From contig CALBUD010000051.1 of assembly GCA_937968065.1 (NCBI GenBank), forward strand, positions 1 to 32,000: a stretch of DNA of 32,000 bases. Direction: 5' to 3'. Of the stretch, positions 1 through 32,000 are shown in pieces. The notes under the pieces were generated by a model. The model saw only the letters and a list, made by a program, of their open reading frames with translations. It searched no databases and had not been told where the DNA came from. How positions within the stretch are numbered: the stretch's first letter is position 1; every line of letters starts with the position of its first letter. The stretch is from Candidatus Iainarchaeum sp. Its GTDB lineage: Archaea; Iainarchaeota; Iainarchaeia; Iainarchaeales; CSSED10-239. The position numbers and the translations under genes were made by a program.

Positions 1-423
1 GGCGAGCTTTATGTAAAAGGTCCAAGTGTCTTTGGAGGTTACTATAAACAGCCCCAAAAAACAAAAGAAGCCCTTACGAGTGGCGGATGGCTTAAAACGG
101 GTGATTTAGTTAGCGAAGATAGGGATGGTTATCTAAAATTTGATAAAAGAAAAAAAGAGATCATTGTCCTTTCAACAGGTAAAAATATTGGTCCGGCTCA
201 CTTAGAAGAGATGATGCAGATGTCGCCACTTATAAATCAGGCCTTTGTTTTTGGCGATGAAAAAAAGCACGTTGGAGCTTTAATAATGCCAGAAAAGGAA
301 AAGGTTAAAGGACTTGATAAAAAAAAATTAGAAGAAGAAATAAAAAAAGAGCTTGATAGATTTCTTAATAATCAGGTTTCTACATATGAGCAAGTAAGAA
401 AATTCATAATTATTAAAACTTGA
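1..423 (+). CDS. AMP-forming (long-chain) acyl-CoA synthetase/ligase, C-terminal fragment; 5'-partial at the window edge and missing the usual extreme C-terminus
   Basis: The frame is open from nt 1. The translation GELYVKGPSVFGGYYKQPQKTKEALTSGGWLKTGDL...DKRKKEIIVLSTGKNIGPAHLE...VSTYEQVRKFIIIKT* shows the GWxxTGD and RKKxxI..S.GK signatures of the adenylate-forming superfamily. Family members normally continue about 35-45 aa past the '..KKF' position; here the ORF ends at TGA 421-423. The single Trp is TGG. GC is about 43% in the first 120 nt by hand count. Confidence 0.8.
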   Translation, partial: GELYVKGPSVFGGYYKQPQKTKEALTSGGWLKTGDLVSEDRDGYLKFDKRKKEIIVLSTGKNIGPAHLEEMMQMSPLINQAFVFGDEKKHVGALIMPEKEKVKGLDKKKLEEEIKKELDRFLNNQVSTYEQVRKFIIIKT

Positions 424-429
424 ATATTC

Positions 430-2604
430 TCATTCTTTAATAGATTTATCATTTTGTATATTATTATATACATTATTAATTACTTTTATTTCTGAAGTAT
501 TTATATGATGTTTTGATTTAAAAATGTTAGTAATTAATGATTTTTTAATTGGTTTAATTACATACTTTTCATCATGTTTTATTAAAATATAAACTAAATC
601 ATCTGTAACAGATAATACTTTATTATATTTATTACTTTTACCATCATTATATCCAATATAATCTCCTTTTTGAATTGGAAAGAATTTTCTACCAGTTGAA
701 ATATTATCATGAGTTTTTAATATTTCAGTTTTTTGTTGTCATTCAGCTTCAGTAAATTCATCTTCAAATAAACTTCTGTGAGTTTCTATTGTTTTAACTT
801 TATCTGTTGAAATAAAATTTTTATCATGTAATTTTTTATTTCTATCTAAAAAGTCATTACCTAAAATTGCATTAGGAAATACTTGTTTAACAACTCTTGC
901 ATGTTGTTTATTCTTTCCAGATTTTTTATCAAAATAATCATAGGTTATAGTTGCTCCTCTTATTGTAGCATCTTTTATTAAATCTGGAGGTAAATATTCA
1001 TCTTTATCAGATACTATTATAATAGATTCACTTTTTGCTAATGCTTCAGCATTTTTTTCTTCAATAAGTGTATTTTTATTTTCAAGTTTTCTATAAGTAA
1101 CTTCAACTCTAGATATATATTCTTTTTTAGCATCAGGCTCATCTACTTGTTTTATTCTATTTAATTCTCTATTTAAACTAATACTTGCTCTTGGAACAGA
1201 AATATATTTTCCATTTTCAACATAATAACCAGACATAGTTACTCCTTTACTATTCATAACCATATTATTATATGGAACTATATATCTAGAAATAATATCT
1301 CCAAATTTATCTTTTATATCAACAAGTATTAAATCTTCTTCAAAATTAATATTATTTCTAAGATGATTATATATATCTTCTGGAGTAGATAATAATTTTG
1401 TTATTTTTTTACCATAATAATAATCTCTTACTGAAGAATCAATTAAAGGTAATATCGAATTAGATTTTTGTAATTTTGCTAATTCAATATCTTCTTTTAC
1501 TTCGTTTATATATTGTTCTGATTCTTGTTTTTGTTTTGCTGTAATTTTAGATTCAAGTTTATTAGAATCCATTAATCTAAATAATATATGAATTCCTTTT
1601 TTAATTGAATTAATATTTTCTTCTTTTGATATAATTGGAGCAAGTAAATCTACTAATTTATTTATAGTAGTTTTAGCAGAGTTTTTATATCTAAATATTT
1701 TATTAAATTCTGGATCAATAAATTCATTATCTTCAGTAAAATGACCAATAAAGAATTTTTCTACATCTAAATCTGTTAAATCAATTCTTAATTTTTCATT
1801 TAATGAAGCATTATATTCTGTAAGTATTTCTAATAAATCATCTTTATTTATTTTTGTAGATATAGATTTAATTAAACCCATAAATAAAGATAAATCATTA
1901 TTGCTATTATGAAAAATTAAATGTCCTTTAACATTTTCATCTTTTACAACAACTGCATCATAAGTATCTGAGTCAAATTCTAAATTAAAAAATACTTGAG
2001 TTTTTCTATCATCTCCTTTATAATAGTTATTTATTAATTTTTTAATTAATTTTACTCCTTCGTGATTAATTGAAAGATCTCTTAAATCTTTTTCTTTGTC
2101 TGATAAATCATTAATTATATCTAAAGGAGAATTTACACCCTTTAAACCATTATAATTTATTTTAGATAAATATTTCTTTTGAATTGGATCATTTAATTTA
2201 TCTAAGAAAGTATTAAAAGTAATTTCAGTATATCTAGTTGATTTAGGTCCTTGATATAAAATTTTATCTGATTTATAAAATACATTTTTTCTTAATGCTT
2301 CAATTAATCCTACGTTTCTACTAGAACCTTCAAGTAATCTATTGAGATTATTAATTAAAGTATCTTTTTTAGATTTTTTAATAATAGATTTTATTACACC
2401 TCTTTGAAGTCCTGTATCAAATTCTAGTATTTTATCTATAAGTTTAGAGTCATCTTTTATTTGTTTACTGACTTCATAAAAAGATTCTATTTCTTTTTCT
2501 AGACTTGCATATAAGTCTTTATCAGAATCATTTATAGGTACAAGGCTAGCGGGCACTTTAACTTGCCCGCCGCCTGGTAACTTAATATAATAATAACATG
2601 CCAT
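430..2604 (-). CDS. Hypothetical virion-module protein (about 724 aa with TGA 739-741 read as Trp); 3' end uncertain
   Basis: ATG 2602-2604 overlaps the TAA of the upstream gene (TAATG). The ORF-track fragment 739..2604 ends at TGA. The same frame then stays free of TAA/TAG for a further 103 codons of non-repetitive sequence (..ILKTHDNISTGRKFFPIQKGDYIGYNDGKSNKYNKVLSV..) in about 20% GC DNA. The next TGA is at 430-432, and the first TAA (328-330) lies inside the synthetase fragment. The N-terminus is MACYYYIKLPGGGQ. Confidence 0.6.
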
Positions 2605-5600
2605 TAATCGCAGATAAAATTGATTAATAAATTTCTACTTTTCAATATTGATAAAATATTATTTGTTATAATATATTTAGAACTATCTTTAATTGTACTT
2701 TCTTCTATAAGAGTATTAATTGGAAAATTTCCATTCTTTAATACAATTTCTTTTCCTGATTTTTCCAATCTAAGTCTACCTTTATTATGTAATAACAAAA
2801 ATATTATATCTTGTTCTAAGTATTTTTCTAAATTATTTTTTAATGTTTTTTCTTCATCAGTTTGAGCATCCATTTCAATATCAAATACTTTAATTTTTCC
2901 TAAATCCACATTACTGTAAAAATTTAAGAAATTATAACCTAAAGTATTTTCATCTTTAATATAATCTTCAAACAAAGGAGTCAATCGTTTATCTCCATAA
3001 CTTTCATTATTAACTATAAGATTGTATAAATAAAATAAATCTTTATATTTAATAAGTCTGCCTTCTGCATTTCTAATTTTATAATTATCATTTATAGTAG
3101 AATCAACTTTATTAAAATTACTTAATAGTTCTTGAAACTTATCTATATTTATTGGTGAATTTAATTCATTAATTGGGAAAGTTGAAGTTATTTGAGTTGT
3201 TCAATGTCCTATTGAATTTCTAAGACTACTTAATTTTAAATTTTTAGCCAAGGGTGAATCTGATTTTTTTAATATTTCAAATATAACATTTTCCATTAAT
3301 ATTTTAAAATTAGCTATTCCATAATCAGTTTTTAAATCAATTACAAAATCTGTATTAGGAGTAACTACTTGAATATCATCTGGATATAATTCTGGATTTT
3401 TTTGAATATCTCCAATAGCTAAATTTTTAGCATTATTTGATTTATAAAATATTACAGATTCAATACCAGATGTTTGTATTAATTTTTTAGCATTAAATCT
3501 AATATGATCATTGTCTGTTTGTTTTAATCATTTTGATATAGTAAATTTATCAAAAGTAACTAAAGCTCTACTTAAAATAAGATCATTTATTTTTATACCA
3601 AAAGCATTATTTCCAAATCTTCCATTTAATACACTATTATTTAAATCAAGAATTTTTTCAATATTATCTTTAATAATATCTCTTGAAGTTGAGAAAGCAA
3701 AATTATATTTAGCAGATACTAAACTTAATGTATTATGAATTGTACTAACTCCAGAAACCATTGCTTTAAAGTGAGGAGAATTTTCTATTACATCAAAAAC
3801 ATTAATTGTATTTTTAAATAAATTATAATACTCTATTGTTGCTTTTCTATAATCATCATTTGCTTCATCCATATAATATCTAAAATCAAATTGACCTCCA
3901 ATTAAACTAACAGTTTTAGTATCAGGTTTTCCTTCTTTAGTTATATAATTAACTTTTATAGAATTTGCTTTAACTAATACTTCTTTTACATAATTACTTA
4001 CTTCATTTAAATAAAATTCTTTTTCTTCTTTAGTTTGTGCATTTTCTGCTAATTGTTTATTTTTATCGTCTTTTAATTTAAGTAAAGAATTTGATTCTAT
4101 AATTTTTTTAATTAATGTTGTTGGAACTTTATTAATTTCTATTAATTCATCTCATTTTGCAGGATTTCTTAATAAAACTATTTGTCTATTTAAAACAGAA
4201 TGTTCTCTAGCATACATACCAGATTCCAAATTAGATAAGAATCTATTTAACTCATCAACATTAGCAGCAGTTTTTTGATTTACTTTTAATATCTGAGCTA
4301 AAAATTTAAATTCTTGAGCACCTTCATATATTTCTCTAAATTGTTTTACTTCTTCTTCTTGACCTTCATTTTCTTGTAAATATTTAGTTAATAAAGCATC
4401 AACATAAACAGATTTAGATGATTTAAAAATATTACCTCTAATATTATTACTTATATATTTTCCTATTGGAGAATTCATATAAAGAGCAACATCTTTAATA
4501 CCATAACCTAAAGACATCAAATATAAATGCATAGATGCTAATTCAACTACCGCATTAATTTTTGACATAACTAACTCTTTAGCGTTATCAGTTGCTGCAG
4601 AAATAATACCTGATATTTCTAAAGCTGCCTGAATTTCAACATCAATTTCAGAAAGTTGTTGTTGTAATTCATCATAACCATAAATATTGAATATAGTATT
4701 CATATATTCTTGGCTTACATTAGTATTAGCTATTGTATGAATTAATTTTTTATTACCATTAATAGTAAATTCTTTTCTAAATACTTTATTATCATTATAA
4801 AAATTTATAGCTTCCTTGTCTATTAATACATCATTTTTATATAAATGTGTGTATCAATTATTATAATAATTACTTAAAGCCAAGAATACTTTTTGACCAT
4901 TTGCTCCAATACCTACGTCAGCTTTACCAACAGAAGCATCTTCTTGTTGTTTAAATGGTGAAATCCAATCTCAATTAGAAAGTAAATCTTCAGTATATTT
5001 TAATTGTTCTTTAGCAGCTTCAGCAGCTTTGTGTATAGAATCTATGCTAATTGGTTCAGAAGCAAATAAGAAATTACTTGGAGTACTAATGATTTCTTTA
5101 ATTTTAGATACAATAGAATTTCTAATAGCATTTCGTTTATAAATATATTCTGTACTTGTATTATGTTTATTTATAATATTTATATATAAATCAATAATTT
5201 TAGAATTATTAGCATATAAATTTTGATTTACAACTAAAGTATTATTAGTTTGTTTATCATCATTATTATTAGATTTTCTTAATACAGATATAAAATCTCT
5301 TATAATACTTAAAGGAAACATTGAAGATAATTTTTCAGGATCAGTTTCAGTTATATTATTTGATTCAATAAATTGAATAAAATTACTTATTTCTGTATCT
5401 ACATTATCTATGTTTGAACCTGAATCAACCGTTATTTCTTTACCGTTAGGTAAAGGAATTCTTTCTAAAATATCTAATTCTTCTTTAGTACTATAATCAA
5501 ATAAAGGAGTTCCTACTTCATAATGACCATTTTTATTAAATCCATATCCCATCATATAAGATTTATCAATATCAAAGTCAGAACCTTGATATCAAATTTG

Positions 5601-8600
5601 AAATATAGATACATAAGCATCATTTGATTCAGTATTAAAATATGCAACATTTTTCATTGTCATGAACGATTGCATAGATTGAGCAGGAATACGAGCCGAT
5701 ATTGTTTCTAAAGATTTTTGCCAGCTTGCAAATTTTTTATTAGATAATGTTTGTAAAACTGTTTGTATATTTTTAGATAACCAAGAAGAATCTAAAACAT
5801 CAGAATCTCTTTTTCTATAATTATAAAATTTTGAAAATATTTTAAAAGTTTCTTCATTTATATTTATAGGTTGATTATTTCTATTTATAGTATTAGTAAT
5901 TAAATCTTTATTATCATTATTTAATAAAGGAACTATAGCAGAAATATCTTCATCAAATGATCTAATAAAATTCCATAAAGAATATTGAAGATTTACATTT
6001 AATTGTCTAAATTTATTTGTTTTATTAGTTGCTTCATCTACAACTTTAACTTCTTTACTAATTTTTACATAAATAATATCAACTCCATTTTTATGAACTA
6101 CTTTTGAATTTTTAGGTTTTGTATATAAAGTTCCTCCAGTTGAAGAAATTCTTCTTAATTCTGTTTCTCCAGTTTCATCATTTGTTTTAGAAACAAATAA
6201 TTTAAGATTATCTTGTTCAATAGGTAAATCATGTACAAATTTAATATATACATTAGGATTTCCTTCAGATAATACAAATTTTAAATCAGCATTTGTATCA
6301 TCTTCTTTAAAATTAGATTCTAATTGTTCAATAAAATATTCAGGTCCAGTAACTTCGTTTATTGATTTACCTTTAATATCAAATGCTGAATATATTTTAG
6401 GTAATATTACTTCTGCAGGAATATGATTATAATTTTCAACTCTAACAGTATTTAATTCATTATATAATTTTTTTGCATTTTCTCACGGAGTAGATAAATT
6501 ATCTCCTTGTGGAAAATATATATTAAAATCAATAGGTAAATTAGAATTTGTTCTAGGAATCATTATTCTTCCTGAATCTAATAATTGAGTATTACGTTTA
6601 GTTCAAGCATTTAATTTTTTATCTAATTTATCAAATGATTCGTCTGTACCATTTAAAGGAATTTTAGCTCATTCAGCAAAAGATGTAAGATGTTGTAAAT
6701 ATTTTGGATTAATAAAAGTTTTATCTTTATCAGCCTTTTTAAAATTTTCTTGAAAAGTATTTAAAACAAATCTTAATTTTACTGAATCTAAATCAAATTT
6801 ATTATAATAAATTCCATTTACTGTAAATGTAGTTTCATCAGGTTTTAAATCTCTCGGAGCATTATATATTTTAACAACTTGATCTGATAAACTATTTACA
6901 TTTGTTTTAAAATTATAATATTTTTCAAGTGTATTTAAAGTAACAGGTTTACCATCAATTAAAATAGTATCTCAAAGATTAACTTCACCTACTGTTATAT
7001 TATCATTGGGAAAAAATGTTTCTAAATATTTATCTAATATTTGATTATTTGAAAGAACTTTAACATCAGGAAGACTAGTTCCTCATTTAAAAGCTAATTT
7101 TCTTAATTCACTTTGTTTATATATTTTTCCATCTTTCCCTTGATATAATTGAACTATACCGTGAGAAGGATTTATGACAGCACCAAGACCAGGATAATAA
7201 CGAGTTATAAATTCATTATTCATTTTTGTAATCATCTCTCTAGTAAAATCTCTAAAGAAGTGTTGATTACTAAACGGTAGTAATTGACCTATTCCAAAAG
7301 TTTCAGCTATTGTTTTTGCTAATGTTGTTCCTTCAGAATTTGCTAAATTATATGCAAATTGTTTAGATAAAACTGTATAAAAATCATTAATTTGTTTTTC
7401 AGTTAAATTATCAGAACTAGAATAATATTTTTTAGAAGATTCTTTTATTATTCTTGCTATATCTTGATATACTTCATTAGCTAAATAAGCAGTTGTAGGA
7501 TTTTGAGCAAGAGCAGATATAATCTGAGTAATTTCTTTTATTTTAGATTCATTTGCTGAGTGATTAGCATCTAACTGAGGTCCAATATAATCATTTTTAA
7601 ATGTAGTGTAAGTTAATCTTTCATTACTTTCTCATAATCGAGAAGGATTTAGATTAATTTGTCCAGATTTAAAAGAACTACCATTAGATATAAAATGAAT
7701 CATTTTATCTTTTAAAATATATTTTCCATCATTATCAACATAAGATGTTACTAAATCATATATTAAATCATTTGATCCTTCAGAAAATTCTAAATCTTCT
7801 GTAATAGTATCAGCTCCTCCAAATGCTTTTCATATATCAAATAAATTTTTTACTTCAGTCTCGACAATTGGTTTAGAAAGAATACCATTAAATTGTTTTG
7901 TATCAGGATTATAAGAATTACCTAATATAACAATTTTACCCTTAGAAATAGCATAATTATTTATTTTATAATAATTTCCATTTTTATAAAATCCTATAAA
8001 TGGTAATTCTTTTGAAGTATATTCTAAATCTGAAGGTAAATCAAATGCAGATAACATTTGATCTTGTTTATTTAACATATTAACTTCAGATTTTGAAGAA
8101 TCTCTAATTACTTCATTTGTTATTACAAATTCAGCATCCTTTTTAAGAGAACTTCCATAAGGACTTATAAAAGTACCAATTTCCTTTTTAGTACCTTGAT
8201 AACTTTTACTTGGAAAAGATTCTTCAATCATTCTAGAATAAGCATAATTTATTCAAGTTGATCCATCATGAATATCTTGGGTATGAGTTTTTCCAGATAA
8301 ATTACCTAACTTTGCACTACGATCTTGTATAATTGCTCCATTAATTTTATCAGGAACACCTAATTGATAATTCTTAATAGGAATTTCATAAGTAGCTGTA
8401 AAAGATACATTACGCTTACTCATGTTAGGAAGTCTAAAAGACATTTCTTTAAAGTACTCTGTTCAATGAAGTTTATTTTTATCTATATCACCTTTTTTAA
8501 TATCTTTATCAGATAAAAATTTAGAATCAATAAAATTATCTCCCCTAAATTTTAATTTAGATTCTTTATCTTTTGATTTAAAAGGGTGCATATATTCTGG

Positions 8601-11600
8601 TTTAGTAGTAATATATAAATATTCATGTTTGAATAAATTGTTTACTCATAAACCTCTTTTTAATAAAGGATTTAATAAACCTGTTTTAGATTTAATTAAT
8701 ACTCCTTCTCCTTTAACAACAAAATTAGTCTGAAAAGATTTTTTATCAATTCCGAAAGTAGTTAATAAACTATTTAAACTTAAATCTTTTTCTTCCATTT
8801 TATCTAAATCACCAGATGAAAATAGATATTCACTATTAGAATATTTAATTAATTTGTTTATTAAAGAATTTTCAGACTCTTTTACAAAATGATTAAAATT
8901 ATCCTTATTTTCAAATATGAAAAAATTATCAATAATAGGTTGATTTAAACCTAGCCTAATAGATTTTCCATCTTCTGGAGATACATAAATTGAATAATGT
9001 AATTCTCCAGAAATATTAATAGAATCATCGTTAAGTCGTTTAGTTCTAATATGTTCTAATAAATCATTTAAAGTTTTAAATTCTTTTAAGAAATCATTTA
9101 TTTTCTTTATATTACTTTTTATTATTTTTATATCAGGATTAGCAACATTAACATTGCTAATTTTAACTCCTAATTTACTATATTGATCAAATATATTTCT
9201 TACTACATCTCAGTAATAATTATATGATTGAGTTCTAACTAATTCTAATAAATTAGTTTGAGTCATTACATTTTTACCACTATTATTACCTATAATATAT
9301 TCTCCGTTATGTTTAATATTTTTATCTATTATCTTATTAACAATAGAATTTTTATCTGAATAATTACCAATCATAACATTTATTCCACCTACTTTTGATG
9401 TAGGTCTAAAAACATCTAAAAAGTCATATTCAAAACTTGCAGTAAAACTTTCTAAAGCTGTTCAATTAAAAGCTGTTTTACTTTTATCTTCATTAATAGC
9501 TTCTAATTTTGTAGAAGTTCCTAATAAACCTCCATCTTGTAAAAATAAATTTCTATATTGTTCAGAACCAGTTTGTTCTAATAAATGTCTTTCTAATAAT
9601 ACATTTCCATCATCAAACATTAAATTTGCAAGTTTAAATGTTGGAATTTTTTCTCCTGTACTTGTAGTAGTAACCATTATAGCTTTCATTGGCTGATTTT
9701 CCAAGAAAATATCTAATATATCTTGAATTTTTTGACTTAATTTAGAAATTACTTCTGATTTAGATTTAACTTCAGCCTTTGTTAAGTCAGCAATATTTTC
9801 TTCATTTTCTTGAATAGCTTCTAAAATACCCTTTTGACCTTCTTCTTCTGATTGTCTAATTGAAACTAAAAAGTCTCTAACATACCTAGCAACTTTTTCT
9901 TTATTCTCTCCCTCATTAAATTTAGGATCTTTTAAAGCTTCCATTAATTTAAATGCTCCTTCTGGTCCTAAATATATACCTAATTTAGCATAAATCATAT
10001 TAGATAACTTTTGAGGAGTATCTGTTTGTTTTTTAATATTTTCAATTTCTTTCTTAATATTCTCAGACTCTTTAGCTGCATTTTCAGATGTAGAAGATAC
10101 TCCAATTCAAAATTGATTAGGAAGAGTTGTTCTTTGAGACAAATAAGAATATATTGAATTTTGTAAGTCAACTCTAGTTGCATTATGAGAGTGCATTTCT
10201 TGAAGTTCTAACTTACCTGTATTTTGATTATATACTGTATAATTTGCTCCGTATGAATTATTTACTACTTGAGATACTATATTTAAAATTGATCTTTTAG
10301 AATTTTTTTCTTTTGTTGCATTTTTAGTTAAAAAAGAATCCAAAGATCTTAAAACTCCAATTTTATTATTGAAAGTTACTGCATTTCTATTATTATATAA
10401 AGAATCTTCAGATACTCAATTATCTCCATCTTTAGCTTCAAGTATATTATGAATATACCATTTTAACATTCTTAAAGGATCTTTAGAGAACAATGTTCAA
10501 TTTTCAAATCCAAATGGGTGAGTATCTTTAGTATCACCTAATTTAGAAAAATCATCATCTCTTAATTTAATTAATTTATTGAAGTTTAATATTTCAAAGT
10601 TTTTTATAAAAGCAGCTAAAGAATATAAATCTTTTCTATCTAAATATAAACCAGTAAAATCTCCATTATTATCTAATAAAGGAATAGATTCAATAATAGC
10701 ATCAGATAATTGATCGCGAATTTCTTCTACTGATTCTGACATATGTTCTTCAGTTTTCCAATATTCTGTAGACTTTCCTTTAGGAGTTAAAGAATATTTA
10801 CTAGAACTGCCTCCATAATTAAAATCATTAAAATATTTTACGTCAATTTTAATAACATTGTTATAATATTTATAAAGAATATTATCAAAATTAACTAATA
10901 ATATTGCAGCATTATAAGCATCTAATTTTAATCTATCATTTATATTAGATATACTTCCTGTTAGATCAGGTATAATTTGATCAAATATATTTACTACAGC
11001 ATTAACGTTATTTTTTCCTAATAATGTTTCTTCTAATATTTTTAAAGTATCTTTATATAAATCATAGTTTTTAAAGTTACCTCTAAAATCATATAAATTT
11101 GCTATAAATTTATCTTCTTTATAATATTTACTTATGTTATCAATTTTTCCTAATTCTTTTAAATAATCAACAATAGTTTTAAATAATTTATTTTTTAATG
11201 ACTTAATATTATTATTAACATCAAAGTCACCTCTTACATAAGTTTCTATTGGATTTCCTTTTTCATCTTCTTCGGGATTAAATATAACAGCTTCTACAAA
11301 TTGTTGATTTAATCGTTTTTCAAAATATTTTTTAGCAACATGATAATCGCTAAATAAATCTACAATTAAAGGTGAATTAAAAATAGATTTTACATTAGAT
11401 ACTTTTTTAGAAATTACTTTCTTTCTAATTTGAGGATCTGATGCATTAAAATTATAATTTAATCGTTTAAAAACTTTTTCAATTCTATTATAAGAACTTT
11501 CAGTAAATTCTTCTTTTATCTTTTTTAAATTATAATCATTTCCTAAAAGAGAACGCACATATTCTAGTGCGTTCTCTCATGAAGAAAAACTTCCATTTTC

Positions 11601-11663
11601 TAATTTAGTCTCTAATTTTGATACTACTCTTCCCTGTAAATTAGGGCTACAAATATCGCTCAT
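2604..11663 (-). CDS. Giant protein (3019 aa) with a two-barrel (DPBB) RNA-polymerase-like catalytic motif; candidate virion-packaged RNAP
   Basis: I hand-checked frame 0 from ATG 11661-11663 (upstream TAA 11667-11669) to TAA 2604-2606 and found no TAA/TAG. It contains 22 in-frame TGA codons: 3201, 3528, 4152, 4854, 4971, 5592, 6483, 6603, 6669, 6972, 7083, 7632, 7830, 8253, 8463, 8646, 9210, 9462, 10107, 10416, 10497 and 11577. This joins ORF-track pieces 2604..2984, 3528.., 4152.., 4971.., 7830.., 8253.., 9462.., 10107.. and 10497... The motif ISARIPAQSMQSF-(25 aa)-QGSDFDIDK lies near aa 2029. Confidence 0.8.
5565..5579 (-). other. DFDID (DxDxD) putative metal-binding triad of the RNAP-like protein
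   Basis: The codons gtc/aaa/atc/aat/atc on the plus strand read D-F-D-I-D on the minus strand. This lies 38 residues after an R-I-P (5685-5693). For comparison, bacterial beta-prime has R-A-P ... NADFDGD at a spacing of about 35. Confidence 0.6.
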
Positions 11664-11672
11664 TTTTTATTT

Positions 11673-14600
11673 TTATTGACAGTTTATAAATAAATTATCA
11701 AGTGAATCAGAATCAGAATGATCTATTCCTAAAGTTTTAAAAATATAACTAGTTAAATCATATTGAACAGTATGATGATCTGAATTTTTAGAAGTTAAAT
11801 TATAATAATGGTCTAATAGTAATGAAGATTCTTTCGGAAATTCATTTAATATTTCATATAATGATTTACCATTAAATACTTTATTTCTTCATTTACTGAT
11901 TAATTGATTAAATATTAATTTATCTTCTTCACTTAATTCATCGAAATTTTGATGAATAGTTTTAAGATTATTTAATAATGCTTCTACTGGTTTGCTCGAA
12001 TTTTTATTAACAATTTCAGTTATTTCATCAAAAACTATTTCAGGAGTTAATTCTGTTTTTTCAGTATTTAAACTTCTTAATTTTTGTTCTAAGTCAGAAA
12101 TATAAATATTCATTCCTTCTTCAAAAGATGTACTTTCAGAAACACCTGGTAATGTTGATAGATTAGATATATCAGTTAATCCTTGCAAAGTATATTCTGT
12201 ATTCTTTTTATGTTCTAATATATCTTTAATTAAAGTTGCAACTTTAATTTTTAAGTTTAATCTTTCTTTTGTATCACCTGGTTCATCTTTAACTATAGCT
12301 TCACCACTATATTTTATTGATTTTAATTTAGTAATAAGTTTAGTTATTTCTGGGTCTATTTTGTCTTTTTTGTCTTTTTTCTTAGCAATGATTACATTAT
12401 CGGATAAATCTAAATTCAAATAAGGACCTTCAGGAGTTAATGTAATAAAAGTATTTGATAAATTACTATCAACATCTTTAATTTTAAAACCTTCTCCATC
12501 TTTAGTTATGGGAATATTATAATAAAATTTATCATTAAATTCATTAGATCAGAATTTAAGCATTTGATCAATAATTTTTATTTGACTTTTATAAACTTGA
12601 ATAGTTTCGTCAAAATAATTACCAACTTCAGCTTCATAAAGACCAAGTGTATGATTCATTTGATCATAAAATGAAAATATATTCCAGAATTTAGTTGACC
12701 AATATTTCTTATCGGTATAACCTTGAATTTTTCTTACTAATTTAGTTTTTAAATTTTTTTCAGTAAGAGTTGTTTTTGATTTTTCTGCAATAGTTAATTC
12801 ATTTTCAATTAATAAATATACTTCTCTTAATCTAGAATGTTGTCCTTTTTCTTTATGAGTCATATTCTCAATTAAATCCTTAGAAACAATTTCATTTATT
12901 AATGATAATAATTCATTATTTTTTATATTCTTTCCAGCTAAATCCTTATTAGATTCTTGTATAAGTTGTTTGCCAGTTTTGAAAAATTCTCTAAATAACT
13001 GAGGTTGTTTTACAGCCATTCTAACTAACATATCTAATACTTGATTAGCATTAAATAATGTTTCTGTAACTGGAAATACTTCATCTTGTCGTTTAGATAA
13101 AATTAATTGTCTTGCTGAAATAGGAGTTTTTAATCCTAAAGGATTTCTTATAGTTTCTTGTATTTGTTTTATTGTTTTAGTATTAGACTTCAACAATACA
13201 TATTGAACGTGAGATTTATCCTTTATAAATGTAACTGCTACATAAGGTTTACCTTTATATCCAGAATTAGTTCCTTTTCCATAAAACAATTCTTTTAATT
13301 TTTCTTCAGATATTGGTTCACCAAAGGTTATTTCAGCATATTTTTGTTTAAATTTTTCAAAAGTATTAGGAAATATTTTAATTGCTGGCTTTTTAACATA
13401 TTCCGTTCCATCAAGAAATAATAAACCTTTAAATTTAGATAATTCTTCTAAAGAATATTTTACAGGATTATCATCACTTTTAACAAGTCTAGTAGAAGTT
13501 TTTACATTGATTTTAGTTGGATCAATTTCAACTTCATCGTCAATAGAATTAATAAAATTTTCAAATTTATCTCTAGATTCTTTGTCTTTTTCAAATCAAG
13601 TATTTACTGTATTAAGTAATGGAAATGTTGCTAATTGTACATAATATTCTTTTGAACCATTACTAACTTTTAACATTAAGTTATAATAATCATCTCCATC
13701 TTCTAATGGTGAAGTTTTATCTAACTTTTTATCAAAAGCTGTATTATATGCTTTATAATATGTAGATTTTTTTACTACTAATGTACTTTGTAATTTACTA
13801 GTATCTCCAAATATAGCTTTTAATACTGTATTTAATACTGGAGGTTGAAATTTATTTTTTCCAGTTGATTTAGAAGTTTTCCAAATATCATATTTTAATC
13901 TAACAAATTCTTCAACATAATTATCAAAATCGGCTTCATTAAATCCGTCTGTTGGTTGAATATCATATAAGAAAGATAATCCATAAGAAAAACTACTATT
14001 TGGATTCTTTTCAACAAATACTTTTCCACCTTTCCTGGTAATATTTATATCTAAATCATTATAAAAAGTATGAAGTCTATATTTAAAAGATTCTTTTTCA
14101 AATTCAGGATCAAATTTTTCTTGTGTTAAAGTTTCTCCTGTATATTCAGAATCTCCATCATCTTCATCAGTTAAATCTAATTCTGATTTAGAAAATTTAA
14201 AGAAATCATATTTAATATCAAAATTTGGATTTAATATTTCTTTTAGTTTATCAATTCTTTTCTTTTTATCTTCATCAATTACATTTTTCTGTAATGGAGT
14301 TACAAATACTGTAGAACTTTGTTGTTCATTTTTCAATCGAATTATGCTAGTATCAGGATTTGTAATTTCACCTTCATTTAATATTATAGTAGCTTGTTTA
14401 GACCTTGTACTATAAGTATATAATCTTCTTAAAGAATCTAATACGTGTCTACCTTTTATAAATGAATTAGGTAATATAAAATAATCTACTTCAGATCCTT
14501 GAATATTACCTTCAGTAAATAACTTAATATTAGCTTTAGTAATACCAAAAGCTTCAAACTGTTTTTCTAATTCTGGATCTAATTCATTAATATTATTAGA

Positions 14601-17600
14601 TAATACACCAATTTTAGTTTCAGGTTTATTTTTAATAATATTTCTTAATGTATTTAATACATCATTAGGAATTAAATTAGTACTAGAAAGTAAAGTTCCA
14701 GTTAATACTTCAGGAGATAAATGATATTTTAATAATATACCATTATCTATCATATCCATTATAGCTGGAGTATCTTCAGCAGATGAAAATATATTTATTG
14801 ATCGTTTAACTAATGCAGATAAATAATCATTATTTTCTCTTTGTTGAGAATTAGCTGCCCTAACACTTAGGGATAATTGTGGTGAAAATATTCCAGATAC
14901 TCTATCAATATTATAAGATACATTTTCAACTTTTTCATTAGTAATACCTAATTGAATATAATCACCAGCTCCTATAATTTTTAATTTATTTGTTCGTTTA
15001 GAATATTCATTAAGTAATTCTAATTCTAAAGCATCAAAGTGAGATATTTCATCTATAAATAAAACATCAGGCAAATTAGTTTTAGTTAAATCAAAATTAA
15101 TTTTATTTCAATCTTTAATAACTATTTTTTCAGCTTTATTTTCAGAATTAGGTATAGCTATTTCTACTATTTCTACTATTTCAGAATTATTAAAATCTTC
15201 TGCATAAATTTGTTCAAGAATTTTATCAATTCCTAATTCTTTAAATAATGCAGATTTAATAAATTTTTCTTTAGTAAATAAAGTATGATCAATACTACTT
15301 AATACAGAATCATATAAATCATTAGTTTTATCTAAACTTGGTGCTGAAAATCAGATATTTAAATTAGGATTATTATTTTGTAAAAGTAAAGTTATTATTT
15401 TAAATAATACTGCTGTTTTACCAGTTCCTGCATCACCTAAAATATAAGTTATTCTGTCTGTTAAATGTGCAAGTTCACTTTGTGTATCAATTATTATTTC
15501 TGAAAATAAATCTGGTTCAATAATTGAAGCATATATTACTTTAGTAGAAAATTCTTGAGTAAAAAATGGAGATTTATCAAATGAATCTTTTTCTAATATA
15601 GAAACTAATCTATTATTAAAATCATATGAATCAACAGATAAACTAGTAACTAAATACAATAAAAAATCATTATTACTAATAGATTTAATATTTTTATCAA
15701 TTCTATTACTTCCATCTTTATCATATAAATCATATAATATATTTTTAAATTTAAATATTCTTGCTAATTCTTTTACTACTTTAATTCTATCTTCTTTAGA
15801 ATAAGTATTATAATGTTCAAAGAAAAGATGTTCAATTTCTAATAATTTTTTCTCATCATCTAAATTAGAATCTATTAATTCTGATAAATCAGGAAATGAA
15901 GGAACATCTGGTTTTTCTTTTATAACAACCTTTCAAGCATATAATAATTGCTCATTTGTTTTTTTCCTTATTTCTTCTTCTTCTAAGAAAATTTGTCCTG
16001 AATTATTTCTAGATAAATATACTAGAAATTCTAATTTATTTTGAATTCTTTGTAATTCTAAAATTACTAAATTAGCTATATCAGAAGATATAGTTTTTAA
16101 TTTTGTAATATCAGATTTAGTATCATGTTTTTCAGCAAATCGTTTTCTTGCTTCAATAAATCCTATAGGATCTTCACTAGAAACAGTAGTCATACTAGTA
16201 CCTAATACAATAGACCTAAGCATCTTTAAAGCATCAATTGCTTGTAACATATCTTTTTCTTGAAATCCGGCTTTAATATAATTAGTTGGATCAGAAGCAT
16301 TAAAAAGAGTTAAGTTTTCATCCCTTAAAATATCAACTATTGTTTTTTGCCTTTTTTCTTTTTCATCGTCTAAAGATAATAAAAAATTATTTAAAAATTC
16401 ATAAATAGTATTAGGAATAAATTTTTCTTTATTATCTAATACTTCTTTTAATTCTTTTAACTTGTTAATTGTATTTTTATTTTGTTTTACTTTTTTATTT
16501 ATTTCTGAAAGTTCATTTTCTAAAGCATACATAGTAGCATCAAAATTTTCAGAAGTATTTAAAATATCCATGATATAACTTGGAAAAGTATCCCAAAACC
16601 CCATATCGTTTTTATAATCTTCTATAGAATCTTTAAAATCTTGATTAATAGTAGAAATATTAAAAATTAAATCTAATAAATTTTCATTTGAAATTGTAAT
16701 TTCTTTAAAAAAGTCTCCTTTAAAATTAGATATTATTTTTAAATAAATTTCTTCTAACTTATTAAATAACTCTTTATCTAAGTTACCTGAATCTTTAATT
16801 TCTTTTAATATTGCATCAAGAGTATAGTTGATTGGTTCAAATACATTAAAATCCTCAGCCTCTGTTGTTATTTCTGATTCTCTTTTTACATATTCAGAAT
16901 AATTATTTTTATATATATCAAAAGTAGAATGTATTTTATCTACAATAGCTTCAATTTGAGATAATTTTGAATCAGAATCAGACATTATTAATTCAATTAA
17001 TGAATTATCTCCGGGATTAGTTAAAGCAAAAAATTCAATATATTGTTTTAATGCTTCTTTAAGTTCATCATTTGTTAAATCAGATACATCTTTTTTAAGA
17101 GTCTTAGCAAACTTATCAAGAGTATTTTTATGTGTTTCTAATTTTCAAGTAAGCATGTCTGAAGAGAAACCATTAACAAGTTCAGGAGTTAATCCTAATC
17201 TTACCATTTCATTATTAAGGAAAAAAGCTATTTGTCTTTCTTTTTCATCTAACTTTTTATCTCCTTGAATATAATGTAATGCTACAATAAGTTTTTTACT
17301 TTCTAAATCCTTAATTTGTTGATCAATCTCATTAGAATTTTCTTCTGTTTTTTCTGCTAACAATTCTTCTTGTTTTCTTTCAAGACCATCATTATATGAT
17401 TTAATTGTATCATTAAACATAAGTGCTATTGAATTGAAATCTAAATTATCAGTAGGTAATTGAGAAAGAGTACTTTTTAAAACTCTTTGTATTATTTCTC
17501 TTCTTGTAGCTTTTTCTTCACCTTCAGTTAATTCTTGATCTAAATAAGTATCTGATAAAGGATTTCCTGTAAAGTCAACAATAAGTCCTTTTTCTTTAAA

Positions 17601-20483
17601 CTTATCATAAGCGTCTATTGATAAAGAATCTCAAGGATTTGATCTTATACCAGTATTGGTTTCAACCATCTTCTGAATTTTTAATCAATTAGCAACTGAT
17701 TCTTTTGCAGCATTTGCATCTTTTACATTAAACATTTTAAAGTTTGTTGCTATATCTAGAAGATTTAAAAATGTTTTTCTTCGTTGTTCAGAGTATCCAG
17801 ACTCAGAATAATCAAAAAGTGGTTTATTTAATTTCTTTTCTAAGTCCTTATAAACATTTCAAGCAACATCCAAATTTTGTCTAAAATTTACAATATCTTT
17901 AGAACTTTCTCATTCTTTTTTAACTAATTCTTTAGTAATTCCTAATCCAGATTCTGGAAGAGTATGATATTCTTTATTATAACGTGCTTCTGTAAAACTT
18001 GCTAAGTCAATTGCTAAAAATGCTTTACTTATATCTTTTTGTAAATATAAGTTTATTTTATCAAAATAATCTTGGGCTCTTTTACCTTCTTTTATATCAG
18101 TTACTTCACTTCTATGTCATTCTGCTTTTTCTTGAAGTTGTTTAATCGCTTCTTTATTACCTTCTTTGTCTTCTGATAATTTTTGAATTTCAGCATTTAA
18201 TTCAGTAAGAGCGGCAGCATGTTTTCTAAAGTCTTCAACAATTATTCCTTCTATCCCAAGTTTATCTTTTTCACTAATTGTGCCAGCTAAATCTCTAATT
18301 ATTAAATAATCAGCCATAGCCTTATCAATTAATTCTTCATCACTTAGAATTAACCCTTCTTTATTCATTAAACCATCTATATCTTTTATCATAGCTATAG
18401 TAATATCTGCTACAACATCTGCATGAGAATAACCTTCTTTATCTGTTGCTGTAGTTTTACCTTCAACTACAAAAGGTGCAATATATTTATTACCTAAATT
18501 TTTTCTTAATTTATTTACTTCATTTATTAATAAATCTGTTTGTCCATTTCCAATCATTTCATATACTGATTGTCTTGCATCAAACGATATTTCTTGATTT
18601 TTTAACCAAGGTTTAGATCTATTAAGTTCAAATAAAGCACCACCTAATACACCACCCATTAATGAAGCTGCATATCTTTCTAAACCAGATAAAGAAAATA
18701 CATTCTGAAATCCTCCAAAAGTTCCTCTCTTTTTAGTAAGTCCTAAATGAGACATTACATCTACAACACCTTTAGTGGCATCAATTACTAGTTCTTCTGA
18801 TACTTCTTCAATACCTTCAATTATAGCATTTTTTCAAAGAGCTTCTCCAATAACAGATGTATTAGTCATCATATCAGAAATATTACTCTTCCATCCTTTA
18901 ACTGCTTGAGCAAGTTTAGCTTTACCTTGTGCTGTTCCAGATGCTTTAATTCCTGCTTCAATTGGTTCCATATATCCTTTTAAACCTTTTCTCATTAAAG
19001 CTTTATTAGTTTCAACAGTATATCCTGTAGTTTCATCTAAAAATCAATCTCCCATTCTATTGTTCATCATAAGAGCATAAGTTCCTGTAGCTGCAAGTAA
19101 ACCTGCAAAACCAGCAGTTCTTCTATCATATCCTCCTTCTAATGCTTCTCCATATATACTTGCTGTTGAAGTTAAAGCCATGTATCCTAAAGAAAAGGAT
19201 TTAGCCATAGCAGATTGTTTTCTTTGAATTTCTTGTAAACCTGGAACTTTTGAAGCTAATTGAGAATGTATAAGTTTTATTTCATCTTCATCTATTTGAC
19301 CAGTACCTCATTTTTTAAAAGTTGTTTCATTTACTTTACTTATTAATCTTTGCTGATCAGCAGATAATTTAACTTTAGAAGGATGGTAAAATAACTTAGA
19401 TAATGAAGCCATTGCTCTTTGTTCATATATTTGACTAAAAATATCTGCAACCATTGTAGATATTTGTTCATAGTTAAATAAAGAACCTTGTGCTTCATCA
19501 CTAGTAGAAGTTGCTGCAAACTTAGCCATATAATTTTCTGCAGCTGTTGCTACATGATTTAATTTACTAGTTTCTTCTCCTAATATAATACCTTCTAAAG
19601 ATTTATATAAAGTAGGAAGTGCAGAAGAAAGCCCAATTGCAGCTTTTACTGCTCCATAAGGTAATGCTACACCTGGAATAAATAATGGTGCTATTTCTGC
19701 AGCAATTTTTAAAGTAGTTTTAATAGCATTAGCTTCTTTATTATCTGCATCAAATATATCAAAACTATTTGCTAAAGTACCATCAGTAGTTAAAGCATCC
19801 ATAGGATTAACTACTTGTTTACCATAAACTTCTCTTTTACCTAAAGTTTCTACAAATAATTCTCCATCATTATTTACTTTCCAATCTCCTTTAGAATGTT
19901 TAACCATTCTATTACTAACAGGATCTAAATGTGTTCCATCTTCATCTCACTGTGCATAAACTAAAGTTTGACCAAATAATTTACCAAGAACACTTCTGTC
20001 ATTTACAGATTCTTCTAAAAATTCTCCTTTTTCAGTATCAAATATTTTTCCTCTTTGAGCAAGTTCTCTTAAAGAAAAATTACTTTCGTCCACACTAAAC
20101 ACATCTGTTTTTCCATATGTTTGTTTAAATGGATTAAAATCTTTACCATATTCTACACTAACATTAAAAGTTTTAGCTTCTTTTGGACGTGTAATATCAA
20201 AAGGACTATATCAAACTTGATCGAGAGAATTAAGATAGTCAACTTCAGTTAATCTATTATAGTGTCCTTCAGCAACATCATAAAATTTGTCAAAAGATAA
20301 ATTATCAAAATTTCCATCTTCTGTTGTAAACATTTTTTTAATAAAAGGAAATTCTTTATATTCATCTTTAGTATATAAAGATGTATTTTCAGGATTTATC
20401 TCTGACGACATTAAGTCATATGTTGTTGCCATAGGATTATTAATTGTAGCAACAAATATATCATTGGGTTTCTTTAATTCCAT
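11673..20483 (-). CDS. Giant protein (2936 aa): N-terminal Gly/Ala-rich hydrophobic (ejection/membrane-type) region plus an internal Pif1/RecD-like SF1B helicase core
   Basis: I hand-checked frame 0 from ATG 20481-20483 (upstream TAA 20496-20498) to TAA 11673-11675 and found no TAA/TAG. It contains 17 in-frame TGA codons: 11889, 12549, 13596, 15108, 15351, 15933, 17145, 17631, 17685, 17859, 17910, 18117, 18834, 19044, 19308, 19947 and 20211. This joins nine ORF-track pieces. Confidence 0.8.
14379..15437 (-). other. SF1B (Pif1/RecD-like) helicase/ATPase core inside the 2936-aa protein
   Basis: - Motif I: ILGDAGTGKT (15414..15437).
- Motif II: VLFIDEISHF (about 15045..15065).
- Motif III: IIGAGDYIQLG (14946..14972).
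- Motif V-like: FTEGNIQGSEVDYFIL (about 14480..14525).
- Motif VI-like: LYTYSTRSKQATIIL (14379..14420).
Order and spacing are as in SF1 helicases. One TGA (15351) and a second (15108) fall between motifs I and II. Confidence 0.7.
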
Positions 20484-20484
20484 G

Positions 20485-22332
20485 TTATTCCATAATTAAT
20501 TGTTGAGCATTGCCAGACTGTACAGGAACCTGACTAGAATGTCAAATATTTCTTTGAACATCTGCAATAGTAGATTTTTTATCAATTGGACCTTGATTAA
20601 CTAAAGCATCTACAACTGCTGTAGCTGTATCCCTATAAGGAATTGTTATAATAGCTTTATAATAATCTTCTATATTAAATCTAGCATTTGGTGTAACGTC
20701 TTTAGCATTTTTACCTATTCCTACTGTTCATACTTGTTCTAAAATAGGAAGTATTGATCGTTTTTCATCAGAAGATAATTTTTTAACTCAAGGATTATTT
20801 TTAGTTAAACCCGTAGCATCATTTGTATATCCATACATTACTAAAAAAGGTTTGATATAAGCATTGTTTCTTATTACTTTTTCTCCACCTACTTGATCTA
20901 TTTTTAGATTAAAATCAGCATTTCTAAAATGTTTTTCTGCTTCAAGTGTAGTCCAAGTATCTTTCTTTTTTTCATATTCAGCATATACTTCTTTAAATTC
21001 TTGAAAAGCTTCATAATCGGGTTTACCATCTTCACCTACTGGCATATATATTTTTGCAGCTGAACTAGTCGGGTCATAAACAACATTGTTTAAATTATTT
21101 AATTCAACTTTCTTATCTCCAAAGTGAACTTTAGAGCCATCAGCAATCATATTATAATCATATTGAGATAATATTTGACCAACTGTACTAAATCCAATTG
21201 ATTCATCTTTCTTGGTCATAAGTGGTCCAACTGCTCCAATAGCACCTCTAAATAATACATTTAATTTAGGATCATTAAATGCAAATGTAGATAAAGGATC
21301 AGCTAATTTATCTTTGTGAAACATTTGAAATGCTGTTAAAGATTCTAATCCTTTTTCTGTTTGAGAACCTTTTATTGATGTCTCTGTTTCGGGACTTATG
21401 ATAGATGTAGTTTGTGGTTCTGTATATGAAATTAACATATCATAAATAAATGCTTTTGGGTTACTTTGTCCGTTCATTGCTGCAGAAGCTTCGAGTTTTA
21501 ATTGACTATTTCTACCTAACGAAGTTCATATATAACTTAATGCTTTATCTATATTCTGTCTTTTTCCTTTAAATTCTGATACAATTTTTGTATAATCTCC
21601 TGGAGTATTTAATGCTTCTTGTAGTGTTTTGATTGCATTCATATCTTCATTTGTTGGTTCTTTACCTCCAAATGATTTTAAATATTGTGCTAATTGGTCT
21701 TTAGAATAATATCTTTCGGTTTTCTCTGAAAAATCACTCATAATACCCATCATTTGTCTGATGTGATCAGAAATTTTTTCTAAACCTATTGCTTGATCCG
21801 CAACAGAAAATACAGATTTATTAAAACTTAATTGCGGATCATATTGTCTAGCCATCATTAATTCAGATACAGTCAAAGGATTATACTTACTTTGATCTTT
21901 CTTATATGTGTCTAAACTAATAGTTTTAATATTATTATCTTTATCTCTGACATAAAGTTCTCTACTTGGACCAATAGCTACTTCACTTAATCCTCCAGAT
22001 TCTTTAGCAACTTTTAAAGAGTTTTCTCATATTTCTTTATTATTTCGTAATTCATTGATTTTACCGATTAATTGATATGTTTTAGATCTTGATCCTTGAT
22101 CCATAAAATTAAAAGGGTCTGATTCTAATGCACCTAATTGTTCAACAAGTGCATTAACCTCATTTATCAATCCTCCTTTAGTTACTAATTCTTTATACAT
22201 AGTATCATCTAATAATCCCGCTTTCTTTTCTTCTGCTTGAGAAGATCCTGTTGGAGCAGCAGGAGCTGATTGAACAATGGGGGTGAACGTAGCAAATCCA
22301 CCCCCTTGTAATTTCCTAATATTATATTTCAT
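20485..22332 (-). CDS. Hypothetical virion protein (615 aa)
   Basis: ATG 22330-22332 overlaps the upstream TAA (TAATG), and it is the first start after the in-frame TAA at 22378. Frame 1 is open down to TAA 20485-20487, 1 nt before the next ATG. There are 5 in-frame TGA codons (20542, 20728, 20788, 21526, 22027), which join ORF-track pieces 20788.., 21526.. and 22027... The N-terminus is MKYNIRKLQGGGF. Confidence 0.75.
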
Positions 22333-25300
22333 TATTTGAATATCTTTAATAAAGATTTCTGCATTAATTCATTGTTTTTAAGAATAGTTTTATATATTCT
22401 TTCAACATCTTTTTGAGTTCTTGATAATTCACTTTTATATCTAGCTAACTCTTTTTTCTCAGATAAACTTCCACCTTTTGCTCTATAAGAAACTGAACCT
22501 GGCATTTGCATTGCTAATCCTAAATTTCTAAGATTATATTGGTAATTTTCCATATATTCTCTTATTCTATTAAGTCTGGCATCAAATTCTTTTGCAGCTT
22601 GAGATTCTTCAAAAGTAGTTACTGTTTCATCAGAATCATCTTGAGATCATGCTTGTTTAGCTTTTTCTCTAGCTTCTTGAATTTGTTGCGCCTCTTTCAT
22701 TTGTGCTCTATATTCAGGATCAGTCATAGCTGCATAATAATCAGAATATTTTTTATTCCTCTCTTTAATTTGCTTATTTTGAGCATAACCTTGGATAAGA
22801 TTTTGGAAAGCTGCATTATTTGCAAGCATTTTATTAGCATCAACTAAATGAAGTGCTCTTTCACCTTCAGCAGCAGAAGCCATATTTTTAGCCATTGTTT
22901 CTAAATTAACTAACTGAGTTTGTCTATTAGATTGATCTTGTCTTTCTAAAGTTTGTTGTATTTGTTGCTGATCAGCAATAACTCCTTTTTCTCTTAATCC
23001 TGCTCCTTGTCCTTCTGCTGTAAGTCTTGCTGCAAAACCTTTGTCTATATCAGCAATACTTCCTGCCATTCTTTTACCAACTGAAGATAATCTTGCAGCT
23101 TGTGTATCATAAAATGGAGCTAAAGTACTTGATGCTCTAAAATATTGTGGAGCAATTGTAGGTAATTTAAGTATTCCAGCTAATGCTGCTCTTTTTTGAG
23201 ATTCAGCTATTGCTTTATTTGCTTGAATAGTTTCACCATATCCAACTACATTTAATAAATCTGTTTCATTTATATTAGGTAATTTAGACTTAATATCTCC
23301 CAAATTTATTCTTCTATTTTTAATAATGTCGGATCCAGATTGAGGTTCAAACATTTTTCTTTCTGCAACATTCATGTCATCTTTAGTTACTTGATATACA
23401 TCTACTTTTCTTCTTGGAATAATTCCACTATTTTGCATTTTTAATACTCCACCTTCTTTATAACCTCTAAATCAACTTTGATTTAAATAACTGCCAACAT
23501 CGCCACGAAGAATTGCTCTTAATCTTTCATATTCATATTTAGGTAATTTAGATTCTTCTAAAGTCATTATTTTAGACTTACCTGCAGGATTAATTTTAAA
23601 TTGATCATCTATATTAAGATTCTTAATTTTATCAACCTGAGATTTATCAACCAAAGCTTTTTCTAATTCTGATTTAAACTTATTAAATTCAGTTTCATTG
23701 TGAGTTTTAATTGCTTCTTTATCTTTACCAAGTTTTCTTATAGATGATTTTTTAAAATTAGGAGCGTTTATTTCTTTAGTTAATGCAAATTTTTCTTTAC
23801 CTATTTCTAATTGAACTTTATCATTAGTTCCAGCTTTTCTTAAAGTATCAGCTTTTTTAATTGCGCCTTTATTTTTTAAGAAACCTTTTACAGCACCGGC
23901 TCCATAAAATACATTTTTTAAATCTTGCATTTGAACACCTTCTGTACCTGCTTCTGCTGCACCTTTAACTACATTAGCACCAGAATATAATACATTAGCA
24001 CCACCTAATACACCTAAACCTTGAGCAGCACCTTTACTAATTTTCTCCCATCCTGGTAATACACCTATAAGTTTTCTTAATCCTGTAGTTTCATCTAATA
24101 AAATTCTCTTAGCTAAACTAGGATCTTTTGGTACTACTGGTGGTGGTTGCGGTTTAAGAACAAACGGTTTAAATTCTTTAACTTCTTTTGTAATTTTTGA
24201 AGGAGTAAAACCTCTAGTTATATTTTGATCAAAAATAGTTTTTGCAGAATCACTTGTTCCTTTCTTAATTATAGTAGTTGATGTAGTTTTTGGATTAACT
24301 ATACCAGCAGCTTTTAATAAATCTAATTCTTTATCAGTAATATTAGCTGCTTTATAAGTTGATACTGTTCCTTGTTTTGACATTAATTTAGATACACCAC
24401 TAGCAAAATTTTTAGCATCTTCTGTTTTATCAACAACTTTTACTAAACTCTGTAATTTACCAGCTTTACTTGCGGCTTGAGTACCTATTTTTAATGCTCT
24501 TAATCCACCAAGTCCTATTGCACTTAAACCTATAAAACCTAAGTTCATTAAGTGAGTTCCTAAAGTAACATCATCGTCTCCTCTAATATCTCTAGCAATA
24601 TCAGCAACTGTAGTTACTGCTGCACCAGCCATACCAACACCGGGCAATAAAGAAGCAGCTGCACCACCAACTGATAATCAATCTAAGAAATCAGCATCAG
24701 CCATACTACCTCTAATGTCTCTAGTTTTAGATTCTTTAGGTTCTTCTTTTGGTTTATTAGCATACTTATTTAAGTATTCTTGTGCAGTTAATGATGTTCC
24801 AGATTGTGCTTTCAATATACCACCTTTTTTTCTAAGAATTTGCATATTTGGAGATCTAAGTGATTCTCCAACTTTACCAATAACAGATTGATCTTTAGGT
24901 GCTGGTACTTCAGATACTTGTAAATAATTATTTATAATTTTTCTTATAATATTTTTAGTTTCATGTCCAGCAAATCTATCTTGACTTTGTAATTTATCAA
25001 GTAATTCAATATATTTATTACTAGCTTGACTTCTAACTAAATAACTTGGGTCATTTTGTGAAATATATTTTAATTCAGAAATAGTTTTACCAATACTTTC
25101 AGTTTCAGAAGTTATATTACTTCTAAGAATTGCATCTGCTGTATTTAATGTAGCTGTTGTATTTTCAGGTTGAGTTCCTTGTATTGGTTTAAATGGATCA
25201 TTTTCAGAAAGAGTTAAATAATCTAAATATGCCGGTCTTAAACCTTCACCTTCTGCAAATCTTTGAATATCTACATTAACAGGTTCACCATTATCTTTTC

Positions 25301-26591
25301 TAGTATAAACACCATTTTGATTGTATTGTAATTCAATTTCTTTTTTTGTTTGAGGATCTTGTAAAATTAAAGTTTTTGTATAATTAAATCCTTTTTCTCC
25401 TCTTTCAGGAACTCCAAATATATTTCAACCTTCAAAACCAGTTACTTTACCTTGAATTGGTCTAAACCTTTCTCCTTCAAATTGAAATTTGAATTTAGAT
25501 GGATCATAACCTTCAACTCCTTCTTGAAATAATGTAGGAATACCTTCTATATGACTAAAATAAGTACCATAACCAGGTGCATCAGGATCAATATATGTAG
25601 ATTCAAATAATCCTGTTTTACCAATTACTATTTGTCTACCTGATTCATCTTCTAAAACTAATCCTTTTTTAGATATATCTTCTTGTAATCAAGGAGAATC
25701 AATGTTTTTTAATCTATTATCTGCAGAAATTTTAGTAAACCCTTTTTCAACAGCACCAGCAATTACTGAATCAGCATATCCTTGCTGTCTAAGATTCTTA
25801 ATAAATCCTTCAAGTTCATTTTGTTTAGCTTGTTGACTTTCTTGTTTTATCTGTTCTTCAGATTTAGGAAGTAATAATCCTCTAGGATTTCATCCTAATT
25901 TCTGACTTTCAGAAACAAAAGTATCTCAATCATTATTTTCTATTGCACTTAAAATAATTTCTTTATTTTCAACAGGTAAATATTCTCATCCTTCTTTTGG
26001 AGTAGTACCATATTCAGAAACATATTTTCTAGCAATATTCATTACTCTTTTCTTTTTAGCTGACTCATCTTCACCAAAAGTTGCTAAATCTTGTGCTCAT
26101 AAATTCTCTGCTCCTTCTTGTCCACCATATATTGATTTTTGTATATATAATCCAAGATCTCCAATTTTCTTTTTACCTAAATATCCTGCAGCTTTCTTTT
26201 GAGAATCACTACCTTGAGTAGATTTTTTATTTTGTAAATATTCATTAGTTCAATTAGCTATTAATGTATTGACGTTAGATTTAGGTGTAACTTGTCCAAA
26301 TATATTTGTTTTTATTCCTTCTTCACTCCCTGTTCAATCAATACCTTGTAATTCAATTGGAAGTTTACTTGCATCTATTTTATATTTTTGTGTAATTGGA
26401 TCATATTGATATGCTTGTTCAAGTGATCCAGATTTAATTAGTTTTCCTCAATTGGAAGCAGCTTCTCTTGCTGGTTGTTCTGCTTTTGCTGTAAGAATAC
26501 CTTCTCCAAATTTCTTACTTATGAAGTCTTCATAATCTTCATATAAATTTGGCGAAGTACCTCCAGATTGATATTTTTTAACAACTGACAT
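22332..26591 (-). CDS. Large virion/ejection-type protein (1419 aa) with a Gly/Ala-rich hydrophobic segment and a Gln/Ala-rich coiled-coil-like C-terminal part
   Basis: I hand-checked frame 0 from ATG 26589-26591 (upstream TAA 26619-26621) to TAA 22332-22334. There are 12 in-frame TGA codons: 22647, 23472, 24678, 25425, 25689, 25890, 25926, 25986, 26097, 26250, 26334 and 26448. This joins ORF-track pieces 22332.., 22647.. and 23472.. with an otherwise uncalled 2 kb. The N-terminus is MSVVKKYQSGGTS. Confidence 0.75.
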
Positions 26592-26620
26592 ATTATATGC
26601 TGTATTAATTGTTTTTAATT

Positions 26621-26655
26621 AAAAAAATAAGGGAAGACAGATTCTGTCTGCTCCC
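26621..26655 (-). terminator. Putative intrinsic terminator or attenuator after the 88-aa gene
   Basis: The minus strand reads GGGA-GC-AGACAG-AAT-CTGTCT-TCCC, followed by TTATTTTTTT. That is a 6-bp plus 4-bp stem with a 2-nt bulge and a 3-nt loop. It starts about 10 nt after TAA 26666-26668 and sits in the only sizeable non-coding gap (26592..26665). Confidence 0.5.
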
Positions 26656-26665
26656 CTTATTCAAA

Positions 26666-26932
26666 TTACTTCCTGCTTACTTTTACAAGTTTTCCGCCTT
26701 TTCTGGCATATACAGGTGCTTCTTGAGGAGCTGCTTCCATTCCTGCGCCACCACCTTCTAACATAGCCATAATAGCTTGAGCAAGCATTGCAGCGGCTTC
26801 TGGGCCTAACTGTTGTACGATCTGTTGTGCCATCTGCATTAATTGTTCTTCTGGTCCTGGACCACCAGCACCTGCGCCCGGTGCTGCTTCTGGAGCCATT
26901 GCTCCACCTTCTTGAAATCTTTTTACTTTCAT
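26666..26932 (-). CDS. Small Ala/Gly/Pro/Met/Gln-rich protein (88 aa) with a basic C-terminus; likely an abundant virion or internal protein
   Basis: The ORF runs from ATG 26930-26932 to TAA 26666-26668. It forms a GC island: 93/180 GC over 26701..26880 by hand count. The sequence is MKVKRFQEGGAMAPEAAPGAGAGGPGPEE...VYARKGGKLVKVSRK. It is followed by a hairpin and T-run. Confidence 0.7.
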   Translation of the reverse strand: MKVKRFQEGGAMAPEAAPGAGAGGPGPEEQLMQMAQQIVQQLGPEAAAMLAQAIMAMLEGGGAGMEAAPQEAPVYARKGGKLVKVSRK

Positions 26933-26940
26933 TTTTAAAA

Positions 26941-27516
26941 CTAGTTTTTTGATACATATTCAGGCTCTGAATCATTTTGAGCCTTTAAAAATTTAAACAC
27001 TCTCTTCCCTAATGCTTTATAGTCACTGTCTTTTTGAGTTACAGCAGCTTTCTTAGCAAACTTAATTAAAGTCTTAGTATTAGGTCTTGAAAAAATTCTT
27101 TCTCCGCCTTCCAATTCCATTTGCGGAGTTCCATCGTCATTTAACACTAACATTTTATCTTGTTTTACTTTTGTATTTGGAGAAAATTCTAATTCATCAC
27201 CTGGTTTTACTCCTGAATTAACATTTAATTCTAAAACAAAAGCTACGTCTTGTTCTGTAAACATTTCTTCTGAATTAGGTTCTCCTTGATAAACTGCTTT
27301 AATATTGAGATCAGTATCTATAAAAATAATATCTAAAGGAATTAAAGTATCTTTCATTCACATAGAAACTTCTTCTGTATCTGTAAAAGAAAATAACATA
27401 CCTTCATCTTGTGGTAAATTTTCTACTCCTTGAAGTCCCTTTTCTCTTTGTTCATCAGTTTCAGCAATACTTACTTTATATGTATTATCACCGATTCTTA
27501 TTTTTATTTTATCCAT
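26941..27516 (-). CDS. DUF192 (COG1430)-family protein with a C-terminal extension of about 75 aa (191 aa)
   Basis: The ORF runs from ATG 27514-27516 to TAG 26941-26943. The translation is MDKIKIRIGDNTYKVSIAETDEQREKGLQGVENLPQDEGMLFSFTDTEEVSM-W-MKDTLIPLDIIFID...VLELN..GVKPGDELEF. This follows the DUF192 pattern (GL.g...l..d.GMLF.f......fWMkNT.iPLDiiFid). The conserved Trp is encoded by TGA 27358-27360. Confidence 0.8.
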
Positions 27517-27656
27517 TTTTTATAATCTATGAAAGAAAGTTTACCTTGATTTTTAAGTACATTTTTTAAATGAATTGCTTCATTTCAATCATTTGTTTCT
27601 AAATGAGTTATATATTTTTTCTTCTCTATATTATAAGTAATAACTCAATATATCAT
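27504..27656 (-). CDS. Small hypothetical protein (50 aa)
   Basis: ATG 27654-27656 overlaps the upstream TAA (TAATG). The stop is TAA 27504-27506, giving a 13-nt overlap with the DUF192 start. There are two in-frame TGA codons (27645, 27585). The sequence is MIYWVITYNIEKKKYITHLETNDWNEAIHLKNVLKNQGKLSFIDYKKWIK. Confidence 0.4.
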
Positions 27657-27922
27657 TATTTAATAATATTTAAAATTAAATCATTCATAGAAAATAATTT
27701 TCCTCCATCTTTATGTTTTCACTTCCTTGCATTATCTGCAAAAGTAGCTCTTTTTCTTATTGCTGGATTAGGACTATTTTTTCCTTTAGAAATACATTCT
27801 TGTGTAACTTTTCCACCACAATATTCTGTAAATTTTCCTCTATTTTCTGGTTTAATATATATCTTTGATTTCCCACCTTTTTTATAAGATGATATTAATT
27901 CGGGTATAAAATTTAAATTCAT
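27656..27922 (-). CDS. Small basic protein (88 aa)
   Basis: ATG 27920-27922 lies 1 nt after the upstream TAA. ORF-track piece 27719..27922 ends at TGA, and the frame continues to TAA 27656-27658. The sequence is MNLNFIPELISSYKKGGKSKIYIKPENRGKFTEYCGGKVTQECISKGKNSPNPAIRKRATFADNARK-W-KHKDGGKLFSMNDLILNIIK. Confidence 0.65.
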
Positions 27923-27923
27923 A

Positions 27924-29171
27924 TTATTCTACTTGTTCTAATAACCCTGTGTTATCTTGCGTATTTTCTAATATTTCGTATACAAGTATTTTACCTGCTT
28001 CAATAGCTGCATCTTCGTCTCCTCTTTCAAATTTTTTAAGTAACTGTTCTATTTGATTAGTTAATTTTTTATGAAAGATAATTTCATTTACTTCTATTTC
28101 AGCATGTTGTTTTACTTCTCCACCTTCTTCAAATGTTACAACGGGAATCCCTTTATTAGTAACATGTTTTGCTATTTCTTCTGGTAAATTATGTTTTCTT
28201 GCATGTAATACTCCACTTGGTATAACATTTACAGGTTCTTTTGAAATAACTTCAACTACTCCACCTTTTTGTAATTTTAATAGATTGTGATTAGCTTTAG
28301 CTTTTATATTCTTTAAATCTAATAATTTAACACCAGATTTTGCAGCAAGAATATTAGTTGTTTGTCCACCTAAAAGTTGTTGTCTATTTTTATTAAGTAT
28401 ATCTTGAGTAGATGTCATAGAACCTAAAATATTTTGTTTGTTTCTATATCCTACGTCTGATGCTCTTGCTAATATACTTTGATAATTTTTAACATTTTGG
28501 TTTATTCCTTCTGGTCGTCTTGATTTTTTATTAAATAATCTACCTAATCCAGATATTTTTTTACCAGCTAAATCAGCTACATAATCTCCAGTGTATCCTG
28601 AACCAACATTAGTTGCTTGAGTTATATCCTGTTTATCTGCTGTTTTTCCTGTTAATTGGTTTATAGCATGTGCTGCGGTTAAACCTCATCCTATTGGATT
28701 AGATGCACCTAATAATAAAGGTGCTGCTATACTTGCATATTTTAATGCTTTATCTCCAGTATTTTTAATATCTGCTTCTCTTCCAACACCAGTAAAACTT
28801 AATGCTGTAGAAGCTAATCCTGTTATTCCTCCAATTCCACCAAGTGCTTTTAATGCTCCTGCTCCTGCAGCACCTAATTTACTTGCTTGTGCTCCAATTA
28901 CTGTCGAACCTCTATTAGTTACTGCTCCAAATGCATCTGGAACTGCTTTACTAAACACTGAAGGTGAAGCACTTTTAAAAGTATTAAATGCTTTTACACC
29001 CTCTTTTACTCCTTTAGCAGCCTGATAAAGTTGGGGAGCTGTAGCAACAGCCATCCCCAACCAATCAGTTTTTTTGTTACCAGATGAAATAACAGGAGAG
29101 GAATATAAATAAGGAGATTGAAACATACTTTGATTAAACCAGTCAATTGACTGTAATGTATTTTCATCCAT
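27924..29171 (-). CDS. Hypothetical virion/ejection-type protein (415 aa) with a Gly/Ala-rich hydrophobic segment
   Basis: The ORF runs from ATG 29169-29171 (3 nt after the upstream TAA) to TAA 27924-27926. One in-frame TGA (28686) joins ORF-track pieces 27924..28418 and 28686..29171. I hand-checked the 28419..28685 gap and found it free of TAA/TAG. Confidence 0.75.
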
Positions 29172-29174
29172 AGT

Positions 29175-32000
29175 TTATGCGTAACTTATTGTAAATAATG
29201 TTCTAATTGCGTTTATAATAGCGTATTTTTGACCATTATATTTTACTCTTATTTTAATATACTTGTCTCTCAATTTCATTTCGGAATTATTAGTATATAC
29301 TAAATTTGACCCCGATAAATATCCATATTTGAATGTTATAGGTTGAATTTGAATATCCCATGAATCCTCTACATATTGCATGTTTCCTCTTAATCTTCCA
29401 ACTTGTTTAATATCCAATCCTTTTTGATATATAGTTACTAATTTTTCTTTAGTTTTGTTATGTTCTCTAATTGTTAAATCTCTTACAACATTTGGAACAT
29501 CTGGTCAATTCGGATTAAATACATTAATATCTCTACACCAAATAAAAGGTAATTTGTTTACAGATGGATTTTGTAACAAGTAATTTCTATAATTATTTGA
29601 TAATTGAGCTTTTATTGTTTGAGCATTTCCTATACTTTCAGGAGGACTTAGTGAATAAATAGTATCTTTTAAATAATTTCACTCAAATCCTTCACCTACA
29701 ATTTCATATTCAAGTGAATCTGGTTCAGCTCAATTAGAAATAATTTTCAAATTATCAAATATCTTTTGAATACCTTGTACTTCCGTAACAACAAATTCAT
29801 ATTCAAAAGGATGTTGTTCATCATACCAAAAGGTTGGTTTAATAATTCCAGTTTCTTCTAGTGTTCCAGCGAATCCGTGCTTATATAGTATTGAACCTCT
29901 ATTCGTATGAATTTTTTCATTTGCAAATGTATAAAAAATATTATTAATATTTTCCGAAAATTCAGGAAATCATGTATATTGTGTTACTCATTTATTTTGA
30001 AGTTCATTTCAACATAAATGTCACTTTTTATTTCCATATATAAATACAAATAATACATCATGCTTAAATGCGTTGAAGTGACTCTTTATTACATATTGAC
30101 TTACTGTTTTATCTCTATCTGCAATTCCTAAATTTATATTATCATTTAAAAACTTCTGAATTTTAAGATCTGATATCAATTCAAAAGTATCACCATTAGT
30201 TCTTCATATTTTTTTAGCAACAGTATCTAAACCATATACAAATCTTGGAGTTTTTATAATACTTTCTGATCATAAAGAACCAAAAGTATCAGATAAAACT
30301 TTAGGATTTTTAGGTAATACTGTATCAGTATTTATATAAACATTTTCTCCAGAAGCATTAGTCATCATCGCTCTCTCATTTACAGGAATCATTAATACTC
30401 CATGTTCCATTACAGCAATTAATGAACCAAATCATTCTTCTAATTTTACTAATGATCCATATTCCGAAGAATAATCTTGATAATTCTGAGATTTAAATAC
30501 TCTATTTTCATTAACAAATGATGCCTCTTGTAAAATATCTGAATAATATATTCTTGTACTAAAATTAGTTTTTATAAAAGGAACATCTGGAATTTCAAAA
30601 TAAAATTTATTTCCAAGTGAATAACTTATTCCTGAATTAATAACATTTGATTCAGGTAATTTATTCTCAGGTTTAGCGGATTGTAAAGGATAAAAACTTC
30701 TTTTCATTTTATGCAATGCTTCTTCTGCAGGTCTAGAGAAATCTACATCTCTCATTGCAAGATTAACATTAGAACATATTTTAAAAGTTATTCAGTGTCC
30801 AATAGGTACTGCATTTACATCAGCTCTATTTATTTTAGTTGCACCAAAAGTACCATTAGCTTCAGAAAATTTCTTAAAGTCTTTTGAATCAGGCATTGTA
30901 AGTTTAGCAAGTGATATATCTTTACCATCTACCTCTGCTGTTTTTCAAGTAAATAAATCTAATACTTTTTTATATGATGCTGTTTCTGTTCCTCCTGTAA
31001 TAATTCCATCTGTTGAATCTACAATTACATTACCTCCAGAACCTCCTTGCATTATTTTTGTTGTTTCGACTCTATAATTTTTATACCAAGTATAAGGATC
31101 AACAATTTGATTATTAGTTGGTAATTCAGGATCAGTAAAATTTCACATTACTCTATGAGTATATGTATTTATATAACAGTCACCTCTATAAATTAGTTTA
31201 GTTTTATCATTTGATAAATCATTTCAAGTCATTCTATCACTTACAGGTAAGAATGGAGAAGAATCGTTATATCTAACTCTAAAATAATCTTTTCACCTAT
31301 TTGGGAAATCATAATTTTTTTGAAAAATATTATAATACTTACCAAATTCTAAATTATTATAAGTACTTGCTATATAAGTATTAAATTCACCCCTTATTTT
31401 AGTTACTCCTTCTGATCAGGTTGCTTCACTAATATTTACATCAGTTCTTAAATCTTCTAAATCCCCATTTACTGGATCTACATGTTTTCAAGAAATTTCA
31501 GGAGTGCCTGCTCTTGAACAGAACTTACTATCATTGTTATAAATCAATTCTATTCCTGGTTCAATTAAAGATAAATTAGAAAAGAAAGTACTATCGTCAA
31601 GTTCATCTCTTTTTATAAGATTTCCTAAAGTAAATATCTTTCTATCATTCATGTTATCTGTAAATGATCCAACTAGTGGATTATGATTAAATAACTTAAG
31701 AGTAAATTCAGATGAATTAAAGAAATTATTAAATACATACGGTCTGATAGAAGCTTCTGGACAGATTAAAGCATTATTATTTATATCTTCTACTTTGAAA
31801 AAACTTCTACCTAATTTAGGTTTTGAATTTGAATCTTTAGTTAAAAAAGATTCAGTAAAATATTCAGATGAAGTAGTTATTCCTTCTGTATAAGTTCCTT
31901 TAATTAAGGGAGTAAATGCTTTTTGTGAAGTAGCGATTGCTAAACCTTGAGTTAATAATGTAGGTATTCTTTTTTGTCTTACTATAAAAAATCCTTTCGT
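29175..32000 (-). CDS. Large Trp-rich structural protein, 5'-partial (at least 941 aa in the window); possibly a tail or tail-associated component
   Basis: I hand-checked frame 0 as open from the window edge (32000) to TAA 29175-29177. There are 17 in-frame TGA codons: 29505, 29679, 29730, 29970, 29988, 30009, 30021, 30204, 30270, 30432, 30792, 30945, 31143, 31224, 31293, 31416 and 31488. Only 4 Trp codons are TGG. Its position upstream of the cargo/RNAP block suggests a structural role. I recognised no specific family. Confidence 0.7.

What the first reader, a model, noticed from the sequence alone, without database searches (positions are those of the whole stretch)
430..32000. Systematic TGA-to-Trp recoding (code 4) of a 31.6-kb gene block next to a gene that terminates with TGA
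Seen directly:
- Every low-coordinate end of the minus-strand ORF-track fragments that I checked is TGA.
- The same frame continues on the other side of each one. I traced frame 0 by hand for about 9.0 kb (2604..11663) and about 8.8 kb (11673..20483), and other frames for 4.3, 2.8 and 1.8 kb. None contained a single TAA or TAG, in DNA that is about 75-80% AT.
- In total I count 79 in-frame TGA codons.
- Real gene ends are TAA (2604, 11673, 20485, 22332, 26666, 27504, 27656, 27924, 29175) or TAG (26941).

The amino-acid identity is supported by the DUF192 gene. TGA 27358-27360 sits exactly at the conserved Trp of the fWMkNT.iPLD motif.

TGA is the preferred Trp codon: 17 TGA versus 4 TGG in 29175..32000. 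This points to a settled reassignment rather than leaky read-through.

The flanking acyl-CoA synthetase fragment uses TGG for Trp and stops at TGA. Stop-codon-recoded phages, including crAss-like lineages, are described in the literature, so the phenomenon is known. Even so, standard annotation of this locus would be almost entirely wrong.
Basis: partly seen in the sequence, partly recalled or inferred. Interest (0 to 1): 0.75.

Follow-up and report, generated by a model that had tools for sequence, protein, structure and literature searches.

The report
TGA-as-tryptophan crAss-like phage genes, chimeric flank
Almost the whole window is the late (virion) gene block of a divergent crAss-like phage that reads TGA as tryptophan, a phenomenon already well described, and the neighbouring "gene that stops at TGA" is a cut-off bacterial gene fragment joined to the phage DNA, most likely by an assembly error.

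Summary
Ten co-oriented minus-strand genes cover 99% of nt 419-32000. They contain 78 in-frame TGA codons and no internal TAA or TAG, and they end in TAA (once in TAG). Two of the ORFs are about 3,000 codons long.

TGA means Trp here. In relatives, the codon opposite a window TGA is most often TGA, TGG or a Tyr, Leu or Phe codon, and rarely Gly. Against a standard-code relative, 10 of 43 masked sites align to Trp, where the background Trp frequency is 0.7%. The TGA in the DUF192 gene aligns to the conserved Trp of two PDB proteins.

The genes are from a crAss-like phage: a muzzle protein (PF25731), a giant protein with a DFDID motif, and synteny with contigs that carry Crass_capsid. TGA-to-Trp recoding of crAss-like late genes has been published since 2021, so this is a new member of a known kind.

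The contrast with a flanking "TGA-terminated" gene fails. Nt 1-418 are 99.3% identical to a Patescibacteria MAG gene that continues for 34 more codons and ends in TAA. The adjacent phage gene is also truncated, at about 730 of about 1,250 codons. The two sequences share a 22-nt overlap at 397-418. I read the junction as a chimera, most likely produced by assembly.

The parts
1..418 (+). 3'-truncated fragment of a long-chain acyl-CoA synthetase gene (AMP-binding C-terminal domain). It is bacterial (Patescibacteria MAG-like) DNA and not part of the phage.
   Evidence: Pfam PF23562 AMP-binding_C_3, E=1.4e-14. BLASTN gives 99.3% identity over window 1-418 to L009 5001-5418 (DLNA01000023.1, Patescibacteria group bacterium UBA7522) and no similarity beyond. 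Homologues and the MAG orthologue continue about 34 residues through the conserved TPTxKxxR motif; the orthologue ends in TAA. GC is 33-45% here against 12-25% just after.
397..418 (.). Crossover segment, 22 nt (AGAAAATTCATAATTATTAAAA), compatible with both parent sequences. This is the chimeric junction.
   Evidence: Identity to the Patescibacteria gene runs up to nt 418. Protein-level homology of the phage gene to its closest relative (L024) runs down to nt 397 (EYSSFNNYEFS against EYSAFNNYELS). L024 DNA matches 19 of the 21 nt of the seven codons F-N-N-Y-E-F-S (window nt 397-417).
421..423 (+). The TGA that appears to terminate the acyl-CoA synthetase fragment. It is created by the junction and is not a natural stop codon.
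   Evidence: Window ...ATTATTAAAA|CTTGAATATTC against MAG ...ATTATTAAAA|AGCCATTTACGG. The natural stop is a TAA 34 codons later.
397..2604 (-). g1: the N-terminal ~730 codons of a ~1,250-aa late phage protein, cut off at the junction. Sense TGA at 736-738 and 430-432.
   Evidence: Full-length relatives are 1,150-1,290 aa, while the window's own product is 758 aa only because it reads on into antisense bacterial DNA. The homologues in L007 (1,231 aa) and L024 (1,246 aa) continue about 500 aa further and are followed by another gene on the same strand.
2604..11663 (-). g2: 3,019-aa protein with 22 sense TGA. Probable crAss-type virion RNA polymerase, with the motif YQGSDFDIDKS (DxDxD) at about nt 5565-5579.
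   Evidence: Open frame. No Pfam, PHROG or PDB sequence hit. In L007 the homologue is interrupted exactly at QGSDF|DID by a LAGLIDADG-like ORF, which matches what PMC7886860 reports for the DxDxD motif of crAss RNAP genes. The RNAP assignment is an inference.
11673..20483 (-). g3: 2,936-aa protein with 17 sense TGA. It contains a P-loop NTPase or helicase-like domain at about nt 14838-15476.
   Evidence: Pfam AAA_19 (5.9e-6), AAA_22 and AAA_30 at residues 1670-1882. Syntenic homologues of 2,815-2,989 aa in L002, L003, L004 and L024.
20485..22332 (-). g4: 615-aa late protein with 5 sense TGA.
   Evidence: Homologues at 38-48% identity in L002, L003 and L004.
22332..26591 (-). g5: 1,419-aa late protein with 12 sense TGA and 1 TGG.
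   Evidence: Syntenic proteins of 1,302-1,689 aa in relatives.
26666..26932 (-). g6b: 88-aa Ala/Gly/Pro-rich protein with no TGA, so it reads the same under either code.
   Evidence: The exact protein is also found on a 905-bp contig from another run (SRR36073817), next to the two table-11 halves of the DUF192 gene. Homologues in L002-L004.
26941..27516 (-). g7: DUF192 protein of 191 aa, ending in TAG. Sense TGA at 27358-27360.
   Evidence: Pfam PF02643, E=6e-23. The masked residue aligns to Trp in PDB 3pjy (MMWMKNTYLPLD) and 3m7a (FWMRNTVIPLD), and to Trp in the standard-code MT835470.1.
27656..27922 (-). g8: 88-aa protein with 1 sense TGA.
   Evidence: Weak homologue in L004.
27924..29171 (-). 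g9: 415-aa protein with 1 sense TGA and 2 TGG.
   Evidence: Homologues at 39-47% identity in L002-L004.
29175..32000 (-). g10: the C-terminal 941 residues of a 1,420-aa crAss-type muzzle protein (the N-terminus lies beyond the window). 17 sense TGA and 4 TGG.
   Evidence: Pfam PF25731 crAss_MUZ, E=7e-14. PHROG 28748 virion structural protein. Identical to the C-terminus of P0001 (1,420 aa, contig 34,820 bp). More than 1,200 homologues, many on contigs of 50-213 kb.

Best explanation
Nt ~397/419-32000 are part of the late (virion and ejected-protein) gene block of a divergent, AT-rich crAss-like phage in which UGA is decoded as tryptophan (translation table 4). All ten genes lie on one strand, abut or overlap, terminate with UAA or UAG, and use TGA for about four of every five Trp codons.

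By analogy with published recoded crAss-like and other gut phages, the block can be translated in full only once a UGA-reading tRNA-Trp is available. That tRNA is encoded outside the window and supplied by the phage, or less likely by the host. Recoding would therefore act as a lock on late-gene expression. This mechanistic step is inferred, not shown here.

Nt 1-418 are unrelated bacterial DNA: the 3' part of a Patescibacteria-type acyl-CoA synthetase gene. It is fused to the phage DNA through a 22-nt stretch that both sequences share, and the fusion truncates both convergent genes. I read this as a chimeric join, most likely a k-mer-level metagenome misassembly. The apparent TGA stop at 421-423 is a by-product of that join.
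For: Recoding is real.
- Frames free of TAA and TAG run up to 3,020 codons, where the off-frame stop frequency is 9% (P about 1e-124).
- The gene models cover 99% of nt 419-32000.

TGA means Trp.
- Across 154 aligned codon pairs in five related loci, the partner codons of window TGA are TGA 42, TGG 40, Tyr 15, Leu 13, Phe 9 and Gly 3. Window TGG shows the same spectrum.
- In an alignment with TGA masked as X against the standard-code relative MT835470.1 (no in-frame TGA in its giant ORFs), 10 of 43 sites fall on Trp. The background Trp frequency is 0.7%, giving P=5e-13. For window TGG the figure is 4 of 14.
- The DUF192 TGA aligns to Trp in PDB 3pjy and 3m7a.

crAss-like identity.
- PF25731 crAss_MUZ.
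- Relatives are syntenic: Crass_capsid ... muzzle, DUF192, a ~1,400-aa protein, a ~620-aa protein, then a ~2,900-aa protein, and in L024 further ~3,000-aa and ~1,250-aa proteins.
- A DFDID motif, which in L007 is interrupted by a LAGLIDADG-like ORF, as described for crAss RNAP genes in PMC7886860.

Late-block-only recoding in the lineage.
- In L007 the opposite-strand early genes have 0 TGA and 13 TGG, against 37 TGA and 14 TGG in the late genes (Fisher P=1.5e-6). One early gene ends in TGA within an ATGA overlap.
- In MT835492.1 the late strand is TAG-recoded and the early strand is standard.

Literature. 243 crAss-like phages use TAG as Gln or TGA as Trp, mostly in late genes (PMC7886860). 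The code-4 Lera phage carries tRNA-Sup-TCA (PMC12386605).

Chimera.
- 99.3% nucleotide identity to the MAG gene stops at nt 418, and the natural gene ends in TAA 34 codons later.
- g1 is cut at about 730 of about 1,250 residues.
- A 22-nt overlap is shared at 397-418.
- GC changes abruptly at the junction.
Against: - No tRNA or other Rfam RNA lies in the window. No tRNA lies in the late-block loci of the TGA-recoded relatives I scanned, L002-L005 and L007. The decoding agent is therefore unobserved.
- MT835492.1, the TAG-recoded relative, has five tRNAs, and ARAGORN calls none of them a suppressor. A phage-borne suppressor is therefore not guaranteed in this lineage.
- No early genes of this phage are in the window, so the dual-code architecture is shown only in relatives.
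- The host is unknown. A host that itself uses code 4 is not excluded.
- I could not retrieve the 34,820-bp source contig or its reads. Assembly artefact and real recombination at a 22-nt microhomology therefore cannot be formally separated.
- That the phage parent carries the exact 22-mer is inferred from a 51%-identical relative.
Confidence: 0.85

Rival explanations
1. The junction is biological. A fragment or genome of this code-4 crAss-like phage recombined into the acyl-CoA synthetase gene of a Patescibacteria (CPR) cell through 22 nt of microhomology, which would physically link the phage to a CPR host.
For: The bacterial side is a close match (99.3%) to a real MAG gene. A 22-nt microhomology can also support illegitimate recombination in vivo. 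Both sequences are AT-rich.
Against: - Both genes at the join are truncated, and the phage is cut in the middle of a late structural gene instead of at a genome end or att site.
- No integrase was found in the 32 kb; I made no explicit search for att-type repeats.
- The phage ORFs are perfectly intact over 31 kb, which argues against a decaying remnant.
- The representative MAG has the gene uninterrupted.
- An overlap of about 21-22 nt is the size of the smallest k-mers that de Bruijn assemblers use (my own knowledge).
- crAss-like phages with known hosts infect Bacteroidota (PMC7886860).
Confidence: 0.07
2. TGA encodes glycine (code 25), as in Gracilibacteria and Absconditabacteria and their phages. 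This reading is suggested by the Patescibacteria flank.
For: The flank comes from a Patescibacteria-labelled MAG. Code-25 phages and prophages of that group are documented (PMC10746230).
Against: Gly codons face window TGA in only 3 of 154 pairs, and in 3 of 43 sites (7%, against a Gly background of 6%) versus the standard-code relative. Trp is enriched about 33-fold. The DUF192 site is an invariant Trp. The 6.5 kb of the MAG that I examined shows no in-frame TGA.
Confidence: 0.01
3. The DNA comes from a cellular code-4 organism (Mollicutes or an endosymbiont) or from a phage of such an organism, so TGA is sense simply because the host's code is table 4 and no code switch is involved.
For: GC is very low (21-34%), TGA is preferred over TGG, and all stops are TAA or TAG, as in Mycoplasma. 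No suppressor tRNA was seen.
Against: - The gene content is crAss-type virion genes, with no cellular genes.
- In relative L007 the early genes avoid in-frame TGA and one terminates with it.
- Sister lineages use the standard code or recode TAG instead, so the recoding is a phage trait that switches over short evolutionary distances, as published.
Confidence: 0.06
4. The TGAs are true stops: the genes are broken (pseudogenes or sequencing errors), or expression depends on occasional programmed read-through or selenocysteine.
For: Under table 11 every gene is fragmented.
Against: There are 78 interruptions, all TGA, with no TAA, TAG or frameshift across 31 kb. The same positions are TGG or aromatic codons in relatives. 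The pattern is shared by many independent contigs. No SECIS or other Rfam element was found.
Confidence: 0.01

Closest known systems
TGA-to-Trp recoded crAss-like phages (Yutin et al. 2021, PMC7886860; the Zeta-group Lera phage, PMC12386605)
   Same: crAss-type structural genes, including the muzzle protein, with in-frame TGA at Trp positions. Recoding is concentrated in the late or structural block. Giant, highly divergent proteins in the transcription-block position, one with a DxDxD motif. Related lineages switch between the standard code, TAG recoding and TGA recoding. Relatives carry homing-endonuclease insertions.
   Different: The sequence is only distantly related to deposited genomes: there is no megablast match, and only two GenBank phage records hit the muzzle protein, at 32-39% identity. 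The closest metagenomic relative is 68% identical in the muzzle protein. No suppressor tRNA can be shown because only the late block is present. Membership of a named group (Zeta or other) was not tested phylogenetically.
Stop-codon-recoded gut phages in which recoding is proposed to regulate late and lytic genes (Borges et al., bioRxiv 10.1101/2021.08.26.457843), with code-change machinery (suppressor tRNA, release factor, TrpRS) as summarised in PMC10746230
   Same: Late genes cannot be translated under the standard code. Relatives show early genes in the standard code on the opposite strand (L007, MT835492.1).
   Different: None of the code-change machinery is visible in this window or in the relatives' loci I scanned.
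Bacteriophage sp. MT835470.1 and MT835492.1 (human faecal samples, unannotated GenBank records)
   Same: They hold homologues, in the same order, of the genes that could be aligned: muzzle, DUF192 and the giant proteins. MT835470.1 also shares the N-terminal K-[FLY]-Q-x-GG signatures.
   Different: MT835470.1 uses the standard code (36% GC). The late block of MT835492.1 recodes TAG, not TGA. Both are only 25-54% identical at the protein level.
Cellular genetic code 4 (Mycoplasmatota and some endosymbionts) and code 25 (Gracilibacteria/Absconditabacteria)
   Same: TGA is a sense codon, and TAA and TAG are the only stops. As in code 4, TGA is the majority Trp codon in AT-rich DNA.
   Different: This is a phage trait that varies between sister lineages. 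It is not a genome-wide property of a cell. It is not code 25, because TGA does not align to Gly.

Membership tests
Code-4 (TGA to Trp) recoded phage gene block | Long ORFs interrupted only by TGA, with TAA or TAG as the sole terminators | tested here: met
   78 in-frame TGA and no internal TAA or TAG in ten genes. Nine end in TAA or TAG; g1 has lost its own end at the junction..
Code-4 (TGA to Trp) recoded phage gene block | TGA positions correspond to Trp in homologues that use TGG | tested here: met
   TGG is the commonest non-TGA partner (40 of 112 pairs). 27 of 67 aligned sites have at least one TGG partner. 10 of 43 sites fall on Trp against the standard-code MT835470.1. The DUF192 site aligns to Trp in PDB proteins.
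Code-4 (TGA to Trp) recoded phage gene block | A tRNA with anticodon UCA (suppressor or tRNA-Trp) encoded by the phage | tested here: inconclusive
   No tRNA in the window or in the late-block loci of relatives. The early region, where the literature places tRNA clusters, lies outside the window and could not be fetched.
Code-4 (TGA to Trp) recoded phage gene block | Early genes in the standard code (dual coding) | not testable with these tools
   No early genes of this phage are in the window. In relative L007 the early genes have 0 TGA and 13 TGG, and one has a TGA stop.
crAss-like phages (Crassvirales and allied groups) | crAss-type structural proteins (muzzle, major capsid protein) in a conserved structural block | tested here: met
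   PF25731 crAss_MUZ on g10. Syntenic relatives carry PF23898 Crass_capsid upstream of the muzzle gene. The capsid gene itself lies outside the window.
crAss-like phages (Crassvirales and allied groups) | Giant transcription-block protein with the DxDxD motif (virion RNAP) | tested here: inconclusive
   DFDID is present in g2 and conserved in L007, where an endonuclease ORF splits it. There is no Pfam, PHROG or PDB sequence match and no structure was predicted.
Code 25 (TGA to Gly) phage of Gracilibacteria/Absconditabacteria | TGA aligns to Gly columns | tested here: not met
   Gly in 3 of 154 pairs and 3 of 43 sites, which is the background level.
Prophage integrated in the flanking bacterial chromosome | Junction at a phage att site or genome end, an integrase, and phage genes intact at the border | tested here: not met
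   The join cuts a late gene at about 60% of its length and cuts the bacterial gene 34 codons before its end. No integrase domain was found in the Pfam scans.
   Homologues, and the 99%-identical orthologue, continue about 34 residues through the TPTLKLRR motif. The orthologue stops at TAA.

The most novel reading that the evidence does not exclude
The join at nt 397-418 is a real in-cell recombination product between a code-4 crAss-like phage and a Patescibacteria (CPR) chromosome. That would imply that this divergent crAss-like lineage replicates in CPR bacteria, not in Bacteroidota.
Probability: 0.05. Interest if true: 0.7.

Novelty: new member of a known kind. Interest (0 to 1): 0.25.

Why it matters
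There are three practical consequences.
- Any table-11 annotation of this contig is wrong, because about 10,500 codons are split into dozens of fragments.
- The contig should not be used to infer a host or a host genetic code, because its bacterial end is a chimeric graft.
- If the contig sits in a Patescibacteria bin, it is contamination.

Biologically it adds a divergent, very AT-rich member to the crAss-like phages that recode TGA in late genes. It also shows, within one small set of relatives, all three states (standard code, TAG recoded, TGA recoded). That supports the published view that code switches are frequent in this group, but it opens no new question.

Tried and rejected
- Retrieving the source contig. 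Exact-protein look-ups of two table-11 fragments and of P0001 found nothing. Only a 905-bp contig from another run carries the 88-aa protein.
- Megablast of 25 kb against GenBank phages gave no match.
- Functional annotation of the giant proteins. Pfam found nothing for g2 and g5, PHROGs found nothing for ten large fragments, and PDB sequence searches of the muzzle protein and the DFDID fragment gave no significant hits.
- Suppressor tRNA. There is none in the window, none in five late-block loci of relatives and none in MT835470.1, which turned out to use the standard code. MT835492.1 has five tRNAs, none a suppressor, and it recodes TAG, not TGA.
- Walking along a relative's contig with an exact DNA pattern returned only ~1.1-kb flanks, so I abandoned it.
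- No terminator-like site lies at the convergent junction.
- P0126, the best protein-database homologue of the acyl-CoA synthetase fragment, lies on a 56%-GC low-coverage contig and gave no context.
- Rejected readings: code 25, pseudogenes or read-through, a cellular code-4 genome, and an att-site prophage. See the rival explanations.

Full report

Yes. The window is 26% GC. On the minus strand, frames free of TAA and TAG span 2604-11666, 11673-20495, 22332-26618, 29175-32000 (running off the window), 20485-22377, 27924-29174, 26941-27519, 27656-27928 and 328-2634. The other two minus-strand frames carry TAA or TAG at about 9% of codons. At that rate, an open run of 3,020 codons has a probability near 1e-124.

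Under table 11 the same frames are cut only by TGA. The longest table-11 ORF is 1.9 kb. With ATG-start models the ten genes cover 99% of nt 419-32000. They hold 77 in-frame TGA, plus one at 430-432, against 21 TGG. They end in TAA, except for the DUF192 gene (TAG) and the truncated g1, which has lost its own end. The figure of 17 TGA and 4 TGG in 29175-32000 is exact. No tRNA and no Rfam family lies in the window.

**2. Which amino acid does TGA encode?**

I tested this at the codon level, so that the result does not depend on any assumed code.

- I aligned the window genes to the syntenic genes of five related loci (L002, L003, L004, L007, L008). The codons opposite window TGA are TGA 42, TGG 40, Tyr 15, Leu 13, Phe 9 and Gly 3, out of 154 pairs. 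Window TGG gives the same spectrum.
- MT835470.1 proved to be a standard-code relative. Its giant ORFs of 2,970, 2,281 and 1,594 codons have no in-frame TGA. With window TGA masked as X before alignment, 10 of 43 sites fall on Trp. The background Trp frequency is 0.7%, giving P=5e-13. For window TGG the figure is 4 of 14. Gly is at background level.
- The single TGA of the DUF192 gene (PF02643) aligns to the Trp of MMWMKNTYLPLD in PDB 3pjy and of FWMRNTVIPLD in 3m7a.

TGA therefore encodes Trp. Code 25 is excluded.

**3. What is the block?**

- g10 matches Pfam crAss_MUZ (PF25731) and a PHROG virion structural protein. It is identical to the C-terminus of database protein P0001, which is 1,420 aa on a 34,820-bp contig.
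- More than 1,200 homologues exist, many on contigs of 50-213 kb. Their neighbourhoods show the same gene order downstream of a Crass_capsid gene. Their genes also fail to translate under table 11.
- g3 has a P-loop NTPase domain.
- g2 has a DFDID motif. In L007 the homologue is split exactly there by a LAGLIDADG-like ORF. This is the behaviour Yutin et al. describe for the DxDxD motif of crAss RNAP genes (PMC7886860). Calling g2 an RNAP remains an inference, because Pfam, PHROGs and PDB sequence searches found nothing.
- GenBank holds only two distant relatives and no nucleotide match.

**4. The flank**

*The bacterial side.* The plus-strand fragment 1-423 is the C-terminal domain of a long-chain acyl-CoA synthetase. 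Aligned homologues continue about 35 residues beyond its end, through a conserved TPTxKxxR segment. A scan of one genome per species found a 99% match in DLNA01000023.1, a MAG labelled Patescibacteria group bacterium UBA7522. BLASTN identity is 99.3% over window 1-418 and stops there. In the MAG the gene runs on as ...KKPFTVENGMLTPTLKLRRQKIEEVYAEEIEKIYQ and ends in TAA.

*The phage side.* The gene on the other side, g1, is also incomplete. Its full-length relatives are 1,150-1,290 aa. The closest homologue (L024) is 1,246 aa and is followed by another gene on the same strand. Alignment to the window ends at residue 736 of that 1,246-aa homologue.

*The overlap.* Codon by codon, phage homology reaches down to nt 397 and bacterial identity reaches up to nt 418. 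A 22-nt stretch (397-418) therefore fits both parents. The relative's DNA matches 19 of the 21 nt of the seven codons F-N-N-Y-E-F-S (nt 397-417). GC falls from 33-45% to 12-25% across the join.

*Interpretation.* Two convergent genes, both truncated and meeting in a k-mer-sized overlap, is the signature of a chimeric assembly. Real recombination at a microhomology cannot be formally excluded without the reads. Either way, the TGA at 421-423 is the reverse complement of the phage codons TCA AGT. It carries no information about a host's code.

**5. How it most likely works**

*Shown.* The late genes need UGA read as Trp to be made at full length.

*Shown in relatives only.* Recoding is confined to the late strand.
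- In L007 the late genes have 37 TGA and 14 TGG, while the opposite-strand early genes have 0 TGA and 13 TGG (P=1.5e-6). One early gene stops at TGA within an ATGA overlap.
- In MT835492.1 the late minus strand carries hundreds of in-frame TAG, 128 of them in one 3,401-codon ORF. The early plus strand is standard.

*Inferred from the literature.*
- The phage would supply a tRNA(UCA) charged with Trp, possibly together with release-factor or TrpRS functions.
- Late proteins would then be made only after that machinery is expressed.
- Sources: PMC7886860, bioRxiv 10.1101/2021.08.26.457843, PMC10746230 and PMC12386605.

I found no suppressor tRNA in any sequence I could reach. Yutin et al. also report imperfect agreement between recoding and detectable suppressors.

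**6. Comparison and novelty**

TGA-to-Trp recoding of crAss-like late genes is established. Yutin et al. list 243 recoded crAss-like genomes, and within the Zeta group different branches use TAG, TGA or the standard code. The Lera phage is a fully described code-4 example in which the muzzle gene is among the recoded genes.

This locus behaves the same way. It differs only in being a distant, more AT-rich lineage. Its closest muzzle homologue is 68% identical. It is a new member of a known kind.

The most novel reading the evidence leaves open is that the phage-Patescibacteria join is real and points to a CPR host. I give that about 5%.

**7. Verdict**

- Interest is low to moderate (0.25).
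- The main practical value is correct annotation under table 4 and flagging the contig end as chimeric.

Noticed in passing
window 397-423: The contig is a graft. Bacterial (Patescibacteria MAG-like) DNA at 1-418 meets phage DNA at 397 onward, through a 22-nt stretch common to both, and both convergent genes are truncated. If the contig is binned with a bacterial genome, it is contamination.
   Followed up: yes
window N-termini of genes ending at 22332, 26591, 26932, 27922 and 2604 (minus strand); also L002, L003, L004, L007, L024, L008: Several consecutive late proteins start with a shared short signature, M-x(3-10)-[KR]-[FLY]-Q-x-GG: MKYNIRKLQGGG, MSVVKKYQSGG, MKVKRFQEGG, ..SSYKKGG, ..IKLPGGG. 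Several also carry a [KR]GG[KS]L element near the C-terminus. The signature is conserved in relatives, including the standard-code MT835470.1. It could be a protease-processing or virion-packaging signal for ejected proteins.
   Followed up: partly
L007 231-9999 (IMGVR_UViG_3300002220_000322): The homologue of the 3,019-aa protein is split exactly inside the QGSDF|DIDKS (DxDxD) motif by a 232-aa ORF with a LAGLIDADG-like sequence (LLIGLLIGDGTI). This looks like an intron or intein in the putative RNAP catalytic motif.
   Followed up: partly
MT835492.1 63.7-118 kb (L020, L021) and MT835470.1 (L008, L016, L017): Two unannotated GenBank relatives differ in genetic code. The late minus strand of MT835492.1 is TAG-recoded (for example 128 TAG in a 3,401-codon ORF), its early strand is standard, and ARAGORN finds no suppressor tRNA. 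MT835470.1 uses the standard code throughout and has no tRNA at all.
   Followed up: partly
window 1-17000 versus 17000-32000: There is a GC step inside the phage block. GC is 21-25% across g1, g2 and most of g3, and 27-34% from the start of g3 to the muzzle gene, with a local peak around the Ala/Gly-rich 88-aa gene at 26666-26932.
   Followed up: no
L004 7277-8221 and 15476-16123; L003 638-1369; L023 15216-15992: Homing-endonuclease-type ORFs (GIY-YIG, HNH, NUMOD1) are inserted between or within structural genes in relatives but are absent from the window. One of them splits the gene upstream of the muzzle gene in L004.
   Followed up: no
L001 (Logan SRR36073817 contig, 905 bp): A short contig from an independent sequencing run encodes the identical 88-aa protein and the two table-11 halves of the DUF192 gene, so the same or a very close phage occurs in another sample.
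   Followed up: no

What the first reader, a model, noticed from the sequence alone, without database searches (positions are those of the whole stretch)
2604..11663. A 3019-aa single-ORF protein carrying a two-barrel RNAP-type R-x-P...DFDID catalytic signature
Seen: one uninterrupted frame (with TGA=Trp) of 3019 codons. Around aa 1990-2033 it reads ISARIPAQSMQSFMTMKNVAYFNTESNDAYVSIFQIWYQGSDFDIDK.

Established: the catalytic double-psi beta-barrel of multisubunit RNAPs, of eukaryotic RNAi RdRPs (QDE-1), of phage YonO, and of the virion RNAP of crAss-like phage phi14:2 (gp66) has a metal-binding DxDxD loop. An R-x-P strand lies roughly 35 residues upstream of it (beta-prime: RAPTLH...NADFDGD).

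Inference: this is a virion-packaged, injected RNAP. At about 3000 aa it is much larger than the ~2180-aa phi14:2 gp66 that I recall. About 2000 aa lie N-terminal to the motif and about 1000 aa C-terminal, both of unknown function. It may therefore be a fusion of what are separate cargo proteins elsewhere.
Basis: partly seen in the sequence, partly recalled or inferred. Interest (0 to 1): 0.7.

Follow-up and report, generated by a model that had tools for sequence, protein, structure and literature searches.

The report
Divergent crAss-like phage virion RNA polymerase
This 3,019-residue gene, readable only if TGA codes for tryptophan, is a very divergent relative of the RNA polymerase that crAss-like gut phages pack into their particles and inject to start infection, so it adds a new member to a known enzyme family and is not a new kind of system.

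Summary
It runs from ATG 11663 to TAA 2606-2604: 3,019 codons with 22 in-frame TGA, shown here to encode Trp. DFDID is at aa 2029-2033.

The RNAP interpretation is supported:
- RIPxQxxQS and GSDxDxD are invariant in an 18-sequence core alignment that goes down to about 20% identity.
- An AlphaFold model of aa 1070-2250 has phi14:2 gp66 (6vr4) as best PDB match, followed by RNAP beta-prime chains.
- Profile comparison with six bona fide Crassvirales RNAPs gives E = 4e-15. It aligns the catalytic loop, bridge helix, trigger loop, Connector and N-terminus co-linearly with gp66.
- Gene order (tail stabilization protein, helicase giant, RNAP, downstream protein) matches phi14:2.

The first barrel is supported by homology (E = 5e-6) but not by its own fold search.

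The size and fusion ideas are not supported. Reference Crassvirales RNAP proteins are 4,070-4,491 aa. No similarity to gp65 or gp67 was found. The extra length lies in insertions spread along the protein.

TGA recoding, giant size and introns in this motif are already published for crAss-like phages. Verdict: new member of a known kind, low to moderate interest. Virion packaging is inferred from orthology and gene position.

The parts
2604..11663 (-). Gene for the 3,019-aa RNAP (ATG 11663-11661, TAA 2606-2604; 22 in-frame TGA read as Trp)
   Evidence: full-length homologs
11634..11663 (-). N-terminus MSDIC... Cys5 is nearly invariant in the family, and the start aligns with gp66 MACK...
   Evidence: low alignment confidence, 3-6 of 9
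10644..10766 (-). aa 300-340: conserved N-terminal block aligned with gp66 217-259, overlapping and adjoining gp66's Cleft-blocking domain (196-233)
   Evidence: alignment confidence 8-9; landmark
7146..8432 (-). aa 1078-1506: region homologous to gp66 ~888-1250 (position of the first barrel plus Connector). Invariant K1083, R1084, D1133, G1134, K1160, K1175, K1332, N1339, H1368, Q1380. Contains a beta-rich insertion at about aa 1185-1310
   Evidence: hhalign E = 5.4e-6, prob 86%; fold search of this piece alone not significant
5532..5717 (-). aa 1983-2044: catalytic (beta-prime-like) double-psi barrel segment, aligned with gp66 1314-1376
5667..5693 (-). aa 1991-1999: RIPAQSMQS (R, P, Q, Q and S invariant); counterpart of gp66 RIPNQGQSS and, from my own knowledge, of beta-prime RAPTLH.../Rpb1 RQPSLHKMS
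5565..5579 (-). aa 2029-2033: DFDID, predicted Mg-binding catalytic loop; aligns exactly with gp66 1361-DFDID-1365
4896..4991 (-). aa 2225-2256: bridge-helix-like segment (…SPFKQQEDASVGKADVGIGANG), aligned with gp66 1524-1553 (bridge helix 1529-1559)
4437..4619 (-). aa 2349-2409: trigger-loop-like segment (ISGIISAATDNAKEL…), aligned with gp66 1602-1662 (trigger loop 1598-1636)
   Evidence: (E = 1e-9)
2973..4352 (-). aa 2438-2897: C-terminal region with blocks co-linear with gp66 1722-1773 and 1924-1966; function unknown, as in gp66
11673..20483 (-). Upstream neighbour ORF C, 2,936 aa, with an SF1-helicase-like P-loop module at aa ~1670-2033. It occupies the position of phi14:2 g067; the C-then-B order is conserved in L001
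328..2604 (-). Downstream neighbour ORF A, 758 aa. Its ATG overlaps the RNAP stop (TAATG). It occupies the position of phi14:2 g065, but no sequence similarity was shown
29175..32000 (-). ORF G (5' end outside the window): homolog of phi14:2 g071 and the crAss 'tail stabilization protein'. It marks the start of the conserved tail-to-RNAP gene order

Best explanation
The gene encodes the single-chain, two-barrel DNA-dependent RNA polymerase of a crAss-like phage, the ortholog of phi14:2 gp66.

Shown here: it is homologous to gp66 over the catalytic barrel, bridge helix, trigger loop, Connector/first-barrel region and N-terminal block. The catalytic residues are invariant. The gene lies in the same late tail/virion operon.

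Inferred, by analogy with gp66:
- The protein is made late, using a phage- or host-supplied opal suppressor that reads TGA as Trp.
- It is packed into the capsid in a self-inhibited form, together with the neighbouring giant proteins.
- It is ejected into the host with the DNA.
- The three aspartates of DFDID then bind Mg2+ at the interface of the two barrels, and the enzyme transcribes the phage's early genes independently of the host polymerase.

The ~840 residues it has beyond gp66 are lineage-specific insertions of unknown role.
For: - Motif conservation: R, P, Q, Q and S of RIPxQxxQS, and G, D, D and D of GSDxDxD, are invariant in the 18-sequence core alignment. G[SA]DxDxD is complete in 94 held members, and at least 36 of the other 93 held sequences stop inside the motif.
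- Structure: AF2 model of aa 1070-2250 with pLDDT 78.9 and pTM 0.79. Foldseek top PDB hit is 6vr4_A, phi14:2 virion RNAP (prob 0.99, 754 columns), followed by about 45 RNAP beta-prime/A chains and the Thermus-phage two-barrel RNAPs. The viral-library hits are giant proteins of crAss-like phages, including phi14:2 and a 'putative RNA polymerase'.
- hhalign: core profile vs gp66, E = 3e-6 at DFDID. Full profile vs gp66, E = 1e-9 at the trigger loop. Versus a 6-member Crassvirales RNAP profile, prob 98.4% and E = 4e-15, co-linear over the whole of gp66. First-barrel/Connector region, E = 5e-6.
- tblastn of 104 aa around the motif against 50,697 phage genomes: 46 of 47 records are crAss-like or unannotated human-gut 'Bacteriophage sp.' records, and every annotated match lies in a crAss-like giant gene, including g066.
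- Synteny with phi14:2 g071...g067-g066-g065. A relative carrying the same RNAP family and the same ORF G has a crAss-type TerL, portal and tail tubular protein.
- gp66 is experimentally virion-packaged, injected and transcribes early genes (paper read).
Against: - No single-sequence or profile-HMM search links it to anything: Pfam, PHROGs and PDB sequences all gave nothing.
- The Foldseek E-value to gp66 is only 2.5e-3, with low TM-scores (0.11-0.19).
- The first-barrel piece on its own gives no significant structural match: gp66 is rank 2 at E = 0.34, and there are no beta-subunit hits.
- QDE-1 and YonO were not among the top hits.
- Virion packaging, injection, template specificity and activity were not and cannot be tested here.
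- The neighbours ORF C and ORF A show no detectable similarity to gp67 and gp65.
Confidence: 0.88

Rival explanations
1. It is a polyprotein. The 3,019-aa product is cleaved after synthesis or packaging into an RNAP core and one or more separate cargo or ejection proteins, so part of the N- or C-terminal mass does something other than transcription.
For: The gp66 paper says that in some crAss-like phages the RNAP and its two neighbours are fused into one polyprotein that is probably cleaved. Motif position within the polypeptide varies widely among Crassvirales, from 1361/2180 to 3433/4491. The flanking virion proteins share a short K[LY][QP]xGG motif that could be a processing site.
Against: The family profile aligns to stand-alone gp66 from its first residues to near its end. 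It shows nothing in common with gp67 or gp65. The extra length is spread over at least six insertions rather than added at one end. The K[LY][QP]xGG motif is not present in this protein.
Confidence: 0.12
2. It is an RNAP homolog that is not packaged: an intracellular polymerase for middle or late genes, like the non-virion two-barrel RNAPs of phiKZ-like or P23-45-like phages.
For: Foldseek also lists the non-virion RNAPs P74 gp62 and P32 gp64. Packaging was not tested.
Against: Its closest relative by every measure is gp66, which is packaged. The gene sits inside the tail/virion operon and is tightly coupled to its neighbours. It is TGA-recoded, like late structural genes in crAss-like phages.
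Confidence: 0.06
3. The RNAP-like motif is a relic: the protein is now a purely structural or ejection protein without polymerase activity.
For: About 2,000 of its residues have no recognisable function. The catalytic loop and neighbouring residues have low model confidence.
Against: All three aspartates, the R-x-P strand, and the bridge-helix and trigger-loop blocks are the most conserved parts of a family that has otherwise diverged to about 20% identity. That is the signature of selection on catalysis.
Confidence: 0.03

Closest known systems
Virion RNA polymerase gp66 of Cellulophaga phage phi14:2 (PDB 6VR4; Crassvirales, Steigviridae)
   Same: Single chain. Identical DFDID catalytic loop with Ile at position 4. 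RIPxQ...S strand. Bridge-helix, trigger-loop, Connector and N-terminal blocks in the same order. Same place in the tail/virion operon.
   Different: 3,019 aa against 2,180 aa, with the extra ~840 aa in several insertions (for example about aa 1185-1310, and between the Connector and the catalytic barrel). Identity is so low that only profile-profile and structure comparison detect the relationship. Needs TGA read as Trp. GC is 24%. The neighbours show no detectable similarity to gp65 and gp67.
Giant RNAP-bearing proteins of gut Crassvirales (crAssphage LMMB 'RNAP catalytic subunit/RNAP subunit fusion protein', cr8_1, cr110_1, cr113_1, cr4_1)
   Same: Same GYRIPT.G..S...GSDFD(I/V)D(K/S).Y signature and the same module. 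They belong to a 'transcription gene block' of several giant proteins.
   Different: Those proteins are 4,070-4,491 aa, with the RNAP module fused to large N- or C-terminal extensions, some annotated as helicase. In the window the helicase-bearing giant (ORF C) is a separate gene and the RNAP stands alone.
RNAP genes of Zeta-group crAss-like phages (proposed Echekviridae)
   Same: TGA-to-Trp recoding of RNAP, helicase and structural genes. RNAP ORFs interrupted inside the DxDxD motif, with LAGLIDADG intron-encoded endonucleases. More distant members of this protein family sit on 155-174-kb contigs, matching Zeta genome sizes.
   Different: Membership of the window phage in that group was not tested directly. 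Its 24% GC is below the 30-38% GC of the first rows of that paper's Table 1 that I read. The window gene has no intron.
Multisubunit RNAP beta-prime / A subunits (catalytic double-psi beta-barrel with NADFDGD)
   Same: R-x-P strand about 36-39 residues before a DxDxD loop, with the same strand-strand-strand-helix-loop-strand order in the model. Beta-prime/A chains fill ranks 2-50 of the PDB fold search.
   Different: One polypeptide instead of separate beta and beta-prime. Ile in place of Gly in the motif. Individual Foldseek E-values are only 0.07-0.5.

Membership tests
crAss-like phage virion RNAP (gp66 family) | Catalytic barrel with an invariant DxDxD loop of the DFD(I/V)D type, preceded by an R-I-P-x-Q strand | tested here: met
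   Invariant in the 18-sequence core alignment. Aligns residue-for-residue with gp66 1361-DFDID-1365 and with five reference Crassvirales RNAPs.
crAss-like phage virion RNAP (gp66 family) | Overall fold most similar to gp66 | tested here: met
   Foldseek of the aa 1070-2250 model: 6vr4_A is rank 1, prob 0.99, E = 2.5e-3, 754 aligned columns. TM-scores are low, as expected for a flexible multi-domain model.
crAss-like phage virion RNAP (gp66 family) | Bridge helix and trigger loop downstream of the catalytic barrel | tested here: met
   aa 2225-2256 align with gp66 1524-1553, and aa 2349-2409 with gp66 1602-1662. hhalign E = 1e-9 (single gp66) and 4e-15 (profile). Landmarks.
crAss-like phage virion RNAP (gp66 family) | First (beta-like) double-psi barrel and Connector in the same chain, upstream of the catalytic barrel | tested here: inconclusive
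   By homology, aa 1078-1506 match the gp66-family region ~888-1250 (E = 5.4e-6, prob 86%; E = 1.3e-4), with invariant K/R residues. The 754-column Foldseek alignment must extend at least 480 columns upstream of the catalytic barrel. However, the isolated model of this region gave no significant match (gp66 rank 2, E = 0.34; no beta subunits).
crAss-like phage virion RNAP (gp66 family) | Encoded in the late operon next to tail genes, flanked by other giant virion proteins | tested here: met
   Order G (g071-like), F, E, D, C (2,936 aa), B (RNAP), A, all on one strand with overlapping or near-abutting junctions. Same C-then-B order in L001.
crAss-like phage virion RNAP (gp66 family) | Present in the virion, injected, and transcribes early genes | not testable with these tools
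   Shown only for gp66; inferred here.
Crassvirales / crAss-like phages (the genome the gene sits in) | crAss-type TerL, portal, MCP and tail genes | tested here: inconclusive
   The window holds no TerL, portal or MCP. Its ORF G matches only crAss-like phages and MT835470/MT835492. MT835470.1 carries the same RNAP family and an ORF G homolog at 38% identity. Its TerL is closest to Crassvirales (about 30% identity, E about 1e-55), and its portal and tail tubular protein match phi14:2. No MCP match was found.
Eukaryotic RNAi RdRPs (QDE-1) and phage YonO-type single-chain RNAPs | Closest structural or sequence similarity to QDE-1 or YonO | tested here: not met
   Neither appears in the top 50 PDB fold matches or in any sequence search. 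The relationship is at most indirect, through gp66.

The most novel reading that the evidence does not exclude
The window comes from an unclassified, very AT-rich (24% GC) lineage of crAss-like phages in which every gene seen uses TGA as Trp. The code may be that of the host rather than a late-gene switch, which would place crAss-like phages, and their injected two-barrel RNAP, in a code-4 host outside Bacteroidota. In that case the lineage-specific insertions in the RNAP (about 840 aa) would be adaptations to a different transcription setting.
Probability: 0.1. Interest if true: 0.55.

Novelty: new member of a known kind. Interest (0 to 1): 0.3.

Why it matters
It shows that the injected two-barrel RNAP of crAss-like phages extends into a large, unnamed protein family: 1,128 clusters at 50% identity, with no Pfam, PHROG or database name. 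That family can now be annotated by transfer from gp66. The landmark map (catalytic loop, bridge helix, trigger loop, Connector, N-terminal block and the insertion sites) is a practical guide for annotation and for choosing constructs. It does not change what is known about how these enzymes work. Recoding, giant size, fusions and introns in the catalytic motif are already published for crAss-like phages.

Tried and rejected
- Plus-strand reading of the coordinates: full of stops.
- Codes 11 and 15: the gene is fragmented.
- TGA = Gly (code 25): rejected by column content and TGA/TGG swaps.
- Pfam, PHROGs and phmmer/hmmsearch against PDB sequences for the RNAP: nothing.
- Second word-indexed homolog search with the core profile: only more unnamed family members.
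It was redone with aa 1070-1509.
- Exact look-up of the window protein's contig: not on record. Cluster look-up gave no names.
- Fusion with gp67-like or gp65-like proteins: hhalign found nothing. phmmer of all window proteins against six Crassvirales giants plus gp65 and gp67 found nothing.
- Fold search of the isolated first-barrel region: not significant.
- ORF G against PDB sequences: nothing.
- tRNA scan, Rfam scan and promoter/terminator scans of the window: nothing above background.
- Whether recoding is limited to late genes: the three short opposite-strand genes in L001 are too few to tell.
Full report
**1. The observation**

The coordinates are right but the strand is minus. The plus-strand frame has hundreds of stops. 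On the minus strand, with TGA read as sense, the window resolves into a row of large co-directional ORFs. The ORF in question starts at ATG 11663 and ends at TAA 2606-2604. It has 3,019 codons, with 22 in-frame TGA and 6 TGG.

The quoted peptide is there, with DFDID at aa 2029-2033 (nt 5565-5579). Given the base composition of this strand, TAA or TAG is expected at 7.6% of codons. An open frame of this length therefore has a chance probability near 1e-104.

TGA encodes Trp, not Gly. The TGA positions lie in alignment columns dominated by W, F, Y or L. At seven positions TGA in this gene corresponds to TGG in the DNA of homolog P0003, or the reverse.

Independent assemblies hold full-length, co-linear homologs of 2,962-3,000 aa at 44-58% identity. 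The single long ORF is therefore not an assembly artefact.

**2. What the sequence family looks like**

Pfam, PHROGs and the sequences of all solved structures give nothing, either for the single protein or for a family profile.

The protein nevertheless belongs to a large family. Thirty-one relatives came from the indexed search. In the 1.84-billion-protein representative library, 1,128 clusters at 50% identity match a profile of aa 1070-1509, and 649 of these have E <= 1e-30.

Conservation is concentrated in aa ~1080-2400. In an 18-sequence core alignment that goes down to about 20% identity, R, P, Q, Q and S of RIPxQxxQS and G, D, D and D of GSDxDxD are invariant. So are K1083, R1084, D1133, G1134, K1160, K1175, K1332, N1339, H1368 and Q1380 upstream.

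Among the held sequences with a complete motif, the loop is DYDID, DFDID, DLDID or DYDVD in nearly all. A glycine at the fourth position occurs in only two.

**3. Structure**

An AlphaFold2 model of aa 1070-2250, built on that alignment, has mean pLDDT 78.9 and pTM 0.79.

Around the motif the model shows strand (ISARIP), strand (FMTMKNVAYF), strand (AYVS), helix (FQIWYQG), the DFDID loop, then strand (KSYMM). From my own knowledge of E. coli beta-prime (…RAPTLH-RLGIQAF…[21 protein letters not shown]), this is the order and spacing of the C-terminal half of the catalytic double-psi barrel.

Against 350,542 PDB chains, the best Foldseek match is 6vr4_A, the virion-packaged RNAP gp66 of crAss-like phage phi14:2 (prob 0.99, E = 2.5e-3, 754 aligned columns). 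It is followed almost without exception by RNAP beta-prime/A chains and the two-barrel RNAPs of Thermus phages P74 and P32.

In the viral structure library the matches are giant proteins of crAss-like phages. They include phi14:2's own protein, a 'putative RNA polymerase', and a 'Siphoviridae sp. gcode 4' entry. TM-scores are low, as expected for a long multi-domain model. I treat the ranking and its consistency as the evidence, not the scores.

**4. Residue-level homology to gp66**

The gp66 paper gives these landmarks:

| gp66 element | gp66 residues |
|---|---|
| Cleft-blocking domain | 196-233 |
| Connector | 1095-1238 |
| DFDID (Ile instead of the universal Gly) | 1361-1365 |
| Bridge helix | 1529-1559 |
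| Trigger loop | 1598-1636 |

I fetched gp66 from the phage collection. hhalign of the core profile against it aligns RIPAQ…GSDFDIDKSYMM with RIPNQ…GSDFDIDKMYVM (E = 3e-6). The full-length profile aligns ISGIISAATDNAKEL… with gp66's trigger loop (E = 1e-9).

I then built a profile from gp66 plus five reference Crassvirales RNAP modules. Against the window family it gives prob 98.4% and E = 4.4e-15. The confident, co-linear segments are:

| Window aa | gp66 aa | Element |
|---|---|---|
| 300-340 | 217-259 | N-terminal block |
| 1983-2044 | 1314-1376 | Catalytic barrel |
| 2179-2215 | 1475-1511 | - |
| 2225-2256 | 1524-1553 | Bridge helix |
| 2349-2409 | 1602-1662 | Trigger loop |
| 2438-2488 | 1722-1773 | C-terminal block |
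| 2841-2897 | 1924-1966 | C-terminal block |

A 104-aa query around the motif, run by tblastn against 50,697 phage genomes, hits 47 records. Forty-six are crAss-like phages or unannotated human-gut 'Bacteriophage sp.' records. Every annotated match lies in a crAss-like giant gene, including g066 'Catalytic RNA polymerase subunit'.

**5. The first barrel**

The upstream conserved region (aa 1078-1506) aligns with the gp66-family region just before and through the Connector. The alignment is anchored at KR, DA..IT, K.G and the PFS…IKRKY.G.G…PS block (E = 1.3e-4 in the global comparison, E = 5.4e-6 when restricted).

The 754-column Foldseek alignment of the larger model must also reach far upstream of the catalytic barrel, because only about 275 model residues lie at or after it.

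However, a separate model of aa 1070-1509 (pLDDT 71.5) gave no significant PDB match. gp66 was rank 2 at E = 0.34, and no beta subunits appeared. I therefore call the second barrel supported by homology but not independently shown.

**6. Size and the fusion idea**

The CDS carrying this motif is 4,070 aa in crAssphage LMMB (annotated as an RNAP fusion protein). It is 4,098 aa in Rudgehvirus, 4,328 aa in cr113_1, 4,422 aa in cr8_1, 4,491 aa in cr4_1 and 4,417 aa in cr110_1. The motif lies anywhere from residue 1,433 to 3,433. So 3,019 aa is mid-range.

The window family profile shows no similarity to gp67 or gp65. The length beyond gp66 is spread over at least six intervals between anchors. The protein is best read as a stand-alone gp66 ortholog enlarged by insertions.

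If anything, the situation is the reverse of a fusion. A helicase-like module, which some Crassvirales annotations place in the same polypeptide as the RNAP, lies here in the separate upstream giant ORF C (AAA_19/AAA_30/UvrD_C at aa ~1670-2033).

**7. Genomic setting**

All large ORFs are on one strand and all need TGA as sense. ORF G matches only MT835470.1 and MT835492.1 (33-38% identity) and crAss-like phages, including phi14:2 g071 and a 'stabilization protein'.

The order G…C-B-A mirrors phi14:2 g071…g067-g066-g065. The C-then-B order recurs on a 99.7-kb contig, followed there by a PD-(D/E)XK-bearing giant. The literature lists that feature as typical of crAss-like transcription blocks.

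Junctions are tight. The RNAP stop overlaps the next start (TAATG), there are 9 nt between C and B, and 1 nt between D and C.

MT835470.1 uses the standard code at 36% GC. Its TerL is closest to Crassvirales TerLs (about 30% identity, E about 1e-55). Its portal and tail tubular protein match phi14:2's.

The window itself holds no TerL, portal or MCP, so its placement among crAss-like phages is by association. The more distant family members sit on 155-174-kb contigs, like Zeta-group genomes. The window's 24% GC is lower than the 30-38% GC of the first rows of that paper's table, which is all I read.

**8. Mechanism**

Shown: homology, invariant catalytic residues and operon position.

Inferred from gp66: late synthesis, packaging in a self-inhibited state, ejection with the DNA, and Mg-dependent transcription of early genes without the host polymerase.

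Rivals:
- A cleaved polyprotein is possible but has no positive evidence for this protein.
- A non-packaged RNAP is unlikely, given the orthology and the gene's position.
- A catalytically dead relic is unlikely, given that the catalytic blocks are the best-conserved parts.

**9. Novelty**

All of the following are already published for crAss-like phages: giant DFDxD proteins, their virion location, fusions into polyproteins, extreme divergence, TGA-to-Trp recoding, and introns inside the DxDxD motif. This is a new and very divergent member of a known kind. It is useful mainly for annotating a large unnamed family.

Noticed in passing
L002 23160-24195 (MT835470.1 41966-43001); family members P0009, P0028, P0033-P0035, P0037 and others: At least 36 of 187 held family members end exactly after GSD(F/Y) inside the catalytic motif. 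In MT835470.1 the gene resumes with DIDKAYIMGY about 1 kb later. The gap encodes a LAGLIDADG homing endonuclease and has sub-threshold group I intron matches at both ends (E = 0.004 and 0.015). A self-splicing intron therefore appears to sit in the catalytic loop. The window gene is the intron-less form. This agrees with Yutin et al. 2021.
   Followed up: partly
window ORF A (aa 8-13 from its Met; nt ~2566-2583), ORF D (20485-22377), ORF E (22332-26618), ORF F (27924-29174); L001 18880-22665; MT835470.1 58740-60584 and 67022-68731: A short motif K[LY][QP]xGG (KLPGGG, KLQGGG, KYQSGG, KLQKGG) lies about 8-13 residues from the N-terminus of three virion-block proteins and internally in a fourth. 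It is conserved in their orthologs in two other phages. Four were observed in the window against 0.035 expected from shuffling. It may be a processing or packaging signal. Looser K..GG-like variants occur in the small ORFs at 26666-26992 and 27656-27928.
   Followed up: partly
window 11673-20483 (-): The upstream neighbour is a second giant (2,936 aa) with an SF1-helicase-like P-loop module (GDAGTGKT; AAA_19/AAA_30/UvrD_C at aa ~1670-2033) and a hydrophobic Gly/Ala-rich stretch near aa 260-300. By position it would be a virion protein, which raises the possibility of a helicase delivered with the DNA.
   Followed up: partly
window 22332-29174 (-): ORFs E and F contain long Gly/Ala-rich hydrophobic segments (for example WLSVGGAAASLLPGVGMAGAAVTT and GAAGAGALKALGGIGGITGLAS), as might be expected of membrane-inserting ejection proteins. 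They have no database matches.
   Followed up: no
whole window 1-32000: GC steps from about 23% (1-18000, the two giants and ORF A) to about 30% (18000-30000, the tail/ejection genes). There are no tRNA genes and no Rfam matches. Every ORF of 200 codons or more on the coding strand contains in-frame TGA.
   Followed up: partly
window 26941-27519 (-): A 192-aa ORF in the gap between ORFs E and F (…IPLDIIFIDTD…) was seen in the code-4 ORF list but not analysed.
   Followed up: no
P0005, P0006, P0020 (family members): Some homologs carry large extra insertions between the Connector and the catalytic barrel. P0020 has precomputed Pfam hits PF08719 and PF08902, so accessory domains have been inserted into the RNAP in some lineages.
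   Followed up: no

What the first reader, a model, noticed from the sequence alone, without database searches (positions are those of the whole stretch)
2566..28277. Recurrent basic-hydrophobic-x-G-G (LxGG-like) motif at the N-termini of five of the ten visible minus-strand proteins, and again internally or C-terminally
Seen at N-termini:
- MKYNIRKLQGGG|F (22297..22314)
- MKVKRFQEGG|A (26903..26920)
- MSVVKKYQSGG|T (26559..26579)
- MACYYYIKLPGGG|Q (2566..2583)
- MNLNFIPELISSYKKGG|K (27872..27886)

Seen internally or at C-termini:
- LLKLQKGG|V (28260..28277)
- ILRKKGG|I (24819..24836)
- SYRAKGG|S (22470..22487)
- VYARKGG|KLVKVSRK* (26693..26710)

Gly is uncommon in this AT-rich proteome, so GG within the first 17 residues of half the proteins looks non-random. 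This is a qualitative judgement; I ran no statistics.

Established: hydrophobic-x-G-G followed by cleavage is the specificity of adenain-type and ASFV pS273R-type virion maturation proteases, and of LxGG-specific papain-like or deubiquitinase-type proteases.

Inference: the motif could mark proteolytic maturation of virion or cargo proteins. Alternatively it could be a shared packaging or targeting tag. No protease gene is visible in this window.
Basis: partly seen in the sequence, partly recalled or inferred. Interest (0 to 1): 0.7.

Follow-up and report, generated by a model that had tools for sequence, protein, structure and literature searches.

The report
Conserved GG peptide on crassvirus cargo proteins
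A short basic-aromatic-x-x-Gly-Gly peptide really does recur, far beyond chance, at the ends and module boundaries of the proteins that a crAss-like gut phage packs into its virion and injects, and the evidence favours an uncleaved docking or turn element over a protease cut site.

Summary
All nine listed sites sit at the stated coordinates once TGA is read as Trp. GG lies in the first 17 residues of 5 of 11 proteins versus 0.8 expected (P~1e-4).

The window is the muzzle / cargo / virion-RNA-polymerase block of a divergent TGA-recoded crassvirus. The peptide marks the small and mid-sized cargo proteins gB, gC, gF, gG and gH. It is conserved in their orthologues in seven related contigs and a standard-code 117-kb genome, where it hits 4 of 113 proteins versus 0.28 expected.

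The same kind of peptide punctuates cargo proteins of PhiCrAss001, DAC15, IAS virus and prototypical crAssphage.

The consensus is aromatic(-3)-x-x-G-G-x-aliphatic(+2), not LxGG. AlphaFold puts the GG at a beta-hairpin turn in its one confident case.

The only homologous site covered by a cryo-EM model (gp45 GG427-428) lies inside a continuous modelled stretch. No maturation protease was recognised in the window or the complete relative.

I favour an uncleaved docking or positioning handle for packaged and ejected proteins (0.42). Cleavage is not excluded (0.15). gK's site is unsupported. The motif appears undescribed in the papers I searched.

The parts
29175..32000 (-). gA, C-terminal 941 aa of the crassvirus muzzle protein (context; marks the start of the cargo block)
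   Evidence: Pfam crAss_MUZ, E 1.4e-17, above the curated cut-off. phrog_28748 virion structural protein. 43% identical to the MT835470.1 muzzle orthologue.
27924..29171 (-). gB, 415-aa Gly-rich cargo-block protein. Its own N-terminus lacks the peptide, but most homologues have it.
   Evidence: 613 homologues. Family N-termini include MRKIMKFQWGN, MRKILKYQTP, MHNIRKYNWGG.
28260..28277 (-). gB internal KLQKGG (residues 299-304), directly before the most conserved block of the family (NVIPxGALHARKHN...)
   Evidence: GG columns identical in 5 of 5 orthologues. K[FL]xxGGK is present in most of 41 homologues and absent in three. The AF2 model has low confidence at this site.
28119..28136 (-). gB TFEEGG (residues 346-351), predicted hairpin turn
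   Evidence: AF2 strands 342-347 and 353-358 flank GG350-351, at pLDDT about 50. GG columns 0.88 conserved.
27656..27922 (-). gC, 88-aa stand-alone copy of the Cys-containing GKFTxYCGG module of cargo protein C1, with a GG peptide on each side
   Evidence: 69% identical to PhiCrAss001 gp45 residues 371-423. phmmer E 1.7e-18 to PDB 7QOG chain 'Cargo protein 1 gp45'.
27872..27886 (-). gC YKKGG (residues 13-17), N-terminal flank of the module
   Evidence: Aligns with gp45 KDGG373-374. The L008 orthologue reads SHKKGG.
27701..27718 (-). gC KHKDGG (residues 69-74), C-terminal flank of the module
   Evidence: Aligns with gp45 NAFGG427-428. That site lies inside the cryo-EM-modelled stretch 425-552.
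26941..27516 (-). gE, DUF192 protein encoded inside the cargo block (context)
   Evidence: Pfam DUF192, E 2e-24. Same position in L008, L012, L013, L015 and MT835470.1.
26666..26932 (-). gF, 88-aa protein: N-terminal peptide, variable Pro/Ala linker, conserved helix, variable linker, C-terminal GG hairpin
   Evidence: 233 homologues. Alignment A1. AF2: helix 27-60, strands 74-78 and 81-85.
26903..26920 (-). gF N-terminal RFQEGG (residues 5-10)
   Evidence: K2, Q7, G9 and G10 conserved at 90% or more in 50 homologues. Codons vary synonymously across orthologues.
26678..26713 (-). gF C-terminal hairpin VYARK-GG-KLVKV (residues 74-85).
   Evidence: G79 and L82 invariant; Y75, G80 and K81 at 90% or more. 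AF2 beta-hairpin with GG at the turn, pLDDT about 84.
22332..26591 (-). gG, 1419-aa cargo-block protein with a Gly-rich hydrophobic centre
   Evidence: Orthologues of 1408-1689 aa at the same position in all related loci. No Pfam or PHROG hit.
26559..26579 (-). gG N-terminal KKYQSGG (residues 5-11)
   Evidence: Orthologues read KKYKVGG, RKYGSGG, RKYNPGG, RKFSPGG, RKYQTGG, KKLQNAG (twice).
24819..24836 (-). gG internal LRKKGG (residues 586-591), followed by ILKAQ
   Evidence: Present in 3 of 5 orthologues.
23448..23465 (-). gG internal GYKEGG (residues 1043-1048), followed by VLKMQ. It looks like a repeat of the 590 site.
   Evidence: Present in 3 of 5 orthologues.
22470..22487 (-). gG near-C-terminal YRAKGG (residues 1369-1374)
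   Evidence: Orthologues read AKSGGKL, YAKGGRL and NKKGSKL; the site is missing in L012.
20485..22332 (-). gH, 615-aa cargo-block protein. It matches PhiCrAss001 C2 in position and size only.
   Evidence: Synteny. hhalign against C2 proteins gives probability 0.1%, so homology is not shown.
22297..22314 (-). gH N-terminal KLQGGG (residues 7-12), followed by FATFTP
   Evidence: Orthologues read KLQGGGF (three), KFGGGGF, KYQGGGGF, KYAVGGI, KFAVGGI, KLQGGGI.
11673..20483 (-). gI, 2936-aa giant with a central P-loop domain. It has no conserved GG peptide (context).
   Evidence: Pfam AAA_19, AAA_22 and AAA_30 hits at residues 1670-1880. The TRKGG site at residue 2152 is not conserved.
2604..11663 (-). 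gJ, 3019-aa probable virion RNA polymerase. It has no GG peptide at its N-terminus (context).
   Evidence: Contains DFDID. BLASTP 1.5e-4 to PhiCrAss001 gp50. E 1e-46 and 3e-31 to the split MT835470.1 orthologues. No PDB sequence hit.
2566..2583 (-). gK N-terminal KLPGGG (residues 8-13): unsupported instance, possibly chance
   Evidence: gK has no homologue other than itself. It lacks the basic-aromatic-Q context.

Best explanation
The peptide is a short conserved structural element of crassvirus ejection (cargo) proteins. A basic/aromatic strand runs into a Gly-Gly tight turn. In internal and C-terminal copies, a second strand with an aliphatic residue at +2 follows.

I propose it is not cut. 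I propose it works as a docking or positioning handle. The terminal copies (N-termini of gF, gG, gH and most gB homologues; C-terminus of gF and of C1-type proteins) would tether the ends of packaged proteins to a repeated site. That site could be inside the portal / tail-barrel / muzzle conduit, or on one another, by strand or hairpin addition. This would mark the proteins for encapsidation and fix the order and direction in which they leave. Internal copies would do the same for individual modules.

Shown:
- the motif, its enrichment and its conservation;
- its restriction to cargo-block proteins;
- constraint on both sides of the GG;
- a predicted hairpin;
- one homologous site lying within continuous density in a solved virion.

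Inferred: the binding partner, the role in packaging or ejection order, and the absence of cleavage at the other sites.
For: 1. Specificity. The motif-bearing genes lie between the muzzle gene (crAss_MUZ) and the giant genes. This matches PhiCrAss001 gp44-gp50, where gp45, gp46, gp47, gp49 and gp50 are packaged cargo. In the complete relative MT835470.1 the N-terminal pattern hits 4 of 113 proteins. Three are the consecutive gH, gG and gF orthologues and the fourth resembles crAssphage gp48.

2. Sharing between unrelated proteins. gF, gG, gH and gB show no other similarity to each other, yet start with the same basic-[FYL]-[QK]-x-GG peptide.

3. Stronger conservation than the rest of the protein. 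gH is 22% identical to its MT835470.1 orthologue overall, but KLQGGG is kept. GG-column identity is 0.88 against a protein mean of 0.32-0.39. In gF the two GG peptides and the core helix are conserved while the linkers vary freely.

4. Order-wide occurrence. C1 proteins of PhiCrAss001, DAC15, IAS virus, cr128 and bajarodcaudo virus, and crAssphage gp45, gp47 and gp48, carry such peptides near the N-terminus, at module boundaries and at basic C-termini.

5. Density and shape of the motif. GG density is 13.1 per 1000 aa in cargo proteins versus 2.6 in muzzle and giant proteins. Aromatic at -3 is 24% versus 8% background. Aliphatic at +2 is 46% versus 20%.

6. Structure. AF2 places gF's C-terminal GG at a hairpin turn with pLDDT about 84. 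A gB GG is also placed at a hairpin turn, with low confidence.

7. Solved virion. gp45 residues 425-552 are modelled bound to the portal wing, so GG427-428 lies within a continuous chain. This site aligns with gC GG73-74.

8. Selection acts on the peptide, not the DNA. GG, F/Y and Q codons vary synonymously and there are no SD-like leaders.
Against: - No binding partner has been identified and no structure shows an N-terminal copy bound to anything.
- AF2 leaves gF's N-terminal copy unstructured, at pLDDT 57.
- The gB model is poor overall (pLDDT 50), and the LQKGG site falls in a low-confidence coil.
- The giant packaged proteins gI and gJ, and PhiCrAss001 gp47, gp49 and gp50, lack the peptide. 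It therefore cannot be a universal packaging signal. crAssphage gp45, a giant, does start MDVLKFLQGG.
- The window's own gB lacks the N-terminal copy, and three gB homologues lack the internal copy. Single copies are therefore dispensable.
- My attempts to link gB to the portal-binding domain of C1, and gH to C2, failed.
- A short N-terminal tag shared by packaged proteins is also what a cleaved targeting sequence looks like.
Confidence: 0.42

Rival explanations
1. Proteolytic maturation. Some or all GG peptides are cleavage sites. The N-terminal ~10 residues would be removed like a T4-type targeting propeptide. C1-type proteins would be polyproteins cut at module boundaries, by a phage or host protease not yet recognised.
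For: - The peptide sits at a short but variable distance from Met1 (GG at residues 7-17) on several consecutive packaged proteins.
- GG peptides bracket modules that are free-standing genes in one lineage and parts of one protein in another. gC corresponds to gp45 371-428, the module is duplicated in tandem in DAC15, and it is relocated in MT835470.1.
- Crassviruses do encode proteases of unknown role. These include a zincin domain on crAssphage gp45 (HESLH at residue 1743), a small zincin gp56 with a homologue in MT835470.1 (E 1.6e-18), and an aspartyl protease, PhiCrAss001 gp66.
- gp45 was never detected above decoy level as an intact band in my re-analysis of the published MALDI data.
- Gly-Gly-Xaa processing is established for ASFV pS273R (PMC9950752).
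Against: - The hydrophobic position is mostly P5 or P6, not P4.
- Residues after the GG are conserved.
- The GG is predicted as a hairpin turn, and cleavage there would split the hairpin.
- gp45 GG427-428 lies within continuous modelled density.
- GG is replaced by AG, or spaced differently (QTPAG, QWGN), in some orthologues.
- No HExxH occurs in any window or L001 protein.
- No protease family was found in the window or in MT835470.1.
- PhiCrAss001 gp47, gp49 and gp50 run intact on gels.
- Neither PhiCrAss001 paper mentions processing.
Confidence: 0.15
2. Generic fold element. The peptide is simply the preferred way these proteins build beta-turns and hairpins at domain edges. It would be inherited through duplication and shuffling of C1-derived modules, with no common partner and no signalling role.
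For: - The two-sided constraint and the hairpin prediction need no partner.
- Cargo proteins are Gly-rich overall, at 8-16% in gB, gC, gF and gG against 4-5% in the giants.
- Internal copies are only partly conserved and are sometimes deleted without loss of the neighbouring domain.
- Module shuffling is evident.
Against: - A fold element does not explain why the copy at the extreme N-terminus is the best-conserved part of gG and gH across very divergent orthologues.
- In gF that N-terminal copy is followed by a variable Pro/Ala linker rather than a second strand.
- It does not explain why unrelated cargo proteins share the extra basic-[FY]-Q signature.
Confidence: 0.25
3. Post-ejection function. 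The basic-aromatic hairpins act after ejection by binding DNA, membrane or peptidoglycan in the host envelope. For example, they could help form the trans-envelope channel or hold the leading DNA end.
For: - The C-terminal copies are followed by strongly basic tails: GGKLVKVSRK, GGKVRTKKKK, GGYLTIKKKK, GGKQSCR.
- C1-type proteins carry predicted membrane segments, and in one case a lysozyme-like annotation.
- Bayfield et al. expect gp45 and gp46 to form the channel.
Against: - There is no direct evidence.
- Many copies are not basic (NIFDTGG, FSAYGG, NAFGG).
- The one structurally located neighbour of such a site contacts the portal inside the virion, not DNA.
Confidence: 0.13
4. Artefact. The pattern is chance, mis-set start codons, or a nucleotide-level signal such as a Shine-Dalgarno-like GGAGG upstream of the true start.
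For: - A public gene call starts gF at Met12, just after the GG (P0001, 77 aa).
- The tight regular expression was chosen after seeing the data.
Against: - Shuffle tests in the window and in an independent genome reject chance.
- The upstream peptide stays in frame with conserved amino acids and synonymous codon changes. GGAGG is not conserved, and no gene in the window has an SD-like leader.
- MT835470.1 gF has no Met after the GG.
Confidence: 0.03

Closest known systems
Cargo protein C1 (gp45) of Bacteroides phage PhiCrAss001 (PDB 7QOG, 7QOI, 7QOJ, 7QOL, 8CKB; Bayfield et al. 2023, PMC10172136)
   Same: - Same genomic position, right after the muzzle gene.
- gC is 69% identical to gp45 residues 371-423, and both flanking GG peptides align.
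- gp45 carries the same kind of peptide near its N-terminus (NIFDTGG), before the tail-barrel helix (FSAYGGP), around the Cys module, and at its basic C-terminus (AKGGKVRTKKKK), which resembles gF's C-terminus.
   Different: - Here the equivalent material is spread over several genes (gB, gC, gF, gG), with a DUF192 gene among them.
- gB, gF, gG and gH have no detectable sequence or profile similarity to gp45 or gp46.
- The peptide sits at the very N-terminus (GG at residues 9-12) rather than around residue 20.
- The motif itself is not discussed in the paper.
Capsid targeting sequence (CTS) of bacteriophage T4 internal proteins (reviewed in PMC3012670)
   Same: A short N-terminal peptide is the only thing shared by otherwise diverse proteins that are packaged in the head and injected. 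It addresses them to the assembling particle.
   Different: - From my own knowledge, not tested here: the T4 CTS binds the scaffolding core and is removed by the prohead protease gp21 at Leu/Ile-x-Glu sites.
- Here no scaffold interaction, protease or cleavage is shown.
- The sequence is unrelated.
- The peptide also occurs internally and at C-termini.
Gly-Gly-Xaa maturation sites of ASFV pS273R and adenovirus protease (clan CE cysteine proteases; PMC9950752)
   Same: A Gly-Gly dipeptide recurs in virion-core proteins or polyproteins, and cleavage after GG is an established maturation mechanism in those viruses.
   Different: - No clan CE or other cysteine protease was found.
- The hydrophobic residue is not at P4 in most sites.
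- The P1'-P3' positions are conserved.
- The GG is predicted as a hairpin turn.
- One homologous site lies within continuous density in a solved virion.
Double-glycine leader peptides of bacteriocins, cut by C39 peptidase-domain ABC exporters
   Same: An N-terminal peptide that ends in GG.
   Different: - From my own knowledge: those leaders are 15-25 residues long and acidic/hydrophobic (consensus LSxxELxxIxGG), and are encoded next to a C39 transporter.
- Here the peptide is about 10 residues and basic.
- It occurs on proteins of 88-1419 aa that are delivered by a virion.
- No C39 domain appears in the Pfam scans.

Membership tests
Substrate sites of adenain / ASFV pS273R / LxGG-specific (PLpro, DUB) cysteine proteases | Hydrophobic residue at P4 with Gly at P2 and P1 (Phi-x-G-G, cut after the second Gly) | tested here: not met
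Over 144 GG sites in cargo proteins the aromatic enrichment peaks at -3 from the first Gly, which is P5 (24% versus 8% background). RFQEGG, KYQSGG, YKKGG and LQKGG have it at P5. YRAKGG, YARKGG and LRKKGG have it at P6.
Substrate sites of adenain / ASFV pS273R / LxGG-specific (PLpro, DUB) cysteine proteases | A cognate papain-like or clan CE protease encoded by the virus | tested here: not met
   No peptidase family appears in any window protein (Pfam; PHROGs). None appears among 107 proteins of the complete relative MT835470.1 except the fibre chaperone Peptidase_S74. Caveats: only 25 of 37 families were listed for one batch, and Pfam can miss divergent folds. A host protease was not examined.
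Substrate sites of adenain / ASFV pS273R / LxGG-specific (PLpro, DUB) cysteine proteases | The chain is actually cut after GG in mature virions | tested here: inconclusive
   Indirect evidence only. PhiCrAss001 gp45 residues 425-552 are modelled as one stretch that includes GG427-428, and this site aligns with gC GG73-74. gp45 is not identifiable in the published MALDI band lists. No N-terminal data exist for any motif-bearing protein.
Substrate sites of adenain / ASFV pS273R / LxGG-specific (PLpro, DUB) cysteine proteases | Little constraint on residues C-terminal to the scissile bond | tested here: not met
   In gF, K81 is 90% or more conserved and L82 is invariant. Aliphatic at +2 is 46% versus 20% background. 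gH keeps F/I-x-[TY]-[FT]-[TP] after the GG.
T4-type capsid targeting sequence (N-terminal packaging tag of injected internal proteins) | A short N-terminal peptide shared by otherwise unrelated packaged proteins | tested here: met
   gF, gG, gH and most gB homologues start with basic-[FYL]-[QK]-x-GG. The pattern hits 4 of 113 proteins in MT835470.1 versus 0.28 expected. That these proteins are packaged is inferred from synteny with PhiCrAss001; it was not measured.
T4-type capsid targeting sequence (N-terminal packaging tag of injected internal proteins) | The peptide is necessary and sufficient to load a protein into the particle | not testable with these tools
   This needs reporter fusions and deletion mutants in a cultured crassvirus.
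T4-type capsid targeting sequence (N-terminal packaging tag of injected internal proteins) | Removed by the prohead protease after assembly | tested here: inconclusive
   No prohead protease family was found. There is no N-terminal proteomics.
Crassvirus cargo proteins (C1 gp45 / C2 gp46 of PhiCrAss001) | Encoded between the muzzle gene and the giant RNA-polymerase-associated genes | tested here: met
   gA is crAss_MUZ. The order gA-gB-gC-gD-gE-gF-gG-gH-gI-gJ parallels gp44-gp50. The order is conserved in L008, L009, L012, L013, L015 and MT835470.1.
Crassvirus cargo proteins (C1 gp45 / C2 gp46 of PhiCrAss001) | Sequence or profile homology to gp45 or gp46 | tested here: not met
   Met only for gC (E 1.7e-18). 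gB family versus C1 alignment: hhalign probability 0.7%. gH family versus C2 alignment: probability 0.1%. gF and gG have no BLASTP hit. I therefore call gB, gF, gG and gH cargo-block proteins, not C1 or C2 family members.
Crassvirus cargo proteins (C1 gp45 / C2 gp46 of PhiCrAss001) | Physically present inside virions | not testable with these tools
   This phage lineage is uncultured and no virion proteome exists for it.

The most novel reading that the evidence does not exclude
Crassvirus C1-type cargo proteins are polyproteins. A subset of the GG peptides would be cut by an unrecognised protease, for example the small conserved zincin, the zincin domain on some giant cargo proteins, or a host enzyme. 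The N-terminal decapeptides of gF, gG and gH would be removed propeptides analogous to the T4 capsid targeting sequence.

This would overturn the current picture in which a single gp45 chain threads through the portal from capsid to tail. It would also give Crassvirales, the most abundant human gut phages, a maturation pathway that nobody has described.
Probability: 0.12. Interest if true: 0.75.

Novelty: new variant of a known kind. Interest (0 to 1): 0.5.

Why it matters
Crassvirales are the most abundant phages of the human gut. How they load about 5 MDa of protein into the capsid and tail, and release it in order, is an open question raised by the PhiCrAss001 structure.

A short peptide that is conserved across the order and specific to the small and mid-sized ejection proteins gives a concrete handle on that question. 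It makes several things possible:
- **Experiments.** It predicts which residues to mutate.
- **Structure.** It suggests peptides to look for in unassigned cryo-EM density. One example is the unassigned 14-residue segment at the muzzle.
- **Annotation.** It could flag cargo genes in the thousands of uncultured crassvirus genomes whose cargo proteins have no detectable homology to each other.
- **Engineering.** If it proves to be a packaging tag, it could be used to load foreign proteins into these phages, as the T4 targeting sequence has been used.

If the peptide is only a fold element, the finding is a modest annotation aid.

Tried and rejected
1. **gB C-terminal block as the portal-binding domain of C1.** By eye, NVIPxGALHARKHN...EEGG...NEIIF resembled GGSHEENP...LVEEGEVIFNDY. 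Rejected: hhalign probability 0.7%, best Foldseek E-value against PDB 1.7, and no phmmer hit in PDB.

2. **gH as a homologue of PhiCrAss001 C2, with GGG equivalent to the Pro in KF[RQ]PFSY.** Rejected: hhalign probability 0.1%.

3. **Shine-Dalgarno or other nucleotide-level origin of the N-terminal GG.** Rejected on synonymous codon variation and the absence of SD-like leaders.

4. **Fused zincin protease in the window's giant proteins, as in crAssphage gp45.** No HExxH occurs in any window or L001 protein.

5. **Peptide-mass-fingerprint re-analysis of the Shkoporov 2018 MALDI peak lists, to see whether gp45 is intact.**
   - gp47 and gp50 are intact in band 3; gp49 and gp44 are intact in band 4.
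   - gp45 never exceeds decoy matches in bands 1-9.
   - Bands 11-13 were truncated in the stored file.
   - The result is inconclusive for C1.

6. **MS peptide lists in the Bayfield 2023 supplement.** Only a reporting summary is held.

7. **Conservation of gK's KLPGGG.** gK is an ORFan.

8. **Retrieving the window's own 34.8-kb contig for flanking genes.** The proteins are not on record in the contig index. The gF look-up gave only a 905-bp contig.

9. **gJ DFDID region against PDB sequences.** No hit. The RNA polymerase assignment therefore remains probable only.

10. **TGA = Gly (code 25).** Rejected, because the TGA in gC aligns with a conserved Trp.

11. **tblastn of gF against GenBank phages.** No match, although BLASTP later found a weak gF orthologue in MT835470.1.

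Full report
**What the window is**

Under the standard bacterial code the minus strand breaks into 37 open frames of at least 100 aa. If TGA is read as a sense codon, it resolves into 11 long frames that tile the whole 32 kb. I defined these genes, all on the minus strand:

| Gene | Coordinates | Length |
|---|---|---|
| gA | 32000-29175 | partial, 941 aa |
| gB | 29171-27924 | 415 aa |
| gC | 27922-27656 | 88 aa |
| gD | 27656-27504 | 50 aa |
| gE | 27516-26941 | 191 aa |
| gF | 26932-26666 | 88 aa |
| gG | 26591-22332 | 1419 aa |
| gH | 22332-20485 | 615 aa |
| gI | 20483-11673 | 2936 aa |
| gJ | 11663-2604 | 3019 aa |
| gK | 2604-328 | 758 aa |

TGA encodes Trp, not Gly. gC's only Trp codon is TGA, and that residue aligns with a conserved Trp in PhiCrAss001 gp45 and other C1 proteins.

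The domain hits identify the block:
- gA matches Pfam crAss_MUZ, the crassvirus muzzle protein (E 1.4e-17).
- gE is a DUF192 protein, and gI has a central P-loop domain.
- gJ contains DFDID and weakly matches PhiCrAss001 gp50 (1.5e-4).

The gene order matches PhiCrAss001 gp44 (muzzle), gp45 (cargo C1), gp46 (cargo C2) and gp47/gp49/gp50 (RNA-polymerase-associated giants). In that phage all of these except the muzzle are packaged inside the virion and ejected. The same order recurs in related contigs of 81-152 kb and in a 99.7-kb contig. The window is therefore the muzzle / cargo / virion-RNA-polymerase block of a divergent, TGA-recoded member of the Crassvirales.

Yes. With composition-preserving shuffles of each protein:
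- GG within the first 17 residues occurs in 5 of 11 proteins against 0.81 expected (P = 1.5e-4).
- The tighter string [KR][FYLIV]Q.GG occurs 4 times against 0.07 expected. I chose that pattern after seeing the data.
- The plain GG count is only slightly raised (44 versus 35).

**Conservation**

A 43%-identity relative from IMG/VR (L001), six further contigs (L008, L009, L012-L015) and a standard-code 117-kb GenBank genome (MT835470.1) all keep the peptide on the orthologous proteins.

- gG starts MSVVKKYQSGG, MSVVKKYKVGG, MAVVRKYGSGG, MAQIKIRKYNPGG, MAQIKIRKFSPGG, MSQAIRKYQTGG, MAQIKKLQNAG or MALVKKLQNAG.
- gH starts ...KLQGGGF, ...KFGGGGF, ...KYQGGGGF, ...KYAVGGI, ...KFAVGGI or ...KLQGGGI.

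gF belongs to a family of at least 233 small proteins. In 50 aligned members:
- The N-terminal MK-x-K-x-[FL]-Q-x-G-G has K2, Q7, G9 and G10 at 90% or more.
- The C-terminal P-V-Y-A-[KR]-K-G-G-K-L-V has G79 and L82 invariant, and Y75, G80 and K81 at 90% or more.
- These two peptides and a central helix are conserved, while the linkers between them vary freely.

Most gB homologues start MRKIMKFQWGN, MRKILKYQTP or MHNIRKYNWGG, although the window's own gB does not. The internal K[FL]xxGGK of gB is present in most of 41 homologues.

Site-by-site results:
- Fully conserved: gB LQKGG.
- Partly conserved: gG LRKKGG (3 of 5) and gG YRAKGG (3-4 of 5).
- Not conserved: gI TRKGG, a site I had added myself.
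- Untestable: gK is an ORFan, so its KLPGGG cannot be checked and may be chance.

In MT835470.1, a pattern derived from the window hits the N-termini of 4 of 113 proteins against 0.28 expected, and 0 of 3000 shuffles reach 4. Three of the four are the consecutive gH, gG and gF orthologues.

The signal acts on the protein, not the DNA. GG, Phe/Tyr and Gln codons vary synonymously between orthologues, GGAGG is not conserved, and no gene has a Shine-Dalgarno-like leader.

**The motif is order-wide and is not LxGG**

gC is 69% identical to PhiCrAss001 gp45 residues 371-423, while the rest of the genome is about 20-25% identical to PhiCrAss001. The GG peptides on both sides of this Cys-containing module align with gp45 GG373-374 and GG427-428.

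C1 proteins of PhiCrAss001, DAC15, IAS virus, cr128 and bajarodcaudo virus carry similar peptides in several places:
- near the N-terminus (NIFDTGG, NIYEDGG);
- before the tail-barrel helix ([FY]SAYGGP);
- around the Cys or GKFT module, which is duplicated in tandem in DAC15;
- at basic C-termini (AKGGKVRTKKKK, SKGGYLTIKKKK, SKGGKLKKKK).

In prototypical crAssphage:
- gp47 has KQYAVGG, TKYKEGG and a C-terminal RKRRKLGGKQSCR.
- gp48 has repeated KCGG[KR].
- The giant gp45 starts MDVLKFLQGG.

I compared 144 GG sites in cargo proteins with 62 in muzzle and giant proteins:

| Measure | Cargo proteins | Muzzle and giant proteins |
|---|---|---|
| GG sites per 1000 aa | 13.1 | 2.6 |
| Aromatic at -3 (observed vs background) | 24% vs 8% | 10% vs 10% |
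| Aliphatic at +2 (observed vs background) | 46% vs 20% | 31% vs 23% |

The consensus is therefore aromatic-x-x-G-G-x-aliphatic, often with basic residues, and it is constrained on both sides of the GG.

**Structure**

AlphaFold2 with the 50-sequence gF alignment predicts a helix at residues 27-60. It also predicts a C-terminal beta-hairpin: strand 74-78 (VYARK), GG 79-80, strand 81-85 (KLVKV), at pLDDT about 84. The N-terminal copy is left unstructured.

The gB model is poor (mean pLDDT 50). It again places a GG (350-351) at the turn between two strands, and gives no information at LQKGG.

In the PhiCrAss001 virion, gp45 residues 425-552 are modelled bound to the portal wing. By sequence, that stretch begins A425-F426-G427-G428-W429. 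This GG therefore lies within a continuous modelled chain.

**Cleavage or not?**

Against cleavage:
- The hydrophobic residue is at P5 or P6 in most sites.
- The post-GG positions are conserved.
- The GG is predicted as a hairpin turn.
- One homologous site lies in continuous cryo-EM density.
- GG is replaced by AG or by differently spaced variants in some orthologues.
- No zincin motif occurs in window or L001 proteins.
- No protease family was found in the window.
- None was found among 107 proteins of MT835470.1, apart from the tail-fibre chaperone Peptidase_S74.
- Neither PhiCrAss001 paper mentions a protease, a scaffold or processing.
- My peptide-mass-fingerprint re-analysis of the published MALDI peak lists shows gp50 and gp47 (band 3) and gp49 and gp44 (band 4) running intact.

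For cleavage, or at least not excluding it:
- The N-terminal placement on consecutive packaged proteins is what a cleaved targeting peptide looks like. T4 is the precedent.
- GG peptides bracket modules that are separate genes in some lineages.
- Crassviruses encode proteases of unknown role: a zincin domain on crAssphage gp45, a small zincin gp56 with a homologue in MT835470.1, and the PhiCrAss001 gp66 aspartyl protease.
- gp45 itself was never detectable in the gel-band data.

**Conclusion**

| Explanation | Confidence |
|---|---|
| Uncleaved strand-turn(-strand) element serving as a docking or positioning handle for packaged and ejected proteins | 0.42 |
| Generic fold element without a common partner | 0.25 |
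| Proteolytic maturation | 0.15 |
| Post-ejection DNA, membrane or peptidoglycan binding | 0.13 |
| Artefact | 0.03 |

The motif is not mentioned in the crassvirus papers I could search. I rate it a new variant of a known kind, namely shared address or docking peptides on phage internal proteins. Interest is moderate and could be upgraded quickly by re-mining existing virion mass-spectrometry data.

**Claims I withdrew**

- gB's conserved C-terminal block is not demonstrably the C1 portal-binding domain.
- gH is only a positional analogue of C2.
- gJ's identity as the virion RNA polymerase is probable rather than shown.

Noticed in passing
window 1-32000, minus strand: Every gene needs TGA read as Trp. 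There are 83 in-frame TGA codons in gA-gK plus the dubious gL, against 22 TGG. The related genome MT835470.1 has the same gene block but uses the standard code. Recoding therefore differs within this crassvirus lineage.
   Followed up: partly
window about 18000 (inside gI, 11673-20483): G+C steps from 22-24% (positions 1-18000: gK, gJ and the C-terminal two-thirds of gI) to about 30% (18000-30000: the gI N-terminus through gB). The boundary falls inside a single 2936-aa gene.
   Followed up: no
window 27656-27922 (gC): The 50-aa Cys module GKFTEYCGGKVTQECISKGKNSPNPAIRKRATFADNARKW is 69% identical to PhiCrAss001 gp45, while the rest of the genome is about 20-25% identical. It is a free-standing gene here, is duplicated in tandem in DAC15 C1, and sits at a distant locus in MT835470.1 (mt102). 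A Cys-less variant (GTFTAAAKKHGKSVQAFA...) replaces it in cr128. It behaves as a mobile, hyper-conserved module of unknown function.
   Followed up: partly
window 26941-27516 (gE): A DUF192 (COG1430) protein of unknown function is encoded inside the cargo block. It holds this position in L008, L012, L013, L015 and MT835470.1, but is absent from PhiCrAss001 and crAssphage. It has a C-terminal extension containing ELEGGERIFS.
   Followed up: partly
window 328-2604 (gK); 129-473 (gL): gK (758 aa) has no homologue other than itself among 5.8 billion proteins and ends in an odd ...KLFFYFFF tail. gL is an overlapping 114-aa frame that is probably not a gene.
   Followed up: partly
window 26666-26932 (gF); public protein P0001: A public gene call starts gF at Met12 (77 aa). 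That cuts off the conserved N-terminal MKVKRFQEGG peptide. Similar truncated calls (for example P0098) occur in the family, so automated annotation under-reports the motif.
   Followed up: partly
window 26619-26975, minus strand, alternative frame: A 118-aa open frame overlaps gF in another frame. It is probably spurious (a G+C-richer stretch with few stops) and I did not examine it.
   Followed up: no
window 11673-20483 (gI), residues about 1670-1880: The giant cargo-block protein carries a P-loop NTPase or SF1-helicase-like domain (AAA_19, AAA_22, AAA_30). crAssphage gp45 carries a zincin domain instead. So the enzymatic payload of this giant differs between crassvirus families.
   Followed up: no
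L010 (NCBI GCA_053580305.1, JBMDUZ010000001.1, 166 kb); contigs of 126-212 kb carrying gF or gB homologues: A gF homologue lies at the end of a 166-kb contig binned as a Candidatus Saccharimonadaceae MAG. Many homologues sit on contigs of 126-212 kb. These may be mis-binned phage contigs or unusually large crassvirus genomes.
   Followed up: no
L011 33219-33560 (crAssphage gp56); MT835470.1 111214-111594 (mt104): A small (113-126 aa) zincin-like protein with HEAIH is conserved between crAssphage and the distant MT835470.1 (34% identity, E 1.6e-18). In crAssphage it is encoded among tail genes. Its function is unknown, and it is the only recurrent protease-like candidate I saw.
   Followed up: partly
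MT835470.1 106500-107327 (mt096); L011 22835-23629 (crAssphage gp48): These are small basic proteins with repeated K-C-G-G-[KR] peptides (FKDKCGGKAKRR, SFKCGGMAKKR; LTLKCGGRVRRK, NKYKCGGRRK, VYRCGGHRR*). This is a Cys-containing variant of the same motif. mt096 also starts MATKFQQGG.
   Followed up: partly
PhiCrAss001 MALDI data (PMC6235969 supplement, bands 1-2): In my re-analysis, the two highest gel bands (above 300 kDa, on a reducing gel) match the muzzle gp44 together with gp34. This suggests an SDS-resistant complex.
   Followed up: no

What the first reader, a model, noticed from the sequence alone, without database searches (positions are those of the whole stretch)
11673..20483. Second giant protein (2936 aa) fuses ejection-protein-like hydrophobic Gly/Ala segments with a Pif1/RecD-type SF1B helicase, immediately upstream of the RNAP-like giant
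Seen: a continuous 2936-codon frame. Residues ~1683-2035 carry an ordered set of SF1 motifs:
- GDAGTGKT
- VLFIDEISHF, which is close to the Pif1-type VLIIDEISM
- GAGDYIQLG
- NIQGSEVDYFIL
- YTYSTRSKQATIIL

The N-terminal ~600 aa contain Gly/Ala-rich hydrophobic stretches of the kind seen in pilot, ejection and tape-measure proteins: AAEIAPLFIPGVALPYGAVKAAIGLSSALPTLY, TAGFAGLLAATGTYALMM and ASLMGGVLGGALFEL.

Inference: the gene sits in the virion-cargo block and is separated by 9 nt from the RNAP-like gene. This suggests a helicase delivered with the genome, for example to melt or translocate incoming DNA for the injected polymerase.

I do not know of a described virion-cargo protein with an SF1B helicase core. 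In crAss-like phages the helicases I know of are stand-alone replication-module genes.
Basis: partly seen in the sequence, partly recalled or inferred. Interest (0 to 1): 0.75.

Follow-up and report, generated by a model that had tools for sequence, protein, structure and literature searches.

The report
Giant crAss-like phage protein with helicase
A 2,936-residue protein of a stop-codon-recoded, crAss-like gut phage carries an intact RecD/Dda-type helicase motor and is encoded directly before the phage's injected RNA polymerase. It may supply the single-stranded DNA template that this polymerase needs, but delivery in the virion is still only inferred.

Summary
Window 20483..11673 (minus strand) is one 2,936-codon gene if TGA is read as Trp. 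It has 17 in-frame TGA codons, and these align with Trp in homologues.

Residues 1640-2040 form an SF1B helicase:
- All motifs (Q, I, Ia, II-VI) are near-invariant in 114 homologues.
- The AlphaFold model has pLDDT 90.5.
- Foldseek top hits are RecD, Dda, nsp13, RecD2 and Upf1.
- It is not a RecD or Pif1 orthologue.

The protein belongs to a large family: at least 302 clusters at 50% identity, about 2,400-3,600 aa. The family's phages match Zeta-group crAss-like phages in synteny, contig size and mixed genetic codes. The block muzzle – DUF192 – ~1,400 aa – ~615 aa – GIANT – virion RNA polymerase is conserved in genomes using three genetic codes. In all 45 IMG/VR loci the helicase is fused to the strongly conserved N-terminal module.

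Public annotations already call orthologues "RecD-like protein" (phage Lera ORF191; UniProt A0A8S5RTY8). I found no paper that discusses them.

Virion packaging and service to the polymerase are inferences. They rest on synteny, late-type recoding, and published evidence that a crAss-like virion polymerase transcribes only single-stranded DNA in vitro. I found no homology to any proven cargo protein.

Verdict: real, and a new variant of a known theme. Interest is moderate.

The parts
11673..20483 (-). Gene for the 2,936-aa giant protein (stop codon TAA at 11673-11675); 17 in-frame TGA codons read as Trp
17784..20483 (-). N-terminal module, residues 1-900. It is the most conserved part of the family (mean column identity 55% over residues 1-700). 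The model shows an alpha/beta domain (1-235) followed by long helices. No known relatives.
19617..19718 (-). Hydrophobic Gly/Ala/Pro segment, residues 256-289 (TTLKIAAEIAPLFIPGVALPYGAVKAAIGLSSAL). It is the only stretch near transmembrane-level hydrophobicity.
   Evidence: Kyte-Doolittle maximum 1.54; conserved IAP..IPG....YGG..AA..L motif
18630..18656 (-). Invariant glycine-zipper-like motif GGxxGGxxF (residues 610-618)
   Evidence: G610, G611, G614, G615 and F618 are invariant
16437..17783 (-). Poorly conserved, acidic, Lys/Glu-rich linker, residues 901-1349
15567..16436 (-). Conserved region preceding the helicase, residues 1350-1639
   Evidence: the end of this region (residues 1605-1639) is helical in the model
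14364..15566 (-). SF1B helicase core, residues 1640-2040 (two RecA-like domains)
15414..15437 (-). Motif I / Walker A, GDAGTGKT (G1686, G1688 and K1689 are 100% conserved)
15036..15065 (-). Motif II / Walker B, VLFIDEISHF (D1811 and E1812 are 99% conserved)
14946..14972 (-). Motif III, GAGDYIQLG (G1840, D1841 and Q1844 are 99% conserved)
14472..14507 (-). Motif V, NIQGSEVDYFIL (Q1995, G1996 and E1998 are 97-99% conserved)
14379..14420 (-). Motif VI, YTYSTRSKQATIIL (T2023 and R2027 are 99% conserved)
11676..14363 (-). C-terminal region, residues 2041-2936. It is moderately conserved to about residue 2700 and variable after that. No recognisable domain.
2604..11663 (-). Downstream 3,019-aa gene for a virion-RNA-polymerase-like giant, with GSDFDIDKSY at residue 2029 and 22 in-frame TGA codons
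   Evidence: same motif as crAss001 gp50, GSDFDVDKLY, plus a colinear HSP at E 4e-5
20485..22332 (-). Upstream 615-aa gene. A homologue lies directly upstream of the giant in 45 of 48 related loci. Its N-terminus carries a KLQGGG motif.
22332..26591 (-). 1,419-aa gene with Gly/Ala hydrophobic segments (residues 641-702) and an N-terminal KKYQSGG motif. Candidate ejection/cargo protein.
26941..27516 (-). DUF192 protein, conserved in the block
29175..32000 (-). 3' part of the crAss muzzle-protein gene, cut by the window end
   Evidence: PF25731, E 1.4e-17; BLASTP against crAss001 gp44, E 1e-7

Best explanation
**What is shown.** The gene encodes a conserved multi-domain giant protein of phages that match Zeta-group crAss-like phages. 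The architecture is:
- a novel, strongly conserved N-terminal module with one hydrophobic Gly/Ala/Pro segment and an invariant GGxxGGxxF motif;
- a variable acidic linker;
- a conserved pre-helicase region;
- a catalytically intact SF1B (RecD/Dda/Upf1-like) helicase;
- a C-terminal region of unknown fold.

**What is inferred.**
1. The protein is made late, together with the muzzle protein, the putative ejection proteins and the virion RNA polymerase.
2. It is packed in the capsid and ejected into the cell with the genome.
3. There the helicase motor loads on the entering DNA and, using ATP, separates the strands. By family analogy it would move 5' to 3' on one strand.
4. This gives the co-injected two-barrel RNA polymerase the single-stranded template it needs to start early transcription.

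My own estimates for the steps are: domain identity about 0.95, packaging about 0.6, template melting for the polymerase about 0.35.
For: **Helicase identity and integrity**
- Motifs Q, I, Ia, II, III, IV, V and VI are 97-100% conserved in 114 homologues.
- The family profile aligns over the whole core with Upf1 (E 2e-11) and also hits RecD, nsp13, IGHMBP2 and Sen1.
- The model has pLDDT 90.5. Foldseek top hits are RecD, DSH9, Dda, nsp13 and RecD2, and Dda among viral models.

**The fusion is constant**
- The N-terminal module and the helicase lie in the same ORF in 45 of 45 IMG/VR loci and in all 120 listed homologues.
- Of the best 150 cluster representatives, 109 are at least 2,300 aa.

**Position**
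- The order muzzle (PF25731) – 415 aa – DUF192 – 1,419 aa – 615 aa – GIANT – DFDxD polymerase has 1-nt and 9-nt gaps around the giant and no terminators.
- The same order occurs in genomes using code 11, code 4 and code 15 and in phage Lera.
- In crAss001 the genes after the muzzle gene (gp45, gp46, gp47) and the polymerase proteins gp49 and gp50 were all found in virions by mass spectrometry (PMC10172136).

**Timing**
- The gene has 17 in-frame TGA codons, like the polymerase gene (22) and the muzzle gene (17).
- In crAss-like phages recoding is mostly confined to late genes (PMC7886860). So the protein can act early only if it is delivered ready-made.

**Rationale**
- phi14:2 virion polymerase gp66 does not transcribe double-stranded M13 DNA and transcribes native phage DNA only weakly, but it transcribes single-stranded or denatured DNA efficiently.
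- Its eukaryotic relative QDE-1 needs RPA and the helicase QDE-3 (bioRxiv 10.1101/2020.03.07.982082).
- N4 virion polymerase likewise needs denatured DNA in vitro, and host gyrase is thought to open its promoters in vivo (PMC13434306).
Against: - There is no direct evidence of packaging. No phage of this clade has virion proteomics that I could find.
- No sequence or profile similarity to crAss001 gp45, gp46, gp47, gp49 or gp50 was detected.
- The giant lacks the N-terminal K-K-x-Q-x-G-G motif shared by its neighbours of 615, 1,419 and 758 aa. If that motif is a packaging signal, the giant would have to use another route.
- A folded helicase of about 340 kDa would have to unfold to pass through a tail channel narrower than 50 Å.
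- Other crAss-like groups have the same type of polymerase without a detectable fused helicase, so a helicase is not generally required.
- The substrate (DNA or RNA) and the polarity cannot be read from the sequence. The best sequence match is the RNA/DNA helicase Upf1.
Confidence: 0.45

Rival explanations
1. Genome-import motor. The N-terminal module anchors the ejected protein at the trans-envelope channel or inner membrane. The SF1B motor then translocates along the entering DNA and reels the large genome (about 120-190 kb) into the cell, a job that RNA polymerases do for T7 and N4.
For: - The conserved hydrophobic segment and the GGxxGGxxF motif lie in the N-terminal module.
- The N-terminal module, rather than the helicase, is the most conserved part (55% against 33% mean column identity). 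That fits a structural docking role.
- The genomes of this clade are large, with contigs of 117-178 kb.
- T7 DNA entry uses a downstream polymerase motor (PMC13434306).
Against: - SF1B enzymes translocate on single strands, not on duplex DNA.
- No transmembrane helix reaches the usual threshold.
- Nothing was tested directly.
Confidence: 0.15
2. The helicase is not packaged. The giant would be a late-expressed replication, recombination or DNA-processing enzyme, for example one that resolves concatemers or prepares DNA for packaging, and it merely shares an operon with structural genes.
For: - The closest characterised relatives (RecD, RecD2, Dda) work in recombination and replication.
- No homology to proven cargo proteins was found.
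Against: - The position between the muzzle/ejection-like genes and the virion polymerase is fixed in 45-48 loci across three genetic codes.
- The helicase is fused to a large non-enzymatic module that carries membrane-like motifs.
- Zeta-group phages already encode DnaB and SNF2 helicases in their replication block (PMC7886860).
Confidence: 0.15
3. Injected anti-defence protein of the polyvalent or DarB type. The translocase would ride on the incoming DNA and displace or outrun restriction enzymes and other DNA-targeting defences.
For: - P1 DarB is a packaged giant protein with a helicase module that protects injected DNA.
- Polyvalent proteins are a common theme in phages and are encoded near late genes (PMC5512222).
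Against: - No methylase, peptidase, ADP-ribosyltransferase or other effector domain was found in 16 diverse members.
- The helicases of polyvalent proteins are SF2/SNF2 or UvrD-like, not SF1B.
- Conservation is very strong and the protein is universal in its clade, with a fixed position beside the polymerase. Counter-defence genes are usually patchy.
Confidence: 0.12
4. RNA or R-loop helicase serving the virion polymerase. A Upf1/Sen1-like 5'-3' motor would strip nascent RNA from the template strand or release stalled polymerase, so recycling the few injected polymerase molecules.
For: - The best sequence-profile matches are Upf1/Nam7, IGHMBP2 and Sen1.
- Sen1 bound to RNA polymerase II and HelD bound to bacterial RNA polymerase are among the structural matches.
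- Transcription of single-stranded DNA tends to leave RNA:DNA hybrids (inference).
Against: - Structural ranking puts the DNA helicases RecD and Dda first.
- No RNA-binding accessory domain was recognised.
Confidence: 0.1

Closest known systems
Phage Lera ORF191 'RecD-like protein' (Zeta crAss-like phage, PV725988; PMC12386605 Table S1), and UniProt A0A8S5RTY8 'RecD-like protein [Siphoviridae sp. gcode 4]' and A0A8S5TKT5 'Helicase [Podoviridae sp. ctz6O13]'
   Same: - Lera ORF191 has a similar size (2,781 aa), contains TGA codons, and has the same neighbours: muzzle – hypothetical – DUF192 – … – RecD-like – large hypothetical – RNA polymerase.
- In the UniProt entries, piece 1 matches the N-terminal model (E 6e-31 and 3e-28).
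- Piece 2 of the same entries matches the helicase model (E 1e-27, TM 0.76; E 2e-19, TM 0.65).
   Different: - These are automatic names only. None of the papers found discusses the protein's function or location.
crAss001 gp47 (262 kDa 'RNA polymerase-associated' virion cargo protein)
   Same: - It is the giant gene that follows muzzle gp44 and cargo proteins gp45 and gp46.
- It has an N-terminal Gly-rich hydrophobic segment (Kyte-Doolittle 1.57) and is predicted to be alpha-helical.
- It was found in virions by mass spectrometry.
   Different: - No detectable similarity by sequence, HMM or hhalign.
- No helicase domain.
SF1B DNA helicases: T4 Dda, RecD (RecBCD), RecD2
   Same: - The same tandem RecA fold and the same ordered motif set.
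- They are the top structural matches.
   Different: - They are stand-alone enzymes or complex subunits of about 440-750 aa that work in replication and recombination.
- RecD and RecD2 family models score far below their cut-offs.
- TM-scores are only 0.36-0.45 and identity is 13-15%.
Phage P1 DarB and 'polyvalent proteins' (Iyer et al. 2017, PMC5512222)
   Same: They are giant multi-domain proteins encoded with late genes, packed in the head and injected with the DNA. They contain a helicase-type motor that acts on the entering genome.
   Different: - Their motor is SF2/SNF2 (rarely UvrD-like) and is coupled to a methylase and other effectors.
- Their role is anti-restriction.
- Here the motor is SF1B with no second enzymatic domain.
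Template opening for injected or related polymerases: N4 vRNAP with host gyrase; QDE-1 with QDE-3 helicase and RPA; poxvirus cores that package helicases with their RNA polymerase (the last from my own knowledge)
   Same: In each case a polymerase that prefers single-stranded or denatured template depends on a separate activity to open the duplex.
   Different: - In N4 the helper is a host enzyme.
- In QDE-1 and poxviruses the system is eukaryotic.
- I found no phage with a described virion-borne SF1B helicase.

Membership tests
Superfamily 1 helicases | Ordered motifs Q, I (Walker A), Ia, II (DE), III (GDxxQ), IV (Arg), V (QGxE), VI (TxxxR) | tested here: met
   All motifs are present in order and 97-100% conserved in 114 homologues.
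Superfamily 1 helicases | Two tandem RecA-like domains | tested here: met
   The AlphaFold2 model has pLDDT 90.5 and pTM 0.89. Foldseek gives 237 PDB matches at E <= 1e-3, and the top 50 listed are almost all helicases or helicase-like ATPases.
Superfamily 1 helicases | Nucleic-acid-dependent ATPase and unwinding activity | not testable with these tools
   This needs the purified domain.
SF1B subgroup (RecD/Dda/Pif1/Upf1-like) | Closer to SF1B than to SF1A (UvrD/Rep/PcrA) in sequence and structure | tested here: met
   - PDB profile hits: Upf1 2e-11, RecD 2.5e-7, nsp13, IGHMBP2, Sen1.
- Foldseek: RecD, Dda, nsp13 and RecD2 at about 1e-10. PcrA and UvrD rank 46-47 at about 1e-6.
SF1B subgroup (RecD/Dda/Pif1/Upf1-like) | 5'-to-3' translocation polarity | not testable with these tools
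   This needs a biochemical assay.
Pif1 family | Pif1 signature motif between motifs II and III (…PFGG(I/V)Q…) | tested here: not met
   - Residues 1812-1840 read EISHFDALELELLNEYSKRTNKLKIIGAG, with no PFGGxQ.
- The only hit to a Pif1 chain is weak and partial (E 9.5e-4).
RecD / RecD2 (NCBIfam TIGR01447, TIGR01448 equivalogs) | Score at or above the curated cut-off | tested here: not met
   Scores are 24.3 and 18.6 bits against cut-offs of 310 and 500. The matches are limited to the motif I-Ia region.
Crassvirales virion cargo proteins (as defined in crAss001) | Encoded in the late block after the muzzle gene and next to the DFDxD polymerase | tested here: met
Crassvirales virion cargo proteins (as defined in crAss001) | Homology to a cargo protein proven by mass spectrometry (gp45, gp46, gp47, gp49, gp50) | tested here: not met
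   BLASTP, family HMMs and hhalign found nothing. A deep profile of the gp47 family could not be built.
Crassvirales virion cargo proteins (as defined in crAss001) | Physically present in virions | not testable with these tools
   This needs proteomics of particles.
Polyvalent proteins (Iyer et al. 2017) | Several effector domains in one polypeptide, encoded with packaging or late genes | tested here: inconclusive
   The late-gene context is met. Only one recognisable enzymatic domain was found in 16 diverse members.
Giant 'RecD-like protein' family (phages matching Zeta-group crAss-like phages) | Colinear N-terminal module plus helicase, and the muzzle…giant…polymerase synteny | tested here: met

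The most novel reading that the evidence does not exclude
Phages of this crAss-like clade would inject a self-sufficient early-transcription kit. A capsid-packed SF1B helicase, tethered through its conserved N-terminal module to the ejection channel or to the polymerase, would unwind the entering genome and so hand single-stranded template to the virion RNA polymerase, while perhaps also helping to pull the DNA in. As far as I could find, this would be the first virion-delivered helicase in a bacteriophage. It would also explain how two-barrel virion polymerases that are inactive on duplex DNA start transcription in vivo.
Probability: 0.3. Interest if true: 0.8.

Novelty: new variant of a known kind. 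Interest (0 to 1): 0.55.

Why it matters
**An open question.** crAss-like phages are the dominant viruses of the human gut. Their injected RNA polymerase is structurally unusual and, in vitro, works only on single-stranded DNA. How it gains access to the double-stranded genome inside the cell is not known.

**What this finding offers.** A conserved, intact helicase is encoded next to that polymerase in a whole clade: at least 302 clusters at 50% identity, in genomes using three genetic codes. It is a concrete candidate for the missing activity.

**How it can be tested.** No cultured phage is needed: express the helicase domain and the polymerase, then test transcription of native DNA with and without ATP.

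**Secondary value.** The protein shows that injected giant proteins of phages can carry SF1B motors as well as the SF2 motors of DarB-like proteins. It also gives a better annotation than 'RecD-like protein' for hundreds of metagenomic genes.

Tried and rejected
**Searches that found nothing**
- PHROGs gave no family for the giant or its N-terminal module. The other six complete window proteins also had no PHROG hit; only the muzzle fragment matched.
- tblastn against 50,697 phage records found two unannotated records, MT835470 and MT835492.
- The exact protein (P0001) is not on record in the contig index.
- phmmer of the polymerase motif region against PDB sequences found nothing. The link to crAss001 gp50 came from BLASTP and the motif instead.
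- Literature searches for Crassvirales with 'RecD-like', and with 'cargo proteins' plus 'helicase', returned no papers.

**Homology of the giant to crAss001 gp47, gp49 or gp50**
- BLASTP, three family HMMs and hhalign with the N-terminal alignment were all negative.
- The search for gp47 relatives listed only proteins at least 90% identical, which are useless for a deep profile.

**Other domains**
- Pfam on 16 diverse full-length members found only P-loop/helicase families apart from one chance-level DUF1439 match.
- No HExxH motif occurs in any window protein, so the zincin protease seen in phi14:2 gp65 is not evident here.

**Host inference**
- The scan of GTDB genomes hit 15 loci. Fourteen lie in MAG contigs assigned to unrelated taxa: Bacteroides, Lachnospiraceae, Gastranaerophilales, Erysipelotrichaceae, Tenericutes and others.
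- These are best read as mis-binned phage contigs, so no host is called.

**Readings considered and rejected**
- TGA as Gly (code 25), or as a true stop with fragmented genes. TGA aligns with Trp, and the frame is continuous and conserved.
- A stand-alone version of this helicase. Nearly all short hits are cut at a protein end.

Full report
**1. The observation**

All long reading frames of the window lie on the minus strand, and G+C is 22-31%. Under the standard code the finding's interval is broken into 9 ORFs. On the minus strand, frame 0 of 11673..20483 contains 17 TGA, no TAG and one terminal TAA. Read with TGA as a sense codon it gives one protein of 2,936 residues.

Four of the TGA positions fall in alignment columns where homologues have Trp in 96, 119, 60 and 59 of 120 sequences. 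TGA is therefore Trp (code 4).

All eight genes in the window contain in-frame TGA, between 1 and 22 each, and TGA is used more often than TGG. The genes are packed with gaps of 1 and 9 nt around the giant, and there are no terminator-like sites.

**2. The helicase**

- *Pfam.* AAA_19 scores above its gathering cut-off. AAA_30 and UvrD_C_2 score below theirs.
- *Family.* A search of 5.8 billion proteins returned 230 relatives. The 120 listed are 1,655-3,587 aa long.
- *Conserved blocks.* Two blocks are shared by nearly all of them: residues 1-900 and residues 1350-2050.
- *Motifs.* In 114 aligned helicase regions the following are 96-100% conserved (alignment A1): Q1643, G1683xxG1686xG1688-K1689-T, P1715, D1811-E1812, G1840-D1841xxQ1844xG, R1875, Q1995-G1996xE1998 and T2023xxxR2027.
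- *PDB sequences.* The A1 profile aligns across the whole core with Upf1 (E 2e-11). It also hits RecD (2.5e-7), nsp13, IGHMBP2, Sen1 and, weakly, Pif1.
- *Structure.* The AlphaFold2 model of residues 1605-2072 is confident (pLDDT 90.5, pTM 0.89). Its best PDB matches are RecD, DSH9, Dda, nsp13, RecD2, SLFN11 and Upf1 at E 1e-10 to 1e-7. The SF1A enzymes PcrA and UvrD rank 46-47.

The domain is therefore an SF1B helicase under strong purifying selection.

It is not a RecD or RecD2 orthologue: it scores 24 and 19 bits against cut-offs of 310 and 500. It also lacks the Pif1 signature between motifs II and III. No other enzymatic domain is recognisable in 16 diverse full-length members.

**3. The rest of the protein**

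The N-terminal module is the most conserved part, with 55% mean column identity over residues 1-700 (A2). It has many invariant residues, among them W480, GYDRRTAG (451-458), an acidic run E556-D575, and GGxxGGxxF (610-618).

Only residues 256-289 approach transmembrane hydrophobicity (Kyte-Doolittle 1.54). For comparison, the predicted transmembrane helix of crAss001 gp45 scores 1.73 and an N-terminal segment of gp47 scores 1.57.

The model is of medium confidence (pLDDT 66.7). It shows an alpha/beta domain followed by long helices. No PDB, PHROG or Pfam relative was found.

**4. Context and family**

*Neighbours in the window.*
- The cut gene at 29175..32000 is the crAss muzzle protein (PF25731, E 1.4e-17; BLASTP against crAss001 gp44, E 1e-7).
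- A DUF192 gene follows.
- The 3,019-aa gene downstream of the giant carries GSDFDIDKSY. This matches the DFDxD site of crAss001 gp50 (GSDFDVDKLY), and there is a second colinear HSP.

*Synteny in relatives.* The order muzzle – ~415 aa – DUF192 – ~1,400 aa – ~615 aa – GIANT – polymerase recurs in:
- contigs of 166 kb and 176 kb;
- GenBank record MT835470;
- 45 IMG/VR loci.

In 45 of the 48 loci a homologue of the 615-aa gene lies directly upstream of the giant.

*Genetic codes.* The clade includes genomes that use the standard code, code 4 and code 15. This mix, and the contig sizes, match the published description of Zeta-group crAss-like phages (PMC7886860).

*Fusion.* In all 45 IMG/VR loci the ORF that holds the N-terminal module also holds the helicase.

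*Family size.* An exhaustive profile search of 1.84 billion cluster representatives found 302 clusters at E <= 1e-30. Of the best 150, 109 are at least 2,300 aa, with the helicase at about residues 1300-2170. The 28 hits shorter than 1,000 aa are almost all cut at a protein end, so they are fragments of recoded or truncated genes. I found no convincing stand-alone version of this helicase.

**5. What is already known**

The annotation table of the Zeta phage Lera lists, in exactly this position, a TGA-containing 8,346-nt gene named 'RecD-like protein' (PMC12386605 Table S1). The paper's text does not discuss it.

Both of my models match the two halves of UniProt A0A8S5RTY8 ('RecD-like protein') and A0A8S5TKT5 ('Helicase'). 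The helicase has thus been noticed by automatic annotation. I found no paper that treats it as a virion or transcription factor.

Packaged giant proteins with helicase modules are an established theme (P1 DarB and the polyvalent proteins; PMC5512222). Those use SF2/SNF2 motors tied to methylases.

**6. Mechanism**

*Shown:* an intact SF1B motor, permanently fused to a conserved non-enzymatic module, encoded in the late recoded operon between ejection-like genes and the virion polymerase.

*Inferred:* the protein is packed and ejected. The arguments are as follows.
- In crAss001, the genes that follow the muzzle gene and the polymerase-associated giants are all virion proteins (PMC10172136). 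The same holds for gp65-67 of phi14:2.
- Recoding in crAss-like phages is mostly limited to late genes. A protein with 17 TGA codons can serve early infection only if it is delivered ready-made, as the polymerase is.

*Further inferred:* the helicase opens the incoming duplex for the polymerase. The published basis is:
- phi14:2 gp66 is inactive on double-stranded M13 DNA and only weakly active on native phage DNA, but efficient on single-stranded or denatured DNA;
- its relative QDE-1 needs the helicase QDE-3 and RPA;
- N4 virion polymerase has the same limitation, thought to be relieved by host gyrase.

*Weak points:*
- there are no proteomics for this clade;
- no homology to gp47 or other cargo proteins was found;
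- the giant lacks the N-terminal K-K-x-Q-x-G-G motif shared by its neighbours;
- other crAss groups manage without a fused helicase.

The rivals are a DNA-import motor, a non-packaged late DNA-processing enzyme, a DarB-like anti-defence translocase, and an RNA/R-loop helicase that recycles the polymerase. None is excluded.

**7. Verdict**

The feature is real and well defined. The helicase assignment is secure at the SF1B level. 'Pif1/RecD-type' is too specific, and 'virion cargo' is a reasonable but untested inference.

It is a new variant of a known theme (injected giant multi-domain proteins), and it is already named in databases but unstudied. Interest is moderate (0.55). It turns the question of how crAss-type virion polymerases obtain single-stranded template into a direct in-vitro experiment.

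Noticed in passing
window 22332..22288, 26591..26550 and 2604..2560 (minus strand: the N-termini of the 615-, 1,419- and 758-aa genes); small ORF 26666..26992 (-): Several proteins of the block begin with a similar motif:
- MKYNIRKLQGGGF (615 aa)
- MSVVKKYQSGG (1,419 aa)
- MACYYYIKLPGGG (758 aa)
- MKVKRFQEGG (small Ala/Gly/Pro-rich ORF)

The K-(K/F/L)-Q-x-G-G motif is kept at the N-termini of the 615-aa and 1,419-aa homologues in related loci (19 and 10 distinct N-termini). The giant helicase protein lacks it. It may be a capsid-targeting or processing signal.
   Followed up: partly
whole window; L001 (MT835470), L002, L003; IMG/VR loci L006-L050: The same gene block occurs in genomes that use the standard code, TGA=Trp and TAG=sense. 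Among the IMG/VR loci the counts are 19, 23 and 3. In the window TGA outnumbers TGG in seven of the eight genes. No suppressor tRNA lies in the window.
   Followed up: partly
window 2604..11663 (-); L001 28886-45658; L003 19930-29933: The polymerase region is one 3,019-aa ORF here. In relatives it is split into two or more large ORFs (1,684 + 1,660 aa in L003; 2,281 + 991 + … aa in L001). In phage Lera it is interrupted by a homing-endonuclease gene.
   Followed up: no
window 26941..27516 (-): A DUF192 protein (PF02643, E 2e-24) sits in the muzzle-to-polymerase block in 35 of 48 related loci. Its role in a virion or ejection gene block is unknown.
   Followed up: no
window 17784..20483 compared with 11673..17783: G+C changes inside the giant gene. 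It is 0.293 in the part encoding the conserved Gly/Ala-rich N-terminal module and 0.231 in the rest. This is probably a constraint of amino-acid composition rather than a mosaic junction.
   Followed up: partly
window 22332..26591 (-), residues 641-702 = 24486..24671: The 1,419-aa protein has the strongest Gly/Ala hydrophobic run of the block (VGGAAASLLPGVGMAGAAV … LGFIGLSAIGLGGL; Kyte-Doolittle 1.5). This makes it the best candidate for a channel-forming ejection protein like crAss001 gp45, although BLASTP shows no similarity.
   Followed up: partly
BFVD hits to the helicase model (ranks 13 and 25): Other crAss-like genomes hold large proteins that are annotated as helicases and match the model at a distant level (TM about 0.37-0.39). 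Examples are 'ATP dependent DNA helicase [CrAss-like virus sp. ctcfK29]' (piece 1) and 'DNA helicase [uncultured phage cr50_1]' (piece 4 of a very long protein). Helicase modules in giant proteins may therefore be more widespread in Crassvirales.
   Followed up: no
GTDB genome contigs L051-L064: Whole-phage-sized contigs (up to 163 kb) that carry this gene are binned into MAGs of unrelated taxa: Bacteroides, Ignavibacteriaceae, Lachnospiraceae, Gastranaerophilales, Erysipelotrichaceae, Tenericutes and Anaeroplasmataceae. This probably reflects contamination of public MAGs by phage contigs.
   Followed up: no
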